Program-made: the position numbers and the translations under genes
Shown here: positions 1 to 64,000 of the stretch, in pieces
How the letters are laid out: every line of letters starts with the position of its first letter
Position numbering within the stretch: the stretch's first letter is position 1
Virus record (IMG/VR): IMGVR_UViG_3300045988_170943
Span: 224,001-288,000 of that record
DNA from: a virus
Length of the DNA stretch: 64,000 bases
Strand: one strand, 5' to 3'
Notes under the pieces: model-generated
Seen by the model: the letters and a program-made list of their open reading frames with translations, nothing else
Database searches by the model: none
Told to the model about the DNA's origin: nothing

Positions 1-40
1 CCACTGGGGGAGTGTGTCACTGCCATGAAATCGTCTCTGT

Positions 41-1036
41 GTGGCCTACATGGCTTCTGAGGGGTGGCTCAGGTTCCCAGTGGTGTGCCTGCTGTTGCTT
101 GGTGATGGTCGAGGTGGGGTCGTCTGTCTCCTATGCCTGGTGGTGGCCGATCTTGATGTGGTTAGTCCGGCAAAGTGCCCCTACAGGGTTTGGGTCGGTT
201 ACCAGTACAGGAAGCAAGGTGTCACTATGGCGGTTCTCCCTCCTCCGACGAAGCGTTATCTTTTGGGGCGTCGTCCCACGCATTCGACGACTAAGGTTTT
301 GACGAGCAACTACAGTCAGCCCGAGTCGGGGAGGATAACCGCGGTACTTCAACAGGGCGGCTACTTGTCGGGAGAGGGTAAGCCGACTAGGAGGGCTCTT
401 GATGATGGTTTGGTGGATCAGTGTGGTAGGCACCTGATCTGGAATCTTGATCGTGTGTCGCAGTGTCTTGCGACTCAGGGGTGCGAGGTCGTGCGACGGA
501 GCGTGAATCAGGAGGTTGCGACACCTCGTGGTGGGGGTCCTTCGTGGGTGAACCTGGCTACCATCGGCACCTATTTTAGTGCTTCTGCCCGGCAGGTTGG
601 TTCTTGGTTGTCTGAGGTTGGGTTGCGTGATGCTCAGGGTGGTCCGACGAGGGAGGCTGTTGATCGGGGCTTGGCAAGTGTGGTTCAGATGAGTGCTGGG
701 GGTGACCGGACGAGGCCTGTGACGTTGTGGGACCTGTACCTGACTCAGAGGGTTCTTATGGAGTGTGGACATGAACTGGATTTTGATTATGAGAGCACGT
801 TGAGGGGGACTGGCCGTAATAGTGATGTGACGGTGACTGAGGGGATGGATGCGCGGGTGCGTGAGGTGGCGGGGAGGTTTTTGGCCTTGTTCAGGGATCC
901 TGGCACTCGTTATCAGTGTGTGCGCCTTGTGGGGACGACTCCTAGGCCTGTGCTTCGTGAGGTTGAGCGTTTGCTGGGGCGGGAGCCTGGGTGGCTCACT
1001 GAGGGGCGTTACAAGGAGCACATCAGGTACCGGTAG
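41..1036 (+). CDS. hypothetical protein. The start is uncertain: a GTG at 41 and an ATG at 50 are both possible. Its G/T-ending codon usage matches the downstream GyrB-like gene
   Basis: Open frame of 331 codons with no homolog recognised by eye. A stop at 26-28 means it cannot extend upstream. It shares the unusual GT-rich third-codon positions of the adjacent 1188-3326 gene, which supports it being coding rather than spurious. Confidence 0.35.
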   Translation: MAYMASEGWLRFPVVCLLLLGDGRGGVVCLLCLVVADLDVVSPAKCPYRVWVGYQYRKQGVTMAVLPPPTKRYLLGRRPTHSTTKVLTSNYSQPESGRITAVLQQGGYLSGEGKPTRRALDDGLVDQCGRHLIWNLDRVSQCLATQGCEVVRRSVNQEVATPRGGGPSWVNLATIGTYFSASARQVGSWLSEVGLRDAQGGPTREAVDRGLASVVQMSAGGDRTRPVTLWDLYLTQRVLMECGHELDFDYESTLRGTGRNSDVTVTEGMDARVREVAGRFLALFRDPGTRYQCVRLVGTTPRPVLREVERLLGREPGWLTEGRYKEHIRYR

Positions 1037-1187
1037 GGCTGCTTCCTGACTCGCTGTTGAGGGGGTGGCCCTCCTGGGGTTGCCGAGTATGCGTGTTTGT
1101 GGGTTTTTGCTATGATAGTGTTGGATGCTGGGCTTGTTCTTTCATGTTTGGGCCTGGTTGTATCTTGTTTTCTGTTGCCGATTGTGA

Positions 1188-3326
1188 TTGGTGGTTGTTG
1201 TGGCTGGTTCCCGGTCTTATGATTCGAGTAGTATTCAGGCTTTGTCGCCTCATCAGCACTTGTTGAAGCGTATCTCGTTGACGTTTGGGTCTGAGTCCGG
1301 GGATTCCGGGCACCCGTTTTCCAGCCAGAAGTCAACAGCGATCCGTGAGGTTGTGGATAATGCTGTGGATGAGGTGTCTGCGGGGTTCGGTGACCGGGTG
1401 CGGGTGACGTTCTTTAAGGACGGTAGCGTGCAGGTTGAGGACTCTGGGCGTGGTATCCCTGTGGATTCTTCTCTGGACGCGAATGGTCGCATGGTGTCTG
1501 GGGTGTTCAAGGCCTTGGGGATCATCCAGTCTGGCGGTAAGTTCGGTGGCTCTGGGTTCTCGGCCGGTTTGAATGGGGTTGGGGCTGCGTCAACGAACCA
1601 CTTGTCGCGGCGTATGGATGTGTCGGTGTTCCGTGACGGTAAGTGCCACAGGGTGTCGTTTCGGGATGGGGTGCCGGGTTTCTTTGACGTTGAGGGCGAC
1701 CCGGACGCTGGTTTCACGGAGTTGGGTGACTATGCTCACCTGGAGGTCAGTGAGGACAGGCGGCCCAGGGGCGAGCGTGACCTGTTTCCGACGGGTACGA
1801 CGATCCGCCTGTGGCTGCGTGACGAGGTGTTTCAGTCTCCGTACCCGGTTGATGTGGATGACCTGGTGGAGCGGCTTCGTAGTACCGCCTACCTGATCCC
1901 TGGTATCTGGGTGGAGGTCGTCAATGAGCACCGGCAGGTGAAGGATCCTGAGACCGGGGCGGTGGGGCCTCAGCGTGAAGTGTTTCATTTTGAGGATGGC
2001 CTGGTGGATCTGGCGTCCGCTAACCTGTCGTCAGCCCCGATCTGTGACCCGGTGCACGTGTCCTGTGAGGGCCGGTACATGGAGCGGAACGTACCCGTGG
2101 TGAAGGATGACGGGACTGTGGCTCATGAGGACGTGGAGCGTACCGTACCGGTCGAGGCGGTCATGGTGTGGGGGGACGGTTTCGAGGGGCATGTGGCATC
2201 GTTCGTGAACACGATCCACACGAAACTGGGGGGCGTGCACGAGGATGCTTTCGCTAAGGCGGTAGTGGCGGCCTTCGGTGAGAAACTGGCGTCAGTGCGG
2301 GGACTGATGACCCGAAAGGACTCCTTGCCGATTTGGGAGGACTACCTGGAGGGCCTGTCGCTGGTCCTGTCGGTGAGGGTTTCTGAGCCGTCTTTCACGT
2401 CGCAGACGAAGGAGCAACTGGGGGGCACTGCTGTGCGTAAGGCCATCCAGGAGGCTGCGACCGAGGCACTGGCGGCATGGGTGGGGCAGCGCGCTAACAG
2501 TGAGGCCGTGCAGATCATTGGCCGTAAGGTCGTGGAGGCCGCTAGGGCCAGGGTTCGGGCGAAGGAGCGTCGGGATGCTGCCCGCACGAAGTCGCAGATC
2601 AGTGGCCTGTCCCTGCCGTCGAAACTGGTGGACTGTGAACTGGCCGGTACCGATGAGGCATCACTGTACATCTGTGAGGGTAACTCGGCCCTGTCCTCCC
2701 TGAAGGCCGCCAGGGATGGTCGTGTGGACGCTATCTTGCCGATCCGGGGGAAGATCATTGAGGCGTCCTCGAACAGCATGTCGAAGGTGCTGGCGAACAG
2801 TGAGGTGCAAGACATCATCAAGACTCTGGGCGCGGGGTACGGGGATGACTTCGACATTGACCGGATGAGGTACGCGCGTGTCCTCATCGCGGTGGACGCT
2901 GACCCTGACGGTAACAGCATCGCCTGCCTGATCTACTCTCTGTTCTGGCATCTTTTCCGTCCTGTTGTGGAGGAGGGGCGCCTGTTCAAGATTGAGACCC
3001 CACTGTTCTCTATCGCCACCCGTGAGGGGCGCAACTCCCGTAAGGTGTACGCTCGTGACGATGCGGAGCGGGATGAGCGGATGCGTGAACTCGATGAGGC
3101 GGGTGTGAAGTATGATGTGTCACGCCTCAAGGGGCTCGGTGAGGTTGAGGCCGACATCCTTGAAGAGACTGCTATCGACCCCGCCACGAGGGTGCTCACA
3201 CAGATAACCCTCCCGGACATTGGTGCGGCCGAGTCTGCTCTGAGTCTCCTGTTCGGTAAGAGCCAGACGGATGCTCGTAAGGAGTGGATGACAGGTGAGC
3301 GGGTTGACGAGGAGGACCTGATCTAA
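1188..3326 (+). CDS. DNA topoisomerase (ATP-hydrolysing) subunit B-like protein of the GyrB/ParE family, with a GHKL ATPase and a Toprim domain
   Basis: The N-terminus SYDSSSIQAL...IREVVDNAVDEVSAGFGDRVRVTFFKDGSVQVEDSGRGIPVD matches the GyrB Bergerat-fold motifs (YDASSIKVL / EVVDNSIDEALAG / DNGRGIP). The C-terminal half carries Toprim motifs EGNSALSS, PIRGKIIEA and LIAVDADPDGNSI. The start is a TTG/GTG at 1188-1191. Confidence 0.85.
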   Translation: MVVVVAGSRSYDSSSIQALSPHQHLLKRISLTFGSESGDSGHPFSSQKSTAIREVVDNAVDEVSAGFGDRVRVTFFKDGSVQVEDSGRGIPVDSSLDANGRMVSGVFKALGIIQSGGKFGGSGFSAGLNGVGAASTNHLSRRMDVSVFRDGKCHRVSFRDGVPGFFDVEGDPDAGFTELGDYAHLEVSEDRRPRGERDLFPTGTTIRLWLRDEVFQSPYPVDVDDLVERLRSTAYLIPGIWVEVVNEHRQVKDPETGAVGPQREVFHFEDGLVDLASANLSSAPICDPVHVSCEGRYMERNVPVVKDDGTVAHEDVERTVPVEAVMVWGDGFEGHVASFVNTIHTKLGGVHEDAFAKAVVAAFGEKLASVRGLMTRKDSLPIWEDYLEGLSLVLSVRVSEPSFTSQTKEQLGGTAVRKAIQEAATEALAAWVGQRANSEAVQIIGRKVVEAARARVRAKERRDAARTKSQISGLSLPSKLVDCELAGTDEASLYICEGNSALSSLKAARDGRVDAILPIRGKIIEASSNSMSKVLANSEVQDIIKTLGAGYGDDFDIDRMRYARVLIAVDADPDGNSIACLIYSLFWHLFRPVVEEGRLFKIETPLFSIATREGRNSRKVYARDDAERDERMRELDEAGVKYDVSRLKGLGEVEADILEETAIDPATRVLTQITLPDIGAAESALSLLFGKSQTDARKEWMTGERVDEEDLI

Positions 3327-3347
3327 ACCGCCCACCCCCCCTGGGCG

Positions 3348-3393
3348 ACTCCCACCGGTCGAAACAATCGGTGGGAGTTTTGTTGTCTTTTTC
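3348..3393 (+). terminator. rho-independent terminator after the GyrB-like gene
   Basis: Stem actcccaccg / cggtgggagt with an 11-nt loop, followed by tttgttgtctttttc. Confidence 0.6.
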
Positions 3394-3578
3394 ACTCTTC
3401 CGCGGGTTCTGATGTGGCCATTTCTTCATGCGGACCAGAGTGTAATAGGCGCCGCTCTGAGGTCACACAGGGTGATGTTGTTTAGATAACCAAGAGAATC
3501 AATATTTAACTCGGTTAGAACCTGATTAACCACGTTTCCCCTGCAATCTTTCTGTCTTCATTCTTTAGGGCGGTCCCC

Positions 3579-4901
3579 ATGTACTGGCACATCAACACCA
3601 ACAAGGGCAACATTGTGGAGCCATGCGGCCGAACAACTGGCAGGTGCCATTTCATTGAGCACTACCCATCCGAGGAGGAAGCCAGAATCGCGTCTGCTGC
3701 TATGAGACGCAAGAATGACTGGAAGACCCTCATGGCCCAGTACAAGCGCGCCGAGAGGGCGTCAGAGAGACGCATGGTGGTGCCAACGAACCGGTACAAC
3801 CCGTTCCTAGATGACGGAATGGTCGGTGCGTGGCGGAAACTGGATGCGCTGGAAGCAGAAGGATTCTCACCCCAGTGGCAGTCATACAGGATCCCGATCA
3901 TCTACCCCGGCTGGGAGAAGGACGACAAGATCCTCTACCTTGAGCGCACCCCGTACACAGACACGGCGGACGGGACCGTGGAGAACAAGTACAGGATCGT
4001 CGCCTATGACAAACTACACGAGGAGGAGATGACGGTAGACGTGGATCCTTTCGACTTCGAGGAGACACTGAAACTTCAGATGAACTCCTCTGGCCTGTCA
4101 CGCCGCCATGACGCACCCCCTGAGGAGCAGGAGGCGGCACGTAGAGCGGCTGCGAACGCCATCATAGACGCCCGGTTGCAGGCGGAAGACCAGGTGTGCA
4201 CGGACTTCTCCGGCTACTGCGCACCCAGTGATAGTGTGGAGCGTGAACTCTACGAGAACAGGCTCCCAAGCAACCACTACTATATTGGCGACAACCCGAG
4301 CCACTACCCGTACAACCATGGGGACGTGGCCATGTCGTTCTTCCGCCACCCTGACCCGTTCAGGGTGGGTGACTTCAACCTGGCGAACACGCTAGCACGC
4401 CCTAGCCTGCTCCGACGGTTCATGCTCACTGACGACCAGGCGTCCAACGTCGGGTTTGGGACTCGCCCACGCATAGGGTTCTCCTGGACGAACGACGAGG
4501 CGGGCACGTCGAAGGCCAGTTGGACCTTGAAGTACGCGCCACCGTTCCGTCAGGGCAGCCAGACACCGTGGTCAATGATTACCAGGGAGGCTGACGGTAC
4601 CGTGAAGGAGACACCGATCACTGACCCTGAGGACGCCGCAATGCGTCTGGCCGTGTTCAATCGGGACCACATGCCTCATGGGGCCGGTGTCAACACTGAG
4701 GATCATGTGAGACAGTGGGTGAAGTCAACTATCCGTGAGATTGACGAGATCGCTGAGGAGGCGAGGGTTCTGCGCGAGAGGAACACCGCCAGGCACAGCG
4801 CCAGCCTGGAGGAGGAGTACGGCCTTGGTAGCAGTGGTGGCGAAGCGGGCAGTAAGCGCGGGAGAGGGTTCCTGGGCAGGGTGCGATCCCTCATGGGGTG
4901 A
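3579..4901 (+). CDS. hypothetical protein with an N-terminal Cys/His mini-module (WH..T.KG...PCG..T...C...HF..EEEA), paralogous at its N-terminus to the 12192 protein
   Basis: ATG start preceded by a short AT-richer spacer. C-ending codon usage typical of the rest of the element. The N-terminal 40 aa align with the N-terminus of ORF 12192-12761. Confidence 0.55.
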   Translation: MYWHINTNKGNIVEPCGRTTGRCHFIEHYPSEEEARIASAAMRRKNDWKTLMAQYKRAERASERRMVVPTNRYNPFLDDGMVGAWRKLDALEAEGFSPQWQSYRIPIIYPGWEKDDKILYLERTPYTDTADGTVENKYRIVAYDKLHEEEMTVDVDPFDFEETLKLQMNSSGLSRRHDAPPEEQEAARRAAANAIIDARLQAEDQVCTDFSGYCAPSDSVERELYENRLPSNHYYIGDNPSHYPYNHGDVAMSFFRHPDPFRVGDFNLANTLARPSLLRRFMLTDDQASNVGFGTRPRIGFSWTNDEAGTSKASWTLKYAPPFRQGSQTPWSMITREADGTVKETPITDPEDAAMRLAVFNRDHMPHGAGVNTEDHVRQWVKSTIREIDEIAEEARVLRERNTARHSASLEEEYGLGSSGGEAGSKRGRGFLGRVRSLMG

Positions 4902-5248
4902 CCCTGCTGCGAGTCATTGCTGGTCGCTGATGATCCTTCGTACTCCTGCCGTTTCACTTCAGGTGGCGGCATTGTTGCGCACATTTTTGGTGGGTGTGTC
5001 GCTCATTTTTGGGGGTGGCGGCAGTGGGGTTGGTACCCTCATGGGTGTGTGTAGAGCGTGGCTGCGTGATTGAGTGCGTTAGATAGGGTTGTGTTGGTGG
5101 GCCTGGGTGTGGTACCCTTTCCCCCAGCAACCACAAGGTCACAGCATGGTCACATAGTGTGATATACTATGCGCGACCACACGGTAGATTAACACGGTTA
5201 AAGTATTAGAAAACGTTAGGCCAAAAGGGAAAGAGGGGCAACACGCAA

Positions 5249-7792
5249 GTGAAACTCAACGTTGATGGTGACATGATCCCCTCCCTTGAGAGTACCTACT
5301 GGTCCACCCCGGAGTGCCCCGTCCCCGAGAAACACTCGTCACGAGAAGCCCGAGCAGTGTTCGCCAGCCTGATGCCTGAAGGGGCTACCGGATACTTCCC
5401 CACCAAGGACAAGAAACCAGTTGAGGATCACTGGGACCCGGCCCCCTTCCTTCAGGAACCCAAGGGCGGTGACAAAGAGAACCCCGGCAGGTGGTACCTC
5501 TTTGAGGACGGCAAGTGGGAGGACGGCACCAACTACACGTACGCGGTCTACATCACACCTGGCAGCAACATCTGCGTCTTCGATCTCGACCCCCCCAGAG
5601 ACCTGACAGGAAACCCGGACATGAAGTACCGGGTAGTAGAAAAAATGCGCGACAGGTTCTCCAAGATGCTGAAGACCGACCTGTCCGAGACAACGACCGT
5701 GCGCACCCCAAGCGGAGGGATGCACCTCACCGTCGAACTCCCCAAAAGGTTCACCCCATCCCCCAACACCAGCACCCACAGGGCCCCAGGAAAAGGGTTC
5801 CCCATCAAAACACTCGCCAAGTACAACCGGCACTTCGAGAAGATCACAGGCATCAACCCCCACCTGAACGGCGACATCCGCTCCGCCCACTCCAAAGGGT
5901 ACGTGAACGGCCCAACCCGACTCTGGGACTGGGAGAACCCCGCACGTAACTACACGGCCGGGAAGAACGCCTACTTCCTAATGAACCGCAAGAAGCCACT
6001 CAAGTTGTCGGTGAAGGCGTGCCAGATCCTCAGGGACGGAGCCTACCTGGAGTACAAGCAAGCCAGCAAAAGAGACCGCAAAAAAAGAGCAGAGTCAGAA
6101 AAGCGACGTAACGCCAAGCACGAGCAAGGCGACCGTGACCGGCGGCCACTAGGCTACTGGCTCAACAAACACCTAGACAACACCAAGCACCTTGAAGCCG
6201 ACTACAAGAACCTCTTCGGTGGCGACAGTTACGCCAGCACCCTCCTGAATGAAGCCCCAGGCGTTGAGGTCCTAGACATCCTCGCCAAGCAGATCACCCA
6301 GTTCTATGAGGGCGAGGACACCCTAGAGACGTTCCACGGGTGGCGATCCATCATCACCCAGTCCATGGCCTGCCACTACAGCAACAAGCAGATCATGGGA
6401 GCATGCATCGCCCTGAGAGCAGATAGGGACACGCACCGTGGAAGCCGCATCAGCACCAAGGAACTGCGACAGGACATCAGGAAGGTGCTGTGGAAGGCCA
6501 AAAAGCGTGAGGGCGGCATATTCCACGGGCCAGCCTGCCCAGAGAGCATCCTCCGCAACACCAAGATGGCCGGTAAACCCAAGCCCCAGGACCGCATTGA
6601 CGCCACCGGTGACAAAGGGCAGGCGGAACTTGACGCATTCCTGAAGTACCGGAGAGACAAGATCCTTGAAGGCACATGGGGTCGTCGTGGCGCCGGTTTC
6701 ACCTCCTTCTACAACCCCAGGGTCATTGACATCGTGAAGGCATCCGATGCGCTCATGTCCCCACGTGGCGGCATGTTCACCCAGAAGTACCGTGACGCGA
6801 TGGGCATCCTTGACGCTATCGCCCAGCCCTTGTGCAACGTCGGCGACCACATGTTCCCCATGGCATACAACTTCACTGCCGGGATGCTGAAACTTGACGG
6901 CCCTAACGCCCACGACCGGGTAAAGGAAGCCCTCAGGTACCTCAGGGACCAGAAGGTGCTGGAGGTCACCAACAAGCAATACGAGGGGCTGGCCGCTACA
7001 TACACGGTCGCGGACGAGTTCATCAACGACACTCTCACCAGGGCACTTAAGTCATCATGGCGCAACCAGTTACCTGACGCCAACAATGAGCGGGAGCCAC
7101 TATTCTTCGACCGCCGGTCCGGTGAGTTCCGCCAGGTGTTCACAGGCGCTATCGTCACCAGCAAGTTCAACTACAACAAAGAGGTCCAGGAGATCATCAA
7201 CTGCGTGAACCTGGACTACACCGACCCCAGCCTGGTTGGGCCTGCTACCGCGATCCGGTACCTGAAAGATGAGCGCATGACCCGTGGCGTCATGCTCGCC
7301 GAGGACAACACCACCTTGTACAACGAGGCTACTGGCGAAGTCGTGGAGCAAGTCCCGTGCGTGACAACCCATGGGGCCGCCGCCCAGGTCATGGGTGTGG
7401 CATGGGCAAGGCCCGTTGACTTTGTGAGCGACCTGGAACAGATCTGGGCGGACTGCCCAGCACCTGAGGAGATCGCATACGACGAGTTCAACGACCCGGA
7501 CCATGCGCTGGAGGTTGACGAGCGGTGGCAGCCCGACGCGATGGAACCCGACCCTGTGGCAGACTCAGCGCCCGCACGATTCATAGGGCCACCGGGCACT
7601 CCTTACACCTCTCCCAGTAATGATGGCTGGACCAAGGGTGGGGTTGACAGCGTGTGCTACAATGGTTACGGAAGCGTCAATAAAGATAACAATAAAGATA
7701 AACAGGCGCTTCACTACCACCACATGACTGAGGAGATAGAATGCCTAAGAAGCGGAAGTCGCGTAAGCGCAATGGCAGGGGCGCCACTTTAG
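5249..7792 (+). CDS. archaeo-eukaryotic primase (AEP) superfamily prim-pol domain protein; putative replicative primase-polymerase
   Basis: N-terminal prim-pol motifs in the canonical order: motif I ICVFDLDPP (DxD), motif II RTPSGGMHLTV (SGG.H), motif III GDIRSAHSKGYVNGP. The 847-aa product has no Walker A. The start is a GTG at 5249, with an alternative ATG at 5273. Confidence 0.6.
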   Translation: MKLNVDGDMIPSLESTYWSTPECPVPEKHSSREARAVFASLMPEGATGYFPTKDKKPVEDHWDPAPFLQEPKGGDKENPGRWYLFEDGKWEDGTNYTYAVYITPGSNICVFDLDPPRDLTGNPDMKYRVVEKMRDRFSKMLKTDLSETTTVRTPSGGMHLTVELPKRFTPSPNTSTHRAPGKGFPIKTLAKYNRHFEKITGINPHLNGDIRSAHSKGYVNGPTRLWDWENPARNYTAGKNAYFLMNRKKPLKLSVKACQILRDGAYLEYKQASKRDRKKRAESEKRRNAKHEQGDRDRRPLGYWLNKHLDNTKHLEADYKNLFGGDSYASTLLNEAPGVEVLDILAKQITQFYEGEDTLETFHGWRSIITQSMACHYSNKQIMGACIALRADRDTHRGSRISTKELRQDIRKVLWKAKKREGGIFHGPACPESILRNTKMAGKPKPQDRIDATGDKGQAELDAFLKYRRDKILEGTWGRRGAGFTSFYNPRVIDIVKASDALMSPRGGMFTQKYRDAMGILDAIAQPLCNVGDHMFPMAYNFTAGMLKLDGPNAHDRVKEALRYLRDQKVLEVTNKQYEGLAATYTVADEFINDTLTRALKSSWRNQLPDANNEREPLFFDRRSGEFRQVFTGAIVTSKFNYNKEVQEIINCVNLDYTDPSLVGPATAIRYLKDERMTRGVMLAEDNTTLYNEATGEVVEQVPCVTTHGAAAQVMGVAWARPVDFVSDLEQIWADCPAPEEIAYDEFNDPDHALEVDERWQPDAMEPDPVADSAPARFIGPPGTPYTSPSNDGWTKGGVDSVCYNGYGSVNKDNNKDKQALHYHHMTEEIECLRSGSRVSAMAGAPL

Positions 7793-7998
7793 GTTCTGAC
7801 TGGAGAACCCGCCACCTGGTGACAGACCAGAACCCACTGTATGTGCGTGACGAGAAGGCCGCAGAGGAACTTCGTGCCTTTTTCGCGTCCGGGGCTGTCA
7901 GGATGATAGGTGGCGACGGGCTCTTCTCCGACATGGAGGACCATTACGGGTACGACTGGCGTGACAGCGTAGACGAGATGGGCGACCCAGAGGACTAG
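7741..7998 (+). CDS. small hypothetical protein with a basic N-terminus and an acidic C-terminus
   Basis: ATG preceded by gaggagatagaATG, a strong RBS. It overlaps the 3' end of the prim-pol gene in a different frame. Confidence 0.35.
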   Translation: MPKKRKSRKRNGRGATLGSDWRTRHLVTDQNPLYVRDEKAAEELRAFFASGAVRMIGGDGLFSDMEDHYGYDWRDSVDEMGDPED

Positions 7999-8224
7999 AC
8001 CCGCCCCCTGAACCCTGAGATCAGATACGCCCTCCCTTGGGTGAGGCGGCACACACCCTAGTGCGAGTGCGAAACCACTTGGACGCGACATGCCCCATAC
8101 AGGGAATGTGATCATCACAACAAGGGGTGACCCCTCATAGTTTGTGCCCACTAGATTAATCCGTGCTAACATACGTGACCGTATAGGCCCCGCCCGTTTG
8201 CGTGCGCGGGGCGGGAATCTAGAA

Positions 8225-10741
8225 ATGAGGGGCGGCAAGATGCTGACAAAGACACCGCAAAGGACCTACCCGGAGGAGACCCACCTGGTAGGGAAGGTCG
8301 TTGATATGACTGTGGCGCCGGAGGCCATGGGGCACATCGTGCAGCGGTTGACAGACATTTACGCCGACCCGCTGGTGGCTGCTGTCCGTGAGGTGGTGTC
8401 GAATGCTCAGGATGCCACCAAAGCCGCCGGTAGCGACCGTCTGGTTGAGGTCTCGTCCCCAACGTACAGCGACCCACACCTGACGGTCATCGATCATGGT
8501 ACGGGCATGACCCCTGACATCATGGAGTCCATCTACCTGACCTATGGTGTGTCCACGAAGAGCACAGACATGGGGCAGGTGGGTGCGTATGGGCTTGGCG
8601 CGAAGGCCCCGCTTGCCTACAGTGACCGGTTCCAGGTAACCAGTGTCCGGGGCGGGGTGAAGACGTTCGCTGAGATCTACCTGGATGACGCTGGGCCGCA
8701 CGCGAATGTTCGCACCGCCAGCACAGGGGGGCCGGACGGGACCATGGTGCGTATCCCCATTCAGGGGAAGGACTTCGAGAAAGCCAATGAGACACTAGCG
8801 TCGTACAGCAAGTACGGCGGCATGTCCCCCATCGTCATCAACGGCATCACCTATGACACGTGCAAGGATCTAGTGTATGTGGGAGAGGTGGTCCTGGATG
8901 CCGTGTCGGGTGTGAAGGGCGGCCTGTGGGTGCGCGACCCGTACACTGTCGGTGATGGCATACCGAGTCTGATTGATAACGTCATCCACCGGTGGGAGGA
9001 CCCGGAACTGGTTCTGTGCGGATACAAGTACAACCACAAAGGCGAGAAGGACGGCTACAGTCGCCTGACGGTGCAGATAGAGCCTGGCGTGGTAGACTTC
9101 CCGTCCTCCAGGGACACCATCATCAACAACAGTCGTCTCACTGATCTGGTTGGCAGTGTGAAGAACCAGGCCGCTGAGGGCGATCTGCTAACGAGGTTGC
9201 GGGCGATTCACGTGTCGCACCAGAAGCCCTGCAATGTGCACAAGGCTGCTGAGGGAAGCATGCTGCTGGCCCACAAGGATGGCACCATGAGCCTCGACGG
9301 GGAGGTGTTTGACCCTGCCCTGCTGGACGGCCCTATGGGGGTGGATGCGTCCAGGGTAATGCGTGAGCCTGGTAACGTGTTCGCCACTGTCCGGTTGGAC
9401 AAATATGAGCGCAAGTGCTTCACCCAGGTTGTTGACGACTATGATGGAGGCGAGACTGATGTGCCTTACCCGATAGTCGCGGGTGATGTCTATAGCGTGA
9501 GCGTGTTGAAACCAAAGGTGAAGGCCGCGTTCACCAAGGGTGCTGGGGTGTCGGCCCTGTCGTTCGTTGCGGGCATGAAGTACGACCCACTGCGCCCGAT
9601 CCTGGTGGGATGCTCCAGTGAACGGGATATCGAACATGTGATCCGGTGGCGTCAGGAGATCCTGAACACATACGGTAGCAAGGTTAACCTGTTCATGGTT
9701 CGTGGCACCCCAACCCTGAGTGACGCTGATGAGGCCCACCGGCACCTGTGGGACCCTAACGACACGCTCCGGGAGATGACCGCGACCGAACTGCTGGATA
9801 GTGTCGGAGCCACCGGCAAGAAGTCCCAGGCGACTGAGCGCATGTTCGATGGTGTCACCTTGTTTGACAACCGACACGAAACCGTGGTGACTTCCCGTGA
9901 AGTGACCGACCCTAGCGCGATCTATAGGTTCGGCTGCAACAGTGAAGATGCGTCCTCCACCAGGAACACACTGACTTTCCGTGATGTGACCAGTGACCCT
10001 AACACGCTGATCCTCATTGACAATAACCCCATATACTCCGATGTGAAAGACGTACTGAATGGCTACCTACACGCTGAGGGTGACAGAGCGCTAGAAGGTA
10101 AGCGCCTAGTCCAGGGGAAGTCGCTGACGAAGACTCTGCTCAGCGCGGTCCCGAAAGAACGGCTCCTTGTCGGTGGTGACCCACGTGTCCGCGATAAGAA
10201 CCTGCTGAAATCACTCGATGACCGCCGGTTCCGCCTCGACCACAAGTTCGATCACATGCTGGCCCAGGACAAGGCCATGATGATGGTCGCAGCATTGAAG
10301 CGCCACAGGTGCAGGACTCAAGCGTTCCTTCCTCACCTCGTCACAAAGGAGACGTACCCGAACCTGTGGGAGATGAACCAAATCCTTGGTGCAGTCAACA
10401 AGCACTACGGGAAGAAGGTGTTCATCCCGGATTACAGGGTGAAATACGGGCGCGTCATGGGTGAGGAGAACGCCGCATGGGTGGAGACCATCATCGCCAT
10501 GGAAAACTCCAGCGAATGGTCTTCCACTGGCCTGTTCCATGTGATCAACGACGTAAGGACCTACTACAGGGGAATGCCGCAGCGGGTCGTGAACGCAGTT
10601 ATGGGTGAGTTCGAGGCTGAATGCCAGAAGATCCTTGATAAGGGGCACCGTCGCGTGAAGGCCGACATGGAGGCACTTGAAGATGAGTCCATGGTTGAGA
10701 TGTTCCGGAAGAAGCAGTCCATTATCACCGAGCAGGTATGA
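8225..10741 (+). CDS. GHKL-superfamily ATPase (Hsp90/MORC-type HATPase_c_3 N-terminal domain) with a large C-terminal extension
   Basis: The N-terminus AAVREVVSNAQDATKAAGSDRLVEVS...TVIDHGTGMTPDIMESIYLTYGVSTK...GQVGAYGLGAKAPLAYSD matches the Bergerat-fold N/G1/G2 boxes of Hsp90 (IRELISNASDA ... D.GIGMT ... IGQFGVGFYS). The likely start is ATG 8225 or ATG 8240, the latter with a gagggg RBS. The ORF-track TTG at 8144 is probably an upstream extension. Confidence 0.6.
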   Translation: MRGGKMLTKTPQRTYPEETHLVGKVVDMTVAPEAMGHIVQRLTDIYADPLVAAVREVVSNAQDATKAAGSDRLVEVSSPTYSDPHLTVIDHGTGMTPDIMESIYLTYGVSTKSTDMGQVGAYGLGAKAPLAYSDRFQVTSVRGGVKTFAEIYLDDAGPHANVRTASTGGPDGTMVRIPIQGKDFEKANETLASYSKYGGMSPIVINGITYDTCKDLVYVGEVVLDAVSGVKGGLWVRDPYTVGDGIPSLIDNVIHRWEDPELVLCGYKYNHKGEKDGYSRLTVQIEPGVVDFPSSRDTIINNSRLTDLVGSVKNQAAEGDLLTRLRAIHVSHQKPCNVHKAAEGSMLLAHKDGTMSLDGEVFDPALLDGPMGVDASRVMREPGNVFATVRLDKYERKCFTQVVDDYDGGETDVPYPIVAGDVYSVSVLKPKVKAAFTKGAGVSALSFVAGMKYDPLRPILVGCSSERDIEHVIRWRQEILNTYGSKVNLFMVRGTPTLSDADEAHRHLWDPNDTLREMTATELLDSVGATGKKSQATERMFDGVTLFDNRHETVVTSREVTDPSAIYRFGCNSEDASSTRNTLTFRDVTSDPNTLILIDNNPIYSDVKDVLNGYLHAEGDRALEGKRLVQGKSLTKTLLSAVPKERLLVGGDPRVRDKNLLKSLDDRRFRLDHKFDHMLAQDKAMMMVAALKRHRCRTQAFLPHLVTKETYPNLWEMNQILGAVNKHYGKKVFIPDYRVKYGRVMGEENAAWVETIIAMENSSEWSSTGLFHVINDVRTYYRGMPQRVVNAVMGEFEAECQKILDKGHRRVKADMEALEDESMVEMFRKKQSIITEQV

Positions 10742-10903
10742 TGCCCTAGAGGAAAGGCAGAGCCCAGGCCACAACAGGGGCACATGCAAGATTGGAAAAT
10801 AGTGAAAAAGACACACCACGCCTGTGCAGTTTAGCCCCAACGCTACCCCTCTGACCTGACCCCACCCCCTTTGGCGTCAAGCACCCACCTAGGAGAAGCA
10901 AGC

Positions 10904-11950
10904 ATGTACGACTTCGACTCGATCACCACCAGTCAGGTCACTCTACCCTACCGAGACAGGCCCTACCTGAGAACCAACTACAGTGACCCGCACCTGGCCG
11001 GTTACGAGGTCACAGTAGTTGAGGACACGCGACTGGACCGACCCGAGAACATGGGTGACGAAGGAGTGCGGTGCCTGACCCTGATCGCCCGGTTCCCGAG
11101 GTGCATCCTCCCAGAAGTGAATACGCACCGGGTCATCTCCAAGAACAGTGCCTCCAGCCGCGCCAGAAGCGTCAAAGCAACCATTGGTGCCGTCATGCGT
11201 GACCCCTATGTGCCCCTATTCACCTCCAACCAGAAAGGCATGTCCGGCAGGTTCCTAACCGGCAGGAAACGTGACGCCGCAGAGACAAGGTGGCTGGCGG
11301 GCCGCGACCTAGCCGTCTCCACTGAACTATCCCTCCTAACAGGTAAGCCACTAGACCCGGATCTGTACCTCGACTGGGAGGGCCGCCTAGACTCCTACTA
11401 CAAGGACGTCTACCAGGCGGATACCCCAGGAGCGTATGCTTTAAGCGTCCACAAACAGAACGCGAACCGAGTCATCGAACCATACATGTGGCATGAGGCC
11501 CTACTGACCTCAACCATGTGGGACAACTTCATCCATCTGCGTACCGACCTGGCGACAGCCCAGCCAGAGATCGTAGCCCTGGCGCGGCTCATCCAGGCAG
11601 CCCTGAAGGAATCTACCCCGGACACGTCATGGATCCACCTGCCGTTTGCTAAAAACCGCCCCCAGGAGACCACCGATTTTGTGTCTCTACGTGACGAACT
11701 GATGATGGCAGCCACCCAGTGCGCCCAAATCTCATACCGGGACAAGTCCACCGCAACAGCCTCCACCGCCACCACCGCCCTAGGTGAGCGACTACTGGCG
11801 TCAGGTCACATGTCACCGTTCGAGCACGTAGCGTTCGACGCCCGGAAGTACGCCGAGTTCACAGATGAAGACCTACCTAGGGACGCTCAGCGGCTACGCA
11901 GCAACCTTGGTGACGAGTGGGTGCAGTTACGGCACGCCCTCACCAGGTAG
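10904..11950 (+). CDS. thyX: flavin-dependent thymidylate synthase ThyX
   Basis: ThyX signature ...NTHRVISKNSASSRARS... (RHR...S.S.R motif). ATG at 10904 preceded by aggagaag. The ORF-track TTG at 10871 is an upstream extension. Confidence 0.8.
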   Translation: MYDFDSITTSQVTLPYRDRPYLRTNYSDPHLAGYEVTVVEDTRLDRPENMGDEGVRCLTLIARFPRCILPEVNTHRVISKNSASSRARSVKATIGAVMRDPYVPLFTSNQKGMSGRFLTGRKRDAAETRWLAGRDLAVSTELSLLTGKPLDPDLYLDWEGRLDSYYKDVYQADTPGAYALSVHKQNANRVIEPYMWHEALLTSTMWDNFIHLRTDLATAQPEIVALARLIQAALKESTPDTSWIHLPFAKNRPQETTDFVSLRDELMMAATQCAQISYRDKSTATASTATTALGERLLASGHMSPFEHVAFDARKYAEFTDEDLPRDAQRLRSNLGDEWVQLRHALTR

Positions 11951-12050
11951 GACACCACCAACACTTACTTACCTCTCACCTACCTTCACCCTTCCCTGCT
12001 ACTTGGCTCTTGCTCATAGCATTAATGGGATAAGAGTGGAAAAGACACAA

Positions 12051-12099
12051 GGTAAGCCGCCTGCAAGCGTACTGAGATGCGTCTTGCAGGCGGCTTACC
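12051..12099. terminator. perfect 17-bp stem-loop downstream of thyX
   Basis: ggtaagccgcctgcaag / cttgcaggcggcttacc around a 15-nt loop. The + strand has only a weak U-tract after it; the - strand has tgtcttttcc. Confidence 0.45.
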
Positions 12100-12191
12100 T
12101 GCTTCTAGGACAAAATGCTTAGATACTAGGCCAGAACACTTGATGAATACCCACGAAAACACGGTAGGGTCAGGCAGAGAAGGTACGACAC

Positions 12192-12761
12192 ATGTGGCAT
12201 TTCAGCACTAAAAAGGACGGGGTGATGCCTTGCGGCGCCAAGACTCCAGACAAGTGCGACTACAAGGACCAGCCCCACTTCGCTACAGAGCAGGAGGCAA
12301 ACCGGGCATGGCATGAGACGAAACAGATCACTCACGGCCTGTTCGCCAACGCCAGCAGCAGAAACAGAAGAAAAACGGTCAAACACCCCACTAACATCAC
12401 CCACGGGGAGGACCCGGCAGCCAAGACACAGGGGACCAACACCCAAAACCAGCAGGCCAGCCGTGACACGCGGAACGAGCCTGACCGTGACGACAGGCGG
12501 ATTCAAGCACTGACCTCAATGACCCCAGACGAGGCCAGGCGCTACATCTCCAGCAGCCCAACGAGAGAAGAGATCACCGCTAACATCGTGGGCTCCAGGA
12601 TCAGTGAACTGGGCGTCAAGGTCGGTCACGTGAAGAGAGCCGCCACCAACGGGCACTGCGACACGGAAACACTACGATCCTATGCCGAGTCCATCCAGGG
12701 GGATGTTGACGATACCGTTTCGCTAACGGAAGCGCTCATGTTCTCCAAGAGTGGCAACTAG
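12192..12761 (+). CDS. hypothetical protein whose N-terminal Cys/His module is paralogous to that of ORF 3579
   Basis: The N-terminus MWHFSTKKDGVMPCGAKTPDKCDYKDQPHFATEQEANRAW aligns with MYWHINTNKGNIVEPCGRTTGRCHFIEHYPSEEEARIASA of ORF 3579. ATG preceded by gagaaggtacgacac. Confidence 0.5.
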   Translation: MWHFSTKKDGVMPCGAKTPDKCDYKDQPHFATEQEANRAWHETKQITHGLFANASSRNRRKTVKHPTNITHGEDPAAKTQGTNTQNQQASRDTRNEPDRDDRRIQALTSMTPDEARRYISSSPTREEITANIVGSRISELGVKVGHVKRAATNGHCDTETLRSYAESIQGDVDDTVSLTEALMFSKSGN

Positions 12762-12873
12762 TGCTACAATGACAACCATCCTGTCGTCTCTGTTGTGTAA
12801 AGCGTAGAACAGCCTAGAACAGGGCGATAGGATCCAAGGCAAGAGAAAACACACCTGGAGAGAAGACAACAAA

Positions 12874-13413
12874 ATGGGGAGGATCAGCCCCGAGGTCAAG
12901 ACGGCCCGGAGGATCAGACGCAGACTCAAGGCCGTCTCCGGCACAGTGGCCACTATCATGGTGATAGCCGTCACCCTCATCATTAGCCTCTACGCTGCCG
13001 GTGTCCGCACCTCCTACACGGTGTCAGGGTCCATGGAGCCCACCATTTACCGGGGAGACCTCATCCTGTCCTCCACCCGGTACAACGCCATCGACAAGGG
13101 TGACATCATCGTCTATCAAGCACACTGGTTCCAAGACAAGCCAGTCCTCCACAGAGTCAAAGACAAGGCCCTCAACAAGGATACGGGCGAGTTTCGCGGC
13201 TACATCACACGCGGCGACAACAACGACGCGGACGACCCTGAAACCGTCACCCCCAGCCAAGTAACCTCAGAGGTCATGGCAGTCATCCCCTATGCTGGCT
13301 GGGTTATCAACCCGTGGACGTTCGCGGCCGCTGCCACCCTCGTCATAACACTGACCCTGGCGACGCTCATCAACTGGGAGCAGGTGGCGGCACGTAGAAG
13401 AAAAACACCCTGA
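12874..13413 (+). CDS. type I signal peptidase (S26 family, SipW/LepB-like)
   Basis: N-terminal TM anchor followed by the catalytic-Ser box SGSMEPTIYRGDLIL, and a downstream HRVKDK (Lys region). ATG with a ggagagaag RBS. Confidence 0.75.
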   Translation: MGRISPEVKTARRIRRRLKAVSGTVATIMVIAVTLIISLYAAGVRTSYTVSGSMEPTIYRGDLILSSTRYNAIDKGDIIVYQAHWFQDKPVLHRVKDKALNKDTGEFRGYITRGDNNDADDPETVTPSQVTSEVMAVIPYAGWVINPWTFAAAATLVITLTLATLINWEQVAARRRKTP

Positions 13414-13499
13414 CCCCAACCCTCTTTCCTCTATTCGGATTTGTGGGATATTGCCTACCTGACACAAGAAAGTCATGTCGGAGAGGCAGCAGGGCACCC

Positions 13500-13760
13500 A
13501 TGAGTTCATTCACCAAGTTAGTGGACGCAATCACGCAGCGCGCCACCGAACTAGAAGAAGCACCCAACGGTCGCCTCACCCTGGACGCCCTGTTCCTCAA
13601 AGCCCTCCACAAAACCATCAACGAGGTCCACAAGGGCGCTGAGCCTGACGACTTCACCGCCCTGGCCGTCATCAACCTTGTCATCATGGGCGCAGATGAG
13701 GGGCACACCGCCGAGGACATCAAGGCGTACATCACCCAGTTACGCACCGAGAGCAACTGA
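13500..13760 (+). CDS. small hypothetical protein
   Basis: ATG at 13500 with ggagagg upstream. The ORF-track start at 13443 is probably too long. Confidence 0.35.
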   Translation: MSSFTKLVDAITQRATELEEAPNGRLTLDALFLKALHKTINEVHKGAEPDDFTALAVINLVIMGADEGHTAEDIKAYITQLRTESN

Positions 13761-13850
13761 CCTCTGGTGAGACGCCAGCACAGCAGCAAAACACGACACC
13801 ACCACAACACCAACGGTAACAGTGATTGTGGTGCGTCTCAGGCGGGGAAG

Positions 13851-14396
13851 ATGATCGCCTGGGTAGACGTAGAATCAACCGGCACCAGCGCAGACAAAGA
13901 CATGATCCTGGAGGTTGGCGGCATCATCACCGACATGCAAGGCCACCAGGTCGGCGACGAGTACACAACCCTCATCAACGTGGACCCAGTGTCAACAGCA
14001 ATCGCACTCGCCGACACCAAGGTCCGCACAATGCACGACACCTCCGGACTGTGGGCCGCACTCTGGTCCACCCCCAGCACCAACCTCAACCAGGTGGACG
14101 CCCAAATGGCTCACTGGATCGACACCACCACCCACGGGACACCAGTCCTCCTTGGTGGAAACTCCCCACACCTGGACCGCAACCTGATCTCAGTGAACCT
14201 GCCAGCAACCTACAGTCGCCTATCGCACAGAAGCATCGACGTCACCTCAATCGCCCTCATGCTCCAAGAGAACACGCCCATCAGCCGCTACCAGAAGAGT
14301 GGAACCCACAGGGCCCTGGAGGACGCTAGAGACTCCCTCAACGAGTACCGCTACTACCTGACCCAGTTAAACGGCCACCCACACCCCTGGGCCTGA
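13851..14396 (+). CDS. orn: oligoribonuclease (DEDDh 3'-5' exonuclease, Orn-like)
   Basis: IAWVDVESTG (Exo I DxE), GNSPHLDRNLI (Exo II) and HRALEDARDSLNEYRYY (Exo III H..D + YYR) are collinear with E. coli Orn (WIDLEMTG / GNSIGQDR / HQAMDDIRESVAELAYY). The ATG at 13851 is preferred over the ORF-track GTG at 13767. Confidence 0.8.
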   Translation: MIAWVDVESTGTSADKDMILEVGGIITDMQGHQVGDEYTTLINVDPVSTAIALADTKVRTMHDTSGLWAALWSTPSTNLNQVDAQMAHWIDTTTHGTPVLLGGNSPHLDRNLISVNLPATYSRLSHRSIDVTSIALMLQENTPISRYQKSGTHRALEDARDSLNEYRYYLTQLNGHPHPWA

Positions 14397-14542
14397 AATA
14401 CGACACAAGAGGTGTGGGTCAAATCAGGTGGCCGGTGACTACCCAGAGCAAAGACCACCTCATAGTGTGACGCGGGTAGGATGACAGCCGACACGCACCA
14501 ACAACCAAGTAACATAGCAAACCCCTACAGATGAGGTAATGA

Positions 14543-14794
14543 ATGTCTGTCACCGTCTACACACTCCCCCACTGCTCCCAGTGCGAGGCAACCAAGCGTC
14601 TTCTCGACAAGAAGGGCGTCAGTTACACGGTCGCCGACCTGGACGGCGACAAACTGGCCGAGTTCAAGGCCCGCGGCCACCAGCAGGCACCCATCGTGAT
14701 CACCAGCGACGGCCAGGAGTGGAGCGGACTACGCCGAGACCTGATCGAGACCCTAACTGTTGAGGGTGAGTCCGAGAACCCATGGAACTTCTGA
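14543..14794 (+). CDS. nrdH: NrdH-like glutaredoxin
   Basis: YTLPHCSQCEATKRLL CxxC redox motif in an ~80-aa thioredoxin-fold protein. RBS gaggtaatgaATG. Confidence 0.8.
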   Translation: MSVTVYTLPHCSQCEATKRLLDKKGVSYTVADLDGDKLAEFKARGHQQAPIVITSDGQEWSGLRRDLIETLTVEGESENPWNF

Positions 14795-14850
14795 TACCCT
14801 GAGTTGATATAATAGAGCATGAGCGACAAAGATGATCCGCTCACAAGGCA

Positions 14851-14910
14851 AACCGCCCGCCGGTCCTCCTCCCTCCCCCTTTCCCAGGACCGGCGGGCGG
14901 TTTCTTCATC
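14851..14910 (+). terminator. rho-independent terminator after nrdH
   Basis: 17-bp stem aaccgcccgccggtcct / aggaccggcgggcggtt followed by tttcttcatc. Confidence 0.6.
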
Positions 14911-14984
14911 CCTGAACCCGGGTATCCTGACAAAGTAGGCACCACACGAGCAACACGAGATGGGAACACAAGGGGGCGGCACGC

Positions 14985-16862
14985 ATGATAGAAGGGGAAG
15001 GCTTCAAGAACGCGGTAGCGGAGATCAAGCACGCATACGACATCCGCGACTACATTGAGGCCGCTGGGGTAACTCTCAAACCGGCCGGTGCGGGCAGGTG
15101 GAAAGGGCTATGCCCGTTCCACGACGAGAAAACCCCCTCCTTCACTGTTGACGAGTCCTTCCAGAACTACAGGTGCTTCGGGTGTGGCGCGAGCGGGGAC
15201 CTCATCACCTTCACCCAGGAGCATGATGGGCTAGGTTTCATGGATGCCCTCACCATGCTCGCCGCCGATAAAGGCATCACCATCCCAGACGCCAAAAGCA
15301 AGGATGATGACACGCTCAGTGTTGACTACGCTGCGTTACGTGAGTGCGTGCGGGCGGCAGCGAACTACTTCTGGACTCAGTACCGAAAACTGCCTGAGGA
15401 GCACCCGGCTGTACGTGAGGTCACCAGCCGTGGACTCAACCCGAACTCCGGCATGTACGGCTACGCCCCAGAAGGCAGGACAGACCTCTACCAGCATCTC
15501 AAGTCCAGAGGGTTCAGTGACGACACCATCATCACCGTGGGTGTCTGCTCACGTACCGAACGCGGTAGCATCATCGACTTCTGGTCCGGGCGCCTCATCT
15601 TCTACATTCAGGACACTATGGGGAAAGTCGTCGGATTTTCCGGCCGGAGGCTTTACGACACAGACTTCAAACAGGGAAAGTACGTCAACTCTCCCGCCAC
15701 ACCCCTGTTCCACAAGTCGAAGATCCTGTACAACCTGCCCCAGGCTCGCAAGAACCTCAAAAACAGCAGCACCCTGTATGTGGCAGAGGGACAGTTCGAC
15801 GTGATCGCCCTGGCCGAATCCGGTATCGGCGCGGTCGTTGCCGGACTGGGGACAGCATTCACACCCGAGCAAGGATCCCTATGCCGCCGAATGGTTGGCG
15901 ACGACGGCCGGATCGTGTTCTGTTTCGACGGGGACCAGGCCGGGATCAAGGCCGCCCTCAAGGTATTCACCAACGTGCCAGTTGTCCACTCATGCGCCTA
16001 TGTGTCCGCAATGCCGGAAAGCACCGACCCATGCGACCTGAGAATGAAGGAAGGCCCTGACGCACTCAAGGAGCATGTGGAGACTCATCAGGTTCCGCTC
16101 GCTGAGTTCGTCCTTGACGCTGCCGCACAAGACTACAACCTGGGCGACACCAGCCAGCGAGCCAGGTACATTGAGCGTGCCGCCAGCGTCATCAAGACGA
16201 TCTCCTCCCATATCCTGAGTGAAGAAATGATCAGGAAAGTGTCACTGGACACATTCTCCCCCACTGAGGTCATCAGGGACGCAGTAAACCGGGCTGAGCG
16301 GGTCACCGCAGACGCCTTCGATCAGGCCACCACCCCACGCGACACCACACCTGAACGCCCCGACCTCGACGACCCCAGCAGCAATAACGACAGCATCAGT
16401 GGTAGGACGGTTGTAGACCAGGACGACACTATCAGCCTCATCGACACTGACTCCACGTATGCGGCAGCAGCCCGAAGCATACTCCTTGCCATACGGTTCC
16501 CCCAGTTCCGGGAAGAGACCATCAAACAGCACAAGGTGTTCCCGCCCGCACTCCTCCCCATGCTGAAAGATCTACACCAGGCGTGCACCAGAGAACGCAT
16601 AATCCCAGAGGACTTCACCCACACGAAGATCGCCACCCACATCATGTCCGCGAACCTCATCCCAACCATGACCATCATGAGTGACGACGAGACAAGTCAC
16701 CTAAACGCCTACCTGCTGCGCTACCTCACCAAAGCCAAGGACGCGGATCAGAAACGCAAGGTGCAAGAGGCCATCATGGCGACACTCAACAGCAGCGAAT
16801 CCTCTATCAGCATGCTACGCAAAGCCATCAGCGAGGAGAACCGGCTACTCGGGAAACAATAA
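14985..16862 (+). CDS. dnaG: DNA primase DnaG (CHC2 zinc finger + Toprim)
   Basis: Zinc-binding CPFHDEKTPSFTV...YRCFGCGASGD, then a Toprim block LYVAEGQFDVIAL ... FCFDGDQAG. Confidence 0.85.
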   Translation: MIEGEGFKNAVAEIKHAYDIRDYIEAAGVTLKPAGAGRWKGLCPFHDEKTPSFTVDESFQNYRCFGCGASGDLITFTQEHDGLGFMDALTMLAADKGITIPDAKSKDDDTLSVDYAALRECVRAAANYFWTQYRKLPEEHPAVREVTSRGLNPNSGMYGYAPEGRTDLYQHLKSRGFSDDTIITVGVCSRTERGSIIDFWSGRLIFYIQDTMGKVVGFSGRRLYDTDFKQGKYVNSPATPLFHKSKILYNLPQARKNLKNSSTLYVAEGQFDVIALAESGIGAVVAGLGTAFTPEQGSLCRRMVGDDGRIVFCFDGDQAGIKAALKVFTNVPVVHSCAYVSAMPESTDPCDLRMKEGPDALKEHVETHQVPLAEFVLDAAAQDYNLGDTSQRARYIERAASVIKTISSHILSEEMIRKVSLDTFSPTEVIRDAVNRAERVTADAFDQATTPRDTTPERPDLDDPSSNNDSISGRTVVDQDDTISLIDTDSTYAAAARSILLAIRFPQFREETIKQHKVFPPALLPMLKDLHQACTRERIIPEDFTHTKIATHIMSANLIPTMTIMSDDETSHLNAYLLRYLTKAKDADQKRKVQEAIMATLNSSESSISMLRKAISEENRLLGKQ

Positions 16863-17043
16863 GATGACGAAGCCCCAACTAACACGCAACCTGGAACCGA
16901 TCACACCAACCACACTCTGACCCCAGCCAAGAGGTACCAGAGGAAACACCAGAAACTTCCCCACATCCTTAAACTAACGCCACGATATTTCGGTGAGCGC
17001 CCACCTATGGGGGGTTAAACCAGCGAGGACGAAAGACAGGGCA

Positions 17044-18882
17044 ATGGGATTCTTCTCAAGACGAAACAAGCGCGACTTCAACGTTGATGCGGTCAAAGTC
17101 CCAGAAGTCACCTACCCGGACCTCCAAACCGCACTCCAGTCCGTCACCAACGGCGGAGCAAAAGACACCAAATCCGTCACCATCACCTGGCAGGACGGCA
17201 CCAGTGCGCAAGCCGTCATCTACGGTGACACCCTCAAGTACCTTAACCAGGGCGTCATCAACAGTGAACTGGCCCAGATCATCGAGTCCAGGGTCTCCAC
17301 GTCCCGCACCGACATCCACCCCGGAGCCCTCGACGCCCTCAAAAAGGCTCTTGCAGACGAGGAAACCAGCCACATCGCCGCCGTCGAGCGGGTAGACCAG
17401 GTGTCACCTATGCTCGCAGCATTCATGAACATGATCCTCGGTGAACTCGCAGAGAACCACATCATGCGGCTCCACGACCACGGCCCCGTCACAGAGGTAG
17501 AAGCGGACTGGTCTGTCGATTTCACCCCCACATTCATGCAGAGGTTCACCGGTGTGGACATCCGTGTTGAGCAGGTTAACAGCATGGCTGAGCATGGGCG
17601 GCGTGACCTCCAGCGGGCCGAGACCATCACGCGCGGGGAACCCCTAGGTGACGTCCTGATAGAAAACACTGGCCCACAGCCCGCAGATCCCAGTGAGGAG
17701 CAGCACCTCATCCTTGACCTGCTACTAGACCGAGGCGGACCCATTAGCCTGGAGGACCTGCAACAGCACGCTACCGGCTACATCTGGTCGCACGTGCTCA
17801 AAGCCGCAGAAAACCTGATGTACGACGGTGCAATCGACATCACCTACCCGAACCGTCAGGAGTCGTCACTACCTGACCTCGGCCCACTCACGGTAGCCAA
17901 ACCAGCCACCAACAGTAGCCAAGACGACACTGGCACACAGGACGAGCACGACAGCACCCCAACTGAGGATGGCGCGGCACCCACAACAGGCAGCACCCCA
18001 GAGTCAAGCCAGGTGGAGGACCCCAACCAGAAGCCCACACCTCAGGGCGCCCCCCAGCCAGAAGAAACAGTGCCCCCCGAAGCCCCAGACACAGTGGCCG
18101 TCAGTGCCTTCGACAAGATCATCACAGGCTCAGACGAAGACGACAGCGACGGGTTCACGTTCTTCATGCCAGACGATAACGACCTCACTGACGAAGGAGG
18201 CTTTGACTTCACTGACGAGGATGAAACCCTCACAACAACCATGGCGGGTGAAGACCTAAGGCCCCTCATCAACCAGATCGTGCGCGAATCCACAAACGTC
18301 GATCAGACCATCATCCCTGTACTCACTGAGGAGATTGAGTACAACGCCGAGTTGGAGGCAGGTGTCATCGACCTGGACAACCGCATCAGCGAAGTCCGCC
18401 AAACCTACCAGGAAGACTTCGGCCGTTACAACATCATGGCAATGGACATCATCGGGGATCAGGCCCAGAAAGGTCAGGATGTCACCCTCGAAGGGGCCGG
18501 TGAACCCATCGAGCATGCCCGCGAGGACGCCAACGACCAGTTCTTCACCCTGGAGGACCTAGAGCACCGCCGATTCAACCTCAACGCCACCAGGATCAAC
18601 CTCCTTAAAAGCATCCTAGAGCGCATTACTCACCTTGACGGAGCACACGTCCAGGAGTGCGTCAACCTGATCGAGATGAAGATCCAGGGCATCCAGGACG
18701 TTACTGACACCGCGTTTCACTCCCCCAAGGACGATGAGGCTATCGCCAAGAAAACAGACCTCAAACTCATTGAGTCCGTACTCGTCCCCGAAACCATCAC
18801 CCCAGACGACTCCCCCCTGTTCTACAGGCTCGTCAGCACCATGGGGTTCAACCCGTTCGACAGCACCAGCAGCCAGCAGTGA
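17044..18882 (+). CDS. hypothetical acidic protein
   Basis: Long ORF with a very acidic Asp/Glu-rich central region and no catalytic motif recognised. The ATG at 17044 is preferred over the GTG at 16993. Confidence 0.45.
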   Translation: MGFFSRRNKRDFNVDAVKVPEVTYPDLQTALQSVTNGGAKDTKSVTITWQDGTSAQAVIYGDTLKYLNQGVINSELAQIIESRVSTSRTDIHPGALDALKKALADEETSHIAAVERVDQVSPMLAAFMNMILGELAENHIMRLHDHGPVTEVEADWSVDFTPTFMQRFTGVDIRVEQVNSMAEHGRRDLQRAETITRGEPLGDVLIENTGPQPADPSEEQHLILDLLLDRGGPISLEDLQQHATGYIWSHVLKAAENLMYDGAIDITYPNRQESSLPDLGPLTVAKPATNSSQDDTGTQDEHDSTPTEDGAAPTTGSTPESSQVEDPNQKPTPQGAPQPEETVPPEAPDTVAVSAFDKIITGSDEDDSDGFTFFMPDDNDLTDEGGFDFTDEDETLTTTMAGEDLRPLINQIVRESTNVDQTIIPVLTEEIEYNAELEAGVIDLDNRISEVRQTYQEDFGRYNIMAMDIIGDQAQKGQDVTLEGAGEPIEHAREDANDQFFTLEDLEHRRFNLNATRINLLKSILERITHLDGAHVQECVNLIEMKIQGIQDVTDTAFHSPKDDEAIAKKTDLKLIESVLVPETITPDDSPLFYRLVSTMGFNPFDSTSSQQ

Positions 18883-18941
18883 AAACAACAGAGTAGAAAG
18901 ACGCCAGTAGAACATAGCACCGGCCAGGCAAGGAGAACCCA

Positions 18942-21395
18942 TTGGCGGTCGATACCGACAGAGATTACGACTTCGACGACGACACCCCCCGCAATAACGA
19001 ACCTGAAGGTGACGGCGGCGGCAGAATCCTGGTTGCTGTCCTAGCCGTCCTGTTTCTGCCCGCCATCATCATCGCATGGGCCATCTACTACCTGGGGCTC
19101 GCAAAGGGGCGCCAGAAAAGGTCTGTGATCCTCTCCGGCACCCTCACCATGATCGTGATCGCCCTCATGTACGGGTCCCTGTCCAATGCCACAGCCAGAG
19201 CCAGTGCCGCACTAAGTGACGTCACAGGCATCACCCAGAACTGGACCGAGTACATTCCCCTACTAGTCGTCGTCAGTGTCATCCTCGGCGCAGTCGGCGG
19301 GTTCACCCTGACCGTGATCCAGGTTGGCAGACTCATCAAAAACCCGTACCTGCTGCACATGGAAGGCCCCTGGAAGAACTTCACGTTCCGGCCAACCCCA
19401 CTGGAGAACAGGCGCACCAAAAAACTCGTCACCCAGTTGAAAGACGGGTCACTGTCAGACAAGGACAAAGCCCCCCTTGGCATCACCACCAAAATCTATG
19501 AAGACCCCGAGGAGAACAAGAATACAGGTGGACTGAAAACCAAGGCCACATGCGAGGTCGCCTACCGGTACCAGGCGGACGCACGCAAAAACACCGTCAT
19601 GTCCGGTGGTGTCGGATCCGGTAAGACCATCACCATGCTGTCCATGATCCGCTCCGACATCGTGCACGGACTCCCCGTCATCATGATCGACATGAAACGC
19701 GACCCTGAGGTGTCAGCGAAACTCGCCCGCTGGTCCAAGGAGAACGGACGCAACTTCTACCACTTCGTGAACGGAGACCCCCAGGACTACGACGTACCTC
19801 ACTCCGCCGGGCAAGCCTCCTATGACCCACTCATCAACGGCGGTGCAGCCAAGGCAGACATGATCCTCGGGATGCGCGAGTGGGACACCAGCAGCGAAGT
19901 ATACAAGGGCAATGTCCGCCAGTTGCTCCAGGTCACCTTCCAGATGCTTAGACAAGCCGACCGCACCAGAGCAGACCGCATCGACTGGAGCCACGGAGGC
20001 ATCAGCCAACTCGCCTCCGCCATCAAAGACAACAACGCCTTCACTGACCTACTCATGGCCTGCAAAGGGCGCCCTATCTACGACGACGCACAGGCAGTAG
20101 ACCAAGGATCCCGCCACAAGTCCGGGAAACTCTACGGCGCCATGGATGAGGTGCAAGGGTACATGCGCACCCTCACCGCGTCAGCCTATGGCCCATGGCT
20201 ACGTACCGGCGTCACCGACCGTAACATCGACCTCTACGAACTCACAAAGGACGAAAACAGCGGGAACGTCATCCTGTTCTCCATCAACTCCGACAGTGAG
20301 AAAGACTTCGCCGCCTACCTGGGTGCACTCATCATGGCGGACATCAGCGCTGTCAGTGCTCTCAGGCGAAACCGCGGACTGAAGAACCCAGTCAACATCT
20401 ACATCGACGAATTCCAGATCATCCCCCCCACCACACTGGGCGGCATCCTAGAAAAAGCGCGCGCATCCGGGTTCGCCACCACCCTAGCCAGCCAGTCGTT
20501 GGAGCAGGTTATCGTCAAGTCCGAACGCAACGGCGAAGCAAACGTCAACAACATCCTCGACACATCCAGCCACTTCATCATCCACAACGGCGCCTACTTT
20601 GACTCCGCCACCAGGCTAGCGAAAATCGTCGGCGAGGCATGGTTCCCGAAATGGTCCACAGTCAACGACTCCAAGACACACTTCTTCTCGTTCAACTGGA
20701 ACAACAGACGTGACAGCATTGTCCGCAACGACCGAGAACAACGGTACATTGTTGACCCATCTGAGTTCCAGAAACTCAGCGCGCCTTCCCCATCAAACGG
20801 GTTCCTGACCGAAGCGATCATCATCGACAAGTCCACGGTTGACCCACGCTACTCCGGCAGGCCCAGGGCGCTAGCACGCAAGGTGCGGATGATCCCAGAC
20901 GACGCAGTACTCGCCTCATACCCACTGTCCAGAGTCGGAGAGAGCGACTATGCGGGACAGCAGCCAGACAATAAGGAGATGCACCTAGTTGTTGACGGTG
21001 ATACAACTGAGGGCCAGCATGGCGACCACATCTGGGAGGATGACGCCTTCCAGACCGAACCGGACACACAAGGGTACGACCCTGCTGGTTACGGCGACGA
21101 GGATGAGGACGGCGGATTCGGCTGGGTCAGTGACGACAAGGAGCCAGCAGACCCCCAAGAGGTAGAACAGGGCAAGACTGAAACAGGCTACAGCGCACCC
21201 GCCACCAGCAGTCCTGATCGCTCCCGCATCGATTACACCACACCAGCCCATGAGGAACCAGTCTACAACCAGCCTGAGCCCACGACACCCCCAGAGGAAG
21301 ACTATGGTGCCGGGTTCGGGTGGGTCACAGACAGCAGCGACAATACCGAACAGGAAGACCCCAGGACAGTGGGGCTTCCAGAACTTGGTTTCTGA
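18942..21395 (+). CDS. type IV coupling protein (VirD4/TraG/TcpA-like FtsK-family ATPase)
   Basis: 2-3 N-terminal TM helices, Walker A MSGGVGSGKTIT followed by IMIDMKRDPE (T4CP DPKGE-like), Walker B NIYIDEFQIIP, a TTLASQSLEQV Q-motif and an acidic C-terminal tail. The start is a TTG at 18942 with an aggag RBS. Confidence 0.7.
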   Translation: MAVDTDRDYDFDDDTPRNNEPEGDGGGRILVAVLAVLFLPAIIIAWAIYYLGLAKGRQKRSVILSGTLTMIVIALMYGSLSNATARASAALSDVTGITQNWTEYIPLLVVVSVILGAVGGFTLTVIQVGRLIKNPYLLHMEGPWKNFTFRPTPLENRRTKKLVTQLKDGSLSDKDKAPLGITTKIYEDPEENKNTGGLKTKATCEVAYRYQADARKNTVMSGGVGSGKTITMLSMIRSDIVHGLPVIMIDMKRDPEVSAKLARWSKENGRNFYHFVNGDPQDYDVPHSAGQASYDPLINGGAAKADMILGMREWDTSSEVYKGNVRQLLQVTFQMLRQADRTRADRIDWSHGGISQLASAIKDNNAFTDLLMACKGRPIYDDAQAVDQGSRHKSGKLYGAMDEVQGYMRTLTASAYGPWLRTGVTDRNIDLYELTKDENSGNVILFSINSDSEKDFAAYLGALIMADISAVSALRRNRGLKNPVNIYIDEFQIIPPTTLGGILEKARASGFATTLASQSLEQVIVKSERNGEANVNNILDTSSHFIIHNGAYFDSATRLAKIVGEAWFPKWSTVNDSKTHFFSFNWNNRRDSIVRNDREQRYIVDPSEFQKLSAPSPSNGFLTEAIIIDKSTVDPRYSGRPRALARKVRMIPDDAVLASYPLSRVGESDYAGQQPDNKEMHLVVDGDTTEGQHGDHIWEDDAFQTEPDTQGYDPAGYGDEDEDGGFGWVSDDKEPADPQEVEQGKTETGYSAPATSSPDRSRIDYTTPAHEEPVYNQPEPTTPPEEDYGAGFGWVTDSSDNTEQEDPRTVGLPELGF

Positions 21396-21490
21396 GGGGC
21401 AAGCACCGCACGCATTGCCACGTAAACACACCAGACGCACGTTTCCTCGATATTTTTTGCGATTCTACTTAACATTTTTATGGAGGGGTA

Positions 21491-23338
21491 ATGCCAGACC
21501 CGATCAACGTCCCTACACCCCCATCCAGGAGAAGGGGAGATATGACGCCACCTAGGAGAGGCGCCACCAACAACCGTGGGCGCACAACCCTGGGGACCCC
21601 TCCGTCCGTGCCTTCAGCACCCGGTGCCCTACCAGACCTTGGCAACATTCCAGGCCCCCGGCAGCGCCCAGGTAGGGCACCGGAGGCTAATGCTACGCCA
21701 CGCCGTACCCCCGCCAGCAGCCTCAAGGTTCCTGGGCTCGCACCAAGCCGCGGCCCAGTACGCACCCCTGACAGGGCAACCACTCCTGACAGGGTGGTAC
21801 GCCAGGAAAGAGTCGTCAACCAGTACGATGATGGGGAAGACCCTTTTGAGCAGATTCCCGTCCGAGACCAGGTTGATGTTGAAGACTACGAGGACTATGA
21901 GGCTGAGCACGTAGAGGTGGACACCACCCCCGAACGTCAACCATCTCTCCGCACCCCCACACCCAGTAGCGCTGACAGTGGCGAGGATGACCATGAGGAC
22001 ACCACCGAGCCTGCACCTAAGAAGAAGGGCATGTTCGGTCGCAAAGCCAAGAGCAGCGAATCCGCGTCGAAAAAGCACACCAAGTCCAGTGCACCCACTA
22101 AAACCAGCACCCCATCCATCCTGGATGATGACGAAGACGAACTCGGGTTCAAGAGGAACTTCATCGACAAGAAGAACAAACGCCTCCTCCCATTCGGCAA
22201 GAATACCGGCAGCAGCGGAGACCGAAGAAAAGGCCGCAAGGTCCGCAATAAGGACATCGACCCCCGCAAAAACAGGATCATCAAGATCAACGGGTACCGC
22301 ATCTTCTTCCTCACTGCCTGTCTCGCACTATTGGCGCTAGGAGCCTACAATGCCTGGTTCCCACAGAAAGCACTCACCGTCGATGAGACAGCACAGGTAG
22401 CCCAGCAGGCCCTCGGCAGGACAAACTTCCCAGAAGCACGAGGAGAAGGATTCGCCAAGGACTTTCTGCAAGCCTACCTGACCACCAGCGACGAAACCTC
22501 CCAGCAGGCCCTCGCATACTTCTTCAACGGAACCCTAGAGAACGCGAACAACTCCAGCGCGGAGACAAACCGTCAGACATCAGCCGACTATAAGCAACAA
22601 ATCCTGTACGGCCCAACAGTCTACTCAGCCACCAGCGTCACAGACCAGGTTGCCACCTATGTGGTTGGAGCACTCGTGAAGGCAGTCCCAGCGGACGGCA
22701 GCACCCCCGCCCCGGACAGCAACGGAAAAACCGGCGGCGAGGCAACATGGATGTTCTACTCCATCAACGTCTTCTACGACAAGGCCAGCGACCGACTGTT
22801 CATCACACCAGACTCCCCTACCGTCGTACCGAACATGAACGTTGGTAGTTCCCGCGACCTTCCAGGGCCGCAGTCACTCGGAACTGGGGAATCGGACTCC
22901 GACCTCAAGTCGAAGGTGTCATCCACCGTCCTCGGGTTCATGTCCGCTTATGCGACCTCCTCCCCCCAGGACCACACGGCACTCGACCAGTACGTAGTCA
23001 ACGATGCACCCCAGGAACTCAAGACGGGCCTGTCTGGTACGTACTCGTTCGACGGAAATGTGAACAATGCGGTCACCTTTGAGGCGTTCCCCACAAAGGA
23101 CGCTAACGTAGCCAAGGTGAAGGTGACTGTCAACTGGAAGAGATCACTGGGCGCTAACGGTAGCCAGTCAGCGAGGTACACGTCAACCTATGTGATGACG
23201 CTACAGAACGTGTCCGGTAAGTGGCAGGTGTCAAAGTTCTCGCCGTTCACGTACCTTCCTGACGAATCCGAGTCCGTCAACAACAGTAATGGAGACCAGA
23301 AGGCGGCCGCATCGGATGGCAGCACCAGCGGATCCTGA
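21491..23338 (+). CDS. hypothetical membrane protein with a Pro/Arg-rich cytoplasmic N-terminal region
   Basis: ATG with a ggagggg RBS. A Pro-rich N-terminus is followed by one TM segment (IFFLTACLALLALGAYNAWF) and a large extracytoplasmic domain. Confidence 0.5.
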   Translation: MPDPINVPTPPSRRRGDMTPPRRGATNNRGRTTLGTPPSVPSAPGALPDLGNIPGPRQRPGRAPEANATPRRTPASSLKVPGLAPSRGPVRTPDRATTPDRVVRQERVVNQYDDGEDPFEQIPVRDQVDVEDYEDYEAEHVEVDTTPERQPSLRTPTPSSADSGEDDHEDTTEPAPKKKGMFGRKAKSSESASKKHTKSSAPTKTSTPSILDDDEDELGFKRNFIDKKNKRLLPFGKNTGSSGDRRKGRKVRNKDIDPRKNRIIKINGYRIFFLTACLALLALGAYNAWFPQKALTVDETAQVAQQALGRTNFPEARGEGFAKDFLQAYLTTSDETSQQALAYFFNGTLENANNSSAETNRQTSADYKQQILYGPTVYSATSVTDQVATYVVGALVKAVPADGSTPAPDSNGKTGGEATWMFYSINVFYDKASDRLFITPDSPTVVPNMNVGSSRDLPGPQSLGTGESDSDLKSKVSSTVLGFMSAYATSSPQDHTALDQYVVNDAPQELKTGLSGTYSFDGNVNNAVTFEAFPTKDANVAKVKVTVNWKRSLGANGSQSARYTSTYVMTLQNVSGKWQVSKFSPFTYLPDESESVNNSNGDQKAAASDGSTSGS

Positions 23339-23409
23339 CAGCAAACAGAAGCATTTATCAAAAACATGTAGAAATATTTGATATTGGTCAGAAACTCTTA
23401 CACAACCGG

Positions 23410-23426
23410 TTAACTGTGAGAGTTAA
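23410..23426. promoter_or_regulatory. palindromic operator-like site TTAACTgtgagAGTTAA upstream of the pilin-like gene
   Basis: Perfect 6-bp inverted repeat with a 5-bp spacer, lying in an AT-rich intergenic region 35 bp upstream of ATG 23460. Confidence 0.3.
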
Positions 23427-23459
23427 TCTGATCAGATACACACAAACGGAGAAGAAGAA

Positions 23460-23780
23460 ATGATCCTAGGAGCAATTCTAAGCGGGTTGCTGAGTATCCC
23501 CGCTGGCGGTCTTGCAGCCCTACAGAACGACCTGGTTCGTAACTGGATCGGACCAGCCGCACTGATTGTTGTTGCCGCTGTCGCAGTGAAGCACCTGATT
23601 AAGGGTGAGCCACGTAAGATGGCCATCTATGCTGTTGCCGCTATTCTCGGCTTCGTTATCATCTACGGTGCTCCAGTACTTGTCGGTGGCGAGGACGCAA
23701 GCGTAACCAGGACCGTCGTTAACACGACTAAGAACAACATTAACGTCGCTACAGCACCCTTGGTACTCGACGCGAGTTGA
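23460..23780 (+). CDS. small two-helix membrane protein; candidate VirB2/TrbC-like conjugative pilin
   Basis: 106 aa with two hydrophobic helices (LSGLLSIPAGGLAAL... and IYAVAAILGFVIIYGAPVLV). It sits immediately downstream of the coupling-protein genes. Confidence 0.4.
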   Translation: MILGAILSGLLSIPAGGLAALQNDLVRNWIGPAALIVVAAVAVKHLIKGEPRKMAIYAVAAILGFVIIYGAPVLVGGEDASVTRTVVNTTKNNINVATAPLVLDAS

Positions 23781-23811
23781 TCAACACATGTTGTGAACTC
23801 AGCATGATTCA

Positions 23812-23853
23812 GGTGGCCCACCAGTCAGGCACAGTCCAGGCTGGTGGGCCACC
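23812..23853 (+). terminator. 13-bp stem-loop after the pilin-like gene
   Basis: ggtggcccaccag / ctggtgggccacc with a 16-nt loop. Confidence 0.4.
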
Positions 23854-23940
23854 ATCATTTACTAGAACGAATACATTTTGTGGGGAGGAGTGTGCGCTGA
23901 TACATGATATTCCATGCTAGTCAAATGAAGAGGAAACCTA

Positions 23941-25296
23941 ATGCTAGGACATAGAAGCAAACTTGACGTTGCAGTACAGTCAGCCGTGGACAACATTCTC
24001 TTCTCGAAGAAAGAAGCGTGGGCCTACTATCGCCTATCAACAACTGTTTACGACTTCCTGGCGTCTCAGCAGAAAATAGAAACCGGCCTGAGAATCACCA
24101 GCGCGTTCGCCAACATCATGTCCAACAAACAAGACTCCGTTGACGGGCACCTCATCGTCACAAACGTCCCCCTCGATGTTGACGCCTGGGAGGCCCAAAT
24201 CCTGGGAGTCATGGAGGACCACCCTGAAGGCCCAGGGTTTAAACGATTCATGGCCCAACAGAACGCCTTCCTCCGCAAGCGCGAGTACTCCAGGCGCGTC
24301 TGCTACGTGGGAATCAACCTAGGAGGCAGGAATACCCTCGACTTCACAAACCTTAACGTCCTGGAGTCGGGCTTCAAGAACGCCACAGAGACACTGAAAC
24401 AGTGGATCGACAAGATGTGGCACCAAAAGGACGGCACTGTTGACAAGGCTGAGGAGGACATGTACCGGCGTCGAGAGGAGGATATGTACGCAATCCTGTC
24501 CAATGGTGCTCTCCAGGCGCAGCGGGCCACCACTGAGGAGATACTGTTGGCGATTAAGCGCATGTTCTACCCACACATGCCCGCACCTCATCTCGAAATT
24601 GATCACAGTAACAGACTGTCGCAAGGTGACATGGACATTGAGATGCTGGGGCAGATCACCCCCAAGGCAAGGTTCCTGAAGTTCACGCAGCCATATGAGA
24701 ACATCGAGTTAGAGTCCTACCGGGCGTGCCTGACGTTTACCAGGTTCCCGAAGACATTCACGTTCCCCTATGACAACTTCCCGTTCCTGTACCTCCCAGC
24801 GACAATGAACGTCCCATTCACCGCTTTCAGCCGATTCACGCTCTACCCTAACGCCAAGATGAAATCTGATGTTGAACGCAAGTCCAAAGAGATGCGCGAC
24901 GAGGTTGACAACATCATGGCGACCCGTGACGCCAGTGACGGGATGATGAGTGGCCTACCAGCCGGTGTCGCTGAGACCATTGAGGACCTGGAGCAGATCA
25001 AGGCGATGCTGGAGGAAGACAAGGTGCCGTGGCTACGGGCCTCCTACCACCTCGTCCTTGAAGGGCCGACAGAGAAGTTCATTCAAGATGTCTACGCCGC
25101 GTTACGCCAGGAGTACCAGGACCGGGATACGGTGATCACCTGGACGTCCGGCGACCAGATGGACCTGTTCTTGGAGCAGATGCCAGGCGACACGAAGCGA
25201 ATCAAGTCTTTTGAGTTTATCACGAACCTGGCTCTATTAACAACCAGCGGTTTCAACTTCGCGTCCGAGATCGGGGACCGAATTTACGGCCTGTGA
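23941..25296 (+). CDS. hypothetical protein
   Basis: 451-aa ORF with an ATG and a gaagaggaa RBS. No nucleotide-binding motif. Confidence 0.45.
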   Translation: MLGHRSKLDVAVQSAVDNILFSKKEAWAYYRLSTTVYDFLASQQKIETGLRITSAFANIMSNKQDSVDGHLIVTNVPLDVDAWEAQILGVMEDHPEGPGFKRFMAQQNAFLRKREYSRRVCYVGINLGGRNTLDFTNLNVLESGFKNATETLKQWIDKMWHQKDGTVDKAEEDMYRRREEDMYAILSNGALQAQRATTEEILLAIKRMFYPHMPAPHLEIDHSNRLSQGDMDIEMLGQITPKARFLKFTQPYENIELESYRACLTFTRFPKTFTFPYDNFPFLYLPATMNVPFTAFSRFTLYPNAKMKSDVERKSKEMRDEVDNIMATRDASDGMMSGLPAGVAETIEDLEQIKAMLEEDKVPWLRASYHLVLEGPTEKFIQDVYAALRQEYQDRDTVITWTSGDQMDLFLEQMPGDTKRIKSFEFITNLALLTTSGFNFASEIGDRIYGL

Positions 25297-25358
25297 AGAA
25301 GCGGATAGAAACACAGTGAGCAAAGACGCAACGCAAAGAGTTAAGTAGGTGCAGGTAA

Positions 25359-26237
25359 ATGGCTAGAAGACGTTCACGCGGTCGTGGAGGATCCGCCATG
25401 AAGCGATTCGTCATGACCCCAGTCGCTTTCTTGATCGTTGTGGGCCTGATCTATGGGGTAGCCCAGATCAACGGAATTCACAGCATCAAGGACGCCCTGA
25501 ACTACATGCGCGTGATCAGTGACGAAACGGGCACGAAAGTCAACAACTGCGTTGGCGGGAAGGACTGCAAGATCCTGCCTGACGGGTCCACCACACCAAC
25601 AGGATCCGCGGACCAGGGGGCAGTCAGCAGCGGCAGTCAGGCCGATACGAGCGGGGGAAGCACCTCAAACGGGCAGGAGAGCAACAGTGGGGCTGAGGCA
25701 CCCACTGGTGACAACAAGTACCAGGCGGCCCTGAATAACCTGGCCATTGCGCCAGCAAAAAAGGTCGCCTACAAGCGTAGCGAGTGGAAGCACTGGGTGG
25801 ACGTCAACGGCAAGTGCAACGCCCGCGAGCAGACCCTTGTCAACCAGGGTAAGAACGTCAAGACCGACACCAAAACCTGCCGGGTTCTCAGTGGCACCTG
25901 GGTTGACCCCTACAGTGGGGAAACCATCACCAACCCCAAGAACATCGACATTGATCACGTAATCCCCCTGGGGTATGTGGCGAGAAGCGGCGGGCAGGAC
26001 TGGAGTCCACAGAAGAAACAGGAGTACGCCAATGACGTGGACACTGTTCTGCTGGTGACATCCGCGAAGGAGAACCGGTCCAAGTCTGACAAGGGACCAG
26101 CCGACTACATGCCACCAAACAGTGCTTACGCCTGCACATACGCCCAGAAGTGGATCGACATTGCCGGAAAGTACCAGATCAGCATCACTCAGGCTGACAA
26201 ACAGACCCTATCCGACGCTCTCACCAAGTGTAAATGA
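25359..26237 (+). CDS. secreted or membrane-anchored HNH nuclease of the DUF1524 (GmrSD C-terminal-like) type
   Basis: N-terminal signal/TM (MKRFVMTPVAFLIVVGLIYG), then a Ser/Gly-rich linker, then YKRSEWKHWVDVNGKCNAREQTLV ... NIDIDHVIPL ... ENRSKSDKGPADYMPP. This matches the DUF1524 HNH pattern (W.HW.D.DGDGC..R..VL / DH.VP / N...K.DK). Confidence 0.55.
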   Translation: MARRRSRGRGGSAMKRFVMTPVAFLIVVGLIYGVAQINGIHSIKDALNYMRVISDETGTKVNNCVGGKDCKILPDGSTTPTGSADQGAVSSGSQADTSGGSTSNGQESNSGAEAPTGDNKYQAALNNLAIAPAKKVAYKRSEWKHWVDVNGKCNAREQTLVNQGKNVKTDTKTCRVLSGTWVDPYSGETITNPKNIDIDHVIPLGYVARSGGQDWSPQKKQEYANDVDTVLLVTSAKENRSKSDKGPADYMPPNSAYACTYAQKWIDIAGKYQISITQADKQTLSDALTKCK

Positions 26238-26284
26238 GCGCCCCTGTAGTTAACCCCGAACGTCAGTAACCAAGGAAGGTTCAC

Positions 26285-27142
26285 ATGTCAACAGCCGCCA
26301 ACCGAGCCAAGGCTGCCGAAAGGTTCAGGCAGCAGAAGAACCAGGCGGAACACAGTAACTACGATGTTGGTGCCAGCCATATGAGCATCGAAGGGAAGTT
26401 GCGCCTCCTAGAGGAGATGGACCGTGGCGACCTTGTTGGCATCTTCAAGGAATGGCAGCCTAAGGTATCGAAGCGTCGCCGCCGTGGCGCTCCGCTGGAT
26501 CAGCGTGTCTCCATCACCGTCACCGACATGGAGCGCACCAACCTGAACGACGAAATCAAGACGATCAAGATGACTGAGAACATAAGCATGAGCCAGTTCA
26601 TCCGTAACAGGGCCATAGCCTCCGTCGATATCGTTGGGTGGCGTGACATCGCAGAAAAGGCGCTCGCGGAGATCGAGGACACAGTAAAGAACCAGGCGGC
26701 CATGCGCAAAAAGCGGTCCGCCTTGAACCTCCAGGCAGACGAGGAGACAGACCCCGCGACCGCAGCCTACATTCGGGCACAGGTTGACGACATCACCCGC
26801 CGCCTGGATCGCATCGTCTCCAAGCCACAATCCCGTAAACGTCGCCTGTCAGGCCGCATGTCTATGCCTGAGGCGGAGCAGGTGAAGTGGCGCGCACAAC
26901 GCCTCTGCATCTCTACGAGTGACTATCTGCGGATGATGATCTTCAACCTGGAGCCGAACGGTATTGCCGACTGTCACATGAGCCTGGACGCGAAGCGCCT
27001 CTTCTACATCTCGATCATCGAGGTTGCTCAGAACGGTTGGGGTACTCCACCATCTATCTACCAGTGCTCCCAGTGTGAGAACTACATGGATGAGATTAGG
27101 CGTCTGCGCAGTGAGGTTGACCAGTTGCGCGCATTCACGTAA
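26285..27142 (+). CDS. tandem ribbon-helix-helix MobC-like relaxosome accessory protein
   Basis: Two repeats match the MobC/RHH pattern R..V.v..tE...l...A...g.S.S.ylR: QRVSITVTDMERTNLNDEIKTIKMTENISMSQFIRNRAI and RRLSGRMSMPEAEQVKWRAQRLCISTSDYLRMMI. Confidence 0.45.
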   Translation: MSTAANRAKAAERFRQQKNQAEHSNYDVGASHMSIEGKLRLLEEMDRGDLVGIFKEWQPKVSKRRRRGAPLDQRVSITVTDMERTNLNDEIKTIKMTENISMSQFIRNRAIASVDIVGWRDIAEKALAEIEDTVKNQAAMRKKRSALNLQADEETDPATAAYIRAQVDDITRRLDRIVSKPQSRKRRLSGRMSMPEAEQVKWRAQRLCISTSDYLRMMIFNLEPNGIADCHMSLDAKRLFYISIIEVAQNGWGTPPSIYQCSQCENYMDEIRRLRSEVDQLRAFT

Positions 27143-27197
27143 ACCACACCACCCCAAAAGGAAATATGGTTAGGGCAGTAAACCCCAAACACAACGA

Positions 27198-27236
27198 AAA
27201 GACCTCCTCGTTATAATTAGGGGGTCTTTTTTGTTG
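27198..27236 (+). terminator. rho-independent terminator
   Basis: gacctcc / gggggtc stem followed by ttttttgttg. Confidence 0.55.
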
Positions 27237-27292
27237 TGATATTGCGGAGTACTGTATCGCGTACTGAAAGTTCCAGGAGGGGCTGCAAAATA

Positions 27293-27823
27293 ATGAGAAA
27301 GTTCCTCAAGGGCCTTAACTCAGACCGGGGAGAATCCCTCGTGTCAGTGCTCATCGTCATGCCGCTACTCGTCGTCATGCTTGTCACCATGGTTGACTTC
27401 AGCGTCTACATCCTCAACCAGGGGCAGGTACGCGCAGCAGCCCGAGACGCAGCCCGAACCGTCGCCATCTACGGAGGAAACGGAACCAGCAGCGGACAGA
27501 TCACCCCCATCGCCAAAGCATACGGCACTATCGAGTCATGCCCCAACCACACGTCGGCAGAGTGCTCCCTCATCAAGAAACTAGACAAGGACAGCGCCCT
27601 CGTCCACTCCCAGGTGAAAAACGTTCAGTGCACCCCTAGCATCGCCACCAAAATAGGTCAGAACGTCCACTGTGACGTCACCTGGGAGTACAAGGGCATC
27701 GCCGGATCCGCTCTACCGCTCATGCGCACCATCGGCGGGCTCAGCGGAGAAGTCAGCACACGAGGCACATCCGAGTCCGAGGTCCGCTACGACGGGGCAC
27801 AGGACCTCGTTTACACCAACTGA
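27293..27823 (+). CDS. TadE-like pseudopilin (Flp/Tad pilus minor pilin)
   Basis: N-terminus ...NSDRGESLVSVLIVMPLLVVMLVTMVDFSVYILNQGQVRAAARDAAR matches the TadE N-terminal domain (ERGS.AVEFALVLPVLL.....V.FG). ATG at 27293 with an aggagg RBS. Confidence 0.6.
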   Translation: MRKFLKGLNSDRGESLVSVLIVMPLLVVMLVTMVDFSVYILNQGQVRAAARDAARTVAIYGGNGTSSGQITPIAKAYGTIESCPNHTSAECSLIKKLDKDSALVHSQVKNVQCTPSIATKIGQNVHCDVTWEYKGIAGSALPLMRTIGGLSGEVSTRGTSESEVRYDGAQDLVYTN

Positions 27824-27843
27824 CGGCAGAGGGACGAGAACAC

Positions 27844-28506
27844 ATGCGAACATTCCGCCGCTACCGCCTCAAAAACCTACTAAACCACCTCTGCCGTAAC
27901 ACCAGCCTGGGTTTCAAGTCCGACGACGGCGATGGGGCCCTCACCCTGTCTATCGTGTTCGTGCCACTCGCCGTCATCTGTCTTGGGCTCACCATCAACA
28001 CGAGCCAGGTCGTGTCCAACAAATTCGAGTACGACACGATAGCCCAGTCATCCGCCGAGACCGCAGTGAAAACCATTGACGCGCGCGGAAACCTCGACGA
28101 GAAAGCCATCAAGGCACTCATCCGGGAGCACCGAGAACAGATGGAAGCCAGCACCGCATACTCCGGGACCTGCAACATCCAAGAGATCAATGGGAAGAAA
28201 GTCACCCTCCCCTACTACGAAGTGCGGCTAGAGACATCACGCAACGTCAAAGGTCGCCGCGTCAGCAGCACCTACAAGATAGACTCCTCCAACCCGAACA
28301 CTGTTGACGTGCCCGACATTGAAAACAAGAACACCCCATACAGGGTCATCTCAGCGGAAGTGTACACGGCCACATCCTCCCCATTCGTCGCTATCGGACT
28401 GCAACCCTGCAACTATCACAAGTCCACCGTAAGCGCCATCAGTTTCGGAAGCAACAGGGACCTCGGCGGCACCCACACCAAAGCAAAAAAGACCCCGAAA
28501 CCCTAA
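27844..28506 (+). CDS. TadE/TadG-like pseudopilin paralog
   Basis: DDGDGALTLSIVFVPLAVICLGLTINTSQVVSN resembles the TadE N-terminal hydrophobic segment. It sits directly after the first TadE-like gene. Confidence 0.45.
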   Translation: MRTFRRYRLKNLLNHLCRNTSLGFKSDDGDGALTLSIVFVPLAVICLGLTINTSQVVSNKFEYDTIAQSSAETAVKTIDARGNLDEKAIKALIREHREQMEASTAYSGTCNIQEINGKKVTLPYYEVRLETSRNVKGRRVSSTYKIDSSNPNTVDVPDIENKNTPYRVISAEVYTATSSPFVAIGLQPCNYHKSTVSAISFGSNRDLGGTHTKAKKTPKP

Positions 28507-28701
28507 CAGAACAAGCCATACACTCCACCCGCGTTACCCGCAGCCCATCGCAAAAGCCGCGCACTTAGGGGTGCGGGTAACATGTGCATGAGCGTGGATA
28601 TTCGCTCACAAGAATCGACAGGCCAAGACCCACCGAAACAAGAAGAGGCGACAGCCAAAACTGGTGGGCCACTGGTACCATCGGGACGTTAGGACAACAC
28701 A

Positions 28702-30132
28702 ATGGGCGATCACAGCACCCCCGTCGGGCTCACAGAGGAACTACGCGGGAGGACGGTGGTCGCAGACACATCCAGCCTCCTCATGGTAGGTACGGGACTT
28801 CTCAACGTCCTCCAAGACTGCACCCTCGTCATCCCAGCGGTCGTTGTCCGTGAACTAGAAGACAAACGGTCCCACCCAACAATCGGTCTCCTGTCCCGCC
28901 AATGGATCCGTCTCCTCGAAGAATTACGGGTCACCCAAGGCGGAAAACTCGCCGAAGGAGTATCAGCACCCGCGCCCTGGGAAGACATCACCATCCGTGT
29001 CGAACCCAACCACAGGGATCAGAAGTCCCTCCCCGAGCACCTACAGGACGGAAGCCACGACAGCACCATCCTCGCAGTCGCCAACAACCTCCGCCAGGAC
29101 GGAGACAAGAACGTCATCCTCCTGTCCAACGACACCCCCATGCGCCTGCACTCCACCCTCGACTTGAACATTGACGCCATCGAGTTCAACGCCACAAGAG
29201 TTCTTGACGCCACCCCATTCGACGGGCGCTACACAGTGACCCTCACCAGCAGCGAGTGTGCCAACAGCAACTACTGGGGCGAGAAAGACGGCAGCAAGGG
29301 CCTGGAGCGGGTAGAAGACCTGATCCTGTCCCGCCTCCCAGAGGACAGGGCAGAGAACGCCTACATCACCATCACCCTGGATGATGCTGACAGCAAGCCC
29401 ATCGCGCACCTGATCCTCACTGGAGACACGCTCACCCCGGTCGCACGCAAGGTGAAGTCAGAGAGCATCACTGGCCGCACCATCGAACAGGACGTCGCCA
29501 TGACCTGGCTGAAGATGCCCGCTAGCCAGGTACCCATCGTGTCCCTCGGAGGGTCAGCAGGAACCGGCAAGACTCTCGTCGCTGTCGCCACCGGCATCAA
29601 CGAACTCAAGTACCACTACGACAAGATCATCGTGTTCAGGTCCCTGCACGAACTCGGGCAAGGGCAGGAGATCGGTTTCCTTCCTGGAGACGTCAATGAC
29701 AAGATGGCCGCATGGTCCGGGGCAGTGTTTGACGCCATCGACGTTATCGCCTCCAAGGGCCGCAGCAAGACCCAGGGTAAACCTGACGACAACAAGATCA
29801 AAAAGTACAAGGAAATGGTGGAGATTGCACCCATCACATTCCTCCGAGGCCGGTCCCTGGCGCGCACATTCATGATCCTGGAAGAGGCACAAAACTTCTC
29901 ACGCAACGAAATTCTGAACATCCTGTCCCGCGCTGGTGAGGGGTCCAAGGTGGTCCTCACGTTCGACGCAGCCCAGGTTGACAACCGGTTCCTCCAGTCC
30001 GGGAAGCACGCAGACATCTGGAGCGTTGTTGACAGTCTCAAGGACAGTGACCTTTTCGCACACATCACCCTGAAGCAAACTGAACGCTCCGAGGTAGCAG
30101 AACTGGCTGCATCAATACTGGAGAACCAGTGA
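28702..30132 (+). CDS. PhoH2-type protein (N-terminal PIN domain fused to a PhoH-like ATPase)
   Basis: PhoH block VSLGGSAGTGKTLVAVA ... IGFLPGD ... ITFLRGRSLARTFMILEEAQN preceded by an acidic PIN-like N-terminal domain (VVADTSSLL.. ..D..IL). Confidence 0.75.
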   Translation: MGDHSTPVGLTEELRGRTVVADTSSLLMVGTGLLNVLQDCTLVIPAVVVRELEDKRSHPTIGLLSRQWIRLLEELRVTQGGKLAEGVSAPAPWEDITIRVEPNHRDQKSLPEHLQDGSHDSTILAVANNLRQDGDKNVILLSNDTPMRLHSTLDLNIDAIEFNATRVLDATPFDGRYTVTLTSSECANSNYWGEKDGSKGLERVEDLILSRLPEDRAENAYITITLDDADSKPIAHLILTGDTLTPVARKVKSESITGRTIEQDVAMTWLKMPASQVPIVSLGGSAGTGKTLVAVATGINELKYHYDKIIVFRSLHELGQGQEIGFLPGDVNDKMAAWSGAVFDAIDVIASKGRSKTQGKPDDNKIKKYKEMVEIAPITFLRGRSLARTFMILEEAQNFSRNEILNILSRAGEGSKVVLTFDAAQVDNRFLQSGKHADIWSVVDSLKDSDLFAHITLKQTERSEVAELAASILENQ

Positions 30133-30165
30133 CCTAAAACTAGCCGCAAACAGGCAGTGGCAAAA

Positions 30166-30205
30166 AGAAGGCGGTCGATATTTTTCGGGATATTGGCCGC
30201 CTTCT
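30166..30205 (+). terminator. stem-loop after the PhoH2 gene
   Basis: gaaggcgg / ccgccttc stem. The U-tract is weak. Confidence 0.35.
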
Positions 30206-30272
30206 CGCACATATTTTGACACATCGGGCTGGCCTAAGAACACCCGCGAACTAACATTTTGAGGTTTGGCAG

Positions 30273-33200
30273 ATGGTCGCAGAGAACGGCACATTCTACA
30301 TCACCCCAGGTGTAGGTACCAGTACACACAGTGCCGTCAACCGTGCATGGACAAGGGTGGCGTCCACTGTCGCCGTATTCTTCGCGCTCGTCGCCATCAT
30401 ACTGTCCACCATCACCGCCACCCCCCTGGGGCAAGCAACAGCATCCAGCCACACTGCACAAGCCGGAACATTCGGGATCTTCTGCTCAGAGATAATGGGC
30501 AGCAACATGGACTCCCAGGCGAAATGGTACCAGTGGCTCAAGTCCTACCCGGCCTCAGACAAGGATGGCCGTCGTCTCACCGCCCAGGAGGCCCTAGAGA
30601 ACGGGCTTTTCTTTGTCAACTACCATGGCGAAGGTAAAGGTGATTTCCTGGTCAAAGACAAGTCTGACGAATCCTACAAGGAGCACTCTAAGACTGATGA
30701 GGCCAAACTGAAGGCCAGCAGAACTCTCAATAACTGCGCCCTCAACTCTATCGGTGTCTGGACTGCCAATGATCTTCTTGGTATTGCCAACGGGCTGTCC
30801 GGCATCACCCAGTACATTGTGATGCACACGTTCGACTCGAACATGATCTGCTCCGATGCGAAAGACACGACCGGCGACTGTTTCAACATGCTGAAAATCA
30901 TTGGTGGTACAGGAGCAAACGGCCGCGAGTCAGCGAACGCCAACAAAGGCGGAATCATCGGGGCGCTCACCGGGTCACTGTTCTTCCCGCTCGCGTCGCT
31001 CGTATTCATCGCAGTTGGTGTCGGAGTATTCATTAAACTAGCAAAGATGAAAATCCGGGACATCTTCTTCGGTGTCCTGTGGGCGTTCATCGCCTACATG
31101 GTCAGTCTCATCATGCTGCTGAACCCGTCCCTGCTCGCTAAAGCCCCACTGGCAGTATCCAACACAATAGCGTCCTGTGTGATCGGGGCGTTCAGTGGTG
31201 GCGTCTGCGGAACAAACAACTCTGGAACCCTCCAGGAGAACGAATCCACGTCAGACGCCGTTTGTCGTGCGTATGCGAACAACAGCGACCCGTCCAGCGA
31301 CATGCAGATGATCGCTGGGTCGCTCACCTGTAAGATCTGGAAAGCGTTCGTGCTGAACATGTACGCTGAGGGATCTTTCGGGACGGGGTTCGACAACCTG
31401 GACACACTTGACAAGAACAGGCCCACCAATAAAATACTCACCGATGCTGGTCTCAAACCAGAAGACTACTGTGTGAACTTGTACACAGAAAAGAGCATCG
31501 ACAGCCAGAAGAACGGGGTACTCACCACCACCGACAACGGTGACGGAAACAAGATCTGTAACCTAGTCACATACCAGATGTACCTGGAAACCAGCGTGAA
31601 ATCCGGTGAAGACACCCTGCCGGACACAGGGAAGATAGACACCCGCTGGTACGAGGTAATTGACGCGGCAGCCGCCAACAACGGGTTCTGGTCCTCCTGG
31701 TCCGGCAGCATGTCCAGCACGTTCAACAAGAACGGTATCGCCCTCCTTGCCATCTTCGTTGTCGTCCTCGGCGGTCTCGTCCTCATCGTCACATCCCTGT
31801 ACGCCGCCGTCTACTTCATCTCCTCCATTATCCTCATGGCTTTCAGCCCGATCTTCCTGCTCATCGGCATCGACCCTGACAGGGGGCGCAGAATCCTCCT
31901 CGGGTTCTTCCAGAAGGTCGCCACCAACGTGATGAAGTACATCGCGTCCGCTGGGTTCCTCGTCGCCAGCATCGCCATGTATGGGGGCATCCTCGATGAC
32001 ATTGACAGCATCCCCACAACGATCCTGTTCGTTCTACTGATCACCATGGCTCTGCTCATGTACCGTAAGGAGATCATTGACCTACTAGGCAAGGTCAACG
32101 CCAAGGGCGAGGAACTGTCTTCCCAAATGAGTGACAGGCTGGGCCGCACCATGCGGGGTGCCGGTAGTGGCACCACACGTATGCTCAGTGCCGGTGTCGG
32201 TGGCGCGGTCGGCGCGAAGATGGCCGGTGGCACCATGAGGTCCGGGTTCGCTGACGCAGCCAAACGTGACCTTAAGCGCAGCGGCGGCTTCGTCGGTAAC
32301 GTCGCCCGCCAGGTTGACCGCGAGAATGTCGCCAACCGCGGCAAACTCAAGAACAAGGAGCAGGAGGCCAAACAGCAGGAGCGTGACGCCCAGCAGGCAG
32401 CGAAGAACTGGCAGGACGCATCCAGAGGCGCCTCTAAGGAGATCGCCAGCCAGGAGTCCAGGAAGGCCGCCGACCAGAAGACCATTGACCGGCTGGAGGG
32501 CGAGAAGTTCAAGAAGACCCACGCGACCTTCATCGCCCGTAAGGACCTGATCACGGACGCTGAACTACACCTGGAGCGTGTCAACAACAACCCCGAAGCC
32601 ACCATGGATGAGCGGGAGTCCGCAATCTCCAGGCTTGAGCAGGTGCGCGCATTCGTCGAGTTCGAGAACCTTGGTGAGCGTATCGGTGCTTTGGAGAAGC
32701 AAAAGTCAGCCATCAGTGACCCAGCGCAACGTAAAGCCTTCCAGAACCGTATCAACGGACACTACACCAGGATGGACGAGTTGCAAGAACCGTTCGAGGA
32801 GATCGACGGCCGCACCTTTGATGACCTCAGGGGTCAGGTTGCTTTCAACGCTGACAAGGTGGCCGCCAGAGCCAAGTTCGGGTCTGAGCAGCAAGCCGCT
32901 CTTGACAAGGCATACCGCGACCAGGATGAAGCGGACCGCAACATTGACAAGGCGACGGCTGAGCGCGACCTCTACGATCAGCGCGCAGCAGGAGCACACC
33001 GGGAGGCCGCTGAAGCCGGACAACGTGGACGCATGTACGGTGAGATCAACGACCGTAACGCTGCGGCAGCGGGTAGGACCGTCACAGCCAAGAGTATTGA
33101 CAAAGCCGACAAGAAGGTAGCGAAAGCACGCCAGGAGAAAGGCTTCGTATCCAAGGAAACCGCTAAGAAGGACCTGAAGGCTGAACACAAGCGTAACCGT

Positions 33201-33704
33201 GGTAAAACCAAGGTGACCGCAGACGTCCATATCTATGGTGATCAGGACACTGATTTGGACGGCAAGGGGGCGAAGTACGATGCTGACGGCACCGCCATAG
33301 CACCACCAAAACGCTCACGCAGACGACGTGCTGACAGCAGCAGGAGGCCATCATCACCGTCTCCCGTAACTCCGCCAAGCGCATCAACACCCGAACTGCC
33401 CGCACTGGATCTACCGCCTATCAGTGGCACAAGTGAGTCAGAATCACAGTCCAAGCCAACGACTGAGGACAAGCCTACCAGGAGGCAGAGGAGCGTGCCG
33501 TCGCCGGACAGGATGCCTGACTCACCCCCTACCCCGAAGCCAACACCGGAGAGGAAACCAGAACCCACCCCGACGCCACCGCCTGCACCCCAGGAAAAGC
33601 CAGTAGCAGACACAAGAACCAGAGAAGAGGTGAACCCACCAATGCGTAGACCACGGCCACCACGACCGAATCTTCCCCCAAGAAAGCCTCGTGACACCAA
33701 GTAA
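30273..33704 (+). CDS. giant polytopic membrane protein, paralog 1 of 3; candidate VirB6/TrbL-like channel component
   Basis: N-terminal signal anchor and a large extracytoplasmic domain containing CKIWKAFVLNMYAEGSFGTGFDNL ... TRWYEVIDAAAANN. This is followed by a block of 5-6 TM helices and a long Lys/Arg/Glu-rich coiled-coil tail ending in a Pro-rich tract. The same motif and architecture occur in ORFs 50578 and 54907. Confidence 0.55.
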   Translation: MVAENGTFYITPGVGTSTHSAVNRAWTRVASTVAVFFALVAIILSTITATPLGQATASSHTAQAGTFGIFCSEIMGSNMDSQAKWYQWLKSYPASDKDGRRLTAQEALENGLFFVNYHGEGKGDFLVKDKSDESYKEHSKTDEAKLKASRTLNNCALNSIGVWTANDLLGIANGLSGITQYIVMHTFDSNMICSDAKDTTGDCFNMLKIIGGTGANGRESANANKGGIIGALTGSLFFPLASLVFIAVGVGVFIKLAKMKIRDIFFGVLWAFIAYMVSLIMLLNPSLLAKAPLAVSNTIASCVIGAFSGGVCGTNNSGTLQENESTSDAVCRAYANNSDPSSDMQMIAGSLTCKIWKAFVLNMYAEGSFGTGFDNLDTLDKNRPTNKILTDAGLKPEDYCVNLYTEKSIDSQKNGVLTTTDNGDGNKICNLVTYQMYLETSVKSGEDTLPDTGKIDTRWYEVIDAAAANNGFWSSWSGSMSSTFNKNGIALLAIFVVVLGGLVLIVTSLYAAVYFISSIILMAFSPIFLLIGIDPDRGRRILLGFFQKVATNVMKYIASAGFLVASIAMYGGILDDIDSIPTTILFVLLITMALLMYRKEIIDLLGKVNAKGEELSSQMSDRLGRTMRGAGSGTTRMLSAGVGGAVGAKMAGGTMRSGFADAAKRDLKRSGGFVGNVARQVDRENVANRGKLKNKEQEAKQQERDAQQAAKNWQDASRGASKEIASQESRKAADQKTIDRLEGEKFKKTHATFIARKDLITDAELHLERVNNNPEATMDERESAISRLEQVRAFVEFENLGERIGALEKQKSAISDPAQRKAFQNRINGHYTRMDELQEPFEEIDGRTFDDLRGQVAFNADKVAARAKFGSEQQAALDKAYRDQDEADRNIDKATAERDLYDQRAAGAHREAAEAGQRGRMYGEINDRNAAAAGRTVTAKSIDKADKKVAKARQEKGFVSKETAKKDLKAEHKRNRGKTKVTADVHIYGDQDTDLDGKGAKYDADGTAIAPPKRSRRRRADSSRRPSSPSPVTPPSASTPELPALDLPPISGTSESESQSKPTTEDKPTRRQRSVPSPDRMPDSPPTPKPTPERKPEPTPTPPPAPQEKPVADTRTREEVNPPMRRPRPPRPNLPPRKPRDTK

Positions 33705-33760
33705 ACCAAGACCCCTATTAGCAGCCGGAGAATAGCCGCCACCAGGAGAAGAAACCCAAC

Positions 33761-35665
33761 ATGAGTGACAACTGGGAAGCCCCCAAGACTACCGACCCGG
33801 AGTTCGGCTATGAGCCTGATGCTGTAGCCGACAGCGAGGTGTACCCAGATGAAACTCAGTATCTCGACGGTGGCGGCATCCCCGGCCGCGATATGCCCGA
33901 GATCCGTTCTGCCCCAACGTTCATGCCTGGGACGAGCCGCAACATTGACCCCAGGGCTGAGCAGAACTCCGATCTAGAAAAGGGCAGTGACTCACCAAAG
34001 GGAGACGGTAGCCACCCCAGCAACCCAGGGGGCCAGAGGGGCAAGTCACACGGAAACAACGGAGACCCCAACAGCAAGCCCCCAGTAGGTACCCCTAGTG
34101 ATGGAGGTTCCAGCGAAGGAGACGGAGAAGGTAAAAGCGGCGACGACCCTAAGTCAGGTGGAGGCAAGGGCCGCGGTGGCGTCAAAGGTGTAGCCGGGAA
34201 CCTCGCAAAGAGTGCAGCCGCCCATGCCGTACCAGAGAAGGCGGCAGAGACAGCGGCAAAAGCCGCAGAGACCGCGCGGCGTGTCCAGTCGGCAGTCCAC
34301 ACAGTCGTCCACTCTGTGCAGGGCGCTGTCGCTGTCGTCATAAACCCTGTCTCATGGATCATCCTAGCGGCAGCCGTCATTATCACCGTGGTGTCTCTCG
34401 CCGTGACCTCATCCATGATGGTGATCGGCCGTAATGAGAACGCAGACGGGTGCTTCGGTATCGGCGGTGACGCGAAAAGCGGGCGAGGCATCCTTGGTAT
34501 CGGGTCAGCGATTCAGGGCGCCAAAGACAAGGTAGACCAGGAGGGAGAGGACTGGACCCAGCGAGGCAACCAGGCTGGTTCGTGGCTCATGTCCCAGAAG
34601 TGGGAATTCCTGGGAGGTAAGGGCATGTCCCGCGAGCAGGCCGCTGGCATCCTCGGTAACTTCATCCAGGAGTCCGGCCTGAAGTATGCTCGCGCCGAGA
34701 TGAAAGGCCCAAACGCTGACGGCTCACTAGACCATATGTCAAATGAGCAGGCGGATGCCTTCACAAAGGACAACGCACCGGCTGGTCTTGGTCTGGCTCA
34801 GTGGACGTGGAACCCTGGGCGCGCTAAGACCCTCCTGGACCTGGCGAAGAGCATGGGGAAAAACTGGTACGATGCCGAGGTCCAGTTGACCATGATCAAG
34901 AACGAGGTTGACTCCTCTTACGGGCAGCGTCTCCTCGCGGCAGGCTTCAACGACCAGGGTAAGTCTGAGAAGGATCTGGCACTCATCTTCCACGATGTCT
35001 ATGAGGGCTCCGCAGACGGTGCTCAGGGACTCAAGGAGCGTCAGGACAGTGCCAGCGAGTTCCTGTCAAAGTTCACCGGGTCCGCGGGTCTCCCCAGCAG
35101 TGACGGCGGCGGGTCATGCAGCCGCGGTGGAGGTACAGCAGTAGGTGGAGGCAAAGACAACATCGTCAAGTTCGCCATCTCTATCGCCTACCCCACCAAA
35201 GAGGAGTCGAAGTGCCCTGAGCCTCGTGGATACTCCTGTGCCCCTCAGGCGTACAAAGACGCTAAGCACAAGATGGAAGGGCAGACTGGTGCTGACCCAC
35301 TGGACCTGTGGGCCGACTGCGGTCGTTTCGCCGCCACCGTCGTAAAAAACACGGTTGACCCAGAGTTCCCGTGGGGGCCGACAGGAGAACAGTACAGGTA
35401 CGCCTCATCATCCCCGAAGTGGCAGGCCTATAATGACTACAGCCAGCGCCAGCCAGGCGACATCTTCATCACGAAACCCGAGTATGTGGGCCACATCTTC
35501 GTGTACCTGGGACAAGTTGATGGCGTGGAGAAGATCGCTGAGGCTTCCATGGAAGAGCGCGTGGGTGGCGTTGGAGAGTTCTACCTGAACTCCTCCCTCA
35601 CTGAGGACTACGCAGTAGGTGGTGCACACAGGCAATTCACGGGATTCCACTACGTGGGCAGCTAA
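33761..35665 (+). CDS. cell-wall hydrolase with a lysozyme-like glycosidase domain and an NlpC/P60 (CHAP-like) peptidase domain; VirB1-like hydrolase associated with the transfer module
   Basis: One TM segment (WIILAAAVIITVVSLAV). The lysozyme-like block is GMSREQAAGILGNFIQESGLKY...GLGLAQWTWNP. The C-terminal Cys/His papain-like block is CGRFAATVV...GDIFIT...VGHIFVYLG. ATG with an aggagaag RBS. Confidence 0.65.
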   Translation: MSDNWEAPKTTDPEFGYEPDAVADSEVYPDETQYLDGGGIPGRDMPEIRSAPTFMPGTSRNIDPRAEQNSDLEKGSDSPKGDGSHPSNPGGQRGKSHGNNGDPNSKPPVGTPSDGGSSEGDGEGKSGDDPKSGGGKGRGGVKGVAGNLAKSAAAHAVPEKAAETAAKAAETARRVQSAVHTVVHSVQGAVAVVINPVSWIILAAAVIITVVSLAVTSSMMVIGRNENADGCFGIGGDAKSGRGILGIGSAIQGAKDKVDQEGEDWTQRGNQAGSWLMSQKWEFLGGKGMSREQAAGILGNFIQESGLKYARAEMKGPNADGSLDHMSNEQADAFTKDNAPAGLGLAQWTWNPGRAKTLLDLAKSMGKNWYDAEVQLTMIKNEVDSSYGQRLLAAGFNDQGKSEKDLALIFHDVYEGSADGAQGLKERQDSASEFLSKFTGSAGLPSSDGGGSCSRGGGTAVGGGKDNIVKFAISIAYPTKEESKCPEPRGYSCAPQAYKDAKHKMEGQTGADPLDLWADCGRFAATVVKNTVDPEFPWGPTGEQYRYASSSPKWQAYNDYSQRQPGDIFITKPEYVGHIFVYLGQVDGVEKIAEASMEERVGGVGEFYLNSSLTEDYAVGGAHRQFTGFHYVGS

Positions 35666-35754
35666 CAGGGGCAGGATATACTGTCGAAAAAGAAGCCACG
35701 CCTTTGTGGGACAGTTGCACGCACTTTTTACGAACGACCCAGGGGGATTCACGC

Positions 35755-36654
35755 ATGACAACAGAGAACTACGACACTGAGGGTGAGAACTTCGAGGAAC
35801 CTACCCTGAAAGAACGCATTGTCCGAACTGGGCTCATGGTTGTGCTCGTGGTGGCTGTAGCGGCAGGTGCTGTTACTGCCGTGAACTGGTGGGGAGCCCG
35901 AAATGAGCAGAACAAGGAGCCCGCATCGGTTGCCATGTCGGACACAGAAAAGACGAAGGTTGCCACAACTGCTGAACTGTTCCTCAGCAAGACCGGAAAC
36001 TTCGGGGTCGTCTCCGGTACCGTGGACCAACAGGGTGACAATGTGATCACTGTCGCTAACACTGTCTCCACCGCTCCAGAGAAATACCCGTCACTGTTCA
36101 TCACCAGGCAGATGGCGTACCGTAACGCCCTCCCCGTCATCGCTAAGGGGGCTCCCGCCTACATGGATGGTGTGTCAACCAGCAAGTGGTCCAACGAAAC
36201 CGACCTAGGGTACCTGATGGGATTCGAGTTGAAGGACTCTAAGGTGCAGCCCGCAGACAAGGCGTCATACATCACCTTGAATGGTAAAAGGGTCCTGGCG
36301 GTGAAAGCCAAGGGTACGTTCTCCAGCCGTGTCACTATGCGCGTCCAGAACGGCAATGATGTCGATTGGGATGGAACCTACACGGTACAGTCCAGGGGCT
36401 TCTCCGACCAGACGGTGGAGTTCACTCTCGTTCAGGTTGATGGCACATGGCTGGTGTTCTCCGTGGACAAGTTAGAGCACCCATTCCTGCTGGCTAACTG
36501 GAAGAACCCCATCTACGCGGGGTACGACTTGAAGGACTACAAGGTGACCTCCAGTATTCAGACGACTCGCGGCCTGGGCGGTAAAGGACAGCCGAACCAG
36601 AACTCGTCCCTGACACCAGAGCAGGCACAGAACATCACCCCACAGGGGAAGTAA
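35755..36654 (+). CDS. bitopic membrane protein; candidate VirB8/TcpC-like component
   Basis: Short cytoplasmic N-terminus, a single TM (LMVVLVVAVAAGAVTAV), then an extracytoplasmic domain of about 250 aa. ATG at 35755 with a caggggg RBS. The assignment rests on topology only. Confidence 0.35.
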   Translation: MTTENYDTEGENFEEPTLKERIVRTGLMVVLVVAVAAGAVTAVNWWGARNEQNKEPASVAMSDTEKTKVATTAELFLSKTGNFGVVSGTVDQQGDNVITVANTVSTAPEKYPSLFITRQMAYRNALPVIAKGAPAYMDGVSTSKWSNETDLGYLMGFELKDSKVQPADKASYITLNGKRVLAVKAKGTFSSRVTMRVQNGNDVDWDGTYTVQSRGFSDQTVEFTLVQVDGTWLVFSVDKLEHPFLLANWKNPIYAGYDLKDYKVTSSIQTTRGLGGKGQPNQNSSLTPEQAQNITPQGK

Positions 36655-36718
36655 CCAGAAAACCTATACCCCCACACACAGGGCACCACCATTCAGAAGC
36701 AACGAAGAGAGTTCACTT

Positions 36719-37540
36719 ATGGGGAAGCACGCGGCAGAGAACACACCACAACTACCAGCAGATGAGGGAAACTGGGAGCGGGATATGGACTCTGTGCTCG
36801 CCAGCATCGACACTCACACGGGCGGAGCAACCAACAGCGACACGAACCCCCAAGACGCCACACCCCCTGTAAACGCCAACGGCAGTGCCCCCAAGAAGAC
36901 AGCCCCGCCACTGGAGTTGGAAGCGGAAACCGCAATAGGCACTGATACTGCTACTGCCTATGAGGTTGATCTTGGCGACACGAGAAGCCACAGTGACGAG
37001 ACTGTAGCCAACCTGGGTGAAGAAGACGATACTGGCGACCTCAGCAACGACACCGCCAGTGTCGTGGATACCTACTTTGATGACGATGAGGAGTTCCTGG
37101 CTGGTGACGACAAGGTGCTAACCGAGGAGCAGGACATGGCCCTGTTCAAACAGTCCGGGAAGGTCGTCAAGTGGCGGGTGGAGAACCTGTACCGACCTAA
37201 CGGCGATTTTCGACGCGGCAACCTCGTTCGAGCCAACCCTCCAGTGCTCATCATCTCCGATAGTGATGGCAACGAGGTCGAGTTCATGGTCACCAGGGAG
37301 TTCGCCGCATCCATGAGGTCCGTGATGGGTGATGCTGAGATCGCACACATGTCCAGCACTCTGCCGCCGTGGGCCACACCAACCAGGAGACCGGGCGTAG
37401 CCAATACGTCAACATGGAAGGAGCGATGCGCCGAGTGGGCGAAGGAGCACAAGGTGAAGGCCACAGGATTGATCCTGCTGGCTATCTACATGCTGGCATC
37501 AATGGTCTCCCCATTTATCATGCGATATTTCGGCAGTTAA
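36719..37540 (+). CDS. hypothetical acidic protein with a C-terminal TM segment
   Basis: ATG with a gaagagag RBS and a C-terminal hydrophobic helix. Confidence 0.4.
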   Translation: MGKHAAENTPQLPADEGNWERDMDSVLASIDTHTGGATNSDTNPQDATPPVNANGSAPKKTAPPLELEAETAIGTDTATAYEVDLGDTRSHSDETVANLGEEDDTGDLSNDTASVVDTYFDDDEEFLAGDDKVLTEEQDMALFKQSGKVVKWRVENLYRPNGDFRRGNLVRANPPVLIISDSDGNEVEFMVTREFAASMRSVMGDAEIAHMSSTLPPWATPTRRPGVANTSTWKERCAEWAKEHKVKATGLILLAIYMLASMVSPFIMRYFGS

Positions 37541-37571
37541 CAGTCAGGTTCAATCACTGAAGGAATCTAGC

Positions 37572-38120
37572 ATGGCGGCTGGTCCAGGTGGCAAGAAAGT
37601 TCGCGTATCGACAGGTGTTCTCACCAGGATGCTGTCAACGGCCGCAGTCAGGTGGGTGGGCGTCGCGCTCGCTATCCTTGGCGTCGTCTACCTGTGTTTC
37701 GCAGCCACTCTGCTGCGCGTCGTTCTACTTCGGGACAACAGTGTCGTACCAGTGAAGAACCTGACGTTCGAGGGCGGTATAGCGCCAGTCGGGTCGAAGG
37801 TGCTCGTCGATCCTGGCAACCATGATGGTGGTATCCTTGACCACTTGAAACAGTCTCTCACCCCATCCAGGCAGGCCAGTGTCGTCACCATTGAGGCTGG
37901 CCCCATCGGCAGACTCCAGTACGCTGACCCGATCCTCACCGTCGATGGGAAGGCTGTGACAAAAATCCACAGCGAAGGCTACAGGGCTATCACTGAGGGC
38001 AGGGACGGCAAGTTCCTCAGAGATGAGTACGTAGTCCGCTGTGTTCAGGGTAACTGCACCCCAGGCGAGGTGTTCATCGTCCCGAAGGAGAAAGTCATCG
38101 GCCAGACCCTCCAGCAATAA
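37572..38120 (+). CDS. hypothetical single-pass membrane protein
   Basis: ATG with a gaagga RBS and an N-terminal TM. Confidence 0.4.
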   Translation: MAAGPGGKKVRVSTGVLTRMLSTAAVRWVGVALAILGVVYLCFAATLLRVVLLRDNSVVPVKNLTFEGGIAPVGSKVLVDPGNHDGGILDHLKQSLTPSRQASVVTIEAGPIGRLQYADPILTVDGKAVTKIHSEGYRAITEGRDGKFLRDEYVVRCVQGNCTPGEVFIVPKEKVIGQTLQQ

Positions 38121-38227
38121 TAGTGCACCCCGACCGGCCAACAACTCACGGAAGAGCCAGTCAGCCAAGGGGACACTCGCCCAACACTATCTAGAGTGAA
38201 AGACACGAAAAGGGGACATGAGGACAC

Positions 38228-38512
38228 ATGCCAGGACCATTCGACGAGTTAGTCGGTAGCCGGATGACAGACCCGGATGAACGACAGGCCAAGGAGATCA
38301 CCCGCAGCAAGACAAGAAAAGGGCGACTTCACCATAGAGGGTCCGTGTCCGAGCAGTCCGCGGGCCTGTACCTTGGTGCACTCAGGATGATCCTGTTTGT
38401 TCTAGTGGTTGCGGCTGCGCTCTGGGCAGCGAAGTACGGGATCGAGACCTATATAGGGCACCCGATCAACTGGCACGATGCAACACTAGCACCCGTCCCT
38501 GTGGTGAGATAA
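38228..38512 (+). CDS. small membrane protein
   Basis: ATG with an aaaagggga RBS and a central TM. The stop overlaps the next start (TAATG). Confidence 0.35.
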   Translation: MPGPFDELVGSRMTDPDERQAKEITRSKTRKGRLHHRGSVSEQSAGLYLGALRMILFVLVVAAALWAAKYGIETYIGHPINWHDATLAPVPVVR

Positions 38513-38976
38513 TGGGACACACAGGCATCCAGCAGATCGTAGCCCTCAGAGAAGGCCAAGGAGATAAGACAGCCCTCAGTCGGGAACTCGTGCACATACT
38601 AAAATGCGGGGATCCGCGAGCGCTCAACTCACTGGCCGTATCGATCCTCAGGGGGGTCCAGCCCAAGTGCTTACCTGTGGGTGACATCCTGAAAACCCCC
38701 ATGAGTACGATCCGTTGCACCACATACCAGGCCCCAGGTGGTGACACGTATGTCGCTCTCGGAGTCGCATACCTACAGGACTACAGGAACCCCGACCCCA
38801 CCTTGGACACAACCATCCTGGACGCTACTGTGAACTATGTGCAGTCAGTGAACCTCGACCAGGTGATCACCGACATCACCATCAACAACCACCAGCACAC
38901 CATCCACCCCGCCACACCCAACATCACAGACAGTGGCAGTACGCGCGGGCGACAGCGAGAGGAGGGCACCAAGTGA
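38512..38976 (+). CDS. hypothetical protein
   Basis: TAATG coupling with the upstream gene. Confidence 0.35.
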   Translation: MGHTGIQQIVALREGQGDKTALSRELVHILKCGDPRALNSLAVSILRGVQPKCLPVGDILKTPMSTIRCTTYQAPGGDTYVALGVAYLQDYRNPDPTLDTTILDATVNYVQSVNLDQVITDITINNHQHTIHPATPNITDSGSTRGRQREEGTK

Positions 38977-39380
38977 GCGACCCCACGGTCAAAAATGGAC
39001 TGCCCTACACGGTGCCAGACGACCGGCCCTCCTACCCCATCCCCAAGGCAGACATAACTGGGTTCACCGTCCCCGCTGAACTTATCGCCCGCCAGTACAC
39101 CCCCAAGGACCGCGACACCATAATCGCAATCCACCACGAGTTAACCAAGCATGGTGCAGTCGATAACCACTCCACATTCACCGACCCTGCCGCCAGCACC
39201 ATCAGCCTCGTCAACAAAATCCTGGACGAAGCGAACCAGGCGGCACAATTCGAGAGAGACATACACCCTCACCTGTACGACCAAGACACCATGAGCGTCC
39301 TTGACTCAATGGACAAGGATTACCAGGGCGACGAGAACCCCCTCATAGACGGCCTTGACGAACACGGCAACCCATGGTGA
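38973..39380 (+). CDS. hypothetical protein
   Basis: GTG start overlapping the upstream stop (GTGA), with a gagaggaggg RBS. Confidence 0.35.
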   Translation: MSDPTVKNGLPYTVPDDRPSYPIPKADITGFTVPAELIARQYTPKDRDTIIAIHHELTKHGAVDNHSTFTDPAASTISLVNKILDEANQAAQFERDIHPHLYDQDTMSVLDSMDKDYQGDENPLIDGLDEHGNPW

Positions 39381-39434
39381 CCTGTGTCACACTGCAAACA
39401 AGACCGTCACACTCATATAAGCATATCACAAACA

Positions 39435-39470
39435 GTTGACAATCGCCACCCCAATAGTGTAGTGTACACC
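39435..39470 (+). promoter_or_regulatory. sigma-70-like promoter candidate (TTGACA-18-TAGTGT) in the 275-bp leader upstream of the sigma factor gene
   Basis: ttgacaatcgccaccccaatagtgtagtgt. A second ATTGACA lies at about 39614. Confidence 0.3.
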
Positions 39471-39655
39471 ACAGATCGCTCCGGGTAGGAGAGCAGCCTC
39501 AAAGGTCAGCGGTCAACACTCGTCGTTAGGGTACTGCTGGTTGCGTTCACACCTAGCCTGTTGCTGGCTAACGTGTCGATATTTGGCGGGCACTTTAACA
39601 CGGGTGTAGCCATAATTGACAAAAATACGAGGCTTAGCAACAACAAGAGGTGACA

Positions 39656-40600
39656 ATGGCTACCTACCAGTACCTTACCCGCGAGCAGGAACTAGCCTAT
39701 GGGCGCCAGGTCCAGGCCATGCTGAAGGTGAAGAAGGATGCCGAAGGTGAAGGCATCGACCTGGAAAAGTTACAGCAAGGTCCAGTCAACAAGATCAAGG
39801 ACCCAGAACTCAGGAAGATACGCACCATCCTAGATGACGGGAACCGTGCAGCAGAAGCACTCATCGAAGCGAACACTGGACTCGTCATCGACAGGGCCAA
39901 GAGATTCAAGGAAGCATACCCTTCCGCACCTGACCTCGAAGACATCATCCAGGACGGGAAAGCCGGGCTAGTGCGGGCAGTGTGGAAGTACGACCCCAGC
40001 CGCGGACTGAAGTTCTCCACAATGGCTGTCCCATGGATCTTCCAGTCCATCAGCAGGTCAGCGAACCAGGTCAGCCGCCCTATCAGGCTACCAGAGAACC
40101 GTGTCGATCAGTTGTCCAAGATCATGCGCATGCGTAAGGATTACGCCGACACCGGAATGCGCATGAAGGAGATCGATCAGGAGATCATGCAGAAACTTGG
40201 CCTGTCCAAGGAAGTGTTCGACTCCATCGTCCACGCTTCTGTCCCACTGGTGTCACTGAATGTGGAGATCAGGGATGGCGACACTCATAAGGAACTGGGA
40301 GACCTCATCAACCTCGGCCAGGAGCCATCCGTGGAGGAGCGATTCGAGCAGACTGCGATGAGCCGGGAACTCACCTCTGCGATCCTCTCACTGGGGGACA
40401 TGAACGCAGACATCATCGCCGCAGCATTCGGCATTCACCTCCCTGGCCGGGCGCTAATGCGACCCAAGGATGCGAAGACTAAGTGGCACATATCCAACAA
40501 GACGTATGCGATGCGACTTAAGGCAGCAGTTGAGGCACTAAGGCAGGTGCTCTCATCTAAGGGGCTCACATACTTGGACCTGGCCGCTGCCGCCCAGTAG
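39656..40600 (+). CDS. sigma-70 family RNA polymerase sigma factor
   Basis: Region 2 is LIEANTGLVIDRAKRF...DLEDIIQDGKAGLVRAVWKYDPSRGLKFSTMAVPWIFQSISRS (cf. [37 protein letters not shown]). Region 3 and a region-4 HTH are also visible. ATG at 39656 with an aagagg RBS. Confidence 0.8.
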   Translation: MATYQYLTREQELAYGRQVQAMLKVKKDAEGEGIDLEKLQQGPVNKIKDPELRKIRTILDDGNRAAEALIEANTGLVIDRAKRFKEAYPSAPDLEDIIQDGKAGLVRAVWKYDPSRGLKFSTMAVPWIFQSISRSANQVSRPIRLPENRVDQLSKIMRMRKDYADTGMRMKEIDQEIMQKLGLSKEVFDSIVHASVPLVSLNVEIRDGDTHKELGDLINLGQEPSVEERFEQTAMSRELTSAILSLGDMNADIIAAAFGIHLPGRALMRPKDAKTKWHISNKTYAMRLKAAVEALRQVLSSKGLTYLDLAAAAQ

Positions 40601-40679
40601 CACAAGCCGAACCTACATTCCTCCACTCCGCCACGGCGTGAACAATGACCAGTGGAGAGAGTGAGGAACCACCTGCCGT

Positions 40680-40730
40680 AATGGTTGGGGCTAAAGCATG
40701 TCGGTAAGATGATGCATAGCCCCAACCATT
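40680..40730 (+). terminator. 14-bp stem-loop after the sigma factor gene
   Basis: aatggttggggcta / tagccccaaccatt with a 23-nt loop. Confidence 0.35.
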
Positions 40731-40804
40731 CACGTATTGGCGCCCCCACCACAGAAGAATAAACAGAAGAAGGGCTCCAATACTACATGACACCGAGGTA
40801 GGTA

Positions 40805-41095
40805 ATGGCTAAGAAGAAGAACAGGCGCACCCCCATTTACATCGGGTTCCATGTGCCGTCACACACATCCACGGAACATGCACTCGCCACCATAAGTGGC
40901 GCCACCAAGATGCTACTGGACGACGGAACCTGGAAAACCATGGGTATCAACGAAGGAGACGAGATAGTAGTAGCCTTCACCACCCCCACCAGTGCGCACG
41001 CCCCCGAGTTCTTCCAGTCGCTCCAGTCCCTACTGTCCGTCACCCAAGACTTCACCCCACACTTCACCCAGTGGACCAAGGAGGACACCCAGTGA
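40805..41095 (+). CDS. small hypothetical protein
   Basis: ATG with a gaggtaggtaATG RBS. Confidence 0.35.
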   Translation: MAKKKNRRTPIYIGFHVPSHTSTEHALATISGATKMLLDDGTWKTMGINEGDEIVVAFTTPTSAHAPEFFQSLQSLLSVTQDFTPHFTQWTKEDTQ

Positions 41096-42366
41096 TCGGT
41101 GACGCCATCTACACCCGTGAAGAGTTCCTAAAACAGCCCGTAGACTTCCGTATCGGCGGGATCATCAGTGACGGCCAGTGGTACAGTTTCCCGAAGTGGA
41201 AGATGATGAGCAACTGCACCGAAGAGGAACTGTCCGCATGGATCGAAGAGCACATGCTTGACGGAAGTCTCCTCCAGTCCCCAACGGGCGCGAAGTCGTA
41301 CCGACTACGCCTGGATGCGATGCTTGACTGGTACAATGACCACGACCTTGAGTTCCCCGGCCAACTCACCAAGTTCATCTACCCGCCCAGGGTGTGGGAC
41401 GGCATGACGGAGGTTGATGGATTCCTTAAAGCCCCGCTACGTACCATCGGTATAGTTTCCTTCAACTGCTCCAACAGCACGGCAGAGAGGATCACTGAAG
41501 AACTCCGAGGTATTGCCAGAGTCCGTGAGGTTGAGCCAGGCAGGTGGAAAGCATTCTGCCTGAACGCCCAGTATGTTCGCAGTATTGTCGCCAGCATCCT
41601 GGATGAGGTGGACGACCCTGGTAAGAAGATCCACACGATGACGGCCGCAAAACGCCGGGAGATGCAGGACTTCACTGACGAGTTCAATCGGGGCATGCTT
41701 GCTTTCTATGTCTCATACTCTAAAGAGAACACGCTGAAGAGCCTCATGGAGACCATCAGGATTTTCATCCCGAACGAGGAAGACCAGAACTCACAGATCA
41801 CCGAGTGGGTTATTCTCGCTATTCAAAAGTTCGATGAGTCCGCGTCCGTCCCATTCAGCGGCTACCTAGACGCAGTACTGAAACGGTGGCCCTTTGACCT
41901 GCCGCAAGCGCACCTGGGGAAGGAACTGAGCACCTTCCAACGCAACCGCTCACGCGCTATCAAGGCTCTCAAGAAGCGTTTCAAGGGCCGGGAAATGTTC
42001 ACTAGCAGCGAGTTAGCAGAAGAGATGGACATATCCATGGCTAAGTTCGCCGACCTAGATGAGAAGCACAACGTGTGGCTTCGCACAAAGAGGGCCACGG
42101 AACTGAATTGGGAAGGACGCTCTGACGAGAAAGAGGCAGACCAGCACTCCAACATCATGATGGGTGGCGTCGGCACAATCCCCTCAGACATCACCCTAGC
42201 CCACAAACTATCTGTCGCGGTAGTTTCGTCCGCTATTGATACTGGAAGGTTCGACGACGCCTACACGCTGATCAGTCAGATCGACGTCAGAGACATTGAC
42301 ATGAAACAGGTGGAGTCTCTGTCACCAGAGTTCGTGAAGGCGCTCGGGTCGAAACTCGCAATCTAA
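41092..42366 (+). CDS. hypothetical protein
   Basis: GTG at 41092 overlaps the upstream stop (GTGA), with an aaggagga RBS. The ORF-track start at 41071 would overlap the previous gene. Confidence 0.45.
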   Translation: MIGDAIYTREEFLKQPVDFRIGGIISDGQWYSFPKWKMMSNCTEEELSAWIEEHMLDGSLLQSPTGAKSYRLRLDAMLDWYNDHDLEFPGQLTKFIYPPRVWDGMTEVDGFLKAPLRTIGIVSFNCSNSTAERITEELRGIARVREVEPGRWKAFCLNAQYVRSIVASILDEVDDPGKKIHTMTAAKRREMQDFTDEFNRGMLAFYVSYSKENTLKSLMETIRIFIPNEEDQNSQITEWVILAIQKFDESASVPFSGYLDAVLKRWPFDLPQAHLGKELSTFQRNRSRAIKALKKRFKGREMFTSSELAEEMDISMAKFADLDEKHNVWLRTKRATELNWEGRSDEKEADQHSNIMMGGVGTIPSDITLAHKLSVAVVSSAIDTGRFDDAYTLISQIDVRDIDMKQVESLSPEFVKALGSKLAI

Positions 42367-42393
42367 CCTCATTGAGTATCCAGGAGACGGCAC

Positions 42394-42903
42394 ATGCCCA
42401 GACTAACCCAGCAGGAGAGAGACTTCATCCAGGAGTCCCTAGGCCACACGACCAGTGCCCCCAAGAACAATCTAGACGAGGACACAGCCACTACTAGGGA
42501 TGCGGAAGGTGCGGGCAGCGAAGTGACATCCAGCCAAGAGGATGACAGGGCTCGCACCAGCCGGAGGCACCGCAACCTGGAACGCAACGTGAGATTCTGG
42601 GCAAACCCCATATTCTGGATGTCCCTCATCATGGTGGCAGCGTCCTTATTCACTGGTGCCGTCACCTGGCTGGACTACCGGGCCAGAACATACCTAGGTG
42701 ACTCTATCGACTGGCTGGTGCAGCAGGGCCTATCGGAGGACTTCATCAAGATCACGAACCAGGCTGGTATGGGGTGGCTCCCAGACTTCATCCGGTTCTA
42801 CCCGTACAGGTGGACTGCTGTCGGGGCCGTGTGGGTTATTGCTGTTGCCATCATTCTCATCATCATGTTCATCGACTACCAGCGACACAAGGAGGACAAG
42901 TGA
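42394..42903 (+). CDS. hypothetical membrane protein (2 TM)
   Basis: ATG with a caggagacgg RBS. Two hydrophobic helices. Confidence 0.4.
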   Translation: MPRLTQQERDFIQESLGHTTSAPKNNLDEDTATTRDAEGAGSEVTSSQEDDRARTSRRHRNLERNVRFWANPIFWMSLIMVAASLFTGAVTWLDYRARTYLGDSIDWLVQQGLSEDFIKITNQAGMGWLPDFIRFYPYRWTAVGAVWVIAVAIILIIMFIDYQRHKEDK

Positions 42904-43676
42904 CCAGCAGGCCCAAAGGCGACCGGGACAAGACCTCCAAGAATAGTGGCGCTAGCAGCAAGAGCAAAGGACACACAACAAAGGAAACAACCATTAGGGA
43001 GGCTAGCAAGTCAACCGTGAGGATCCCCAGGTCGCTCGCGTTCATCCGTACCCGAAACGGGGCCATAATCACCTCCCTAGCGGCCGTCATTCTCGCACTC
43101 TCCATACTGCTGACCATCAGTATCACGAACAGTGGTCAGATCATTCCTGCCAGCAAGGAAGAGCAAACCACCAGCACAACCACCACTAGGGGGCTGTCTG
43201 GTCGCACTGCCGACGAGGACAAGGCGGACGCTGTTGCAACCGCAGCGACCCTCCTCAACGCCGCCAACAAGCACACTGGCGACCAGACAGCAGACCAGAG
43301 AGTCCAGGCCCTAGAGCAGTCAGGCGACCACAGTAGCCTCGCGGACCTGACCACCATGGATGCCCTCACCAGGTACACACCCGAGTTCGACGAAGCCCTG
43401 AAAACCACCACCAGACAGTCACTCATTAAGGCGTCCTCACTGCTAGACGACAACAACGACGGCAAGATCGAGGTCAGGGGCAACAAGCCCCACCAGTACG
43501 TGTACCTTGACCAGCAGGCAGGGGTAGCCTATATCCCCCTCCAGGTGTTCTCCGAACACGCCCCAGCGTTCTCCCTAGAGATGGTGTACGTCGATGGGCA
43601 GTGGAGGTTCGCCCCATACACCCTCCTAGACGCCATCAGACTGTCAGCAGCCCTAGGGGGCACACAACAGCACTAG
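42900..43676 (+). CDS. hypothetical Ser/Thr-rich protein with one TM segment
   Basis: GTG at 42900 overlaps the upstream stop (GTGA). The ORF-track start at 42774 would overlap the previous gene by 130 nt. Confidence 0.4.
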   Translation: MTSRPKGDRDKTSKNSGASSKSKGHTTKETTIREASKSTVRIPRSLAFIRTRNGAIITSLAAVILALSILLTISITNSGQIIPASKEEQTTSTTTTRGLSGRTADEDKADAVATAATLLNAANKHTGDQTADQRVQALEQSGDHSSLADLTTMDALTRYTPEFDEALKTTTRQSLIKASSLLDDNNDGKIEVRGNKPHQYVYLDQQAGVAYIPLQVFSEHAPAFSLEMVYVDGQWRFAPYTLLDAIRLSAALGGTQQH

Positions 43677-43797
43677 TATCCACACAATCACCAGGGGCAC
43701 CTACAACGAGTTCACAGGCAACTTGGGGTGCCCCTGTGTACGTGTCGGTAACATGAACATGCCCCCGCACATACTATAGGTGTTTAGAGAACCCCGC

Positions 43798-46101
43798 ATG
43801 AGCATTAGCCTGAGAAGCGTTGAACTGTCCAACATCCGCCACCACAAGCACTTCATGTTCAAGCCCGCTGACACTGGAGTCACCACCATACGTGGGGCCA
43901 CCGGGGCAGGTAAGTCCAGCATCGTTGACTCTGTAGCCTGGACCCTGTTCGGAACCAAGCCGCGAGGGGTCACAAAAAACAGTGCCATCATGCGAGATCA
44001 GGCCATCTGGGGGGAGGATAAGTTCTACGCCCGCATCACCCTCAACGTGGACGACACTGTGATGATGGTGGAGCGACGCATCGTTTCCAAGACCGGGACC
44101 GTCGAGTGCGACGTATGGGAGACACCCCAAAACACGTACACTGGTGACGACAGTGCGTTCACTGACGACACACACAAGGCCGGGGCGTCCGTCACCAGTG
44201 CTGAATCCTACATTAGGTCCAGGATCAAGATGGATGCGAAAGGGTTCCTCGCCGCCGTCCTCGTCCAGCAGAAGCAGGTAGACTCCCTTGTCACGGCCAG
44301 CCCCACGGAGCGGGCACAGGTCATTGAGAAACTGACCGGAATCTCCGCCGTTACCCTCGCCCTAAAGAAAGCCAGAGAGGTCAGCAGCGAGCACAAGAAA
44401 ACACTCGCCTCAACAAACGTTGACGAAAAGCGGTCCGTTGAACTACACCAGCAGGCAGACGCCCTCAACAAGGAGATCACCGCCCTCACTGACTCCCTCT
44501 CCAAACAGGAGAAAAGATGCCAGGACGCCAGAACCAAGCACAAGGAGGCAGAGCAGGAGTATACGCACCTGAGTGACCTGTATGAGCAACAGGAAACCAA
44601 GGTACGCAAGGTCAACGAGAACACCGCCCTCATCAAGTCTCTACAAGCCGACCTGGCGGACATCATCAACCAGAAGAAGGACCTCAAATCCACCATGCGG
44701 GCAGCGGCGGGGGCATCAGTTCCACCAGCGGCCAAAGTCTGGCAGGAGATGATCGACACCCAGTCGTCCTTGTCCGCTGCACGGTCCAGGCATGCCGACC
44801 TCGCCAACAGTATCGCCACCTGGGAGTCCGAGGCCCAGCAAGTCAGTGACACCATGACCACGACAGGTGTCACCACCATACAAGACGCCGAACAGGCCAA
44901 GGCAGAGCACACCGCCAAGGTAGAAGACCTTAAAGCCCAGTCTCACCAGCATGTCGCCGACGGGAAAGCCCTGGAGACCGAGATCACCAAACTACGTAAA
45001 GCCATCACCGCCCTCACCGATGGGGAAGGCACATGCCCCACCTGCCTCCAGAAGGTTGACGCCATCAACACCGTCCTGGCGAAACTTAACCAGGAAGTCT
45101 CCGACGCGGAACAGAAGATCGAACACTACCGTGACCTATACCGGCAGACCGCGACAGCCATCAAGGAGGAGACCAGTCAAGTAGAAGCCCTGAACGAAGC
45201 CATTAAGGCTGTCCACGACCAGGAGGCCCTGACTCAACAAATCAGCCAAGCGAGGACACAGGTCGCCTCTCTGGCTGGACAGGTGAGAGCACTGGAGGCA
45301 CAGGTAGAGTCCACCCGCAAGGTACTCGCCACAGCCGAGGAGAACGAGACCCAGAAAACCAGGTACGACGAACTGGCGGCCAGGGGCCTACACATCTCAG
45401 ACCGGATTGAAGCCCTGGAGAAGGAACTCGACGACATCAAAACCACCACCAGCGGAGGCCCTAACGTCACCCTGAAAAAACTCGCCACACTCAGAGGTAA
45501 GGTAGACACGATGGCAACCAAGGCTCACGAGGCCGACATGAGACGACTCGAAACCCAGTCGCAGATCAACGTCGCTCAGGAACGATCCAGGTCTATCCAG
45601 GTGCAAGCCCAGCAGGTTGACGCTGAGATCGCCAAGTACAAGGACATGCTCACCCAGGTGGAGGAGGCAGTCACCACCACCAATGTCGTCGAAAGGTTCC
45701 GCGAGACCCGCATCGAGGACTCTGTGCCAGTCATCGAGGAGTACGCATCTGACCTGATCTCTAGGTTTACGTCAGGGAAGTTCGTGCGCCTAGAGATGGA
45801 TAAGAAGTTCAACGCCACTGTGGTCCTCGCCGACGGCCGCAGACGCCCAGTAGGAATGCTGTCCGGCGGAGAGATGTCAGCAGCAGCCATCGCCCTCAGA
45901 GTCGCCATCTCCATGCTACTCAACCAAGGCACCAGCCAGAACCTCATCATCCTCGACGAGGTTCTAGTCTCCCAGGACTACACCCGCGCTGAAGCCATCA
46001 TCGAGACTATCCGAGAGATCTGCAAAGGCCAGATCGTCCTCATTGCCCACAACGACTCCATTGACGCACACAGCGACAAAGTGGTCGAAATAACCCCGTA
46101 A
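43798..46101 (+). CDS. Rad50/SbcC-like SMC-family ATPase with a zinc hook
   Basis: Walker A TIRGATGAGKSSIVDSV at the N-terminus and a long central coiled coil containing a CxxC zinc-hook (GEGTCPTCLQKV). The C-terminal ABC signature LSGGEMSAAAIALRVAI is followed by D-loop LIILDEVLVSQD. Confidence 0.7.
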   Translation: MSISLRSVELSNIRHHKHFMFKPADTGVTTIRGATGAGKSSIVDSVAWTLFGTKPRGVTKNSAIMRDQAIWGEDKFYARITLNVDDTVMMVERRIVSKTGTVECDVWETPQNTYTGDDSAFTDDTHKAGASVTSAESYIRSRIKMDAKGFLAAVLVQQKQVDSLVTASPTERAQVIEKLTGISAVTLALKKAREVSSEHKKTLASTNVDEKRSVELHQQADALNKEITALTDSLSKQEKRCQDARTKHKEAEQEYTHLSDLYEQQETKVRKVNENTALIKSLQADLADIINQKKDLKSTMRAAAGASVPPAAKVWQEMIDTQSSLSAARSRHADLANSIATWESEAQQVSDTMTTTGVTTIQDAEQAKAEHTAKVEDLKAQSHQHVADGKALETEITKLRKAITALTDGEGTCPTCLQKVDAINTVLAKLNQEVSDAEQKIEHYRDLYRQTATAIKEETSQVEALNEAIKAVHDQEALTQQISQARTQVASLAGQVRALEAQVESTRKVLATAEENETQKTRYDELAARGLHISDRIEALEKELDDIKTTTSGGPNVTLKKLATLRGKVDTMATKAHEADMRRLETQSQINVAQERSRSIQVQAQQVDAEIAKYKDMLTQVEEAVTTTNVVERFRETRIEDSVPVIEEYASDLISRFTSGKFVRLEMDKKFNATVVLADGRRRPVGMLSGGEMSAAAIALRVAISMLLNQGTSQNLIILDEVLVSQDYTRAEAIIETIREICKGQIVLIAHNDSIDAHSDKVVEITP

Positions 46102-46159
46102 CCAAAACTGGGGATGGTGATATTCGCCCATGATTCCAACATTTTAAGGGAGTAGACAC

Positions 46160-47404
46160 ATGAGCCTGTCACCACAGTGGCGCAACGTCATGGAGGCACT
46201 GTCCGACCCAGCCGTCTCCGAGGTGACAGCAAACGGGCCAGACTCATTCTTCGTATCCAGGGGCGGCACCCGCTACCACATGAAAGACGTCACCTTCAAA
46301 GACGTCGATGACTACATGCAGCAGATCGGCGAAAACCTCATCCCACTGGTCCGATCAGCACACGACTGGGACCCAAACGGCATCCTCTACGAAGGCTACC
46401 TGAGCGCCCGCATCCATGGAAAAAAGGTCGCGGGCCGGTGCACCATCGTCCTCCCCCCAGCCTGCCTGACCGCCCAGATCTGCATCACTAACCGTGTCGC
46501 CTCCCTCACCACCCTGGAAGACATCGCCAGCACCGGGTCCATGAGCACCGAGATGCTGGACTTCATCAAGGCGGCCGTAGACAGCGACCTCACCATCGCC
46601 GTCAGCGGATCCACAGGTGCCGGGAAGACCACCCTCATGGAAGCCTGCACGAAACGGTTCTCCAACACGTCAAGAATCGGTGTCGCTGAGGACATGCCCG
46701 AACTACACCTTGTCCAACCGAACGTCTCCTACCTTAACTCCGTACCCTGGAAACCCGGAATGAAGGAAGAAGAATCCGTGTCCCTGACCTGGGTCGTCCA
46801 ACAGTACCAGCGACTCAGGGTCGATAAGGTGATCGTTGGTGAGGTTCGCGGCAAGGAGTTCGCCGACTTCCTCATCGCCGCGAACTCCGGTCTGGGCGGC
46901 TCCATGATCACCCTCCACGCCGAAGATCCCCAGAACTGCCTAAACAAGATGACCGAGTTCGCGCTCGCCGGTGCACCAGGCAGGCCCATCAAGTCCATCA
47001 ACTCATCCATAGCGAACACCATCGACATCATCATCCAAATGGTCAAGACCCAGGACAAACGCAGACGGGTCTCACACATCCAGCAAGTCACCAGAACCGT
47101 GTCCGACGGCCCGGACGCCAAGATCGTCAGCGCACCCCTCTATTTGTGGGACAAGGAAACAGACACGTTCAGTAAGGCCGGGAACATAGAGGACGCCCTC
47201 AGGCAGAAGATGACAGCCCACGGCATCGACGTCCAAAGGTTCCTCACCTCAGAGATCGGCGCCAGATACCCCTCCCACGGCACAGTCGGCGGCATCACCC
47301 CACACAACAACACCATGCCTGCACCCACACCGGCCCCCGCAATGGGGACACCCGACACGAGTAGCACACAGCCCTTTCCAAGAGTCAGGCGCAGAACCAT
47401 ATGA
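46160..47404 (+). CDS. type II/IV secretion system ATPase (CpaF/TadA/VirB11 family)
   Basis: Walker A TIAVSGSTGAGKTTLM, Asp box IGVAEDMPEL and Walker B RVDKVIVGEVRGKEF, with a His box LGGSMITLHAED. Confidence 0.8.
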   Translation: MSLSPQWRNVMEALSDPAVSEVTANGPDSFFVSRGGTRYHMKDVTFKDVDDYMQQIGENLIPLVRSAHDWDPNGILYEGYLSARIHGKKVAGRCTIVLPPACLTAQICITNRVASLTTLEDIASTGSMSTEMLDFIKAAVDSDLTIAVSGSTGAGKTTLMEACTKRFSNTSRIGVAEDMPELHLVQPNVSYLNSVPWKPGMKEEESVSLTWVVQQYQRLRVDKVIVGEVRGKEFADFLIAANSGLGGSMITLHAEDPQNCLNKMTEFALAGAPGRPIKSINSSIANTIDIIIQMVKTQDKRRRVSHIQQVTRTVSDGPDAKIVSAPLYLWDKETDTFSKAGNIEDALRQKMTAHGIDVQRFLTSEIGARYPSHGTVGGITPHNNTMPAPTPAPAMGTPDTSSTQPFPRVRRRTI

Positions 47405-48498
47405 CAGCACCAGTGGTAGCGTACGCAGATGACTATAGGCTCACCGTCGAGAGCCTGAGATTCTACGTACCCGCATTCCACCAAGGGGAAGAAGCCGAAC
47501 GCATACTCGTCGAATCAGGTGACACACTCCACCCACAGGAACGCAACCGCCTGGAGGTGCAGGCTCGCCTCAAAACCTTAGCCGTAGCGAAGATCGAGTC
47601 CATGTGCAAGCCTCTCATCGTGAGGGAGATCAACAAACTCATCAATGGCTCCCACCTCAGAGGCAACGACGACCTGTTTAACATCCTCTACGAGACCGGC
47701 GTCAAAGTCGGCATGATCAAGGGCCTAAGGCACTTCGACGTCAACAAGATCCAGGCCGGAGCCACAAACTACCTATTCCAGTGGATCGTCACCTATGCCA
47801 GGAAAGAGTTAGCAACCCATGAGGCCACCTTCGGTATCGCCCCATCCAGGTTCCAGAAACTCAAGAAAGTGTCCGCCGTCCGCAAGAAGATAACAGAACA
47901 GTTAGGTAGGTACGCCACCAACCAGGAAGTACTAGACTACTTCCATTCCGGGAAGGCCGACATCAAGACAATGGCCGGGAGACTCAACGCCCCCAACAAA
48001 GGGTACGCCTCCAACAAGGCAATCACCATGGACCTTGTTCAGGAGCAGGAGAAGTTCGAGAAGACCATGGCCTATGTGCAACTCCTCGACCCCCTGGAAG
48101 ACTACCAGCGACAGTTAGACCAGGCCGTCCACCCACCTAAGCCCTTCAACGAGACCATCTTCGGGGCCTTCAACGACACCCACCCCATGACCGACCAGGC
48201 TGTCGCCGTCCTCATGAGTGAACTGGGCAACTACACAGACATGACCCCACAGGTGAGACACGAACTGGACGCCATGACCAAGAAAGAGTACCGGGCCACC
48301 CTCAAACGCATCACAGAGATGGCTACCGACCCACACGGCCCTTTCCAGGCGTTCATCCGCGCTAACGCCGCCACCCTGGACGCCGGATGGGACTACATGG
48401 TGGGCGAGGAAAACAACAGCACTACAGACAAGGTGCGTGCACGATACACGGCAGCACTGTTCCCGCACGGACTGGAAACACGCACAGGAGAACACTAA
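47401..48498 (+). CDS. divergent sigma-70-family-like protein (second, phage-type sigma candidate)
   Basis: DLFNILYETGVKVGMIKGLRHFDVNKIQAGATNYLFQWIVTYARKEL aligns with sigma region 2.2-2.4 (DLIQEG.IGLMKAV.KFD...G.KFSTYA.WWIRQAI). A region-3-like IAPSRFQKLKKVSAVRKKITEQLGR follows. The start overlaps the upstream stop (ATGA). Confidence 0.45.
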   Translation: MTAPVVAYADDYRLTVESLRFYVPAFHQGEEAERILVESGDTLHPQERNRLEVQARLKTLAVAKIESMCKPLIVREINKLINGSHLRGNDDLFNILYETGVKVGMIKGLRHFDVNKIQAGATNYLFQWIVTYARKELATHEATFGIAPSRFQKLKKVSAVRKKITEQLGRYATNQEVLDYFHSGKADIKTMAGRLNAPNKGYASNKAITMDLVQEQEKFEKTMAYVQLLDPLEDYQRQLDQAVHPPKPFNETIFGAFNDTHPMTDQAVAVLMSELGNYTDMTPQVRHELDAMTKKEYRATLKRITEMATDPHGPFQAFIRANAATLDAGWDYMVGEENNSTTDKVRARYTAALFPHGLETRTGEH

Positions 48499-48863
48499 TG
48501 ATTGACATACTCAACCTGGACTACAACATGAAAGCCGTCATCGGGTGGTCGGCACTGGCAGTCATTGCGGCACTCACCATCCTGTTCCTCGCCCACTTCG
48601 TGTGGCTAGTCATGTCACAACGCAAGGACGACACCCTGGCCCTACCGGAACTGACCCTGGGCGGCGACGACAAGAAGAAAGAGCAGCAGACTGAGCCCAC
48701 GGCCACCCCCGCTGGTCCGGCACCCGCGTTCACGATTAGCGCCCCAGACGACGGCGACCTGCTACTGGAGGAGGCTAGGGCGGCCGCAGCCGAGATCGCC
48801 GCAGAAGGCGAAAACGGGGCAACAAGGCAGGTCAAGAGCCGTTTCTCACTACGCAAAAACTGA
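48498..48863 (+). CDS. small single-pass membrane protein
   Basis: ATG at 48498 overlaps the upstream stop (TAATG), with an acaggag RBS. TM helix WSALAVIAALTILFLAHFVWLV. Confidence 0.4.
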   Translation: MIDILNLDYNMKAVIGWSALAVIAALTILFLAHFVWLVMSQRKDDTLALPELTLGGDDKKKEQQTEPTATPAGPAPAFTISAPDDGDLLLEEARAAAAEIAAEGENGATRQVKSRFSLRKN

Positions 48864-48910
48864 TATTTACCTAAAAGTTTCCTGTGTTTTCTGTTTGGAT
48901 GGAGTGATTT

Positions 48911-49201
48911 ATGACAGACACACTAAACAAGCCTGAGATCATTACCAGGGTCGCATCAGCAACAGGCGATTCAAAGGCCACAGTAGAACGAGTCCTCACA
49001 TCCTTGGAGGAGGTAGTCACAGACTCCCTGTGTGAAGGCCGCGACGTCAAGATCAGTGGATTCCTCGCGTTCTCCACAGTTACCAGACCCGCACGCACCA
49101 CCAAGAACCCCAAGACAGGTGAGGATGTCAACGTGCCAGCCCGCAAGGCCCTCCGAATCCGGCCACTGTCCAGACTAAAGAGAACTATCCGCGCATCCTG
49201 A
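48911..49201 (+). CDS. HU/IHF-family nucleoid-associated DNA-binding protein
   Basis: The 96-aa protein ...ISGFLAFSTVTRPARTTKNPKTGEDVNVPARKALRIRPLSRLK matches the HU arm (GFG.F.....AR.GRNP.TGE.I.I.A...P.F..GK.LK). Confidence 0.8.
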   Translation: MTDTLNKPEIITRVASATGDSKATVERVLTSLEEVVTDSLCEGRDVKISGFLAFSTVTRPARTTKNPKTGEDVNVPARKALRIRPLSRLKRTIRAS

Positions 49202-49426
49202 ACACAAAACGAAGGAAAGCCACGAGCCCGCAACACAGTCATTCAGGGTGGGTCCAAGACCAAGAAACCAGGTCAAGGTCCCGCCCTGAAACACACATAA
49301 ACAACACAGCAAGGTAGAATCACCATCAGAGATTAAACACCACACAAACACATGGGGGCAGGCGTGGCAGTCACAAAACCAGCACCAGAAAACACTCTCC
49401 TCGTCAGAATCGACCTTGGGGTGAGC

Positions 49427-49861
49427 ATGAAACACGATCTGGAGGCTGCGGCAGAAAAATCACTCCGCATCGCCCAACAAAAATGGGGCCTGAACCTACC
49501 CTCCGCAGACATTGACAGGATCCTGCACCACAGCAGAGCCCAGTTGCTCCGCCATGTCAGTGACGACGCCCGCACCGAGTGGGACGGCGGCAGAGTCGTC
49601 AACGTCATCGTCACCGCACCCAAGTCCGGAGAAGTCCTACTCCCTGACCCCAAGATGTCAACAGACCTCAAAACCACCCTCCTGAAGACGAAGCAAGGGT
49701 GGGAGATCAACGAAGAGGAGAACGACAACGCCGTCCGAGTCACAGAGTTCGCTGAGCACTACCGGTCACGCATTCTCACTATGCAGGACACCGCCATCTT
49801 CTACGGGGTCGGCTCATACTCCACCTACAGCGACAGTAGAAACTACAGGGCACCCCAGTGA
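49427..49861 (+). CDS. hypothetical protein
   Basis: ATG at 49427 or GTG at 49421. The ORF-track ATG at 49352 lacks an RBS. Confidence 0.3.
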   Translation: MKHDLEAAAEKSLRIAQQKWGLNLPSADIDRILHHSRAQLLRHVSDDARTEWDGGRVVNVIVTAPKSGEVLLPDPKMSTDLKTTLLKTKQGWEINEEENDNAVRVTEFAEHYRSRILTMQDTAIFYGVGSYSTYSDSRNYRAPQ

Positions 49862-49915
49862 TATTCGCATTATCTGCCTAATGCCCCTGCCACACGTGAG
49901 ACAAGGACCCCGAGA

Positions 49916-50455
49916 ATGACCTCCAGGCTCACCTACTCGTCACTACCAACCGAGATAAAGAAGATAGCCAACGAGTCCCTAGGCCTGGGCGTCCTCAAGT
50001 CACTGTTCAGTTACGCAAAAACCTACCATCTCATCATCAAAATCAGTGACGGAATCTTCATCGGCTTCGCCCTCTACCACTACCATACCAAAACCATGAG
50101 GGACGGCAGTACCTACACGACCGGCATCATCGACTGCGTGTGCGTCGCCACCCCCTACAGGCAGGAAGGGTTTGGCACACTCCTCACATTCAGCACCCTA
50201 AGGAAGATGAACGCCTATGGGGTGGATCGCATAGAGATCCTACTGAAGAAACCTACCCCAGAAGACAAGGACAACGAACCCGGTGTGCCACTCATCGGCA
50301 GCGAGGACCTACTTGTCGCCCTCGGGTTCCGCAAAGTAAAAACCTACCGGAACAACTACACACAAATCTCCCGGCAATACGGGTATGACTGCATCATGTG
50401 CAACAACCGCCCCGACACGTGCCTGGGGATCCTTTACGCAATAGACTCCAACTAG
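49916..50455 (+). CDS. GNAT-family N-acetyltransferase (putative)
   Basis: Motif A-like ATPYRQEGFGTLLTF (R/Q-x-x-G-x-G) and a C-terminal ...LVALGFRKV. Confidence 0.45.
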   Translation: MTSRLTYSSLPTEIKKIANESLGLGVLKSLFSYAKTYHLIIKISDGIFIGFALYHYHTKTMRDGSTYTTGIIDCVCVATPYRQEGFGTLLTFSTLRKMNAYGVDRIEILLKKPTPEDKDNEPGVPLIGSEDLLVALGFRKVKTYRNNYTQISRQYGYDCIMCNNRPDTCLGILYAIDSN

Positions 50456-50577
50456 AACCAGGCCAGTAATACAGTAGGATAGTCCCAGCAAAAACGCATG
50501 ATACTGGGGAACAAAAACTAGCGGCAGCGATATTTTTCCCCTGAGTTCTCAAAGACCCACAAGGGGAAACGGCCGTA

Positions 50578-53500
50578 ATGAATCTAGCATTTCTGACAGG
50601 AAACGCACCCACGCCAGGGACACACTACCTTACAGGTGACGTCCAAGTGACCACCTGCAAGAGGAGCGCCCTGAAAGCCGTCACCCTTACCGCCGTCACC
50701 GTCATCATGCTCATTGGCCTCATCACACAGGCCATCACAGGTGGAGCAAGCAACCCGCTCACCAACAACCAGAACACCACGGCCGGAACCACTGCGCTAG
50801 CCGATGACGAATCCGACGCCAAGAAAGAAATCAAGGGCTTATCCGACAGTTACATCCAGAAGGACGAGGACGGAAAACCCAGCCTGTTCAACACCATCAA
50901 CAAGGCTGACGGGGAAGACTCACCAAACGACTTCGGCTACATTATGCGCCGACTATTCTCCACCGGATACATCAACCATGCCGGGGACGCAACCAACGAC
51001 GGCCGACAGGACAACTGCTACGTATCCCAATCTGGCACCCCCTACTACCACAACTGCGACGTACCCAACTTCATGACCGAGGCGTTACAGTCATTCATGG
51101 ACCCGTTCATCACCACCGGGCCACAGAACGCCGAGATCCGTAAAGCCAAAGGCGGGCTACTGTGGGTGTTTGACGGGATCCCCGACTCAGAGACCCTACC
51201 TGACGCCGGACCGGCTGTTGACGAGAACGCCCGGTCTGCTAAGTACACTGGCCTCGAAATCTTCGGATACAACCTCAACTACACCACCTACTTGGGCGAG
51301 TGGGACAACATCAAAGTGATGACCGCCGCCAGATCCCTGTCCAACTTCGGGTTCATGGACAGTCTCAAACTCGGCGCCACCGCCGTCATCAAAGGTGTCG
51401 CCAACGGTGTAGGCAACGCAGCATCCGGGTTTGTCAACAGGATCAGCACTGGTAACATCCTGGGCGCTGTCGGTGGACTTTGGTCCGACTTTGTGGGAGG
51501 ATCCTCGGCCGCAGTCGTCAAAGTCGTCATGGACACGTCCGACCAGAATGTCTTCAACAACTGGGCATGGTACCGGGTCGGCTACGGGTCTACACTTTAT
51601 AATGCCCGCGAACTCACCGCCGAAGAGACAGCCGCACAAGCAAAACGCGCCCTGTACAACATGATCCTCGGATCCCAACCGGACGCGGCCACGGCACCCC
51701 AGGAACTCAAAGACCTTAAGAAACCGGCTGCACCTGCCGATGAGACCTCCAAGTGCGTTATCCGCGTCAACGGGAAAGCCACAGAGCAGAAGAACGCCTC
51801 CGACAACGGTATCACAGAAGGCGACTGCAAACTTCAGGCGAACACGGCAGCCCCAGACGGAAAAGCCCACAAGGTTAACACCCCCAATGACCTGAAGAAA
51901 GACGGCGACTACGCCTGGAAGAAAGACGGCACCAGCAAACGCCAGACCCTCAAGGAATGGGTCGCCGCCAACCAGGCCACCTTCAACACCGCCAAGAAGT
52001 ACGGCATGTCCATCAACACTGATGGGGACGAGTCCAAGCGTGACGAAGTAGCCCAGAAAATCCTCTCCGAGTGGGACCGCGAGTATTCCAAGGCTCTCCA
52101 AAACTCCACCGCCAAAGAGGCAGAAGCCAAAAACAGCGAATGGGTGAACCAGTTACTCGGCACCGCAGCATTCGCCGCGCACATCCTGTCCAACCCGTCC
52201 CAAAGTTACAATGCTCCGTGGTCCCGGTTCGCCTGCACCAACGCGGACGGCACCGACATGCATGAAGACAACGGCACCCTCGTCATGCTCATGGACTCTG
52301 ACGGCAACATGAACCCCAAATGCTCCGGGGTGCGTCCACCTATCCAGGACGGGCTCTTCGGTAACGGCTACACAGGCGACGCCAAGAACCAGGTTGGTAC
52401 AGACACGCGCCGAGCGCGCCTCAACACCAACGTGCTCGCAAATCTGATCCCCCTCGACTCAGCATTCGACAGTGTGGCAGCGTTCTGGCTAGGTGTCGCC
52501 ACCACCTCCACCATGGTATCCAACGAGGTCATGTCCTGGGCATTCAGCCCACTCCTGTCCCAACTCGGGATCACAGACATCGTGGTCAACACCATCAAGT
52601 TCATGCGAGACAGCATCTTCTTCCCACTCGCAGCGATCATGGTGGCGTTCGGCGCATTCATGGCCCTGTGGAACCTCGCCAGGAAAGGCAACGCGAAAGA
52701 AACCATCATCACACTGTGCCTCATCATCGCAACCTTCGCAACCGGGGTAGCCCTCCTACAATCACCAGGCCGCACCGTCAAAGCCATAGACACCATCCCC
52801 TCCATGGTTGAACAAACCATTGTTGGGTACATATTCTCCGCCAACAATGAGCCAGTAGACCAGTTGTGCACGGCATCAGGAACTGTGTCAACCAAGGCAG
52901 GCACCGGCCTAGAAGATGAGCAACTACCATTCACCCCATCTGAAGGCACCAGGTCTCTCATGTGCGAGAACTGGCGAACCTTCGCGTTCAACCCATGGGT
53001 GTACGGCCAGTGGGGGACAGGCTACCACAACCTGTACGCCAACGGCAGCGGCAAGGACGGGGCGTGGGACAACAAGAACAGCAGTATTGTCGGTGACGCC
53101 GCAGTCCCCCTAGGTAACAACATCAGCGAAAAGAACTGGGGACTCTACCAGTTGCGTGCCACCACATCCGGCACCGCCTACTACACGGACCAGTCCAACC
53201 CGACAGGCCGCATCAACCGGGACTTCTACAGGATCGTTGACGCCCAGGCAGGCCCCAGCAACGCAGCCAACTCCTACCCACGGTACTTCAACACGTGGAG
53301 CGGAACCAACCTAGCCCCGCGTGCTGGAACAGCCATGCTCGGCGGCATCATTGGTGTACTCGGAGCATACACCGTCATCGTCTACTCTGTGACTAAAGTG
53401 CAGGTCACGTTCATCGTCACCATGCTGCTGCTCATCATGCCGCTCATGCTGCTCATGGGGATCCTCCCATACTTTGGGACTGGGAAACTACGCCGTTACT

Positions 53501-54717
53501 TCGGCACCATCGGTGGACTCATGGTGCAGCGCGTCTTCATCGCCTTGTTCCTCGCCGTCATGTTCCGCATCCTCGCCGGGGTGGGCACGGCATCCTCCAG
53601 TTACCCCAACCTGGCCTTGTTCACAGCCGCGATCTGCGTGTTCTTCCTCATGATCCGTAAGGAAGTTGAGGAGATGATCTTCCGTAGCGTCGCCAGCAAG
53701 TTCGGAGGCTCCATGGCCGACGCCTTCCGCCGTGACCCAAGTGGGTTCATCAGAGGGCAGATCGGGCGTGGCGGCCAAGGAGGATTCATCTCCAACAAGG
53801 CCGAGATAGCGAAGTCCACGGTCGTTGGTGCTGCTGCCGGTGCTACCGCCGCGAAACTCACTGGCGGCAGCGGTCTACGCGCAGCCCTCGACAGTGTACG
53901 AACCAACACCACTAACCTTCGCAACCAGCAGAGGAGACGCGGATACAGGACACTGGACACGCTCTCAAGGGGTGCCCAGGCTGGTAAACAGGCCGGTAGA
54001 CGGCAGTTGGCTGACGACCAGTACGCGACCGACATCAAACGTGAAGCATACCGTGACACAAAGGTATGGAAGGACTACGAGTCTGCCGCACGCGCCTATG
54101 ACGCCCTACCCACCAAGGAGGAGCGGAACATACGGACCGGGAAGATGGAGACGTTCAAGTACGACCCAGCAACCGGGAAACGCATGGAGAAACCGGAGGC
54201 CCCAACATTCGAGTCTGCGTCCAAGGACCTCAACATCACGATCCCTGGACGCAAGTTGAAGAAACTCGCCGACCGGAGACGCAAGGCCGACGACCTGGAG
54301 ATGGGCGGCAAGCCGGGCCAGAGGGTAGCCCCAGTTAAAAACCGTGCGAAAGACACGGAAGCACTGGTACATCGCACAGAGAAGAGAGTCCAAGACGCCT
54401 CTGACCCGAGTAAGGTTGCAGAACGTCGGCGTAAGGATGCTCGAAAGGATAAGCATCGTGAACGCATCGACGGGACGAGAGGCGTCCGTAAGATCACCAG
54501 GGAGTTCGACAAGAAGTACCAGTCCAGCAAGAATGAGGAGTACAGGGTGCGCATGAGGACCAGCCTGCATGAACTCATGGACGCAGCCGCAGCATACGAC
54601 CCTGAGAAGGATCAGGACAACACGGGCCTACCGGACTATATGGACCCTGTTGAGGGCGACATCTATGGGCCGGAACTGCCCTCCTATCATGAAAAGGATG
54701 AGGAGGAAGAGGAATGA
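50578..54717 (+). CDS. giant polytopic membrane protein, paralog 2 of 3 (VirB6/TrbL-like candidate)
   Basis: Signal anchor, then an extracytoplasmic domain of about 600 aa containing CENWRTFAFNPWVYGQWGTGYHNLYANG...VGDAAVPLGNNISEKNWGLYQL...DFYRIVDAQAG. This is followed by a block of 5-6 TM helices and a long charged K/R/E-rich tail of about 330 aa. Confidence 0.55.
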   Translation: MNLAFLTGNAPTPGTHYLTGDVQVTTCKRSALKAVTLTAVTVIMLIGLITQAITGGASNPLTNNQNTTAGTTALADDESDAKKEIKGLSDSYIQKDEDGKPSLFNTINKADGEDSPNDFGYIMRRLFSTGYINHAGDATNDGRQDNCYVSQSGTPYYHNCDVPNFMTEALQSFMDPFITTGPQNAEIRKAKGGLLWVFDGIPDSETLPDAGPAVDENARSAKYTGLEIFGYNLNYTTYLGEWDNIKVMTAARSLSNFGFMDSLKLGATAVIKGVANGVGNAASGFVNRISTGNILGAVGGLWSDFVGGSSAAVVKVVMDTSDQNVFNNWAWYRVGYGSTLYNARELTAEETAAQAKRALYNMILGSQPDAATAPQELKDLKKPAAPADETSKCVIRVNGKATEQKNASDNGITEGDCKLQANTAAPDGKAHKVNTPNDLKKDGDYAWKKDGTSKRQTLKEWVAANQATFNTAKKYGMSINTDGDESKRDEVAQKILSEWDREYSKALQNSTAKEAEAKNSEWVNQLLGTAAFAAHILSNPSQSYNAPWSRFACTNADGTDMHEDNGTLVMLMDSDGNMNPKCSGVRPPIQDGLFGNGYTGDAKNQVGTDTRRARLNTNVLANLIPLDSAFDSVAAFWLGVATTSTMVSNEVMSWAFSPLLSQLGITDIVVNTIKFMRDSIFFPLAAIMVAFGAFMALWNLARKGNAKETIITLCLIIATFATGVALLQSPGRTVKAIDTIPSMVEQTIVGYIFSANNEPVDQLCTASGTVSTKAGTGLEDEQLPFTPSEGTRSLMCENWRTFAFNPWVYGQWGTGYHNLYANGSGKDGAWDNKNSSIVGDAAVPLGNNISEKNWGLYQLRATTSGTAYYTDQSNPTGRINRDFYRIVDAQAGPSNAANSYPRYFNTWSGTNLAPRAGTAMLGGIIGVLGAYTVIVYSVTKVQVTFIVTMLLLIMPLMLLMGILPYFGTGKLRRYFGTIGGLMVQRVFIALFLAVMFRILAGVGTASSSYPNLALFTAAICVFFLMIRKEVEEMIFRSVASKFGGSMADAFRRDPSGFIRGQIGRGGQGGFISNKAEIAKSTVVGAAAGATAAKLTGGSGLRAALDSVRTNTTNLRNQQRRRGYRTLDTLSRGAQAGKQAGRRQLADDQYATDIKREAYRDTKVWKDYESAARAYDALPTKEERNIRTGKMETFKYDPATGKRMEKPEAPTFESASKDLNITIPGRKLKKLADRRRKADDLEMGGKPGQRVAPVKNRAKDTEALVHRTEKRVQDASDPSKVAERRRKDARKDKHRERIDGTRGVRKITREFDKKYQSSKNEEYRVRMRTSLHELMDAAAAYDPEKDQDNTGLPDYMDPVEGDIYGPELPSYHEKDEEEEE

Positions 54718-54762
54718 GTCATTGCGTCCCGCGCCTACTGGAGTGCGGGACGCAATGACTCA
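54717..54762 (+). terminator. perfect 17-bp hairpin abutting the stop codon of paralog 2 (intercistronic structure or terminator)
   Basis: gagtcattgcgtcccgc / gcgggacgcaatgactc with a 12-nt loop. No U-tract follows. Confidence 0.35.
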
Positions 54763-54906
54763 ACCATGCAACTAGGGACAGAAAAAGGAATCTAGAGGAA
54801 AACTGTCAGAGGCACTGTGGTTCCCCCACTCCGCCCCTATTGTGGCGCTACTTGCAGGGATATTTCAACGTTAGTCACTTTACGTCGATCATGAGGATGT
54901 TTCTAC

Positions 54907-57900
54907 ATGATTCTCAGGCATATGCAGCCGCAAGGGGCATCCTACATGACCCCGAACGGTGCGGGTAGGGCACATGACGGTGCCGGGCACAAGCGCACCA
55001 TTGTCGCCACCGTCATGGTAATGCTGTCTGTCCTCATGCTCACCTTCGCTGGCCTGTCCACTGCTGTCAACGTGCGTGAGAAGCAACAGGTGCAGGCTGG
55101 GGACTGGACTCAGTGGCTCATGTGTGAAGTACTACCAGAGTCAGCGAAGGAACTCTACCAGTTCAGCCAGTCGAAGGACCTCCAGTTCCATCTTCGCTCA
55201 AAGTCAGCAATCACTGGTGGAATTGATGACGTGGACGGTGGCCTGAACTGGATGCTGTCTGGCAGTAGCGGCACAGACTTCAAGAAGGTCAATGAGGAGA
55301 TCCTGGGGTTCAGTCTCGACCCAGAAAGTGACGGGCAGTCTCAACCGAACCAGCAGTCAGGTAGCCAGCAAGACCAGAAGCAGGCTGGAGATCAGAAGAG
55401 CGGGGACGGGAAGACTCCCACTGGTGGCAAATACGTCAACCCATACGACCGGTTTGGTGTCGCTGGGATGAAGTTCAGTGCCTACCAGGGTGAGTGGAAG
55501 TACTTCGTTATCGATGCCTGCAAAAAGGACGGGGAGCCGAACGACCCGAAAGCCGGGCTGTTCTATGACAGTCGCCTGGAACCGCGTAGCGGCTGGGAAG
55601 ACATTGGGAACTCCAAGGATGTGCGCACCCAGCAGTTCCAGGCTAACCCATCCGCACCTATTCTCGCCACGGCCCTGAACAGTGTCGCCAACGGGCTATT
55701 CAACATCACGAAACTTATCGTCAGTGTCACTATCGCATTTGTTGGGTTCTCATTCTCTGACATCGTACACACCATGGGGCTCGATAACGTTATCGGCGGC
55801 CAGTCGGGCATGTTCAAGAACCTGTTCAATGGTGTGTTCATGCCACTGGTTGTCTTCGCGTTCCTCACGACCGGGGGCTATCTCATCTACAATGGGGTCT
55901 ACAAGGGGCGTTACCGTGAGTCATTCAACTCGGTAGCAAGATCGTTCCTGATCTTCGCTATCGCCATTGTTGTCGGCATGCACCCGGCACAGGCAATGAC
56001 ACTACCGAACAAAGCCATCGTATGGTTCCAGTCCGTGGTCGTCCTGAGCCTCAACAGTCAGATCGCGGGCGGAGACGACATGTGTGCAACTGACATCGGC
56101 CAAGTCAACTCCAAGATCATCGAGTCTCAGGGGAAGAGTGAGCAAGGGGTCCTGGATGAGGCCGCCCAGAACATCCGGTCAGTGGTCAGTTGCCGAATGT
56201 GGCAGGTCCTCCTCCTCAAACCATGGGCGGAAGGACAATTCGGCACCGACATCAATAACCTGTGGGCCAACGGCAACAAGCCAGGGTGGGCGCCAGAGAA
56301 CGCACAGGAACTCGGCAACAGTAACAACGACATGGTTGGCAGCGCGGAAGTCCCCCTGGGTGAAGGCAAAAGCATCCACAACTGGGGCATATACCAGATC
56401 TCCACGCAGACCAACGCGCACTGGGTCACATCCGGTAACGGCACCAGGGTGAAACCAATCAACGGTGTTGCTGGGGACTGGTACCGGATTGTTGACGCTC
56501 TTGCTAACTATGATGAGGAGGACGCCAAGGAGAAGCCATCCGACAACGCTGAAGAGATTACGTACAAGGTCCCTAAGGAGTCCAATAAGGTCAGTCCTTA
56601 CTGGGATGCGTGGGTGGGGAATAGCGTCGCCAGCAGGTACACGTCCGCCTTGTCCTCCATCCTGGTAGCCGCCCTGGTGTGCGCATCTATGGCCCTGTTT
56701 GCCGGGTGGGCGTCCGTGTACACGATAGGTCTGGCTATACTCCTTGGTTTCGCGCCCCTGTTCATGCTTCTGGCCTGTTGGGCAGGTAGAGGCTGGGAGA
56801 TTTTCAAAGGGTGGGCAGAACTCACAGTTAAGACCGGGCTCAGTCGCATCGTGGTTGGGATACTGCTTGTCTTCAACATTCTCATTGTCAACAACATCCT
56901 AAATATGGCGAACACCCTGTCCTGGGGGAAGATGATCACCCTTCTGATGATCCTTACCGTCATCATGTTCAAGGGGCGTGAGAAGATCACTGAGATGTTC
57001 GCTGCCGTCCAGTTCGGTGGCGTGAACATGGCCTCCACGGCCAGCAGAGTCACCGACCGAACCAAGAACATTGTTATGGCGCCAGTTAAGACATCTGGTC
57101 GTTTCGCAACCAGCGCCGTGGGTGGCGGTGTTGGGGCGAGGCGCGAGGGCGGGTCGTTCATGCGTGGCATGGGTGCTGGCGCGGTCCAGGAGTTTAAAAA
57201 CATGACCTACCGGTCCGGGATGCTCAGGGACGCGAGAACAACCTATGACACGCACGCCGCTGCCGCCGGGAAGAAAGGCGTCCTCGTGTCTGAGATGAAC
57301 TGTGCCGTATGTGGTAAGCCACTCGACTATGAGCAGAATCAGTACGGCACCCAACAGTTCATTGGCGGCCGCGACCGGAACGGTAACCTCGTGTGCCGCG
57401 AGTGCCTTGAAGACGGCATGGGTGACGATGTTCAGGAGGTCACATTCAACCGTCCGACCGCTGCACAGAGGCGCGACGCCAGCAAGAGCAAGGACGCACA
57501 ACGCAAGAAGATCCGAGAGAGTTACAACAAGCGGTTCACTGACGACACAGCCGGTCGAACTGTAGCCGAGAATACGGCCAGCGGAATCCATGACATGCGC
57601 AACGAGGACTTGAACACCATTGCGGGCAGGGAGAATCGTGCAGAGAACGAGGCTAAGTTGCGTGCCGCCATGAGTATGGTCCACCAAGACGTTTATGCTC
57701 ACAAGTCCGCCAAAGATTACAGTCGAGACAAAAAGAAAGACCCCAGGACGATAACCACCACAAAACTCCCCAAGGAGATCGACGGGATCGTAGACAAGGA
57801 CGCCCTCCAGGAAGCGTGGATGAAACAGGACTACAACTATGTGATCATGACCTATGTGTCAGCCTGGATTGTCTGGTATCAGCAGAACACAGGCGTCAAG

Positions 57901-58068
57901 TACAGTGCCGACATCAACTCCACCTACTATGCTGTCAAGAACAAGAACCTGGAGGCATTCGACAAGGCCGAGTACCATCGCATCATGGATGAGGGTAAAA
58001 CAAGACGAGCCGACGCTAAGGCAAAGAACCAGGCCCCAAGTGGCGGCGGCAGTGAGGATAAGGAATGA
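54907..58068 (+). CDS. giant polytopic membrane protein, paralog 3 of 3 (VirB6/TrbL-like candidate) with a C-terminal CxxC-X22-CxxC zinc ribbon
   Basis: The conserved block is CRMWQVLLLKPWAEGQFGTDINNLWANG...VGSAEVPLGEGKSIHNWGIYQI...DWYRIVDALAN. A TM block and charged tail follow, containing CAVCGKPLDYEQNQYGTQQFIGGRDRNGNLVCRECL. Confidence 0.55.
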   Translation: MILRHMQPQGASYMTPNGAGRAHDGAGHKRTIVATVMVMLSVLMLTFAGLSTAVNVREKQQVQAGDWTQWLMCEVLPESAKELYQFSQSKDLQFHLRSKSAITGGIDDVDGGLNWMLSGSSGTDFKKVNEEILGFSLDPESDGQSQPNQQSGSQQDQKQAGDQKSGDGKTPTGGKYVNPYDRFGVAGMKFSAYQGEWKYFVIDACKKDGEPNDPKAGLFYDSRLEPRSGWEDIGNSKDVRTQQFQANPSAPILATALNSVANGLFNITKLIVSVTIAFVGFSFSDIVHTMGLDNVIGGQSGMFKNLFNGVFMPLVVFAFLTTGGYLIYNGVYKGRYRESFNSVARSFLIFAIAIVVGMHPAQAMTLPNKAIVWFQSVVVLSLNSQIAGGDDMCATDIGQVNSKIIESQGKSEQGVLDEAAQNIRSVVSCRMWQVLLLKPWAEGQFGTDINNLWANGNKPGWAPENAQELGNSNNDMVGSAEVPLGEGKSIHNWGIYQISTQTNAHWVTSGNGTRVKPINGVAGDWYRIVDALANYDEEDAKEKPSDNAEEITYKVPKESNKVSPYWDAWVGNSVASRYTSALSSILVAALVCASMALFAGWASVYTIGLAILLGFAPLFMLLACWAGRGWEIFKGWAELTVKTGLSRIVVGILLVFNILIVNNILNMANTLSWGKMITLLMILTVIMFKGREKITEMFAAVQFGGVNMASTASRVTDRTKNIVMAPVKTSGRFATSAVGGGVGARREGGSFMRGMGAGAVQEFKNMTYRSGMLRDARTTYDTHAAAAGKKGVLVSEMNCAVCGKPLDYEQNQYGTQQFIGGRDRNGNLVCRECLEDGMGDDVQEVTFNRPTAAQRRDASKSKDAQRKKIRESYNKRFTDDTAGRTVAENTASGIHDMRNEDLNTIAGRENRAENEAKLRAAMSMVHQDVYAHKSAKDYSRDKKKDPRTITTTKLPKEIDGIVDKDALQEAWMKQDYNYVIMTYVSAWIVWYQQNTGVKYSADINSTYYAVKNKNLEAFDKAEYHRIMDEGKTRRADAKAKNQAPSGGGSEDKE

Positions 58069-58358
58069 CGCCAGCGGACGTGTGGGTTATTGAACAAGTC
58101 GCCTACCTGGACTACTTCATGGAGGCACACAGGCTGATGACTGAGGCGGGCCATGAGGCGGCGATCCTCTACCCTGAGGAGATTATAGGTCTCGTAGACT
58201 TCGACGCCATAGAACGGTTCTGGAAGATCGGCGACTACAATGAGGTCAGGTACCGTTACACCATGGGCTGGATCCAGTACATTCAGGATGTGACCGGGGT
58301 ACGCACAGAAATGACCTGGAAAGAAATACAGGATGCGGCCGCAGAAAAAATAGGTTGA
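58065..58358 (+). CDS. small hypothetical protein
   Basis: ATG overlaps the upstream stop (ATGA), with a gaggataagga RBS. Confidence 0.4.
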   Translation: MTPADVWVIEQVAYLDYFMEAHRLMTEAGHEAAILYPEEIIGLVDFDAIERFWKIGDYNEVRYRYTMGWIQYIQDVTGVRTEMTWKEIQDAAAEKIG

Positions 58359-58405
58359 CCGATATTGCCGCATGATCCCAAGGTTTTCCGTGTAAAGGGC
58401 AGGTT

Positions 58406-59413
58406 ATGGGCCTCTTCTCAGATATGCTGAACCGATTCCGCAACGCTGGTGGTAGTGAAACAACCAGCACCCAGATAAAGCAGGATGTCAGTCACTCACA
58501 GGATGAGGTGGACTATGAGGATGAGCCCACTATTAGCACCGCACACAGCGTCTTCTCCATTGACGACAACGACCAAGACAATGCGATCAACACGCTCAAC
58601 AGCCGCTACCGCGAGACCAACAGCGGCCCAGTACTGAAGGCCAGGGAAGGGAAGATTCAAGACGTCCTTGAGGTGATGCGCATCCCGGAGACGTTCGACC
58701 TGGAGCCGTTCGTTCTGCTGCCTGAGGACTTGGACGAAGTTGACTTCAGCGTCATGGTCCCTAAGGGGTACGGGTACGACCGGTCTGAGGTTGACTCACT
58801 GTTCGCCCGAGTCAAGGACACAATCTCCGAGTACCTAAGACTGCTGAAACTACGCAACGAGCATATCGCGCAACTCGCCTCCACTGTGGACAGGCTGCAA
58901 GTCGATGCCTACAATGCCCGCTACGACGCGGAAATAGCCAACGGGATCAACATAATGCCCACCCAGTCCATGGCAGATCTGGAGAACGAGGTCATGGAAC
59001 TACGCCTTCTCGTGAAGAAACTCAGCGAGGAGAATGAGCGCCTACAGTCAGGTCGGTCCGCTGAAGGCTACGAGCAGATTGTAGACGAGCGACTGAGCGA
59101 TCAGGTGTCTGTCCTGTCGCGCGAGAACGAGGATCTGAGGGATGAGAACACTGCCCTCAGAGAGAAACTGTCCACACTACAGGATGAGGCAATGAACACG
59201 GCGCACTCACCTGAAGGTGTCACCACCCTACTGCACGCGGGACTGCCTGACCTGGGTGAACCGGAAGACATGGAGATGCTTGAGTCTAACGCCACCTTCG
59301 CGCAACCAGAGGAGAGCCTGGCTGATTTCCTGGACGAGCAGAGTTACTACACGGCCAGCACCGAGGACGACGGGGAGGGCGACAGCCTCCTGGACTCCTT
59401 CTACCAGGACTAG
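58406..59413 (+). CDS. hypothetical acidic coiled-coil protein
   Basis: ATG with an aaagggcagg RBS. Heptad-like region LSEENERLQSGRS...LRDENTALREKLSTLQDE. Confidence 0.4.
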   Translation: MGLFSDMLNRFRNAGGSETTSTQIKQDVSHSQDEVDYEDEPTISTAHSVFSIDDNDQDNAINTLNSRYRETNSGPVLKAREGKIQDVLEVMRIPETFDLEPFVLLPEDLDEVDFSVMVPKGYGYDRSEVDSLFARVKDTISEYLRLLKLRNEHIAQLASTVDRLQVDAYNARYDAEIANGINIMPTQSMADLENEVMELRLLVKKLSEENERLQSGRSAEGYEQIVDERLSDQVSVLSRENEDLRDENTALREKLSTLQDEAMNTAHSPEGVTTLLHAGLPDLGEPEDMEMLESNATFAQPEESLADFLDEQSYYTASTEDDGEGDSLLDSFYQD

Positions 59414-59523
59414 CAGCACCATCACGCCCTCAGCCCATCTTGCGGCTGACCCTACCAGTTATTACTGACTCCCCCACACCCTGCATCTACACCTGTTGAC
59501 CCAGTTACCTTAGAAAGCCGCGC

Positions 59524-60063
59524 ATGTTCTCTGACGCCCTGACTGTCCTGTCATTCGAGTTCCCCGCCCTGCTGGTAGCCCTACTAGCAGCCAGGTACCT
59601 CCGCGTCGGCATGCTCAACTACGCTGGCATCGTCATCATCCTGGCGACAGTCAAGGCAGGCATGGCTTACGCCTCCGGCAACCAGGACACAGCCATGTGG
59701 GTCGGGGTAGTCGCACTGGTTTCACTAGTCCTATCCGTCATCCTCGCCGGAGCCATGGGATCAAGGATGAGTGTTGACAACCACAAGTCTCTCCTGGGTG
59801 CTATGTCACTGTTTCCGTGGTATCTGGGCCTACCTTACAGTGTCGTCTACATCATGCTGTCCATGGGGATTCTTGCTGCCGTTACCACCATAACCGCGAG
59901 ACGGGCGTTTTCATCCGTCGGCCACAGGGTCATGAAACCAGAACGTGCCCGCAAGGAAATGACCGAGGACGACTACAATAAGGTAATGACAAAAGCCAGG
60001 GTCATTTTTGCTATGCCAATAGCAGTGAGCGCTTTCGTTACAATTGGAGCACTTTCTATGTAA
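59524..60063 (+). CDS. small polytopic membrane protein (4-5 TM); a prepilin-peptidase-like role is possible
   Basis: 179 aa, predominantly hydrophobic helices, with several conserved-looking Asp residues. The assignment is speculative. Confidence 0.4.
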   Translation: MFSDALTVLSFEFPALLVALLAARYLRVGMLNYAGIVIILATVKAGMAYASGNQDTAMWVGVVALVSLVLSVILAGAMGSRMSVDNHKSLLGAMSLFPWYLGLPYSVVYIMLSMGILAAVTTITARRAFSSVGHRVMKPERARKEMTEDDYNKVMTKARVIFAMPIAVSAFVTIGALSM

Positions 60064-60086
60064 CCCAATCGTGCCAGCCACTAAAT

Positions 60087-60120
60087 AAAACCCCGTGCCA
60101 GCAGGTGCGGGGTTTTCGAT
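60087..60120 (+). terminator. rho-independent terminator
   Basis: aaaccccg / cggggttt stem followed by tttcgatatt. Confidence 0.5.
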
Positions 60121-60171
60121 ATTCAGACAGATTTCAAGCAATTCATAGGATACTGACAGCAGGGCCACGCA

Positions 60172-61239
60172 ATGAGCACCAACAAGGACACCGCATTCAC
60201 CTCCAGTAGTGAGTCAACAGACGACATGCTGGAGGCAATCAGTGTGACCGGCGACAGCACAGACGACGACAGCATCATCGCCAGCGAGAAGAAAAACGAG
60301 CGTCGCCGCCTCATCTACGTGTCCATCGGTGGAGCGGTAGCCATCGCCCTCATCATCGGCGGAATATTCCTCGTTCCCACTGTCAAAGGCGGGAAGGTTC
60401 CACCCGCCAGCACCGTCACAGCCACCACCAGCACCAAGGCTAAGGCAAGTAGCGCTATCCCGTCCGGTGCCCCAGGAGCAGACCAGAACTTCGCAAAAAC
60501 CAACCAGATCCCCTTCGAGCACGAAAACTGGCAGGCAGACGACTACAAGACCCAGACCAACAACGAAGGGAACACCCAGAAGTTCCTTGAAACCATCCGC
60601 ACCAGCATCGAGGCAGGAAAACTCGACAACGGTACCCTAGCCCTCGCATCCAGTACACTCCCCTCAGAAGCGGCCGGTTACACATCCGACCAGGACAAAG
60701 TAACACTAGAAGATGGCTCCCTCAACCCCATGTACGCCTACTGGACGAAGGAACTGTTCGAGACAGAGGTCGGCACCACCCTGGAACGCCTACTCAACCC
60801 CACATTCGGGGGCTGGGAAAACTACCAGTACCCAGAGTACCAGGCAAACACCCAGTTCGACACCTCCATCATCAGCGACATGTTCACCCCCAACTGGCTA
60901 GAAACCAACACAGGGAAACCCTACAACGAGTACGTGCCAGTCATGGCCGACTGGGGCTCAGACAACTATGGGGGCGGCTACAACCTCACCGACGTCGCAC
61001 GCTGGTACGGTCGAATCCAAACCAGCAGCATCGACTTCAACTACAACGAGGAAACCCAACAGTACACGGCCGTCTATACTGCCAACGTCAAATACACGGC
61101 GTGGACCAAGGACCAGAAAACAGTTGAGAGGACCGGGACGCTCACCCTCAACCTCGTACCAGCAGCGTCCCAACAAAACAGTAACGGATCAAGTCACAGG
61201 GTCCTGATCGAATCAGCAACCCTGAAGGTGGACAACTGA
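60172..61239 (+). CDS. membrane-anchored extracytoplasmic protein
   Basis: N-terminal TM (LIYVSIGGAVAIALIIGGIFLV) followed by a Thr/Ser-rich linker and a globular domain of about 250 aa. Confidence 0.45.
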   Translation: MSTNKDTAFTSSSESTDDMLEAISVTGDSTDDDSIIASEKKNERRRLIYVSIGGAVAIALIIGGIFLVPTVKGGKVPPASTVTATTSTKAKASSAIPSGAPGADQNFAKTNQIPFEHENWQADDYKTQTNNEGNTQKFLETIRTSIEAGKLDNGTLALASSTLPSEAAGYTSDQDKVTLEDGSLNPMYAYWTKELFETEVGTTLERLLNPTFGGWENYQYPEYQANTQFDTSIISDMFTPNWLETNTGKPYNEYVPVMADWGSDNYGGGYNLTDVARWYGRIQTSSIDFNYNEETQQYTAVYTANVKYTAWTKDQKTVERTGTLTLNLVPAASQQNSNGSSHRVLIESATLKVDN

Positions 61240-61240
61240 G

Positions 61241-63340
61241 ATGAGAAAAAGTAGACTTTTCAGCAGAACAGGCCTCATCAGCCTACTTGCTGCCGCCCTC
61301 ACCGCGCTAGGCGTCTCGTCTCCAGCGCTCGCGTTAGACAACTCCGGCGGCATCGGCGGTGGCGCGGGCGGAGGCACCGTCTCCTATGCATACTGGGCTG
61401 CCGCCACCGGCTCCAACGCCTTCCAGGTATTCCAGAGCAAAGCCGCCCAGGGCCGCGACTTCGAAAGCAAGTTGCGTGCATCCGGCGCAGACATCAACAT
61501 CTGCAAACGCTCAAACGTCATCTGGTGGGTTCACACCAACAACCAGGGCGGATTCTGGGTCAACAACTGGAACGGATACACGCACGGCCCACACAACAGC
61601 GTCTCCTACACCATCAACTCCCCATGGACATTCTCAGGCAGGCCCCCAACAGGGGCCGAGTACAACCAGTTCCGCGCATGGGACCGCAACAAGAACGGCA
61701 ACAAGGTTGACAACCGCCCAGGGTACACAGTCATCTGTGGCGGCGCGTTCCTCCAACCCGACCAGCACCGCAGCCACGTCGAGTGGGACCACAAGTCCCA
61801 AGGCGAGAAGGCCAGCGTGTCCGGCACCTATGCCTATGTCACCAGCGTCACCCCAGTCAAGGTAGAGGGGCAGTACCCCGGCGGAGGCGACTACGAGTCC
61901 CAGTCCGCTAGCGTGAAAACCAACTTCGGTAAGTGGTACGACATCCTGGGTAAGGACGTCGGGAAGATGACCGTAGCCCAAGCACAGGCGAAAGCCAACG
62001 AACTTACGCGCCAGGACCAGGGGAACGCACAGTCCGCCGTCACCCTGAGTGCGAAGAACCAGGCCGCGTTCGCCAAGGGCGGCATCCTCAACGTATCTGA
62101 GCACAAGGTGACCGCGAAGATCGACTTCCAACGGACCCGCACCGACACGATGAAGCGGACCTGCTCAGAGAAACGCACCTGGAACTCATACTGGGGCACC
62201 TGGAACCCATGGCAGCCCAACGGCTGTACCAAGTGGGAGAAGGCTGGCACCTCATGGACTCCAACAGCAGTCGCTAAGGCCACACAGACCCCACAAAACG
62301 TGGGCTTCTACCAGATGCTCAGCGTGCACTGCAACAAGGAGGCATTCGACGCCCTCATCAGCGGTACCACGGCCCAGGTCGTCAGCCAGGGAGACCCCGA
62401 GCACGGCATCTCCGCTGTCGCACAGACACAGAGGTACGACAAGCAGCCCACGCACCCTGACTTCGGTGACAAGTCCAACCCGAACGCTGCGGCGGCCGCA
62501 ACCGGCACCTATGGGTTCTACGACAAGGAGTGCCCATACGACTGCACCCCATCAGCAGACCCATCACAGGGCGCAAGCAAGGCCAACGATGCCATCAACA
62601 ACCACGGCACCTCAGGAGCAACCTCCATCGGCCTGAACGGGGCATCAGCAGACAACGGGAAGACCGAAACCAACTCCTTCGAGTTCTTCCGCGACAACAA
62701 CCCACGCGGAATCCGACTGGACACATGGTACCCGAAGAGCAATGACACCGTGAGATACAACGGACACGCAGCCCTCACAACCACAGTATCACGCTGGGTG
62801 GAAGGCACCCCGGACATCACTGGGGCTAACGGCGGCAAGTTCACACTCACCGCCAAAGGCAACAGCAACCAGAAGGTCAACGTGTTCAACGGCAAGGGCG
62901 CACAGGCCGTCACCCAACGCAACTGGTCCAAGGGCACCTTCAGCAACAGCACAGGAAGCGTCATCGACGGGTTCTACAACCAGTTCGACGCTAACGCATC
63001 CTGGGCGTCCGAAGAAGGTAAACCACAGGTCCTTAACTTCAAGTGGGAGTACGCCCCAGACGTCGTAACCCGGTTCCCCGTCACCCTCGGGTTCAACCGG
63101 GCAGGAGGAACCAGCACACCTCACACAACCGACATGGTAGACAAGGTCACCCCCATCGAGGGTAAGTGCTACGCTTCCTTCGGAACCGACCAAGCCAGGG
63201 ACACTCGCACACTGTTCCGTGACAACACCGGTACCGGCACAAAGAACACGATTGACGGCACAATCATCGACGGGACAGAGAACCCGAGTTGGGTCGCCAC
63301 GAACATAGTCATCAACTTCGTGAGGTCCACAACCGAGTGA
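61241..63340 (+). CDS. large secreted protein (signal peptide; Gly/Thr/Asn-rich; possible surface or pilus-associated protein)
   Basis: Classical signal peptide MRKSRLFSRTGLISLLAAALTALGVSSPALA. The mature protein is about 670 aa with many Cys pairs and no LPXTG motif. Confidence 0.55.
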   Translation: MRKSRLFSRTGLISLLAAALTALGVSSPALALDNSGGIGGGAGGGTVSYAYWAAATGSNAFQVFQSKAAQGRDFESKLRASGADINICKRSNVIWWVHTNNQGGFWVNNWNGYTHGPHNSVSYTINSPWTFSGRPPTGAEYNQFRAWDRNKNGNKVDNRPGYTVICGGAFLQPDQHRSHVEWDHKSQGEKASVSGTYAYVTSVTPVKVEGQYPGGGDYESQSASVKTNFGKWYDILGKDVGKMTVAQAQAKANELTRQDQGNAQSAVTLSAKNQAAFAKGGILNVSEHKVTAKIDFQRTRTDTMKRTCSEKRTWNSYWGTWNPWQPNGCTKWEKAGTSWTPTAVAKATQTPQNVGFYQMLSVHCNKEAFDALISGTTAQVVSQGDPEHGISAVAQTQRYDKQPTHPDFGDKSNPNAAAAATGTYGFYDKECPYDCTPSADPSQGASKANDAINNHGTSGATSIGLNGASADNGKTETNSFEFFRDNNPRGIRLDTWYPKSNDTVRYNGHAALTTTVSRWVEGTPDITGANGGKFTLTAKGNSNQKVNVFNGKGAQAVTQRNWSKGTFSNSTGSVIDGFYNQFDANASWASEEGKPQVLNFKWEYAPDVVTRFPVTLGFNRAGGTSTPHTTDMVDKVTPIEGKCYASFGTDQARDTRTLFRDNTGTGTKNTIDGTIIDGTENPSWVATNIVINFVRSTTE

Positions 63341-63398
63341 GGCATCAGGTTTGTTCTGACAAGGTGATATAGTACCTTAAAGGAACAAAACCGGCAGT

Positions 63399-63438
63399 GG
63401 GGCTGGAGACATTACCAGAAATGGTGGTCTCCAGCCCC
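63399..63438 (+). terminator. 12-bp stem-loop after the secreted protein gene
   Basis: ggggctggagac / gtctccagcccc with a 16-nt loop. The U-tract is weak. Confidence 0.35.
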
Positions 63439-63503
63439 TAACTTCACGCCCAGCCCTAAACCCTTCAACCCGCCCCCTGAGAGACAACCACCGTAAGCAT
63501 GCT

Positions 63504-64000
63504 ATGGGACACAAAATAGCCTCCATCATCAAGAACTCCAACATCAACATCATCAAGACCCTTGGTGCCGCACTGGCGGCAGTCACCGTCGCCCTGATCT
63601 CCTCGCATCTCGCCGGATACGTGAACAGTCTCGTCCTCGTCGGGGCCGCCTCCGTCATCACCGCTCTTGCCTCCGAGGCCTACCGGATGATCTTGTCAGC
63701 AACCACCAGGACTGTGGCCGCAACAGCCCGCAAAACAGCACAAGTCATTAAGGACCAACCACAGGACCTTGAGGACACCCAGGAGATCCCCACCGTCAGC
63801 GACAGCCAGGGGGACACAGACGCAACCCCCAATGAGACCACTGTCCTGGACACGACCAGCCCAAAAGAGGCAATCAATCCCACTCCACGGGCAAGTCAAG
63901 ACATCACGAAAGAGTCGCCTGCTAGCGAGAAAGCGGCCGCGGCCATTGTCTCCAAGATGTCAACATGGGTCACAAGAGCGAACCCCAGAACCGTGAAGAC
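63504..64000 (+). CDS. membrane protein, 3'-truncated by the window end (not in the ORF track because no stop lies in the window)
   Basis: ATG at 63504 opens a frame with no stop to position 64000. The N-terminus has hydrophobic helices (IIKTLGAALAAVTVALISSHLAGYVNSLVLVGAASVITALA). Codon usage matches the neighbours. Confidence 0.35.
   Translation, partial: MGHKIASIIKNSNINIIKTLGAALAAVTVALISSHLAGYVNSLVLVGAASVITALASEAYRMILSATTRTVAATARKTAQVIKDQPQDLEDTQEIPTVSDSQGDTDATPNETTVLDTTSPKEAINPTPRASQDITKESPASEKAAAAIVSKMSTWVTRANPRTVK

What the first reader, a model, noticed from the sequence alone, without database searches (positions are those of the whole stretch)
5153..14482. Recurrent upstream motif CATAGTGTGA-N(8-20)-(C)GGTAGnnT in front of several early genes; candidate element-specific promoter
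Near-identical sequences precede the prim-pol gene (catagtgtga at 5153-5162 ... acggtagatt at 5181-5190), the GHKL ATPase gene (tcatagtttg at 8134 ... ctagattaat at 8151-8160) and nrdH (catagtgtga at 14461-14470 ... gggtaggat at 14474-14482). The downstream half also recurs before ORF 12192 (acggtagggt at 12161-12170) and ORF 3579 (tcggttagaa at 3511-3520). The 3' element fits an actinobacterial -10 (TAnnnT, often with an upstream G). The conserved 5' element sits too close to be a canonical -35. This suggests a dedicated promoter class, possibly read by one of the two element-encoded sigma factors.
Basis: seen in the sequence. Interest (0 to 1): 0.55.

Follow-up and report, generated by a model that had tools for sequence, protein, structure and literature searches.

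The report
Chance upstream motif; real promoter signal GATATT
The reported two-part "promoter" is an ordinary -10-type hexamer next to a 10-base resemblance that exists only in this one strain, whereas the motif that really recurs upstream of genes in this ~400 kb mobile element and its distant relatives is the hexamer GATATT.

Summary
They do not form a conserved unit.

- **5' half:** the spacing from CATAGT to TAGNNT is 26, 10 and 10 nt. An exact 10-mer shared between two intergenic regions is expected by chance (35 such pairs seen, about 13 in shuffles). In 15 population variants of the same element (93-95% identical), CATAGTGTGA is absent, although all keep the neighbouring blocks.
- **3' half:** the TAGRNT hexamers are intergenic-enriched. 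Those at 5185 and 14477 are invariant. They look like ordinary housekeeping-sigma -10 elements of a high-GC Gram-positive host.
- **The element-wide signal:** GATATT occurs 18 times on the + strand and never on the - strand. Fifteen copies are intergenic against 1.1 expected. It lies a median 55 nt upstream of starts, has no -35 partner, and shows 0 of 72 variable columns among variants. It is also enriched in syntenic relatives of 35-51% GC, which carry the same divergent sigma factor.

No transcription starts are mapped.

The parts
5153..5162 (+). Site 1 5' element, CATAGTGTGA. This is an allele specific to the window's lineage, and its last two bases belong to the invariant GATATA hexamer.
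   Evidence: All 12 aligned variants read CACG[T/C]ACAGTGTGA. The 10-mer is absent from all 15 divergent variants.
5161..5166 (+). GATATA hexamer of the GATATW class, overlapping TGATATACT, which has the form of an extended -10. It lies 88 nt upstream of the prim-pol start.
   Evidence: Invariant in 12 of 12 aligned variants. The block AGTGTGATATACTAT is present in 15 of 15 divergent variants.
5185..5190 (+). TAGATT, a -10-like hexamer upstream of the prim-pol gene (5249-7792).
   Evidence: Invariant in 12 of 12 variants. The preceding G is A in 11 of 12. The downstream 58-nt leader has only scattered single-variant changes in seven columns, five of them confined to L011.
8136..8144 (+). Site 2 5' element, CATAGTTTG, inside a block conserved as a whole (8098-8150).
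   Evidence: No variable column among 12 variants, but the flanks are equally conserved.
8152..8157 (+). TAGATT, a -10-like hexamer upstream of the RIIA-like GHKL ATPase gene (8240-10741). It shows turnover among variants.
   Evidence: It is TAGGTT in L001. It is destroyed (TGCACT) in L015 and L018, which carry a 10-nt insertion GTAGAATAGC (a new TAGAAT) about 70 nt upstream.
8107..8119 (.). Perfect palindrome TGTGATCATCACA upstream of site 2. It is a possible regulator site and is unique in the window.
   Evidence: It is conserved in the variants except for its first base (C in L015 and L018). There is only one match in the window.
14461..14470 (+). Site 3 5' element, CATAGTGTGA. This is an allele specific to the window's lineage.
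   Evidence: The fourth base A is G in 11 of 11 variants (CATGG, CACGG or CATGT).
14477..14482 (+). TAGGAT, a -10-like hexamer upstream of nrdH (14543-14794).
   Evidence: Invariant. GGGTAGGATGACAGCCGACA is present in all 14 divergent variants that cover it.
12165..12170 (+). It is not conserved.
   Evidence: The first T is C in 5 of 11 variants.
It contains no TAnnnT hexamer.
   Evidence: It reads TAGAAC. The whole region is conserved in L001, so this says nothing specific about the site.
12828..12833 (+). TAGGAT upstream of the S26 peptidase gene.
13447..13452 (+). GATATT, 53 nt upstream of the small ORF starting at 13500.
   Evidence: Invariant in the variants.
14806..14811 (+). GATATA within TGATATAAT (14805-14813), a perfect extended -10. 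It is followed by two hairpins ending in a terminator-like stem near 14905.
16984..16989 (+). GATATT, 60 nt upstream of the start at 17044.
   Evidence: Invariant while the upstream 100 nt are highly variable.
21449..21454 (+). GATATT upstream of the TcpC-like gene.
23380..23385 (+). GATATT upstream of the pilin-like ORF 23460.
23906..23911 (+). GATATT upstream of the TcpF-like ATPase gene.
27238..27243 (+). GATATT just after a terminator hairpin, about 54 nt upstream of the ATG at 27292.
28597..28602 (+). GATATT upstream of the PIN/PhoH gene.
30177..30194 (+). Two GATATT copies (30177 and 30189) forming the two arms of a strong hairpin upstream of ORF 30273. The same architecture is found in L032, and L034 has one copy.
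35675..35680 (+). GATATA, 29 nt upstream of ORF 35704.
37524..37529 (+). GATATT in the last codons of the upstream gene, 48 nt before the start at 37572.
39436..39465 (+). Canonical housekeeping-type promoter TTGACA-N18-TAGTGT upstream of the sigma gene.
   Evidence: The -10 varies as TAACGT or TAAGGT among variants and in L032, always keeping TAnnnT. TTGACA is conserved in L032.
39578..39583 (+). GATATT, 72 nt upstream of the sigma gene. It is conserved at the orthologous place in L032 and L034.
39650..40600 (+). Element-encoded sigma-70-family factor, with divergent regions 2.3/2.4 and 4.2.
46119..46124 (+). GATATT upstream of the VirB11-like ATPase gene. It is orthologous in L032.
47401..48498 (+). 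Second, weak sigma-like protein.
   Evidence: NF005642 E=5e-5, TIGR02937 E=1e-3. A gene of similar length (362 aa, no Pfam hit) sits at the same place in L032.
48862..48867 (+). GATATT upstream of the HU gene.
49860..49865 (+). GATATT overlapping the stop codon of ORF 49352, 56 nt upstream of the start at 49916.
50529..50534 (+). GATATT upstream of ORF 50578. A TAGGAT lies at 50475 in the same spacer.
54859..54864 (+). GATATT upstream of the TrbL/VirB6-like gene.
   Evidence: Invariant next to a hypervariable stretch.
58361..58366 (+). GATATT upstream of ORF 58406.
60118..60123 (+). GATATT directly after a terminator hairpin. A TAGGAT lies at 60146.
63366..63371 (+). GATATA in the spacer after ORF 61241-63340.

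Best explanation
The reported composite is not one functional unit.

(1) Inferred: the 3' hexamers TAGATT (5185), TAGATT (8152) and TAGGAT (14477) are -10 elements of housekeeping-sigma (SigA-type, TAnnnT/TAGRRT) promoters. These would let the host RNA polymerase start transcription of the prim-pol, RIIA-like ATPase and nrdH-dnaG units. They have no usable -35, which is common in high-GC Gram-positives.

(2) Shown: the 5' string CATAGTGTGA is a coincidence of this one lineage. It was created by a 2-bp deletion plus a substitution at site 1, and by a single substitution at site 3. It is absent from every other sampled variant of the element.

(3) The element does have a dedicated promoter-like signal, and it is [C/G/T]GATATT. 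Shown: it is found only on the coding strand and is almost always intergenic. It lies about 30-130 nt upstream of starts and has no conserved -35 partner. It is invariant among variants, and it is conserved at orthologous spacers and enriched in distant syntenic relatives of very different GC content. Inferred: it is a '-10-only' promoter read by the element's own divergent sigma factor (39650-40600, or the weaker 47401-48498). Its -12/-11-contacting and -35-contacting residues differ systematically from housekeeping sigmas.

Site 1 contains both classes: GATATA at 5161 and TAGATT at 5185.
For: **Non-conservation of the 5' half**
- Alignment of 12 variants (93-95% identical): site 1 reads CACG[T/C]ACAGTGTGA in 12 of 12, and site 3 reads CATGG/CACGG/CATGT in 11 of 11.
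- The exact 10-mer is found only in loci identical to the window. Yet AGTGTGATATACTAT and GGGTAGGATGACAGCCGACA are in 15 of 15 and 14 of 14 divergent variants.
- CATAGTKTG columns are no better conserved than the intergenic background: 5 of 27 variable, p=0.48.
- A shared 10-mer is expected by chance.

**The 3' half as a -10**
- TAG[AG][AGT]T has 11 of 22 + strand copies intergenic.
- The hexamers at 5185 and 14477 are invariant.
- Loss of the site 2 hexamer in L015 and L018 coincides with an inserted GTAGAATAGC.
- A canonical TTGACA-N18-TAnnnT lies upstream of the sigma gene, and its -10 varies only within TAnnnT.
- The element sigma is closest to actinobacterial SigB, HrdB and SigA.

**GATATT**
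- It is the top intergenic-enriched hexamer, with 14 of 18 copies intergenic.
- GATAT[TA] occurs 22 times on the + strand and once on the - strand.
- Fifteen intergenic copies against 1.1 expected, Z=13.
- There is no information content upstream of it.
- G at position 1 is specific: TATATT 1 copy with 0 intergenic, AATATT 3 with 2.
- 0 of 72 columns are variable against a 23.4% background, permutation p<5e-5.
- Orthologous copies lie upstream of the sigma gene, upstream of the VirB11-like gene, and in the post-PhoH hairpin in L032 and L034.
- It is enriched in L009, L032, L034, L038 and L052, but not in the unrelated controls L040, L060 and L067.
- The sigma family has conserved deviations: FSTMAVPWIFQS against FSTYATWWIRQA, PENR against PVH, and no RERVRQIE in region 4.2.
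- The two classes are distributed differently. TAGRNT has 6 sites in the first 15 kb and 5 in the rest; GATATW has 3 and 19. Fisher p=0.03.
Against: - No transcription start is mapped, so every promoter assignment is inferred from sequence.
- As a class, TAGRNT hexamers are not significantly better conserved than the intergenic background: 8 of 54 columns variable, p=0.21.
- TAG is partly excluded from coding sequence as a stop codon, which inflates its intergenic enrichment.
- Site 2's CATAGTTTG is conserved, although the whole block around it is too.
- ATAGTGT is over-represented in this variant's spacers: 4 copies against 0.37 expected.
- Two independent derived changes produced the same 10-mer, which could reflect lineage-specific selection rather than chance.
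- The host is unknown. 'Actinobacterial' is inferred from GC content and sigma similarity only.
- Which sigma reads GATATT is not known. A host sigma cannot be excluded.
Confidence: 0.6

Rival explanations
1. CATAGTGTGA-N(8-20)-GGTAGnnT is a dedicated bipartite promoter of early genes, recognised by an element-encoded sigma factor.
For: There are three co-oriented intergenic matches to CATAGTKTG-N-TAGNNT against 0.02 expected for that pattern. The spacing is an identical 10 nt at sites 2 and 3. The element encodes sigma factors.
Against: - The spacing is 26, 10 and 10 nt.
- The 5' half is absent at sites 1 and 3 in all 15 divergent variants that keep the same genes and flanks.
- 'CGG' is not conserved.
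- The pattern was defined after the fact, and repeated 10-mers are common.
- The element-wide conserved motif is a different one.
Confidence: 0.04
2. CATAGTKTG is an operator for a regulator gained or retargeted in this lineage. It would co-regulate the prim-pol, RIIA-like and nrdH units by binding just upstream of their -10 elements.
For: All three copies are intergenic, co-oriented and 10-26 nt upstream of a -10-like hexamer. Two independent derived mutations converged on the same 10-mer. ATAGTGT has 4 intergenic copies against 0.37 expected.
Against: - There is no dyad symmetry shared by the three sites.
- Its position relative to the -10 differs at site 1.
- No candidate regulator was identified.
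- Only one lineage carries it. Contigs with the identical prim-pol protein come from at least three samples, and the three fetched are 99.9-100% identical in DNA.
- Convergence of two short sites that were already 7/9 alike is within the reach of chance.
Confidence: 0.07
3. The TAGNNT hexamers at sites 1-3 are not promoters. These genes are transcribed from other signals (GATATA/TGATATACT at 5160-5168, upstream read-through) and the hexamers are conserved for other reasons.
For: - As a class, TAGRNT is not more conserved than background, p=0.21.
- Site 1 has an invariant GATATA 18 nt upstream.
- The site 2 hexamer is dispensable in L015 and L018, and the hexamer at 12165 is lost in 5 of 11 variants.
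- There is no -35.
Against: - Terminator-like hairpins precede several of these spacers (3347-3379; 12051-12099 and 14830-14905), so new initiation is needed.
- 11 of 22 copies are intergenic.
- The hexamers at 5185 and 14477 are invariant within otherwise variable spacers.
- A replacement TAGAAT appears where TAGATT is lost.
Confidence: 0.2
4. GATATT is not a promoter element. It could instead be a strand-specific site for a DNA- or RNA-binding protein, or a processing signal, such as an RNase site in polycistronic RNA, an antitermination or loading site, or a nucleoid/partition protein site.
For: It is strictly strand-specific and sometimes sits inside hairpins (30177/30189), directly after terminators (27238, 60118), or within the last codons of a gene (37524, 49860). 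No starts are mapped.
Against: - Its position is a median 55 nt upstream of starts.
- It has the xATAxT form of a -10 hexamer, identical to the SPO1 late -10 (PMC3601020).
- It is absent from the antisense strand: 0 copies, against 8.8 expected for the two strands together.
- It co-occurs with a divergent sigma family across relatives.
Confidence: 0.15

Closest known systems
Actinobacterial housekeeping (SigA/HrdB) promoters: -10 TAnnnT (Streptomyces 'TAGRRT'), with a weak or absent -35
   Same: TAGATT, TAGGAT and TAGGGT fit the hexamer (own knowledge of the consensus). They lie in spacers upstream of co-oriented genes. One clear full promoter, TTGACA-N18-TAnnnT, exists upstream of the sigma gene.
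   Different: The host is unidentified and no transcription starts are known.
Bacillus phage SPO1 late promoters (gp33/gp34 sigma): CGTTAGA-N17-19-GATATT
   Same: The -10 hexamer is identical (GATATT; PMC3601020). In both cases a mobile element's own sigma-family protein is the proposed reader.
   Different: There is no conserved -35-position element here. CGTTAG is enriched in spacers but not at a fixed distance upstream of GATATT. The sigma here is RpoD/SigB-like, and no relation to SPO1 gp34 was tested.
Phage T4 late promoters (gp55; TATAAATA at -10, no -35)
   Same: A single short -10-region motif without a -35, read by a divergent element-encoded sigma (own knowledge). This matches the architecture inferred here.
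   Different: The motif is different. T4 late transcription needs gp33 and the sliding clamp, and nothing comparable was tested here. The sigma here retains recognisable regions 1.2 to 4.
Inocles, giant plasmid-like elements of oral Streptococcus (Kiguchi et al. 2025, PMC12340149)
   Same: - Size class: contigs here are 402-424 kb, and the relative L005 comes from a 437 kb contig.
- L005 has 32% GC, like Inocle alpha, beta and gamma.
- Gene content named in the paper includes VirB4/VirD4, gyrase, an 'RpoS' sigma, NrdH and signal peptidase. Most have counterparts here; no VirB4 was identified in this window.
   Different: This element has 57% GC and presumably a different host phylum. No sequence-level comparison with published Inocle genomes was possible. 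The paper contains no promoter analysis ('promoter' occurs 0 times).

Membership tests
   There are three sites in this variant. The two further sites have the 3' half only, and one of them (3511) lacks TAnnnT.
   The gaps between CATAGT and TAGNNT are 26, 10 and 10 nt.
   The 5' half is absent at site 1 (12 of 12 variants) and site 3 (11 of 11), and the 10-mer is absent from 15 divergent variants. 'CGG' is CGA in 11 of 12.
   There are 35 repeated 10-mer pairs against 12.9 in shuffles. The motif is one of many, and it is not among the top enriched k-mers except ATAGTGT, with 4 copies.
Housekeeping sigma-70/SigA-type promoter | -10 hexamer TAnnnT in a spacer, co-oriented with the downstream gene | tested here: met
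   TAGATT, TAGATT and TAGGAT lie 64, 88 and 66 nt upstream of starts.
Housekeeping sigma-70/SigA-type promoter | -35 TTGACA-like hexamer 16-19 nt upstream | tested here: not met
   None at sites 1-3 (and inspection). It is met at 39436-39465 upstream of the sigma gene. Its absence is tolerated in actinobacterial promoters (own knowledge).
Housekeeping sigma-70/SigA-type promoter | Hexamer under purifying selection | tested here: inconclusive
   The hexamers at 5185 and 14477 are invariant. The one at 8152 turns over with a compensating insertion, and the one at 12165 is lost in 5 of 11 variants. As a class, p=0.21.
Housekeeping sigma-70/SigA-type promoter | Transcription start 5-10 nt downstream | not testable with these tools
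   No transcript data are available.
Mobile-element sigma-dependent '-10-only' promoters (T4 late, SPO1 late type), applied to GATATT | Short invariant motif upstream of many genes, on the coding strand only | tested here: met
   18 copies on the + strand and 0 on the - strand. 15 intergenic against 1.1 expected. Median 55 nt to the next start.
Mobile-element sigma-dependent '-10-only' promoters (T4 late, SPO1 late type), applied to GATATT | No conserved -35 element | tested here: met
   Information content is at most 0.36 bit at positions -45 to -2 and 0.57 bit at -1, the base directly upstream of the hexamer, where A never occurs.
Mobile-element sigma-dependent '-10-only' promoters (T4 late, SPO1 late type), applied to GATATT | Element encodes a divergent sigma with altered promoter-contact residues | tested here: met
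   Regions 2.3/2.4 and 4.2 differ from housekeeping sigmas in all seven family members aligned.
Mobile-element sigma-dependent '-10-only' promoters (T4 late, SPO1 late type), applied to GATATT | Motif and sigma co-occur across relatives | tested here: met
   L032 and L034 carry the sigma with GATATT upstream of it. L009, L038 and L052 show the motif, but their sigma genes lie outside the fetched stretches.
Mobile-element sigma-dependent '-10-only' promoters (T4 late, SPO1 late type), applied to GATATT | Transcription from the motif depends on the element sigma | not testable with these tools
   This needs in vitro transcription or expression data.
SPO1 late promoter proper | CGTTAGA at -35, 17-19 nt upstream of GATATT | tested here: not met
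   There is no upstream conservation.

The most novel reading that the evidence does not exclude
GATATT is the -10-only promoter of a private transcription programme run by a dedicated sigma clade. That programme is shared by a superfamily of giant (about 300-440 kb) plasmid/phage-like elements, Inocle-like, whose members range from 32% to 57% GC and so probably live in different bacterial phyla. The element sigma would then drive the transfer and structural genes and its own gene. The motif would serve as a portable signature for finding these elements and defining their regulons.
Probability: 0.4. Interest if true: 0.6.

Novelty: new member of a known kind. Interest (0 to 1): 0.38.

Why it matters
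As posed, the finding is mostly ordinary. It combines a housekeeping-type -10 with a strain-specific coincidence, so it should not be carried forward as a new promoter class.

The check nevertheless uncovered a clean promoter-like signature, GATATT, and a matching divergent sigma clade. Both occur in a very abundant but essentially uncharacterised ~400 kb element of human metagenomes and in its distant relatives.

If confirmed, this would give:
- a testable model of early (host sigma) versus element-sigma transcription in these giant elements;
- a way to predict their operons;
- a simple sequence marker for recognising family members.

All of it can be tested directly with existing oral metatranscriptomes or with in vitro transcription.

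Tried and rejected
- Megablast of 10-20 kb of the window against the phage and plasmid collections gave no match.
- tblastn of the prim-pol protein against plasmids gave none. The coupling protein hits only about 24%-identical Spiroplasma and other plasmids. The sigma hits only about 30%-identical phage sigmas. No annotated relative exists in these collections.
- Two genome-contig scans (prim-pol protein; RIIA-like alignment) found nothing useful: no hit, then one weak Armatimonadota hit. The host could not be named.
- The prim-pol protein has no homologues outside its own 90% cluster in the 5.8-billion-protein search.
- A canonical E. coli-type promoter scan of 1-20 kb found fewer sites than shuffles did.
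- I tested a CRP-like TGTGA-N3-TCACA operator shared by the sites. Only one copy exists, at 8107.
- I tested a GGTGAC/GGTCAC half-site shared by the three spacers. It is not enriched.
- Extended similarity among the three spacers beyond the 10-mer: none.
- Rfam and tRNA scans of the window found nothing.
- A literature search for a described giant plasmid of oral actinobacteria found nothing relevant.

Full report
**What is in the window.** The 64 kb window is 57% GC, with almost all genes on the + strand.

- It encodes a replication and nucleotide-metabolism block. This comprises a GyrB-like protein, an 847-aa protein called prim-pol by sources, an RIIA-like GHKL ATPase, a ThyX-like protein, an S26 peptidase, an RNase T-like exonuclease, NrdH and DnaG.
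- This is followed by type IV secretion/conjugation-type genes: a coupling protein, and TcpC-, TcpF-, VirB11-, TrbL- and pilin-like proteins. The window also encodes PhoH, a lysozyme, HU and an SMC-like ATPase.
- It carries two sigma-70-family proteins: 39650-40600 (a clear match) and 47401-48498 (a weak match).
- The same sequence recurs in many human metagenome assemblies, on contigs that repeatedly end at 402-424 kb. It is listed in IMG/VR as a viral genome.
- It has no near relative among annotated phages or plasmids.

**The observation.** The strings are present essentially where stated.

- The pattern CATAGTKTG-N(4-30)-TAGNNT matches only the three cited sites, all on the + strand and all intergenic. 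That pattern was written after seeing them.
- Unbiased tests are less kind. Among the 41 spacers there are 35 pairs of repeated exact 10-mers, against about 13 in shuffles, so one shared 10-mer is unremarkable.
- The 10-mer with mismatches is not over-represented.
- The three spacers share nothing beyond it.
- The distance from CATAGT to TAGNNT is 26, 10 and 10 nt.
- The fifth cited site has no TAnnnT at all.

**The decisive test: population variants.** Protein look-ups retrieved 15 variants of the element that are 93-95% identical to the window over 4.5-24.8 kb. They also retrieved three contigs 99.9-100% identical to it.

- Site 1 reads CACG[T/C]ACAGTGTGA in all 12 aligned variants. The window has a 2-bp deletion and a C-to-T change.
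- Site 3 reads CATGG, CACGG or CATGT in all 11 aligned variants.
- A search of all fetched loci finds CATAGTGTGA only in the identical contigs.
- By contrast, the adjacent blocks AGTGTGATATACTAT (site 1) and GGGTAGGATGACAGCCGACA (site 3) are in every divergent variant that covers them.
- CATAGTKTG columns are no better conserved than spacer background: 5 of 27 variable against 23.4%, p=0.48.
- The 'CGG' in front of TAGATT is CGA in 11 of 12 variants.

The 5' element is therefore a lineage-specific coincidence, or at most a lineage-specific novelty. It is not a component of a conserved promoter.

**The 3' half.**

- TAG[AG][AGT]T has 11 of its 22 + strand copies in the 7.8% of the window that is intergenic, 26-165 nt upstream of starts. 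Part of this enrichment arises because TAG is a stop codon.
- TAGATT at 5185 and TAGGAT at 14477 are invariant.
- TAGATT at 8152 is destroyed in two variants, which carry a 10-nt insertion GTAGAATAGC upstream. This looks like promoter turnover.
- TAGGGT at 12165 is CAGGGT in 5 of 11 variants.
- As a class, the hexamers are not significantly more conserved than background (p=0.21).
- A textbook housekeeping promoter, TTGACA-N18-TAGTGT, lies upstream of the sigma gene. Its -10 varies among variants and in a sister element only within TAnnnT.
- The element sigma is closest to mycobacterial SigB/SigA and Streptomyces HrdB.

Several follow terminator-like hairpins whose stems show compensatory changes, so fresh initiation there is plausible.

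- GATATT is by far the most intergenic-enriched hexamer: 14 of 18 copies. With refined gene starts it is 15 intergenic copies against 1.1 expected under a second-order Markov model, Z=13.
- All 18 copies are on the + strand and none on the - strand. With GATATA included, the count is 22 to 1.
- All copies lie 29-179 nt upstream of a plausible start, with a median of 55.
- The base before the motif is never A, and nothing else is conserved from -45 to +35, so there is no -35.
- G at the first position is specific: TATATT and AATATT are rare.
- Across 10-12 variants, none of the 72 motif columns at 12 spacer sites varies, often right next to hypervariable sequence (permutation p<5e-5).

**GATATT in distant relatives.** Syntenic relatives were found through the RIIA-like protein, DnaG and the sigma. 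They have 51, 46, 42, 39, 35 and 32% GC and come from contigs of up to 437 kb.

- They show the same coding-strand, spacer-enriched GATATT. L032 gives p=3e-5, L009 9e-5, L052 2.5e-6, L034 9e-3, L038 1e-5 and L005 0.04.
- L008 and three unrelated control contigs show none.
- Orthologous copies sit upstream of the sigma gene, upstream of the VirB11-like gene, and in the hairpin after the PhoH gene, in elements whose sigma is only 60% and 40% identical.
- In the low-GC relatives the other spacer motifs are canonical TTGACA/TATAAT. The second promoter class thus appears to track the host, while GATATT tracks the element family.

**Link to the sigma factor (inference).** The sigma family of these elements (seven members aligned) differs consistently from housekeeping sigmas (with own knowledge of sigma-70 contacts).

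- At the residues that wedge and read -12/-11, it has FSTMAVPWIFQS where housekeeping sigmas have FSTYATWWIRQA.
- In the region 3.0 motif, it has PENR where they have PVH.
- In the -35-reading helix, RERVRQIE is absent.

This fits a -10-like hexamer with G instead of T at -12 and no -35. GATATT is also the -10 of SPO1 late promoters (CGTTAGA-N17-19-GATATT; PMC3601020), but the SPO1 -35 is not present here.

**How this bears on the finding.** Sites 2 and 3 contain only the host-type hexamer.

TAGRNT sites are concentrated in the first 15 kb (6 of 11). GATATW sites are concentrated in the rest (19 of 22; Fisher p=0.03). But the replication block carries the ordinary flavour, and the rest carries the dedicated one.

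**Limits.** No transcription start, expression or binding data exist here. The host is not identified. The assignment of GATATT to an element sigma rather than a host sigma rests on co-occurrence and residue differences. The resemblance to Inocles (PMC12340149) rests on size, GC content of one relative and named gene content, not on sequence comparison.

Noticed in passing
whole window; loci L012-L031, L035-L037: The element is very common in human metagenomes. The HU protein is indexed in 617 blocks of the contig collection, 109 of them with contigs over 200 kb, and its exact sequence is listed on 333 contigs. Assemblies repeatedly end at 402-424 kb, so it is probably a complete ~410-425 kb replicon. 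IMG/VR lists it as a viral genome, yet it carries type IV secretion genes.
   Followed up: partly
L005 (437 kb contig, 32% GC), L008, L009, L032, L034, L038, L052: These are distant syntenic relatives with the order prim-pol, RIIA(/RIIB), ThyX, S26 peptidase, exonuclease, NrdH, DnaG, then coupling protein. They span 32-51% GC. L005 matches the size and GC content reported for Inocle elements of oral Streptococcus (PMC12340149). The window may be a high-GC member of that superfamily.
   Followed up: partly
window 14805-14912: A perfect extended -10, TGATATAAT, lies right after the nrdH stop. It is followed by a small hairpin and a very strong terminator-like hairpin (-46 kcal/mol, z=-6.8), whose stem changes among variants preserve pairing. 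This could be a ~90-nt small RNA or a leader/attenuator of dnaG. There is no Rfam match.
   Followed up: partly
window 30166-30205; L032 731-766; L034 830-880: A strong hairpin lies after the PhoH gene. Its two arms each contain GATATT; the hexamer pairs with itself through G-U/A-T. The hairpin is conserved in a sister element (sigma 60% identical), with stem changes that keep pairing. A 39% GC relative has one copy. This looks like a terminator and a promoter overlapping in one structure.
   Followed up: partly
window 40680-40725; L032 13077-13122: A long hairpin upstream of ORF 40805 displays CGGTAAGAT (window) or CGGTAGGAT (L032) in its loop. CATAG forms part of the stem.
   Followed up: no
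window 8076 region in L015 and L018: This looks like promoter turnover. Two variants lose TAGATT (8152) and carry a 10-nt insertion GTAGAATAGC about 70 nt upstream.
   Followed up: yes
window 1-5100: The strand composition flips here. GC skew is +0.28 and AT skew -0.30 in the first 2 kb, against negative GC skew and positive AT skew elsewhere. The 347-nt spacer before the prim-pol gene is G+T-rich, with a repeated TGGTACCCT. This may be a replication or transfer origin, or the left edge of the co-oriented gene block.
   Followed up: no
L001 2472-3989; L028 1-502; L032 10958-12998: TnpB/Cas12f-like (IS200/605-type) genes are inserted at different places in different variants. In L032 one sits directly after the sigma gene, together with a resolvase.
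   Followed up: no
window 8186-8217: A GC-rich hairpin (CCCCGCCCG...CGGGGCGGG) lies in the presumed leader of the RIIA-like gene, between the -10-like hexamer and the ribosome-binding site. Variants change both arms.
   Followed up: no
window 5215, 28690, 39535, 54870 and others: CGTTAG is also enriched in spacers (5 of 6 + strand copies), but at no fixed distance from GATATT. It is reminiscent of the SPO1 late -35 CGTTAGA, and here it often lies downstream of GATATT.
   Followed up: no

What the first reader, a model, noticed from the sequence alone, without database searches (positions are those of the whole stretch)
18942..47404. Hybrid transfer/secretion gene set: T4CP + VirB1-like hydrolase + Tad pseudopilins + CpaF-like ATPase, with no recognisable VirB4 ATPase or relaxase
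The window encodes a VirD4/TraG-type coupling protein (18942), a pilin-like protein (23460), a lysozyme+NlpC/P60 hydrolase (33761), a VirB8-like candidate (35755), VirB6-like giants, two TadE-like pseudopilins (27293, 27844), a type-I signal peptidase (12874) and a CpaF/TadA/VirB11-family ATPase (46160). Gram-positive conjugative T4SSs characteristically contain a VirB4 ATPase (TraE/TcpF/PrgJ-like) and lack VirB11. I could not find a VirB4-type Walker A/B protein in 64 kb; the only other P-loop proteins are the T4CP and an SMC-like ATPase. I also found no HUH relaxase next to the MobC-like gene (26285). This suggests either an atypical machine energised by a Tad/VirB11-type ATPase or a novel transfer apparatus. 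Alternatively the missing genes lie outside the window.
Basis: partly seen in the sequence, partly recalled or inferred. Interest (0 to 1): 0.7.

Follow-up and report, generated by a model that had tools for sequence, protein, structure and literature searches.

The report
Secretion system with a motor-less VirB4
The window holds a Gram-positive-type DNA-transfer (type IV secretion) gene set that is a conserved core of giant 0.2-0.8 Mb extrachromosomal elements, and its normally indispensable VirB4 motor protein is present but has lost its whole ATPase half.

Summary
The claim of "no recognisable VirB4" is only half right. ORF 23941-25296 is a VirB4/TcpF homologue, supported by sequence, fold and gene position. 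It stops about 40 residues before the Walker A, so the window has a VirB4 scaffold without its motor.

This N-terminal-only form is a stable family of at least 90 clusters, all 448-501 aa. It is under very strong purifying selection (dN/dS 0.017). Its nearest full-length relatives lie in ordinary T4CP-TcpC-TcpE-VirB4-VirB6-hydrolase loci.

The window lies in a 418-kb contig. The module and its gene order recur on contigs of up to 727-828 kb with 36-57% GC. IMG/VR files these as viral genomes.

An intact coupling protein and an intact CpaF-like ATPase co-occur with the truncated VirB4. I found no VirB4 ATPase domain and no tRNA in about 118 kb surveyed. No relaxase turned up in the roughly 80 ORFs scanned against family libraries.

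Most likely this is a Tcp-like transfer machine. VirB4 would act only as scaffold, and the coupling protein and/or the CpaF-like ATPase would supply the power. About 70% of the element was unreadable, so a second, complete VirB4 or a relaxase elsewhere is not excluded.

The parts
17044..18882 (+). Conserved acidic, partly low-complexity protein always immediately upstream of the T4CP. Function unknown; it does not look like a relaxase.
   Evidence: No Pfam, NCBIfam or PHROG hit. A profile against the PDB found nothing. The position is conserved in L008, L011, L014, L015 and L016 at 25-34% identity. Sequence inspected.
18942..21395 (+). Type IV coupling protein (VirD4/TraG family) with intact Walker A and B motifs and two N-terminal TM segments.
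   Evidence: GSGK(T) and DEFQ are invariant across 22 homologues. Homologues lie on contigs of 185-727 kb, some carrying inteins.
21491..23338 (+). TcpC-domain (VirB8-like) protein with a ~270-aa N-terminal extension and one TM segment.
   Evidence: PF12642 at 2e-11, residues 321-580. TM at about residue 271. Homologous to the TcpC proteins of conventional loci L029 and L070-L095.
23460..23780 (+). Small membrane protein at the TcpD/TcpE (VirB3-like) position directly upstream of virB4.
   Evidence: Weak TcpD (E 0.007) and TrbC/VirB2 (E 0.006) hits. Position is conserved. Conventional relatives have a TcpE gene here.
23941..25296 (+). VirB4/TcpF N-terminal domain only (451 aa). It has no Walker A or B and ends about 40 residues before the P-loop position.
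   Evidence: NF052333 TcpF at 5e-8, residues 17-447 against profile positions 8-429 of 813. BLASTP to P0108 at 3e-58, residues 15-448 against 9-429. The exhaustive search shows short nearest relatives, then ~820-aa relatives. AF2 pLDDT 82.7; Foldseek top 14 hits are all TrwK/VirB4. dN/dS 0.017.
25359..26237 (+). Predicted exported or membrane-anchored His-Me finger nuclease (GmrSD_C/HNH). It is inserted where the VirB4 C-terminal half would otherwise follow.
   Evidence: PF07510 at 3e-12. N-terminal TM or signal segment. Conserved in all relatives.
26285..27142 (+). NikA/MbpA-like ribbon-helix-helix DNA-binding protein, apparently with two RHH units. Candidate oriT/relaxosome accessory factor.
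   Evidence: PF21983 at 3e-6 and MbpA at 9e-4. It is 53-72% identical in relatives and 35% identical to the NikA-like gene next to TcpE-VirB4 in L029. dN/dS 0.027.
27293..27823 (+). TadE-like minor pilin or pseudopilin.
   Evidence: PF07811 at 4.7e-8. TadE_Rv3655c at 0.017.
27844..28506 (+). Second TadE-like-looking membrane protein. The similarity is confined to the N-terminal hydrophobic segment.
   Evidence: No family hit. The N-terminus resembles 27293 by eye. Relative L016 carries an extra paralogue of 27236 here.
30273..33704 (+). Extended VirB6-like polytopic membrane protein, number 1 of 3.
   Evidence: CD3337/EF1877 at 1.7e-4. At least 6 TM segments. BLAST E 4e-29 to the TrbL protein of L029.
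33761..35665 (+). VirB1-like cell-wall hydrolase: membrane-anchored, with a lysozyme domain and an unconfirmed C-terminal Cys/His domain.
   Evidence: PF18013 at 2e-27. TM segments. The C-terminal domain is not confirmed.
35755..38120 (+). Three conserved single-pass membrane proteins (35755-36654, 36719-37540, 37572-38120) following the hydrolase. Roles unknown.
   Evidence: No family hits. Conserved in L046. The AF2 model of the first is unusable.
46160..47404 (+). CpaF/TadA/VirB11-family hexameric secretion ATPase, with intact Walker A, Asp box and His box.
   Evidence: It is 47-69% identical in relatives, always next to the Rad50-like ATPase and the sigma-like protein. In L020/L047 it lies directly upstream of the T4CP.
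50578..54717 (+). Extended VirB6-like membrane protein, number 2 of 3.
   Evidence: CD3337/EF1877 at 1.9e-7. BLAST to the L029 TrbL protein. Conserved in relatives.
54907..58068 (+). Extended VirB6-like membrane protein, number 3 of 3.
   Evidence: CD3337/EF1877 at 6e-10 and TrbL at 4.6e-4. BLAST E 6e-22 to the L029 TrbL protein.
12874..13413 (+). Type I signal peptidase (S26).
   Evidence: PF10502 at 2e-6. Conserved upstream in relatives.

Best explanation
The region is a Tcp/MPF_FA-like (Gram-positive-type) type IV secretion module. It has become a conserved, vertically inherited core of a family of giant extrachromosomal elements. Contigs reach 418 kb here and up to about 0.8 Mb in relatives.

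Shown:
- The gene order is T4CP, TcpC(VirB8), small membrane protein, VirB4, ..., extended VirB6, hydrolase. Conventional relatives have the same order.
- Here VirB4 is cut down to its N-terminal domain and is kept under strong purifying selection.
- Five genes sit between VirB4 and VirB6: an exported nuclease, a NikA-like RHH protein, two TadE-like proteins and PhoH2.
- VirB6 is triplicated.
- A CpaF-like ATPase always accompanies the module.

Inferred mechanism:
- The VirB4 N-terminal domain keeps the structural job it has in solved T4SSs. There it dimerises, embeds in the membrane and holds the VirB3 and VirB8 tails.
- The motor work would be done by the coupling protein, whose ATPase domain is a paralogue of the lost VirB4 domain.
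- The CpaF/VirB11-family hexamer may do this work as well or instead.
- The hydrolase opens the wall, and TcpC and the VirB6-like giants form the channel.
- The RHH protein marks the DNA substrate for a nickase not yet identified.
- The likely use is contact-dependent transfer of the giant element between monoderm cells.
For: Component identities.

VirB4 N-terminal domain:
- TcpF profile hit covers only profile positions 8-429 of 813.
- E 3e-58 to the 817-aa P0108, with the alignment ending about 40 aa before P0108's GSPGGGKT motif.
- The AF2 model (pLDDT 82.7) matches only TrwK/VirB4 (E 6e-14 to 1e-11; the next hit is at 0.05).

Stable family:
- The ~50 nearest 50%-identity clusters and 90 clusters at 90% identity are all about 445-500 aa.
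- dN/dS is 0.017, the lowest in the module.

Ancestry:
- Full-length relatives lie in T4CP-TcpC-TcpE-VirB4-VirB6-hydrolase loci: L029, L064, L065 and L070-L095.
- In all 34 conventional loci where the N-terminal-domain profile hit, it lay in one long ORF; nearly all also hit the C-terminal profile.

Conserved synteny across relatives with 36-57% GC.

Co-occurrence: T4CP, truncated VirB4 and the CpaF-like ATPase are found on contigs of identical length (385,639 and 697,643 bp). T4CP and truncated VirB4 also share 727,572 bp.

Adjacency: the CpaF-like gene abuts the T4CP in L020/L047.

Absence: no VirB4 C-terminal domain was found by tblastn or HMM in the window plus flanks from about -16 to +102 kb.

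Structural role of VirB4 N-terminal domains and of 'outside' VirB4 subunits: review PMC12857230.
Against: - Only about 118 kb of the roughly 394-418 kb element could be read, so a complete VirB4 and a relaxase may lie elsewhere.
- The link between the CpaF-like ATPase and the T4SS genes rests only on co-occurrence and on one adjacency. In the window the ATPase sits 25 kb from the T4CP, between a Rad50-like ATPase and a sigma-like factor.
- The T4SS genes are interspersed with unrelated functions (PhoH2, sigma factors, GNAT).
- No relaxase or oriT was identified.
- Whether the element is a plasmid-like replicon or a huge phage is unresolved. It has an rIIA-like gene, homing endonucleases and inteins, and IMG/VR calls it viral.
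- No experiment supports transfer.
Confidence: 0.5

Rival explanations
1. Ordinary complete T4SS with dispersed genes. A canonical VirB4 ATPase and a relaxase would be encoded elsewhere in the ~400-kb element. The 451-aa protein would then be an extra, ATPase-less structural paralogue, comparable to the degenerate second VirB4 copy of the Rickettsiales rvh system.
For: About 70% of the element was not readable with the tools. Giant elements such as Inocles and Hodors do carry complete VirB4 and VirD4. Full-length VirB4 of the sister lineage occurs on very large contigs of 725-885 kb.
Against: - T4SS genes normally cluster, and here the truncated gene occupies the exact virB4 slot between the VirB3-like gene and VirB6.
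- An exhaustive phmmer search with the N-terminal domain found no full-length relative closer than ~29% identity; the three whose contexts were read (P0108, P0109, P0116) lie in conventional loci.
- A C-terminal-domain profile found no relative in IMG/VR, which holds a 394-kb, 96%-identical copy of this element.
- None of the 80 best metagenome hits lies on a contig whose length matches a family contig.
- Nothing was found in 118 kb surveyed.
Confidence: 0.22
2. Two unrelated things read as one. The first would be a T4SS-derived module (18.9-38 kb and 50.6-58 kb). The second would be a CpaF-like ATPase that belongs to another process, such as a Tad-like fibre made with the TadE-like proteins, or DNA metabolism together with the Rad50-like neighbour. 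On this view nothing replaces VirB4 and the coupling protein alone drives the machine.
For: The ATPase is always flanked by a Rad50/SbcC-like ATPase and a sigma-like factor, not by T4SS genes, in most relatives. It is closer to CpaF than to VirB11. TadE-like genes are present.
Against: No TadB/TadC platform (T2SSF), Flp pilin or prepilin peptidase was detected in the window, including among small ORFs. The TadE-like genes lie inside the T4SS block, 19 kb from the ATPase. In L020/L047 the ATPase is the immediate upstream neighbour of the T4CP.
Confidence: 0.18
3. The element is a true huge phage, and the T4SS-derived proteins have been taken over for a phage purpose. Possible purposes are envelope penetration, DNA delivery, superinfection control, or secretion of effectors during infection. 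They would not serve conjugation.
For: - IMG/VR lists the family as viral genomes of 108-437 kb.
- An rIIA-like gene is present (PHROG 612, 4e-39).
- The flanks carry a faint dNMP-kinase-like match, weak ThyX, Gly-radical and radical-SAM-activase matches, and NAD salvage genes.
- Relatives carry a SegE-like GIY-YIG endonuclease, inteins and a phage-type RNA ligase.
- The hydrolase domain is of the 'phage tail lysozyme' type.
Against: - No terminase, portal, capsid or tail hit was found among 16 window and flank ORFs without a Pfam match scanned against PHROGs.
- The T4CP and truncated VirB4 have no tblastn match in 50,697 GenBank phage records.
- Similar megaplasmids (Hodors) were previously misfiled as huge phages.
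- The flanks look like a cellular-style replicon: RecA, DnaB, RecG-like, Clp-like, class A PBP with PASTA, BI-1.
Confidence: 0.15
4. Decaying remnant: the T4SS is being lost and the truncated VirB4 is a pseudogene fragment.
For: The ATPase half is missing, and unrelated genes are inserted between virB4 and virB6.
Against: dN/dS is 0.017, with 64.5 synonymous against 4.5 non-synonymous differences. Length is constant in at least 90 clusters, at 33-52% identity across relatives of very different GC content. The T4CP and the CpaF-like ATPase keep their catalytic motifs.
Confidence: 0.03

Closest known systems
Tcp conjugation locus of Clostridium perfringens pCW3 and other MPF_FA systems (Tn916, ICEBs1, ICESt3)
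   Same: The same parts appear in the same order: T4CP, TcpC-type VirB8, small TcpD/TcpE-like membrane protein directly upstream of virB4, extended (>700 aa) VirB6, and a membrane-anchored multi-domain wall hydrolase. The family description comes from PMC12857230.
   Different: VirB4/TcpF has no ATPase domain. A CpaF/VirB11-family ATPase is present, whereas the review states that Gram-positive T4SSs universally lack VirB11. There are three VirB6-like giants, TadE-like proteins and an exported nuclease inside the block. No relaxase was found. The carrier is a ~0.4 Mb element rather than a small plasmid or ICE.
Unnamed metagenomic T4SS loci with full-length VirB4 (P0108, P0109, P0116; loci L029, L064, L065, L070-L095)
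   Same: These are the nearest sequence relatives of the VirB4 N-terminal domain (22-28% identity by BLASTP; E to 1e-49 in the exhaustive search). They are also the nearest relatives of the NikA-like protein (35%), TcpC and the VirB6-like proteins. The gene order is the same.
   Different: They keep a ~820-aa VirB4 with GSPGGGKT and DEAW motifs and a TcpE gene. None of the closest relatives (L029, L064, L065, L070-L095) shows a CpaF-like gene within 5-10 kb. Some lie on small contigs and some on 725-885 kb contigs of unknown nature.
Hodor megaplasmids (human gut, >300 kb) and Inocles (oral Streptococcus, ~350 kb)
   Same: These are giant extrachromosomal elements with T4SS genes that were discovered in metagenomes. 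Hodors were originally filed among huge phages and carry Phage_lysozyme2 domains and hard-to-recognise VirB6.
   Different: Both are reported with conserved complete VirB4. Hodors have Rep_3/ParAB/sortases and a MOBH-like relaxase at 44-47% GC, and Inocles have 24-32% GC. The present element has 57% GC, and its T4CP family did not match any PLSDB plasmid above 24% identity.
Rickettsiales vir homologue (rvh) T4SS, second VirB4 copy
   Same: It may offer a precedent for an ATPase-deficient, structural VirB4. This comes from my own memory of PMC2653234, which appeared in the results but whose text I did not read.
   Different: As I recall, that copy is full-length with degenerate motifs and coexists with a functional VirB4. 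Here the whole domain is deleted and no second copy has been found.
Tad pilus / actinobacterial TadA-family 'conjugal transfer-associated' ATPase neighbourhood (TIGR03819)
   Same: The best NCBIfam hit of 46160 is TIGR03819 (6e-40), and TadE-like proteins are present.
   Different: The score is far below the family cut-off (137 against 373 bits). No TadB/C, Flp, TadV or CpaE was detected.

Membership tests
Conjugative type IV secretion system, Gram-positive MPF_FA/Tcp type | VirB4 ATPase with Walker A and B motifs (the protein on whose phylogeny MPF classes are defined) | tested here: not met
   The VirB4 homologue 23941-25296 has only the N-terminal domain. No C-terminal domain was found in the window or in flanks from about -16 to +102 kb. 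The rest of the element was not readable.
Conjugative type IV secretion system, Gram-positive MPF_FA/Tcp type | Type IV coupling protein | tested here: met
   18942-21395: PF10412, PF12696, intact P-loop and DEFQ motif.
Conjugative type IV secretion system, Gram-positive MPF_FA/Tcp type | VirB8-like TcpC protein, extended VirB6, VirB1-like hydrolase | tested here: met
   PF12642 at 2e-11. CD3337/EF1877 and TrbL hits plus BLAST to a TrbL protein. PF18013 at 2e-27.
Conjugative type IV secretion system, Gram-positive MPF_FA/Tcp type | VirB3-like TcpD/TcpE protein upstream of virB4 | tested here: inconclusive
   23460-23780 is at the right place with one or two TM segments, but the TcpD hit is only E 0.007 and there is no TcpE hit.
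Conjugative type IV secretion system, Gram-positive MPF_FA/Tcp type | Relaxase (MOB family) and oriT | tested here: not met
   No relaxase family hit was found in about 45 window ORFs or in the 10 downstream flank ORFs scanned with Pfam, nor in the precomputed Pfam for L001 and L003. Only a NikA-like accessory protein is present. The candidates 16993 and 41071 gave nothing against the PDB. The rest of the element is untested.
Tad (tight adherence) pilus | CpaF/TadA ATPase | tested here: met
   CpaF structures at 5e-33 and T2SSE at 4.7e-27, but below every NCBIfam curated cut-off.
Tad (tight adherence) pilus | TadB/TadC platform (T2SSF), Flp pilin, TadV prepilin peptidase | tested here: not met
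   No Pfam or NCBIfam hit in any window ORF scanned. No Flp-like small ORF in the gaps.
Tad (tight adherence) pilus | TadE/TadF pseudopilins | tested here: met
   27236/27293-27823 hits PF07811 at 4.7e-8. The second gene is similar only by eye.
Tailed huge phage | Terminase large subunit, portal, major capsid protein | tested here: inconclusive
   None of these families was hit by any ORF scanned: Pfam on about 45 window and 10 flank ORFs, PHROGs on 20 ORFs. Only about 30% of the element was readable. IMG/VR nevertheless lists it as viral.
Cellular (ultra-small bacterial) genome | tRNA genes and translation apparatus at normal density | tested here: not met
   No tRNA was found in the window or in six flanking loci, about 118 kb in total. 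No Rfam family was found in the window. No relative of the T4CP was found in 185,579 GTDB species genomes.

The most novel reading that the evidence does not exclude
A whole lineage of type IV secretion systems works without a VirB4 motor. VirB4 would survive only as an N-terminal scaffold. Energy would come from the coupling protein together with a CpaF/VirB11-family ATPase, a combination reported as absent from Gram-positive-type systems. This machine would be the transmission apparatus of a widespread, undescribed family of 0.2-0.8 Mb extrachromosomal elements that databases currently label as huge phages.
Probability: 0.35. Interest if true: 0.85.

Novelty: new variant of a known kind. Interest (0 to 1): 0.7.

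Why it matters
VirB4 is treated as the one conserved ATPase of type IV secretion. T4SS classes are defined on its phylogeny (PMC12857230). As far as I know, detection tools such as CONJscan also require it.

A conserved, strongly selected clade that keeps only the structural half of VirB4 would matter in three ways:
1. It would separate the scaffold role of VirB4 from its motor role in a natural system.
2. It would show that a Gram-positive-type T4SS can recruit a CpaF/VirB11-family ATPase.
3. It would mean current screens miss these systems, so giant mobile elements are misfiled as non-conjugative or as phages.

The carriers are of interest in their own right. They are 0.4-0.8 Mb replicons with cell-like replication, repair and wall-synthesis genes, found in human-associated and environmental metagenomes. 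They have no match in the GenBank phage or PLSDB plasmid collections.

Tried and rejected
- Megablast of 21 kb against PLSDB and GenBank phages found no match. tblastn of the T4CP against plasmids gave at best 24% identity, to Spiroplasma.
- Inocle identity is rejected on GC content, 32% against 57%. Hodor identity is unlikely: Hodors have full VirB4, Rep_3/ParAB/sortases and 44-47% GC.
- The search for a separately encoded VirB4 C-terminal half was negative. I ran tblastn of six C-terminal domains and an HMM against all fetched DNA; only P-loop noise in the T4CP appeared. The IMG/VR scan found no relative. The only oddity is a weak two-segment match (E 4e-4) to the orthologue of 38512-38976, which I judged to be chance.
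- The 463-aa P-loop protein next to the T4CP in L047 is a classical AAA+ ATPase, not VirB4.
- The 906-aa downstream protein with Walker A at residue 500 looked VirB4-like by layout. By motifs it is RecG-like, and it gave no HMM hit.
- Relaxase candidates: 16993 is acidic and disordered with no hit. 41071 has no hit beyond a faint sigma-like signal. 26285 is a tandem RHH protein. 25359 is an exported nuclease.
- 47401 turned out to be sigma-70-like, not a Tad platform protein.
- The single-sequence AF2 model of 35704 was useless (pLDDT 39) and was not searched.
- The cellular-genome idea was raised by 'Dojkabacteria' and 'Clostridiales' MAG labels and by 0.7-0.9 Mb contigs. I rejected it because there are no tRNAs, no GTDB relatives of the T4CP, and the labelled fragments are short contigs carrying the same block.
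- Literature searches found no description of T4CPs in huge phages or of an ATPase-less VirB4.

Full report
**What is in the window**

All credible genes lie on the + strand. I scanned about 45 ORFs against Pfam, 30 against NCBIfam and 14 against PHROGs.

- A coupling protein, 18942-21395. It hits TrwB_AAD_bind and TraG-D_C, has Walker A GGVGSGKT and two N-terminal TM segments.
- A TcpC-domain protein, 21491-23338, which is the VirB8 equivalent.
- A small membrane protein, 23460-23780, with weak TcpD and VirB2 hits.
- ORF 23941-25296, discussed below.
- An exported GmrSD_C/HNH nuclease, 25359-26237.
- A NikA/MbpA-like ribbon-helix-helix protein, 26285-27142.
- A TadE protein, 27293-27823, and a look-alike, 27844-28506.
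- PhoH2 (PIN plus PhoH, 6e-88), 28702-30132.
- A first VirB6-like giant, 30273-33704.
- A membrane-anchored hydrolase with a Phage_lysozyme2 domain, 33761-35665.
- Three single-pass membrane proteins.
- Sigma-like factors at 39650 and 47401, and possibly 41071.
- A Rad50/SbcC-like ATPase, 43780-46101.
- A CpaF-like ATPase, 46160-47404.
- An HU-like small ORF and a GNAT.
- Two more VirB6-like giants, 50578-54717 and 54907-58068.

A Walker A pattern occurs only in the T4CP, PhoH2, the Rad50-like protein and the CpaF-like protein. The corrections are listed under the observation check.

**The VirB4 question**

ORF 23941-25296 (451 aa, no P-loop) matches the NCBIfam model for the pCW3 VirB4 ATPase TcpF. 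The match covers only profile positions 8-429 of 813 (E 5e-8).

I ran an exhaustive phmmer search over 1.84 billion representative proteins. The nearest ~50 clusters are all 445-490 aa. From E ~1e-49 onward the hits are 780-850-aa proteins that match only through their first ~440 residues.

Those longer proteins carry GSPGGGK(T/S) and DEAW motifs after residue ~470. One even has an intein inside the P-loop.

Pairwise, residues 15-448 align to residues 9-429 of the 817-aa P0108 (28% identity, E 3e-58). The window protein therefore ends about 40 residues before the Walker A.

An AF2 model built from 40 homologues has pLDDT 82.7 and pTM 0.81. Against the PDB it hits only TrwK/VirB4 of plasmid R388. 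Fourteen chains score E 6e-14 to 1e-11 with TM 0.50-0.58 on the query, and the next hit is at E 0.05.

So a VirB4 homologue is present, but it is a domain-precise truncation.

**The truncation is old, stable and selected**

A second database search returned 90 clusters, all 448-501 aa and none with a Pfam ATPase domain. They lie on contigs of up to 727 kb.

Against a 96%-identical relative (L008), the gene shows 64.5 synonymous but only 4.5 non-synonymous differences. That gives dN/dS 0.017, the lowest in the module. For comparison:

| Gene | dN/dS |
|---|---|
| VirB4 N-terminal domain | 0.017 |
| NikA-like | 0.027 |
| PhoH2 | 0.05 |
| TcpC | 0.13 |
| T4CP | 0.15 |
| Nuclease | 0.20 |

A pseudogene reading is excluded.

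**Where it came from**

The full-length relatives sit in ordinary Gram-positive-type T4SS loci:
- L029: TcpC, NikA-like (35% identical to 26285), TcpE, VirB4, TrbL/VirB6, M23 hydrolase.
- L064: T4CP, TcpC, small ORF, TcpE, VirB4, VirB6, hydrolase.
- L065 and some thirty metagenome loci show similar arrangements.

In all 34 such loci where the N-terminal-domain profile hit, the hit lay in one long ORF, and nearly all of those ORFs also hit the C-terminal profile.

The window has the same order, with three differences:
- VirB4 is cut.
- Five genes are inserted before VirB6.
- VirB6 is triplicated.

By the criteria of a recent review, this is an MPF_FA/Tcp-like system. The criteria are TcpC-type VirB8, TcpD/E upstream of virB4 and extended VirB6 (PMC12857230). 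The same review states that Gram-positive T4SSs universally lack VirB11 and that their VirB4s retain all ATPase motifs. Both statements fail here.

**The carrier element**

The window is bases ~152,834-216,833 of a 418,686-bp ENA contig.

T4CP homologues (61 clusters) lie on contigs of up to 727 kb, some with inteins. IMG/VR holds the family as 'viral genomes' of 108-437 kb, including a 394-kb copy 96% identical to the window.

Gene order across 8-33 kb and 36-57 kb is conserved in relatives whose GC content ranges from 36 to 57%. An 828-kb JGI contig also carries the Rad50-like / CpaF-like / sigma-like / HU / GNAT / giant / giant block.

The T4CP, truncated VirB4 and CpaF-like ATPase are found on contigs of identical length (385,639 and 697,643 bp). 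The first two also share 727,572 bp.

There is no match in GenBank phages or PLSDB at the DNA level, and none for the T4CP or truncated VirB4 at the protein level in phages. No T4CP relative was found in GTDB species genomes.

**The flanks**

I read from about -16 kb to +102 kb, partly on the 96%-identical IMG/VR copy.
- Upstream are NAD-salvage genes and a faint dNMP-kinase-like match.
- Downstream are SSB, small Gly-radical and radical-SAM-activase-like genes, BI-1, a DUF2201/VWA protein, RecA, DnaB and a class A PBP with a PASTA domain.
- Further downstream, by motif inspection only, are a Clp-like AAA+ protein, a RecG-like helicase and a ribonucleotide reductase with an intein.

There is no tRNA in ~118 kb. 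I therefore reject a cellular genome. ORF 8144-10741 is rIIA-like, and relatives carry SegE-like endonucleases and a phage-type RNA ligase.

No terminase, portal or capsid hit appeared among the ORFs scanned (20 against PHROGs, about 55 against Pfam), so I cannot decide between megaplasmid and huge phage.

Published precedents, Hodors and Inocles, show that such elements get misfiled as phages. Both of those have complete VirB4 and different composition. The PASTA-PBP, TcpC and S26 peptidase suggest a monoderm host. So do the sigma hits to actinobacterial SigA/HrdB and the best rIIA hits in actinophages. At 57% GC the host is plausibly an actinobacterium. This is inference only.

**The other ATPase**

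46160-47404 keeps the Walker A, Asp-box and His-box residues. It is closest to solved CpaF (5e-33), then to Brucella VirB11 (7e-20). Its best NCBIfam hit is the TadA-family 'conjugal transfer-associated' ATPase, followed by VirB11 and TrbB, all below their cut-offs.

It is better conserved than the T4CP (69% against 54%, and 50% against 45%, in the same relatives). In the most distant relative it lies immediately upstream of the T4CP (L020/L047). No TadB/C, Flp or prepilin peptidase was detected.

**Mechanism (inferred)**

In solved T4SSs the VirB4 N-terminal domains dimerise and embed in the membrane. They also hold the VirB3 and VirB8 tails. The 'outside' VirB4 subunits are thought to be structural, and VirB11 docks under the central hexamer (PMC12857230).

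The simplest reading is that the 451-aa protein keeps this scaffold role. The hexameric motor position would then be taken by the coupling protein, whose ATPase domain is a paralogue of the lost one. The CpaF-like ATPase may take it as well or instead. The rest of the machine is conventional. The substrate is probably the element itself, marked by the highly conserved RHH protein. The nickase is unknown.

**Limits**

- A complete VirB4 or a relaxase elsewhere remains possible. I give that about 0.2.
- The C-terminal-domain probes were built from one sister lineage and would miss a very different VirB4.
- The link between the CpaF-like ATPase and the T4SS rests on co-occurrence and one adjacency.

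**Verdict**

It is a Tcp-like T4SS with a domain-deleted, strongly selected VirB4 and an added CpaF-family ATPase, fixed in a widespread family of giant elements. I rate it a new variant of a known kind, interest 0.7.

Noticed in passing
whole window; contig ena:ERZ27262911:k119_16908 (418,686 bp), window = about 152,834-216,833: The window belongs to a giant element whose relatives reach 697-828 kb and span 36-57% GC. IMG/VR lists them as viral, yet they have no match in GenBank phages, PLSDB or GTDB. No tRNA was found in about 118 kb.
   Followed up: partly
window 8144-10741: An rIIA-like protein (PHROG 612, E 4e-39). The best tblastn coverage is in Streptomyces, Rhodococcus and Aerococcus phages. 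The 847-aa ORF before it (5249-7792) has no hit at all.
   Followed up: partly
window 1-1200: Base composition is inverted here: G+T-rich on the + strand, whereas the rest of the window is A+C-rich. The 296-aa ORF on the - strand (131-1021) may be the real gene rather than the called + strand ORF. Minus-strand genes lie just upstream in L003.
   Followed up: no
window 39650-40600, 47401-48498, possibly 41071-42366: Two or three divergent sigma-70-like factors lie within 9 kb. 47401 overlaps the stop of the CpaF-like gene and travels with it in all relatives. 41071 is one of the best conserved proteins (54-58% identity) but has only a faint sigma-like signal.
   Followed up: partly
window 28702-30132: PhoH2 (PIN plus PhoH RNA helicase/RNase, E 6e-88) is wedged between the TadE-like genes and the first VirB6-like giant in every relative. 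It is very conserved (44-70% identity, dN/dS 0.05). Its role in this block is unexplained.
   Followed up: no
window 49916-50455: A GNAT acetyltransferase directly upstream of the second VirB6-like giant is the most conserved protein of the region (66-74% identity in relatives).
   Followed up: no
window 38512-38976 (orthologue L033:397-954): The orthologue gives a weak, two-segment, colinear match (E 4e-4 in a small database) to the middle of the VirB4 C-terminal-domain profile, without any P-loop. This is probably chance.
   Followed up: partly
P0008, P0009, P0017, P0045 (T4CP); P0109 (VirB4); P0328, P0334, P0350 and others (CpaF-like); L154:19526-21160 (RNR): Homing-endonuclease Pfam domains, implying inteins, interrupt several T4CP homologues. 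P0109 has an intein inside the VirB4 Walker A, and the downstream RNR also appears to carry one. CpaF-like homologues of 570-720 aa suggest further inteins by length.
   Followed up: no
L016 and L017 (IMGVR_UViG_3300012642_000011, 437,576 bp): The same 21.9-kb stretch occurs twice, 100% identical and inverted, at mirror-image distances from the two contig ends. The contig is a fold-back, either an assembly artefact or very long inverted termini, so its stated size is unreliable.
   Followed up: partly
L055:15902-18271 and neighbours (about 88-90 kb downstream of window start): The element encodes a class A penicillin-binding protein with a PASTA domain, a BI-1/YccA homologue, RecA and DnaB. 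By motif it also encodes a RecG-like helicase and a Clp-like AAA+ protein. This is an unusually cell-like gene set for a mobile element.
   Followed up: partly
L003:244-4662 (upstream of window): A complete-looking NAD salvage set lies just upstream of the window: NAPRTase, NAD synthase, nicotinamidase-like isochorismatase and a NrtR-type NUDIX regulator.
   Followed up: no
L068 (GCA_008011975.1, 'Candidatus Dojkabacteria'), P0284 ('Clostridiales bacterium' MAG): Short fragments of this element family have been binned into public MAGs of unrelated taxa. The taxonomic labels are probably binning errors.
   Followed up: partly
L070, L080, L081, L093, L090 (contigs of 725-885 kb): The sister T4SS lineage with full-length VirB4 also sits on very large contigs (41-45% GC). 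The matching VirB4 domain has only three relatives in GTDB genomes. These may be a second family of giant elements.
   Followed up: no
window 14543-14794 and 48911-49201: Two small genes fall below the 100-aa ORF list. By eye they are a glutaredoxin (83 aa) and an HU-like DNA-binding protein (96 aa). Precomputed Pfam hits on the same or orthologous genes agree.
   Followed up: no

What the first reader, a model, noticed from the sequence alone, without database searches (positions are those of the whole stretch)
30273..58068. Three paralogous giant (1053-1379 aa) polytopic membrane proteins sharing a conserved extracytoplasmic signature
ORFs 30273-33704, 50578-54717 and 54907-58068 share a conserved stretch of about 100 aa. 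Paralog 1 has C.IW......MYAEG.FGT.F.NL ... .WYEVIDA. Paralogs 2 and 3 have C..W......PW..GQ(W/F)GT...NL(Y/W)ANG ... VG.A.VPLG ... NWG.YQ ... D(F/W)YRIVDA. All three have the same architecture: signal anchor, large outside domain, block of 5-6 TM helices, long K/R/E-rich cytoplasmic tail. Paralog 1 ends in a Pro-rich tract and paralog 3 carries a CxxC...CxxC zinc ribbon. Their size and topology recall VirB6/TrbL, and tandem giant VirB6 paralogs are otherwise known mainly from Rickettsiales. A triplicated set in a high-GC Gram-positive-type element, next to a coupling protein and a cell-wall hydrolase, is unusual. It may mark a distinct envelope-spanning translocon family.
Basis: partly seen in the sequence, partly recalled or inferred. 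Interest (0 to 1): 0.75.

Follow-up and report, generated by a model that had tools for sequence, protein, structure and literature searches.

The report
Three giant VirB6-type secretion channel paralogs
Three very large membrane proteins in this window are ancient copies of VirB6, the core membrane subunit of DNA-transfer (type IV secretion) machines. All three are kept together in a large, undescribed family of giant 57% G+C mobile elements, at least some of them from the human mouth.

Summary
The three ORFs exist as stated and are true paralogs. BLASTP gives 24% identity over 388-562 aa (E 3e-17 to 1e-32); profile-profile comparison gives probability 100%, E 1e-56 to 1e-62.

They are divergent "extended VirB6" proteins:
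- Orthologs of all three pass Pfam's TrbL/VirB6 threshold.
- The joint profile matches Clostridium TcpH (97.7%, E 1.7e-12).

That loop is extracytoplasmic, because P3-type orthologs carry M23, NlpC/P60 or lysozyme domains inserted there. Its W...PW core aligns with TcpH's VQQPW.

P1 sits in a Tcp-like gene row (coupling protein, TcpC, VirB2-like, TcpF-like fragment, P1, hydrolase). P2-P3 is a tandem 17 kb downstream. The pair is present in 51 of 53 IMG/VR loci, and all 15 P1-type loci lie on contigs that also carry the pair.

The family is large (832 cluster representatives at E<=1e-30) and unannotated. The hosts are 340-730 kb elements filed as "huge phages". Verdict: a new variant of a known kind.

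The parts
30273..33704 (+). P1, 1143 aa. Extended VirB6 paralog in the TcpH position, directly upstream of the cell-wall hydrolase. N-terminal anchor aa 29-47, outside domain about 190 aa, TM hairpin aa 236-282, central loop aa 296-487, VirB6/TrbL hydrophobic block aa 488-605, charged tail aa 606-1143 ending in a Pro-rich tract.
   Evidence: (orthologs P0077 and P0082 pass the PF04610 threshold)
31329..31667 (+). P1 loop signature, C353 to A465 (TCKIW...AEGSFGT...WYEVIDA).
50578..54717 (+). P2, 1379 aa. Extended VirB6 paralog, first gene of the conserved P2-P3 tandem. Anchor aa 31-49, 630-aa outside domain, TM hairpin aa 679-727, central loop aa 728-919, VirB6 block aa 920-1030, charged tail aa 1031-1379.
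52963..53244 (+). P2 loop signature, C796 to A889 (MCENW...NPWVYGQWGT...VGDAAVPLG...NWGLYQ...FYRIVDA).
54907..58068 (+). P3, 1053 aa. Extended VirB6 paralog, second gene of the tandem. Anchor aa 32-50, outside domain about 200 aa, amphipathic helix plus TM hairpin aa 249-366, central loop aa 367-573, VirB6 block aa 574-700, tail aa 701-1053.
56191..56499 (+). P3 loop signature, C429 to A531. In orthologs, peptidoglycan-hydrolase domains are inserted just after it.
57301..57405 (+). P3 tail zinc ribbon, CxxC(27)CxxC (C799, C802, C830, C833), invariant in the P3 family.
18942..21395 (+). Type IV coupling protein (TrwB_AAD_bind, TraG-D_C; Walker A GGVGSGKT).
21491..23338 (+). TcpC-family (VirB8-like) protein.
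23460..23780 (+). 106-aa VirB2-like candidate: signal-like segment plus two TM helices joined by a KGEPRK loop.
   Evidence: (TrbC/VirB2 E 0.006, below threshold)
23941..25296 (+). Weak match to the N-terminal half of TcpF (VirB4 class). No Walker A motif.
26285..27142 (+). NikA-like relaxosome accessory protein.
33761..35665 (+). Cell-wall hydrolase (Phage_lysozyme2, plus a C-terminal region similar to genes annotated as glucosaminidase-domain proteins). VirB1/TcpG-equivalent position.
46160..47404 (+). T2SSE-family (VirB11/PilB/TadA-class) ATPase, conserved about 3 kb upstream of the P2-P3 pair in related elements.
58065..58358 (+). 97-aa ORF overlapping the P3 stop codon. It repeats the C-terminal module of P3 (aa 955-998, 45% identity, E 2e-9). 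An ORF of 95-115 aa sits at this position in every related locus.

Best explanation
P1, P2 and P3 are three anciently diverged paralogs of the VirB6/TrbL membrane subunit of a monoderm-type (Tcp-like, MPF_FA-like) type IV secretion system. They are of the 'extended VirB6' kind.

Each has the following layout:
- an N-in signal anchor;
- an outside N-domain (about 190-630 aa) with a shared Y.GE(W) motif and an invariant Cys;
- a TM hairpin;
- the VirB6/TrbL helical core;
- a 350-540 aa charged cytoplasmic tail.

Inferred from the solved R388 TrwI and Dot/Icm DotA pentamers: they form the central membrane platform or protochannel. On it a VirB2-like pilin (candidate 23460-23780) would assemble, and through it the coupling protein would feed DNA.

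Also inferred:
- The enlarged outside domains carry the structure into and through a thick Gram-positive-type wall. P3-type proteins often bring their own wall-cutting domain to that site.
- The tails dock cytoplasmic partners.
- Because all three are retained across elements, they probably have non-redundant roles, either as a mixed assembly or as stage-specific assemblies.

Shown here: homology, fold, outside location of the loop, gene context and conservation of the triple set. Inferred: oligomeric state, channel role, cell-wall spanning and division of labour.
For: Paralogy:
- BLASTP and profile-profile results.
- In core columns, within-family identity is 0.34-0.38 and between-family identity 0.17-0.19. 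All 42 of 42 nearest neighbours fall in the same family.

VirB6 identity:
- Foldseek: eight of the nine best hits are TrwI chains, probability 0.97-1.0.
- PF04610 above its gathering score of 25.9 in orthologs of all three families: 27.9, 36.4, 26.2, 31.7 and 29.1 bits. 14 of 28 P3-family members hit it.
- hhalign of the joint profile to TcpH: 97.7%, E 1.7e-12, 336 columns, with VQQPW aligned to the signature.

Loop is outside:
- M23 (P0013 aa 592-683; P0042 aa 562-651), NlpC/P60 (P0065 aa 552-646) and Phage_lysozyme2 (L011 gene) are inserted at one point of the loop.
- Cysteines are invariant only in the outside parts.

Context: coupling protein, TcpC, VirB2-like, TcpF-like, NikA-like and hydrolase genes.

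Conservation:
- The P2-P3 tandem is present in 51/53 IMG/VR loci.
- All 15 P1-type loci lie on contigs that also carry the pair.
- The same synteny holds in 337-698 kb contigs at 27-55% identity.

Family size: 832 representatives at E<=1e-30.

Background: the roles of VirB6 and the extended-VirB6 concept are described in PMC12857230 and bioRxiv 10.64898/2025.12.18.695078.
Against: - The window proteins themselves do not reach Pfam's threshold. P3 scores 20.5 against 25.9 bits; P1 and P2 give no hit.
- No complete VirB4 ATPase was found in the 64 kb. There is only a TcpF N-terminal-half match without a Walker A motif.
- No relaxase was identified.
- P2-P3 lie 17 kb from the Tcp-like row, next to a T2SSE ATPase, so they might serve another machine.
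- Counting hydrophobic segments gives an ambiguous number of passes after the loop. The cytoplasmic location of the tails therefore rests on charge, the zinc ribbon and the three long helices in the models.
- The element has phage-like genes and is filed in IMG/VR as viral, so conjugation is not demonstrated.
- The models are of moderate confidence.
Confidence: 0.7

Rival explanations
1. There are two machines. P1 belongs to the conjugative T4SS. The P2-P3 pair is the membrane core of a second apparatus: a secretion, pilus or contact-dependent delivery system powered by the nearby T2SSE ATPase, or a device used by a huge phage for exit from or entry into walled cells.
For: - P2-P3 lie 17 kb away from the Tcp-like row.
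- In every related locus they sit about 3 kb downstream of an SbcC/SMC-like gene plus a T2SSE ATPase, followed by a conserved set of unknown genes: a 95-115 aa ORF, a coiled-coil protein, a 5-TM protein and a ~700-aa protein.
- Gram-positive T4SS are said to lack VirB11-class ATPases (PMC12857230).
- The gene content is phage-like: an RIIA-like GHKL protein, PhoH and SbcC. The family is listed in IMG/VR.
Against: - All genes lie in one co-directional array.
- P1 and the pair always co-occur on the same contigs.
- No second coupling protein, VirB4 or VirB8-like gene is seen beside P2-P3.
- In one distant relative (L010), the P1-type gene, hydrolase, HU, GNAT and P2-type gene lie within 7 kb, so the two sites can form one cluster.
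Confidence: 0.2
2. The proteins are membrane-anchored cell-wall remodelling or adhesion proteins, and the VirB6-like helices merely serve as an anchor. They have no role in substrate translocation.
For: - Peptidoglycan-hydrolase domains are inserted in the loops of P3-type orthologs.
- The outside domains are large and have no fold match.
Against: - The window's own P1, P2 and P3 carry no hydrolase domain.
- The most conserved parts include the VirB6 core and the TcpH-equivalent motif.
- Nearly the whole TrwI fold is matched (228-231 of 261 residues).
- A separate hydrolase gene is present next to P1.
Confidence: 0.06
3. The copies are recent, redundant or decaying duplicates with no separate function.
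For: Tandem position of P2 and P3.
Against: - Between-family identity is only 17-19%, while each family is conserved at 23-96% identity.
- Each family has its own invariant residues.
- All three ORFs are intact.
- The triple set is retained down to 27-29% identity.
Confidence: 0.02

Closest known systems
TcpH of Clostridium perfringens pCW3, and the other MPF_FA 'extended' VirB6 homologs of 700-900 aa (Tn916 Orf15, as listed in PMC12857230)
   Same: - Detected homology: hhalign 97.7%, E 1.7e-12 over 336 columns.
- Shared layout: anchor, TM hairpin, outside loop with the W...(VQQ)PW segment, VirB6 core, long hydrophilic C-terminal tail.
- Shared neighbours: hydrolase, TcpC-family, TcpF-like and coupling-protein genes.
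   Different: - Here there are three deep paralogs instead of one.
- The proteins are 1050-1700 aa.
- The loop is about 200 aa, against about 90 aa in TcpH, with conserved Cys, GQ(F/W)GT, NW.(L/I)YQ and (W/F)YR(I/V)VDA motifs that TcpH lacks.
- The N-terminal outside domains are large (up to 630 aa).
- There is no BLAST-level similarity to any pCW3 Tcp protein.
TrwI/VirB6 of plasmid R388 (PDB 7O3V, 8RT9, 8RTD) and DotA of the Legionella Dot/Icm system (PDB 9NGY)
   Same: - DotA is likewise a very large VirB6-type protein.
   Different: - Sequence identity is 7-18%.
- Those systems are from diderm bacteria and work with VirB5/IcmX, VirB7, VirB9 and VirB10, none of which was found here.
- TrwI has no large outside domains and no long tail.
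Multiple extended VirB6 paralogs of Rickettsiales (for example the four Ehrlichia chaffeensis VirB6 paralogs; Bao et al. 2009, cited in PMC12857230)
   Same: - Several giant VirB6 paralogs are kept in one genome, some in tandem.
- They have large hydrophilic extensions, and their division of labour is unknown.
   Different: - Those are chromosomal effector-secretion systems of Gram-negative obligate intracellular bacteria.
- Here the set sits on a mobile giant element with a Gram-positive-type T4SS.
- Sequence relatedness to the Rickettsiales proteins was not tested (no sequences were held).
Giant oral extrachromosomal elements ('Inocle', PMC12340149) and oral 'huge phages' (Oral Phage Database, PMC12297358)
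   Same: - Elements of hundreds of kb found in human mouth metagenomes.
- Inocles also encode VirB4 and VirD4.
- The database paper reports many oral huge phages that are hard to classify, some linked to Actinomycetaceae.
   Different: - Inocles have 24-32% G+C and live in Streptococcus; this element has 57% G+C.
- Its topoisomerase and primase are closest to those of Actinomycetota.
- Neither paper mentions VirB6 paralogs.

Membership tests
VirB6/TrbL (Pfam PF04610) | Sequence match to the family model at or above the curated gathering score (25.9 bits) | tested here: inconclusive
   Window proteins: P3 scores 20.5 bits (E 4.6e-4, aa 563-688); P1 and P2 give no hit. Orthologs of all three families pass: P0042 27.9 and P0048 36.4 (P3 type), P0155 26.2 (P2 type), P0077 31.7 and P0082 29.1 (P1 type). 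14 of 28 P3-family members hit at E<=0.01.
VirB6/TrbL (Pfam PF04610) | Fold of solved VirB6 proteins | tested here: met
   [not shown]
VirB6/TrbL (Pfam PF04610) | Polytopic membrane protein with five or more hydrophobic helices | tested here: met
   Hydropathy scan and model helices show an N-terminal anchor, a hairpin and a block of 3-4 long hydrophobic helices.
VirB6/TrbL (Pfam PF04610) | Encoded with other T4SS genes (VirB4-class ATPase, coupling protein, VirB8-like protein, hydrolase) | tested here: inconclusive
   The coupling protein, TcpC, a hydrolase and a VirB2-like ORF are present. The VirB4 class is represented only by a weak match to the TcpF N-terminal half without a Walker A motif. 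The rest of the element was not available.
VirB6/TrbL (Pfam PF04610) | Pentameric platform required for substrate transfer or pilus assembly | not testable with these tools
   No multimer modelling or experiment was possible.
Extended VirB6 subfamily (Alvarez-Martinez and Christie 2009, as summarised in PMC12857230) | VirB6 core plus one or more large central or C-terminal hydrophilic domains | tested here: met
   Central loop of 190-207 aa, N-terminal outside domains of 190-630 aa, and tails of 350-540 aa.
TcpH-type VirB6 of MPF_FA systems | Detectable homology to TcpH, including the VQQPW segment. That this motif is essential in TcpH is my recollection of Teng et al. 2008; the paper is not held. 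| tested here: met
   hhalign of the joint profile against pCW3 TcpH gives 97.7%, E 1.7e-12. TcpH TLWGNFVQQPWVMLEFDG aligns to C..W..F.L.PW..GQFGT. P1 itself has M363 in place of the Pro.
TcpH-type VirB6 of MPF_FA systems | Single copy, 700-900 aa, in a compact tcp-like operon | tested here: not met
   There are three copies of 1053-1379 aa spread over 28 kb. No BLAST-level similarity to pCW3 Tcp proteins was found.

The most novel reading that the evidence does not exclude
The three paralogs form a mixed, stacked VirB6 assembly: a purpose-built conduit through the thick wall of oral Actinomycetota that carries its own wall-cutting modules. The 340-730 kb elements now catalogued as 'huge phages' would use it to move between cells by conjugation. 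In that case a large part of the oral 'huge phage' catalogue would be conjugative giant plasmids or phage-plasmid hybrids with a new T4SS architecture.
Probability: 0.2. Interest if true: 0.85.

Novelty: new variant of a known kind. Interest (0 to 1): 0.55.

Why it matters
The review PMC12857230 states that the role of extended VirB6 proteins is still unknown. This family offers a natural experiment for that question.

- It has three deeply diverged copies kept together, each with its own invariant residues.
- The outside loop extends the TcpH VQQPW segment.
- The same loop has repeatedly captured wall-cutting domains.

It also marks a large family (832 cluster representatives at E<=1e-30) of giant 57% G+C elements, at least some from the human mouth. 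These elements combine conjugation-type genes with jumbo-phage-like genes and are filed as viruses. This bears on how huge oral elements spread and on how far the 'huge phage' catalogues can be trusted.

Tried and rejected
- PLSDB plasmids, DNA and protein searches with the paralogs: no match.
- INPHARED phages, protein search: no match.
- GTDB species genomes, two scans with P3 and with its family alignment: no relative. No host genome or integrated copy was found.
- PDB sequence search with the P3 family profile: nothing relevant. Only fold comparison detected VirB6.
- PHROGs: no family for P1, P2, P3, the coupling protein or TcpC.
- AlphaFold-database fold search: library unavailable.
- The Inocle hypothesis was rejected on G+C content and host.
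- A Patescibacteria genome was considered and rejected. There were no hits in species genomes, no tRNA in 64 kb, and the contig sizes recur at about 345 kb.
- tblastn of pCW3 Tcp proteins against the window: nothing significant.
- Search for the missing VirB4 ATPase half: 61241-63340 has a Walker-A-like ASADNGKT, but no Pfam, NCBIfam, PHROG or PDB hit. This is unresolved.
- The 630-aa outside domain of P2 gave no specific fold match.
- Teng et al. 2008 on TcpH could not be read.

Full report
**Observation**

The three ORFs are intact on the + strand at the stated coordinates: P1 30273-33704 (1143 aa), P2 50578-54717 (1379 aa) and P3 54907-58068 (1053 aa).

Pairwise BLASTP shows that the similarity is much longer than ~100 aa:
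- P2/P3: 24% identity over 485 aa, E 2e-28.
- P1/P3: 24% over 562 aa, E 1e-32.
- P1/P2: 24% over 388 aa, E 3e-17.

The tails are charged (K/R 16-21%, D/E 13-17%). The last 135 aa of P1 are 28% proline. The four cysteines of the P3 zinc ribbon are invariant in 28 orthologs.

**Architecture, corrected**

A hydropathy scan and AlphaFold models built from family alignments give the same layout for the paralogs. The P3 model has pLDDT 72.6 and the P2 model of residues 1-1200 has pLDDT 74.3. The layout is:
- an N-terminal anchor;
- an outside domain (about 190 aa in P1, 200 aa in P3, 630 aa in P2);
- a hairpin of two TM helices joined by a short K/R loop;
- a 190-207 aa Cys/Trp-rich loop;
- a block of long hydrophobic helices;
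- a 350-540 aa tail.

It is not in the N-terminal domain ahead of a single block.

In a joint alignment of 42 members of the three families, the invariant residues (P3 numbering) are C73, G195, C393, C429, W432, N492 and W569. Y193, E196, P439, G446, Q497, P617, L621 and G629 are nearly invariant. The loop is the most conserved region across families.

**The loop is outside the cell**

P3-type orthologs carry peptidoglycan-hydrolase domains inserted at one and the same point, just after DW(Y/W)RIVDA and before the second hydrophobic block:
- Peptidase_M23 in P0013 (aa 592-683) and P0042 (aa 562-651).
- NlpC/P60 in P0065 (aa 552-646).
- Phage_lysozyme2 in the 1144-aa gene of locus L011.

Such domains act on the cell wall. 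Invariant cysteines occur only in the two predicted outside parts.

The location of the tails is inferred to be cytoplasmic. The grounds are their charge, the zinc ribbon, and the three long helices that follow the loop in the models. Simple hydropathy counting would allow four passes, so this step remains uncertain.

**What they are**

- Pfam on the window proteins gives only a sub-threshold TrbL/VirB6 hit for P3: 20.5 bits against a gathering score of 25.9, at aa 563-688.
- 14 of 28 P3-family members hit the model.
- Orthologs of all three families exceed the threshold, always on the second hydrophobic block.
- In Foldseek, eight of the nine best hits are TrwI chains.
- The family profiles align to one another at probability 100% (E 1.9e-56 and 2e-62).
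- The joint profile aligns to TcpH of pCW3 at 97.7% (E 1.7e-12, 336 columns).
- In that alignment, TcpH's TLWGNFVQQPWVMLEFDG lies on the signature C..W..F.L.PW..GQFGT.

The proteins are therefore divergent, enlarged members of the VirB6 superfamily. They are of the 'extended VirB6' kind described in PMC12857230 and are closest to the TcpH type. The start of the 'signature' is the counterpart of the TcpH VQQPW segment. From memory of Teng et al. 2008, that segment is essential in TcpH; the paper was not available.

**Context**

Almost all genes of the window are on the + strand. Upstream of and around P1 runs a Tcp-like row:
- coupling protein, 18942-21395;
- TcpC family, 21491-23338;
- a 106-aa protein with VirB2-like topology, 23460-23780;
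- a weak match to the N-terminal half of TcpF/VirB4, 23941-25296;
- a GmrSD/HNH nuclease, a NikA-like protein, a TadE-like protein and PIN-PhoH;
- P1;
- a lysozyme-type hydrolase, 33761-35665.

P2-P3 lie 17 kb downstream, after an SbcC/SMC-like gene, a T2SSE ATPase, an HU gene and a GNAT gene.

No complete VirB4 ATPase and no relaxase was found in the window.

**Conservation**

Each paralog has its own orthologous family in metagenomes.
- In core columns, within-family identity is 0.34-0.38 (minimum 0.23) and between-family identity is 0.17-0.19 (maximum 0.22). All 42 of 42 nearest neighbours lie in the same family. The triplication therefore predates the spread of these elements.
- In IMG/VR, 51 of 53 loci with a P3-type gene have a P2-type gene directly upstream. 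The two exceptions are cut by contig ends.
- All 15 P1-type loci found lie on contigs that also carry the pair, 20-27 kb away on the same strand. Their identity tiers are 97-98%, about 50%, 32-36% and 27%.
- The same synteny holds in a 697,643-bp contig. It is recorded in two permutations, so it is probably circular. It also holds in 337-kb, 480-kb and 491-kb contigs.
- An exhaustive profile search of 1.84 billion cluster representatives finds 3244 proteins at E<=1e-3, 1580 at E<=1e-10 and 832 at E<=1e-30.
- Almost none of the proteins listed carries an informative name.

**The element**

- Sample labels include a human oral metagenome and HMP-style sample names.
- G+C content is about 57%.
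- No relative was found in PLSDB, INPHARED or 185,579 species genomes.
- The topoisomerase and primase are closest to those of Actinomycetota, at 35-38% identity. This is only a weak hint about the host.
- The gene content is jumbo-phage-like: an RIIA-like GHKL protein, a full-length PIN-PhoH PHROG, SbcC, ThyX, DnaG and sigma factors.
- The family is filed in IMG/VR as viral, yet no virion gene lies in these 64 kb.
- By the criterion of Al-Shayeb et al. (PMC7162821), conjugative transfer genes would mark it as plasmid-like.
- Whether it is a giant conjugative plasmid, a phage-plasmid hybrid or a huge phage is undecided.
- It is not an Inocle, which has 24-32% G+C and lives in Streptococcus.

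**Mechanism**

Shown here: VirB6 homology and fold, an outside loop, T4SS neighbours, and retention of three distinct copies.

Inferred from R388 TrwI, from DotA and from the Gram-positive PrgH/PrgF work (PMC12857230; bioRxiv 10.64898/2025.12.18.695078):
- the proteins oligomerise into the central platform or protochannel;
- this platform receives DNA from the coupling protein and nucleates a VirB2-like filament;
- their large outside domains reach into the wall;
- P3-type proteins deliver wall-cutting activity at that exact spot;
- their tails bind cytoplasmic partners.

The strict co-retention argues for non-redundant roles, either a mixed assembly or stage-specific assemblies. Precedent comes from the multiple VirB6 paralogs of Rickettsiales.

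The main rival is that P2-P3 form the core of a second machine linked to the T2SSE ATPase or to a phage function. I rate this at 0.2.

**Verdict**

The VirB6 lead is correct. The claim of a separate translocon family is not supported. What appears new, as far as the libraries searched here show, is:
- the conserved three-paralog set;
- the expanded Cys/Trp loop built on the TcpH motif;
- the repeated hydrolase insertions;
- the carrier, a large undescribed family of giant elements seen in human oral metagenomes.

Rating: a new variant of a known kind, interest 0.55.

Noticed in passing
window 1-1200: GC and AT skew flip sign at the window start (GC skew +0.28 and AT skew -0.30 in 1-2000, against negative GC and positive AT skew elsewhere). 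The long ORF there is on the - strand (131-1021), while the remaining ~63 kb is one co-directional + strand array. This may be a replication origin or terminus, or a strand-switch point.
   Followed up: no
window 46160-47404 and 27236-27823: A T2SSE-family (VirB11/PilB/TadA-class) ATPase and a TadE-like protein are conserved in synteny inside a Gram-positive-type T4SS context. A recent review states that Gram-positive T4SS lack VirB11 homologs.
   Followed up: partly
window 23941-26237 and 61241-63340: The only VirB4-class match (23941-25296) covers just the N-terminal half of TcpF and has no Walker A motif. It is followed by a GmrSD/HNH nuclease gene. A conserved 699-aa protein downstream of P3 has a Walker-A-like ASADNGKT but no family or PDB hit. 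The location of the VirB4 ATPase is unknown.
   Followed up: partly
window 58065-58358: A 97-aa ORF overlapping the P3 stop codon repeats the C-terminal module of P3 (aa 955-998, 45% identity, E 2e-9). An ORF of 95-115 aa sits at the same place in all related loci.
   Followed up: partly
window 8144-10741, 28702-30132, 43780-46101, 10871-11950, 39650-40600, 47401-48498: The gene content is jumbo-phage-like: an RIIA-like GHKL protein (phrog_612, E 3.7e-39, N-terminal domain only), PIN-PhoH (phrog_2765, E 1.8e-65), SbcC-like (phrog_77, E 1.5e-60), ThyX-like and two sigma-factor-like genes. The element family is listed in IMG/VR as viral genomes of up to about 400 kb, although it carries conjugation-type genes.
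   Followed up: partly
P0013, P0042, P0065; L011 14924-18358: Three unrelated peptidoglycan-hydrolase domains (M23, NlpC/P60, Phage_lysozyme2) have been inserted at the same point of the central loop in different P3-type orthologs.
   Followed up: yes
L032 and L035 (IMGVR_UViG_3300012642_000011, 437,576 bp): The two hits on this contig are mirror images (coordinates 54268 and 383309 sum to contig length plus 1). The contig is probably a palindromic assembly artefact of about half that size.
   Followed up: no
window 50725-52611 (P2 aa 50-678): The 630-aa outside domain of P2 has many family-invariant residues (C147, H158-N159-C160-D161, E227, G240-E241-W242-D243, D319, N324, W331, R333) but no Pfam, PHROG or fold match. 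Its function is unknown. The H/C/D cluster could be catalytic.
   Followed up: partly
L010 17225-23183 (JGI 3300046047, 491-kb contig): In a distant relative the P2-type protein exceeds 2230 aa. The P1-type gene, hydrolase, HU, GNAT and P2-type gene lie within 7 kb, so the two sites seen in the window can form one compact cluster.
   Followed up: partly
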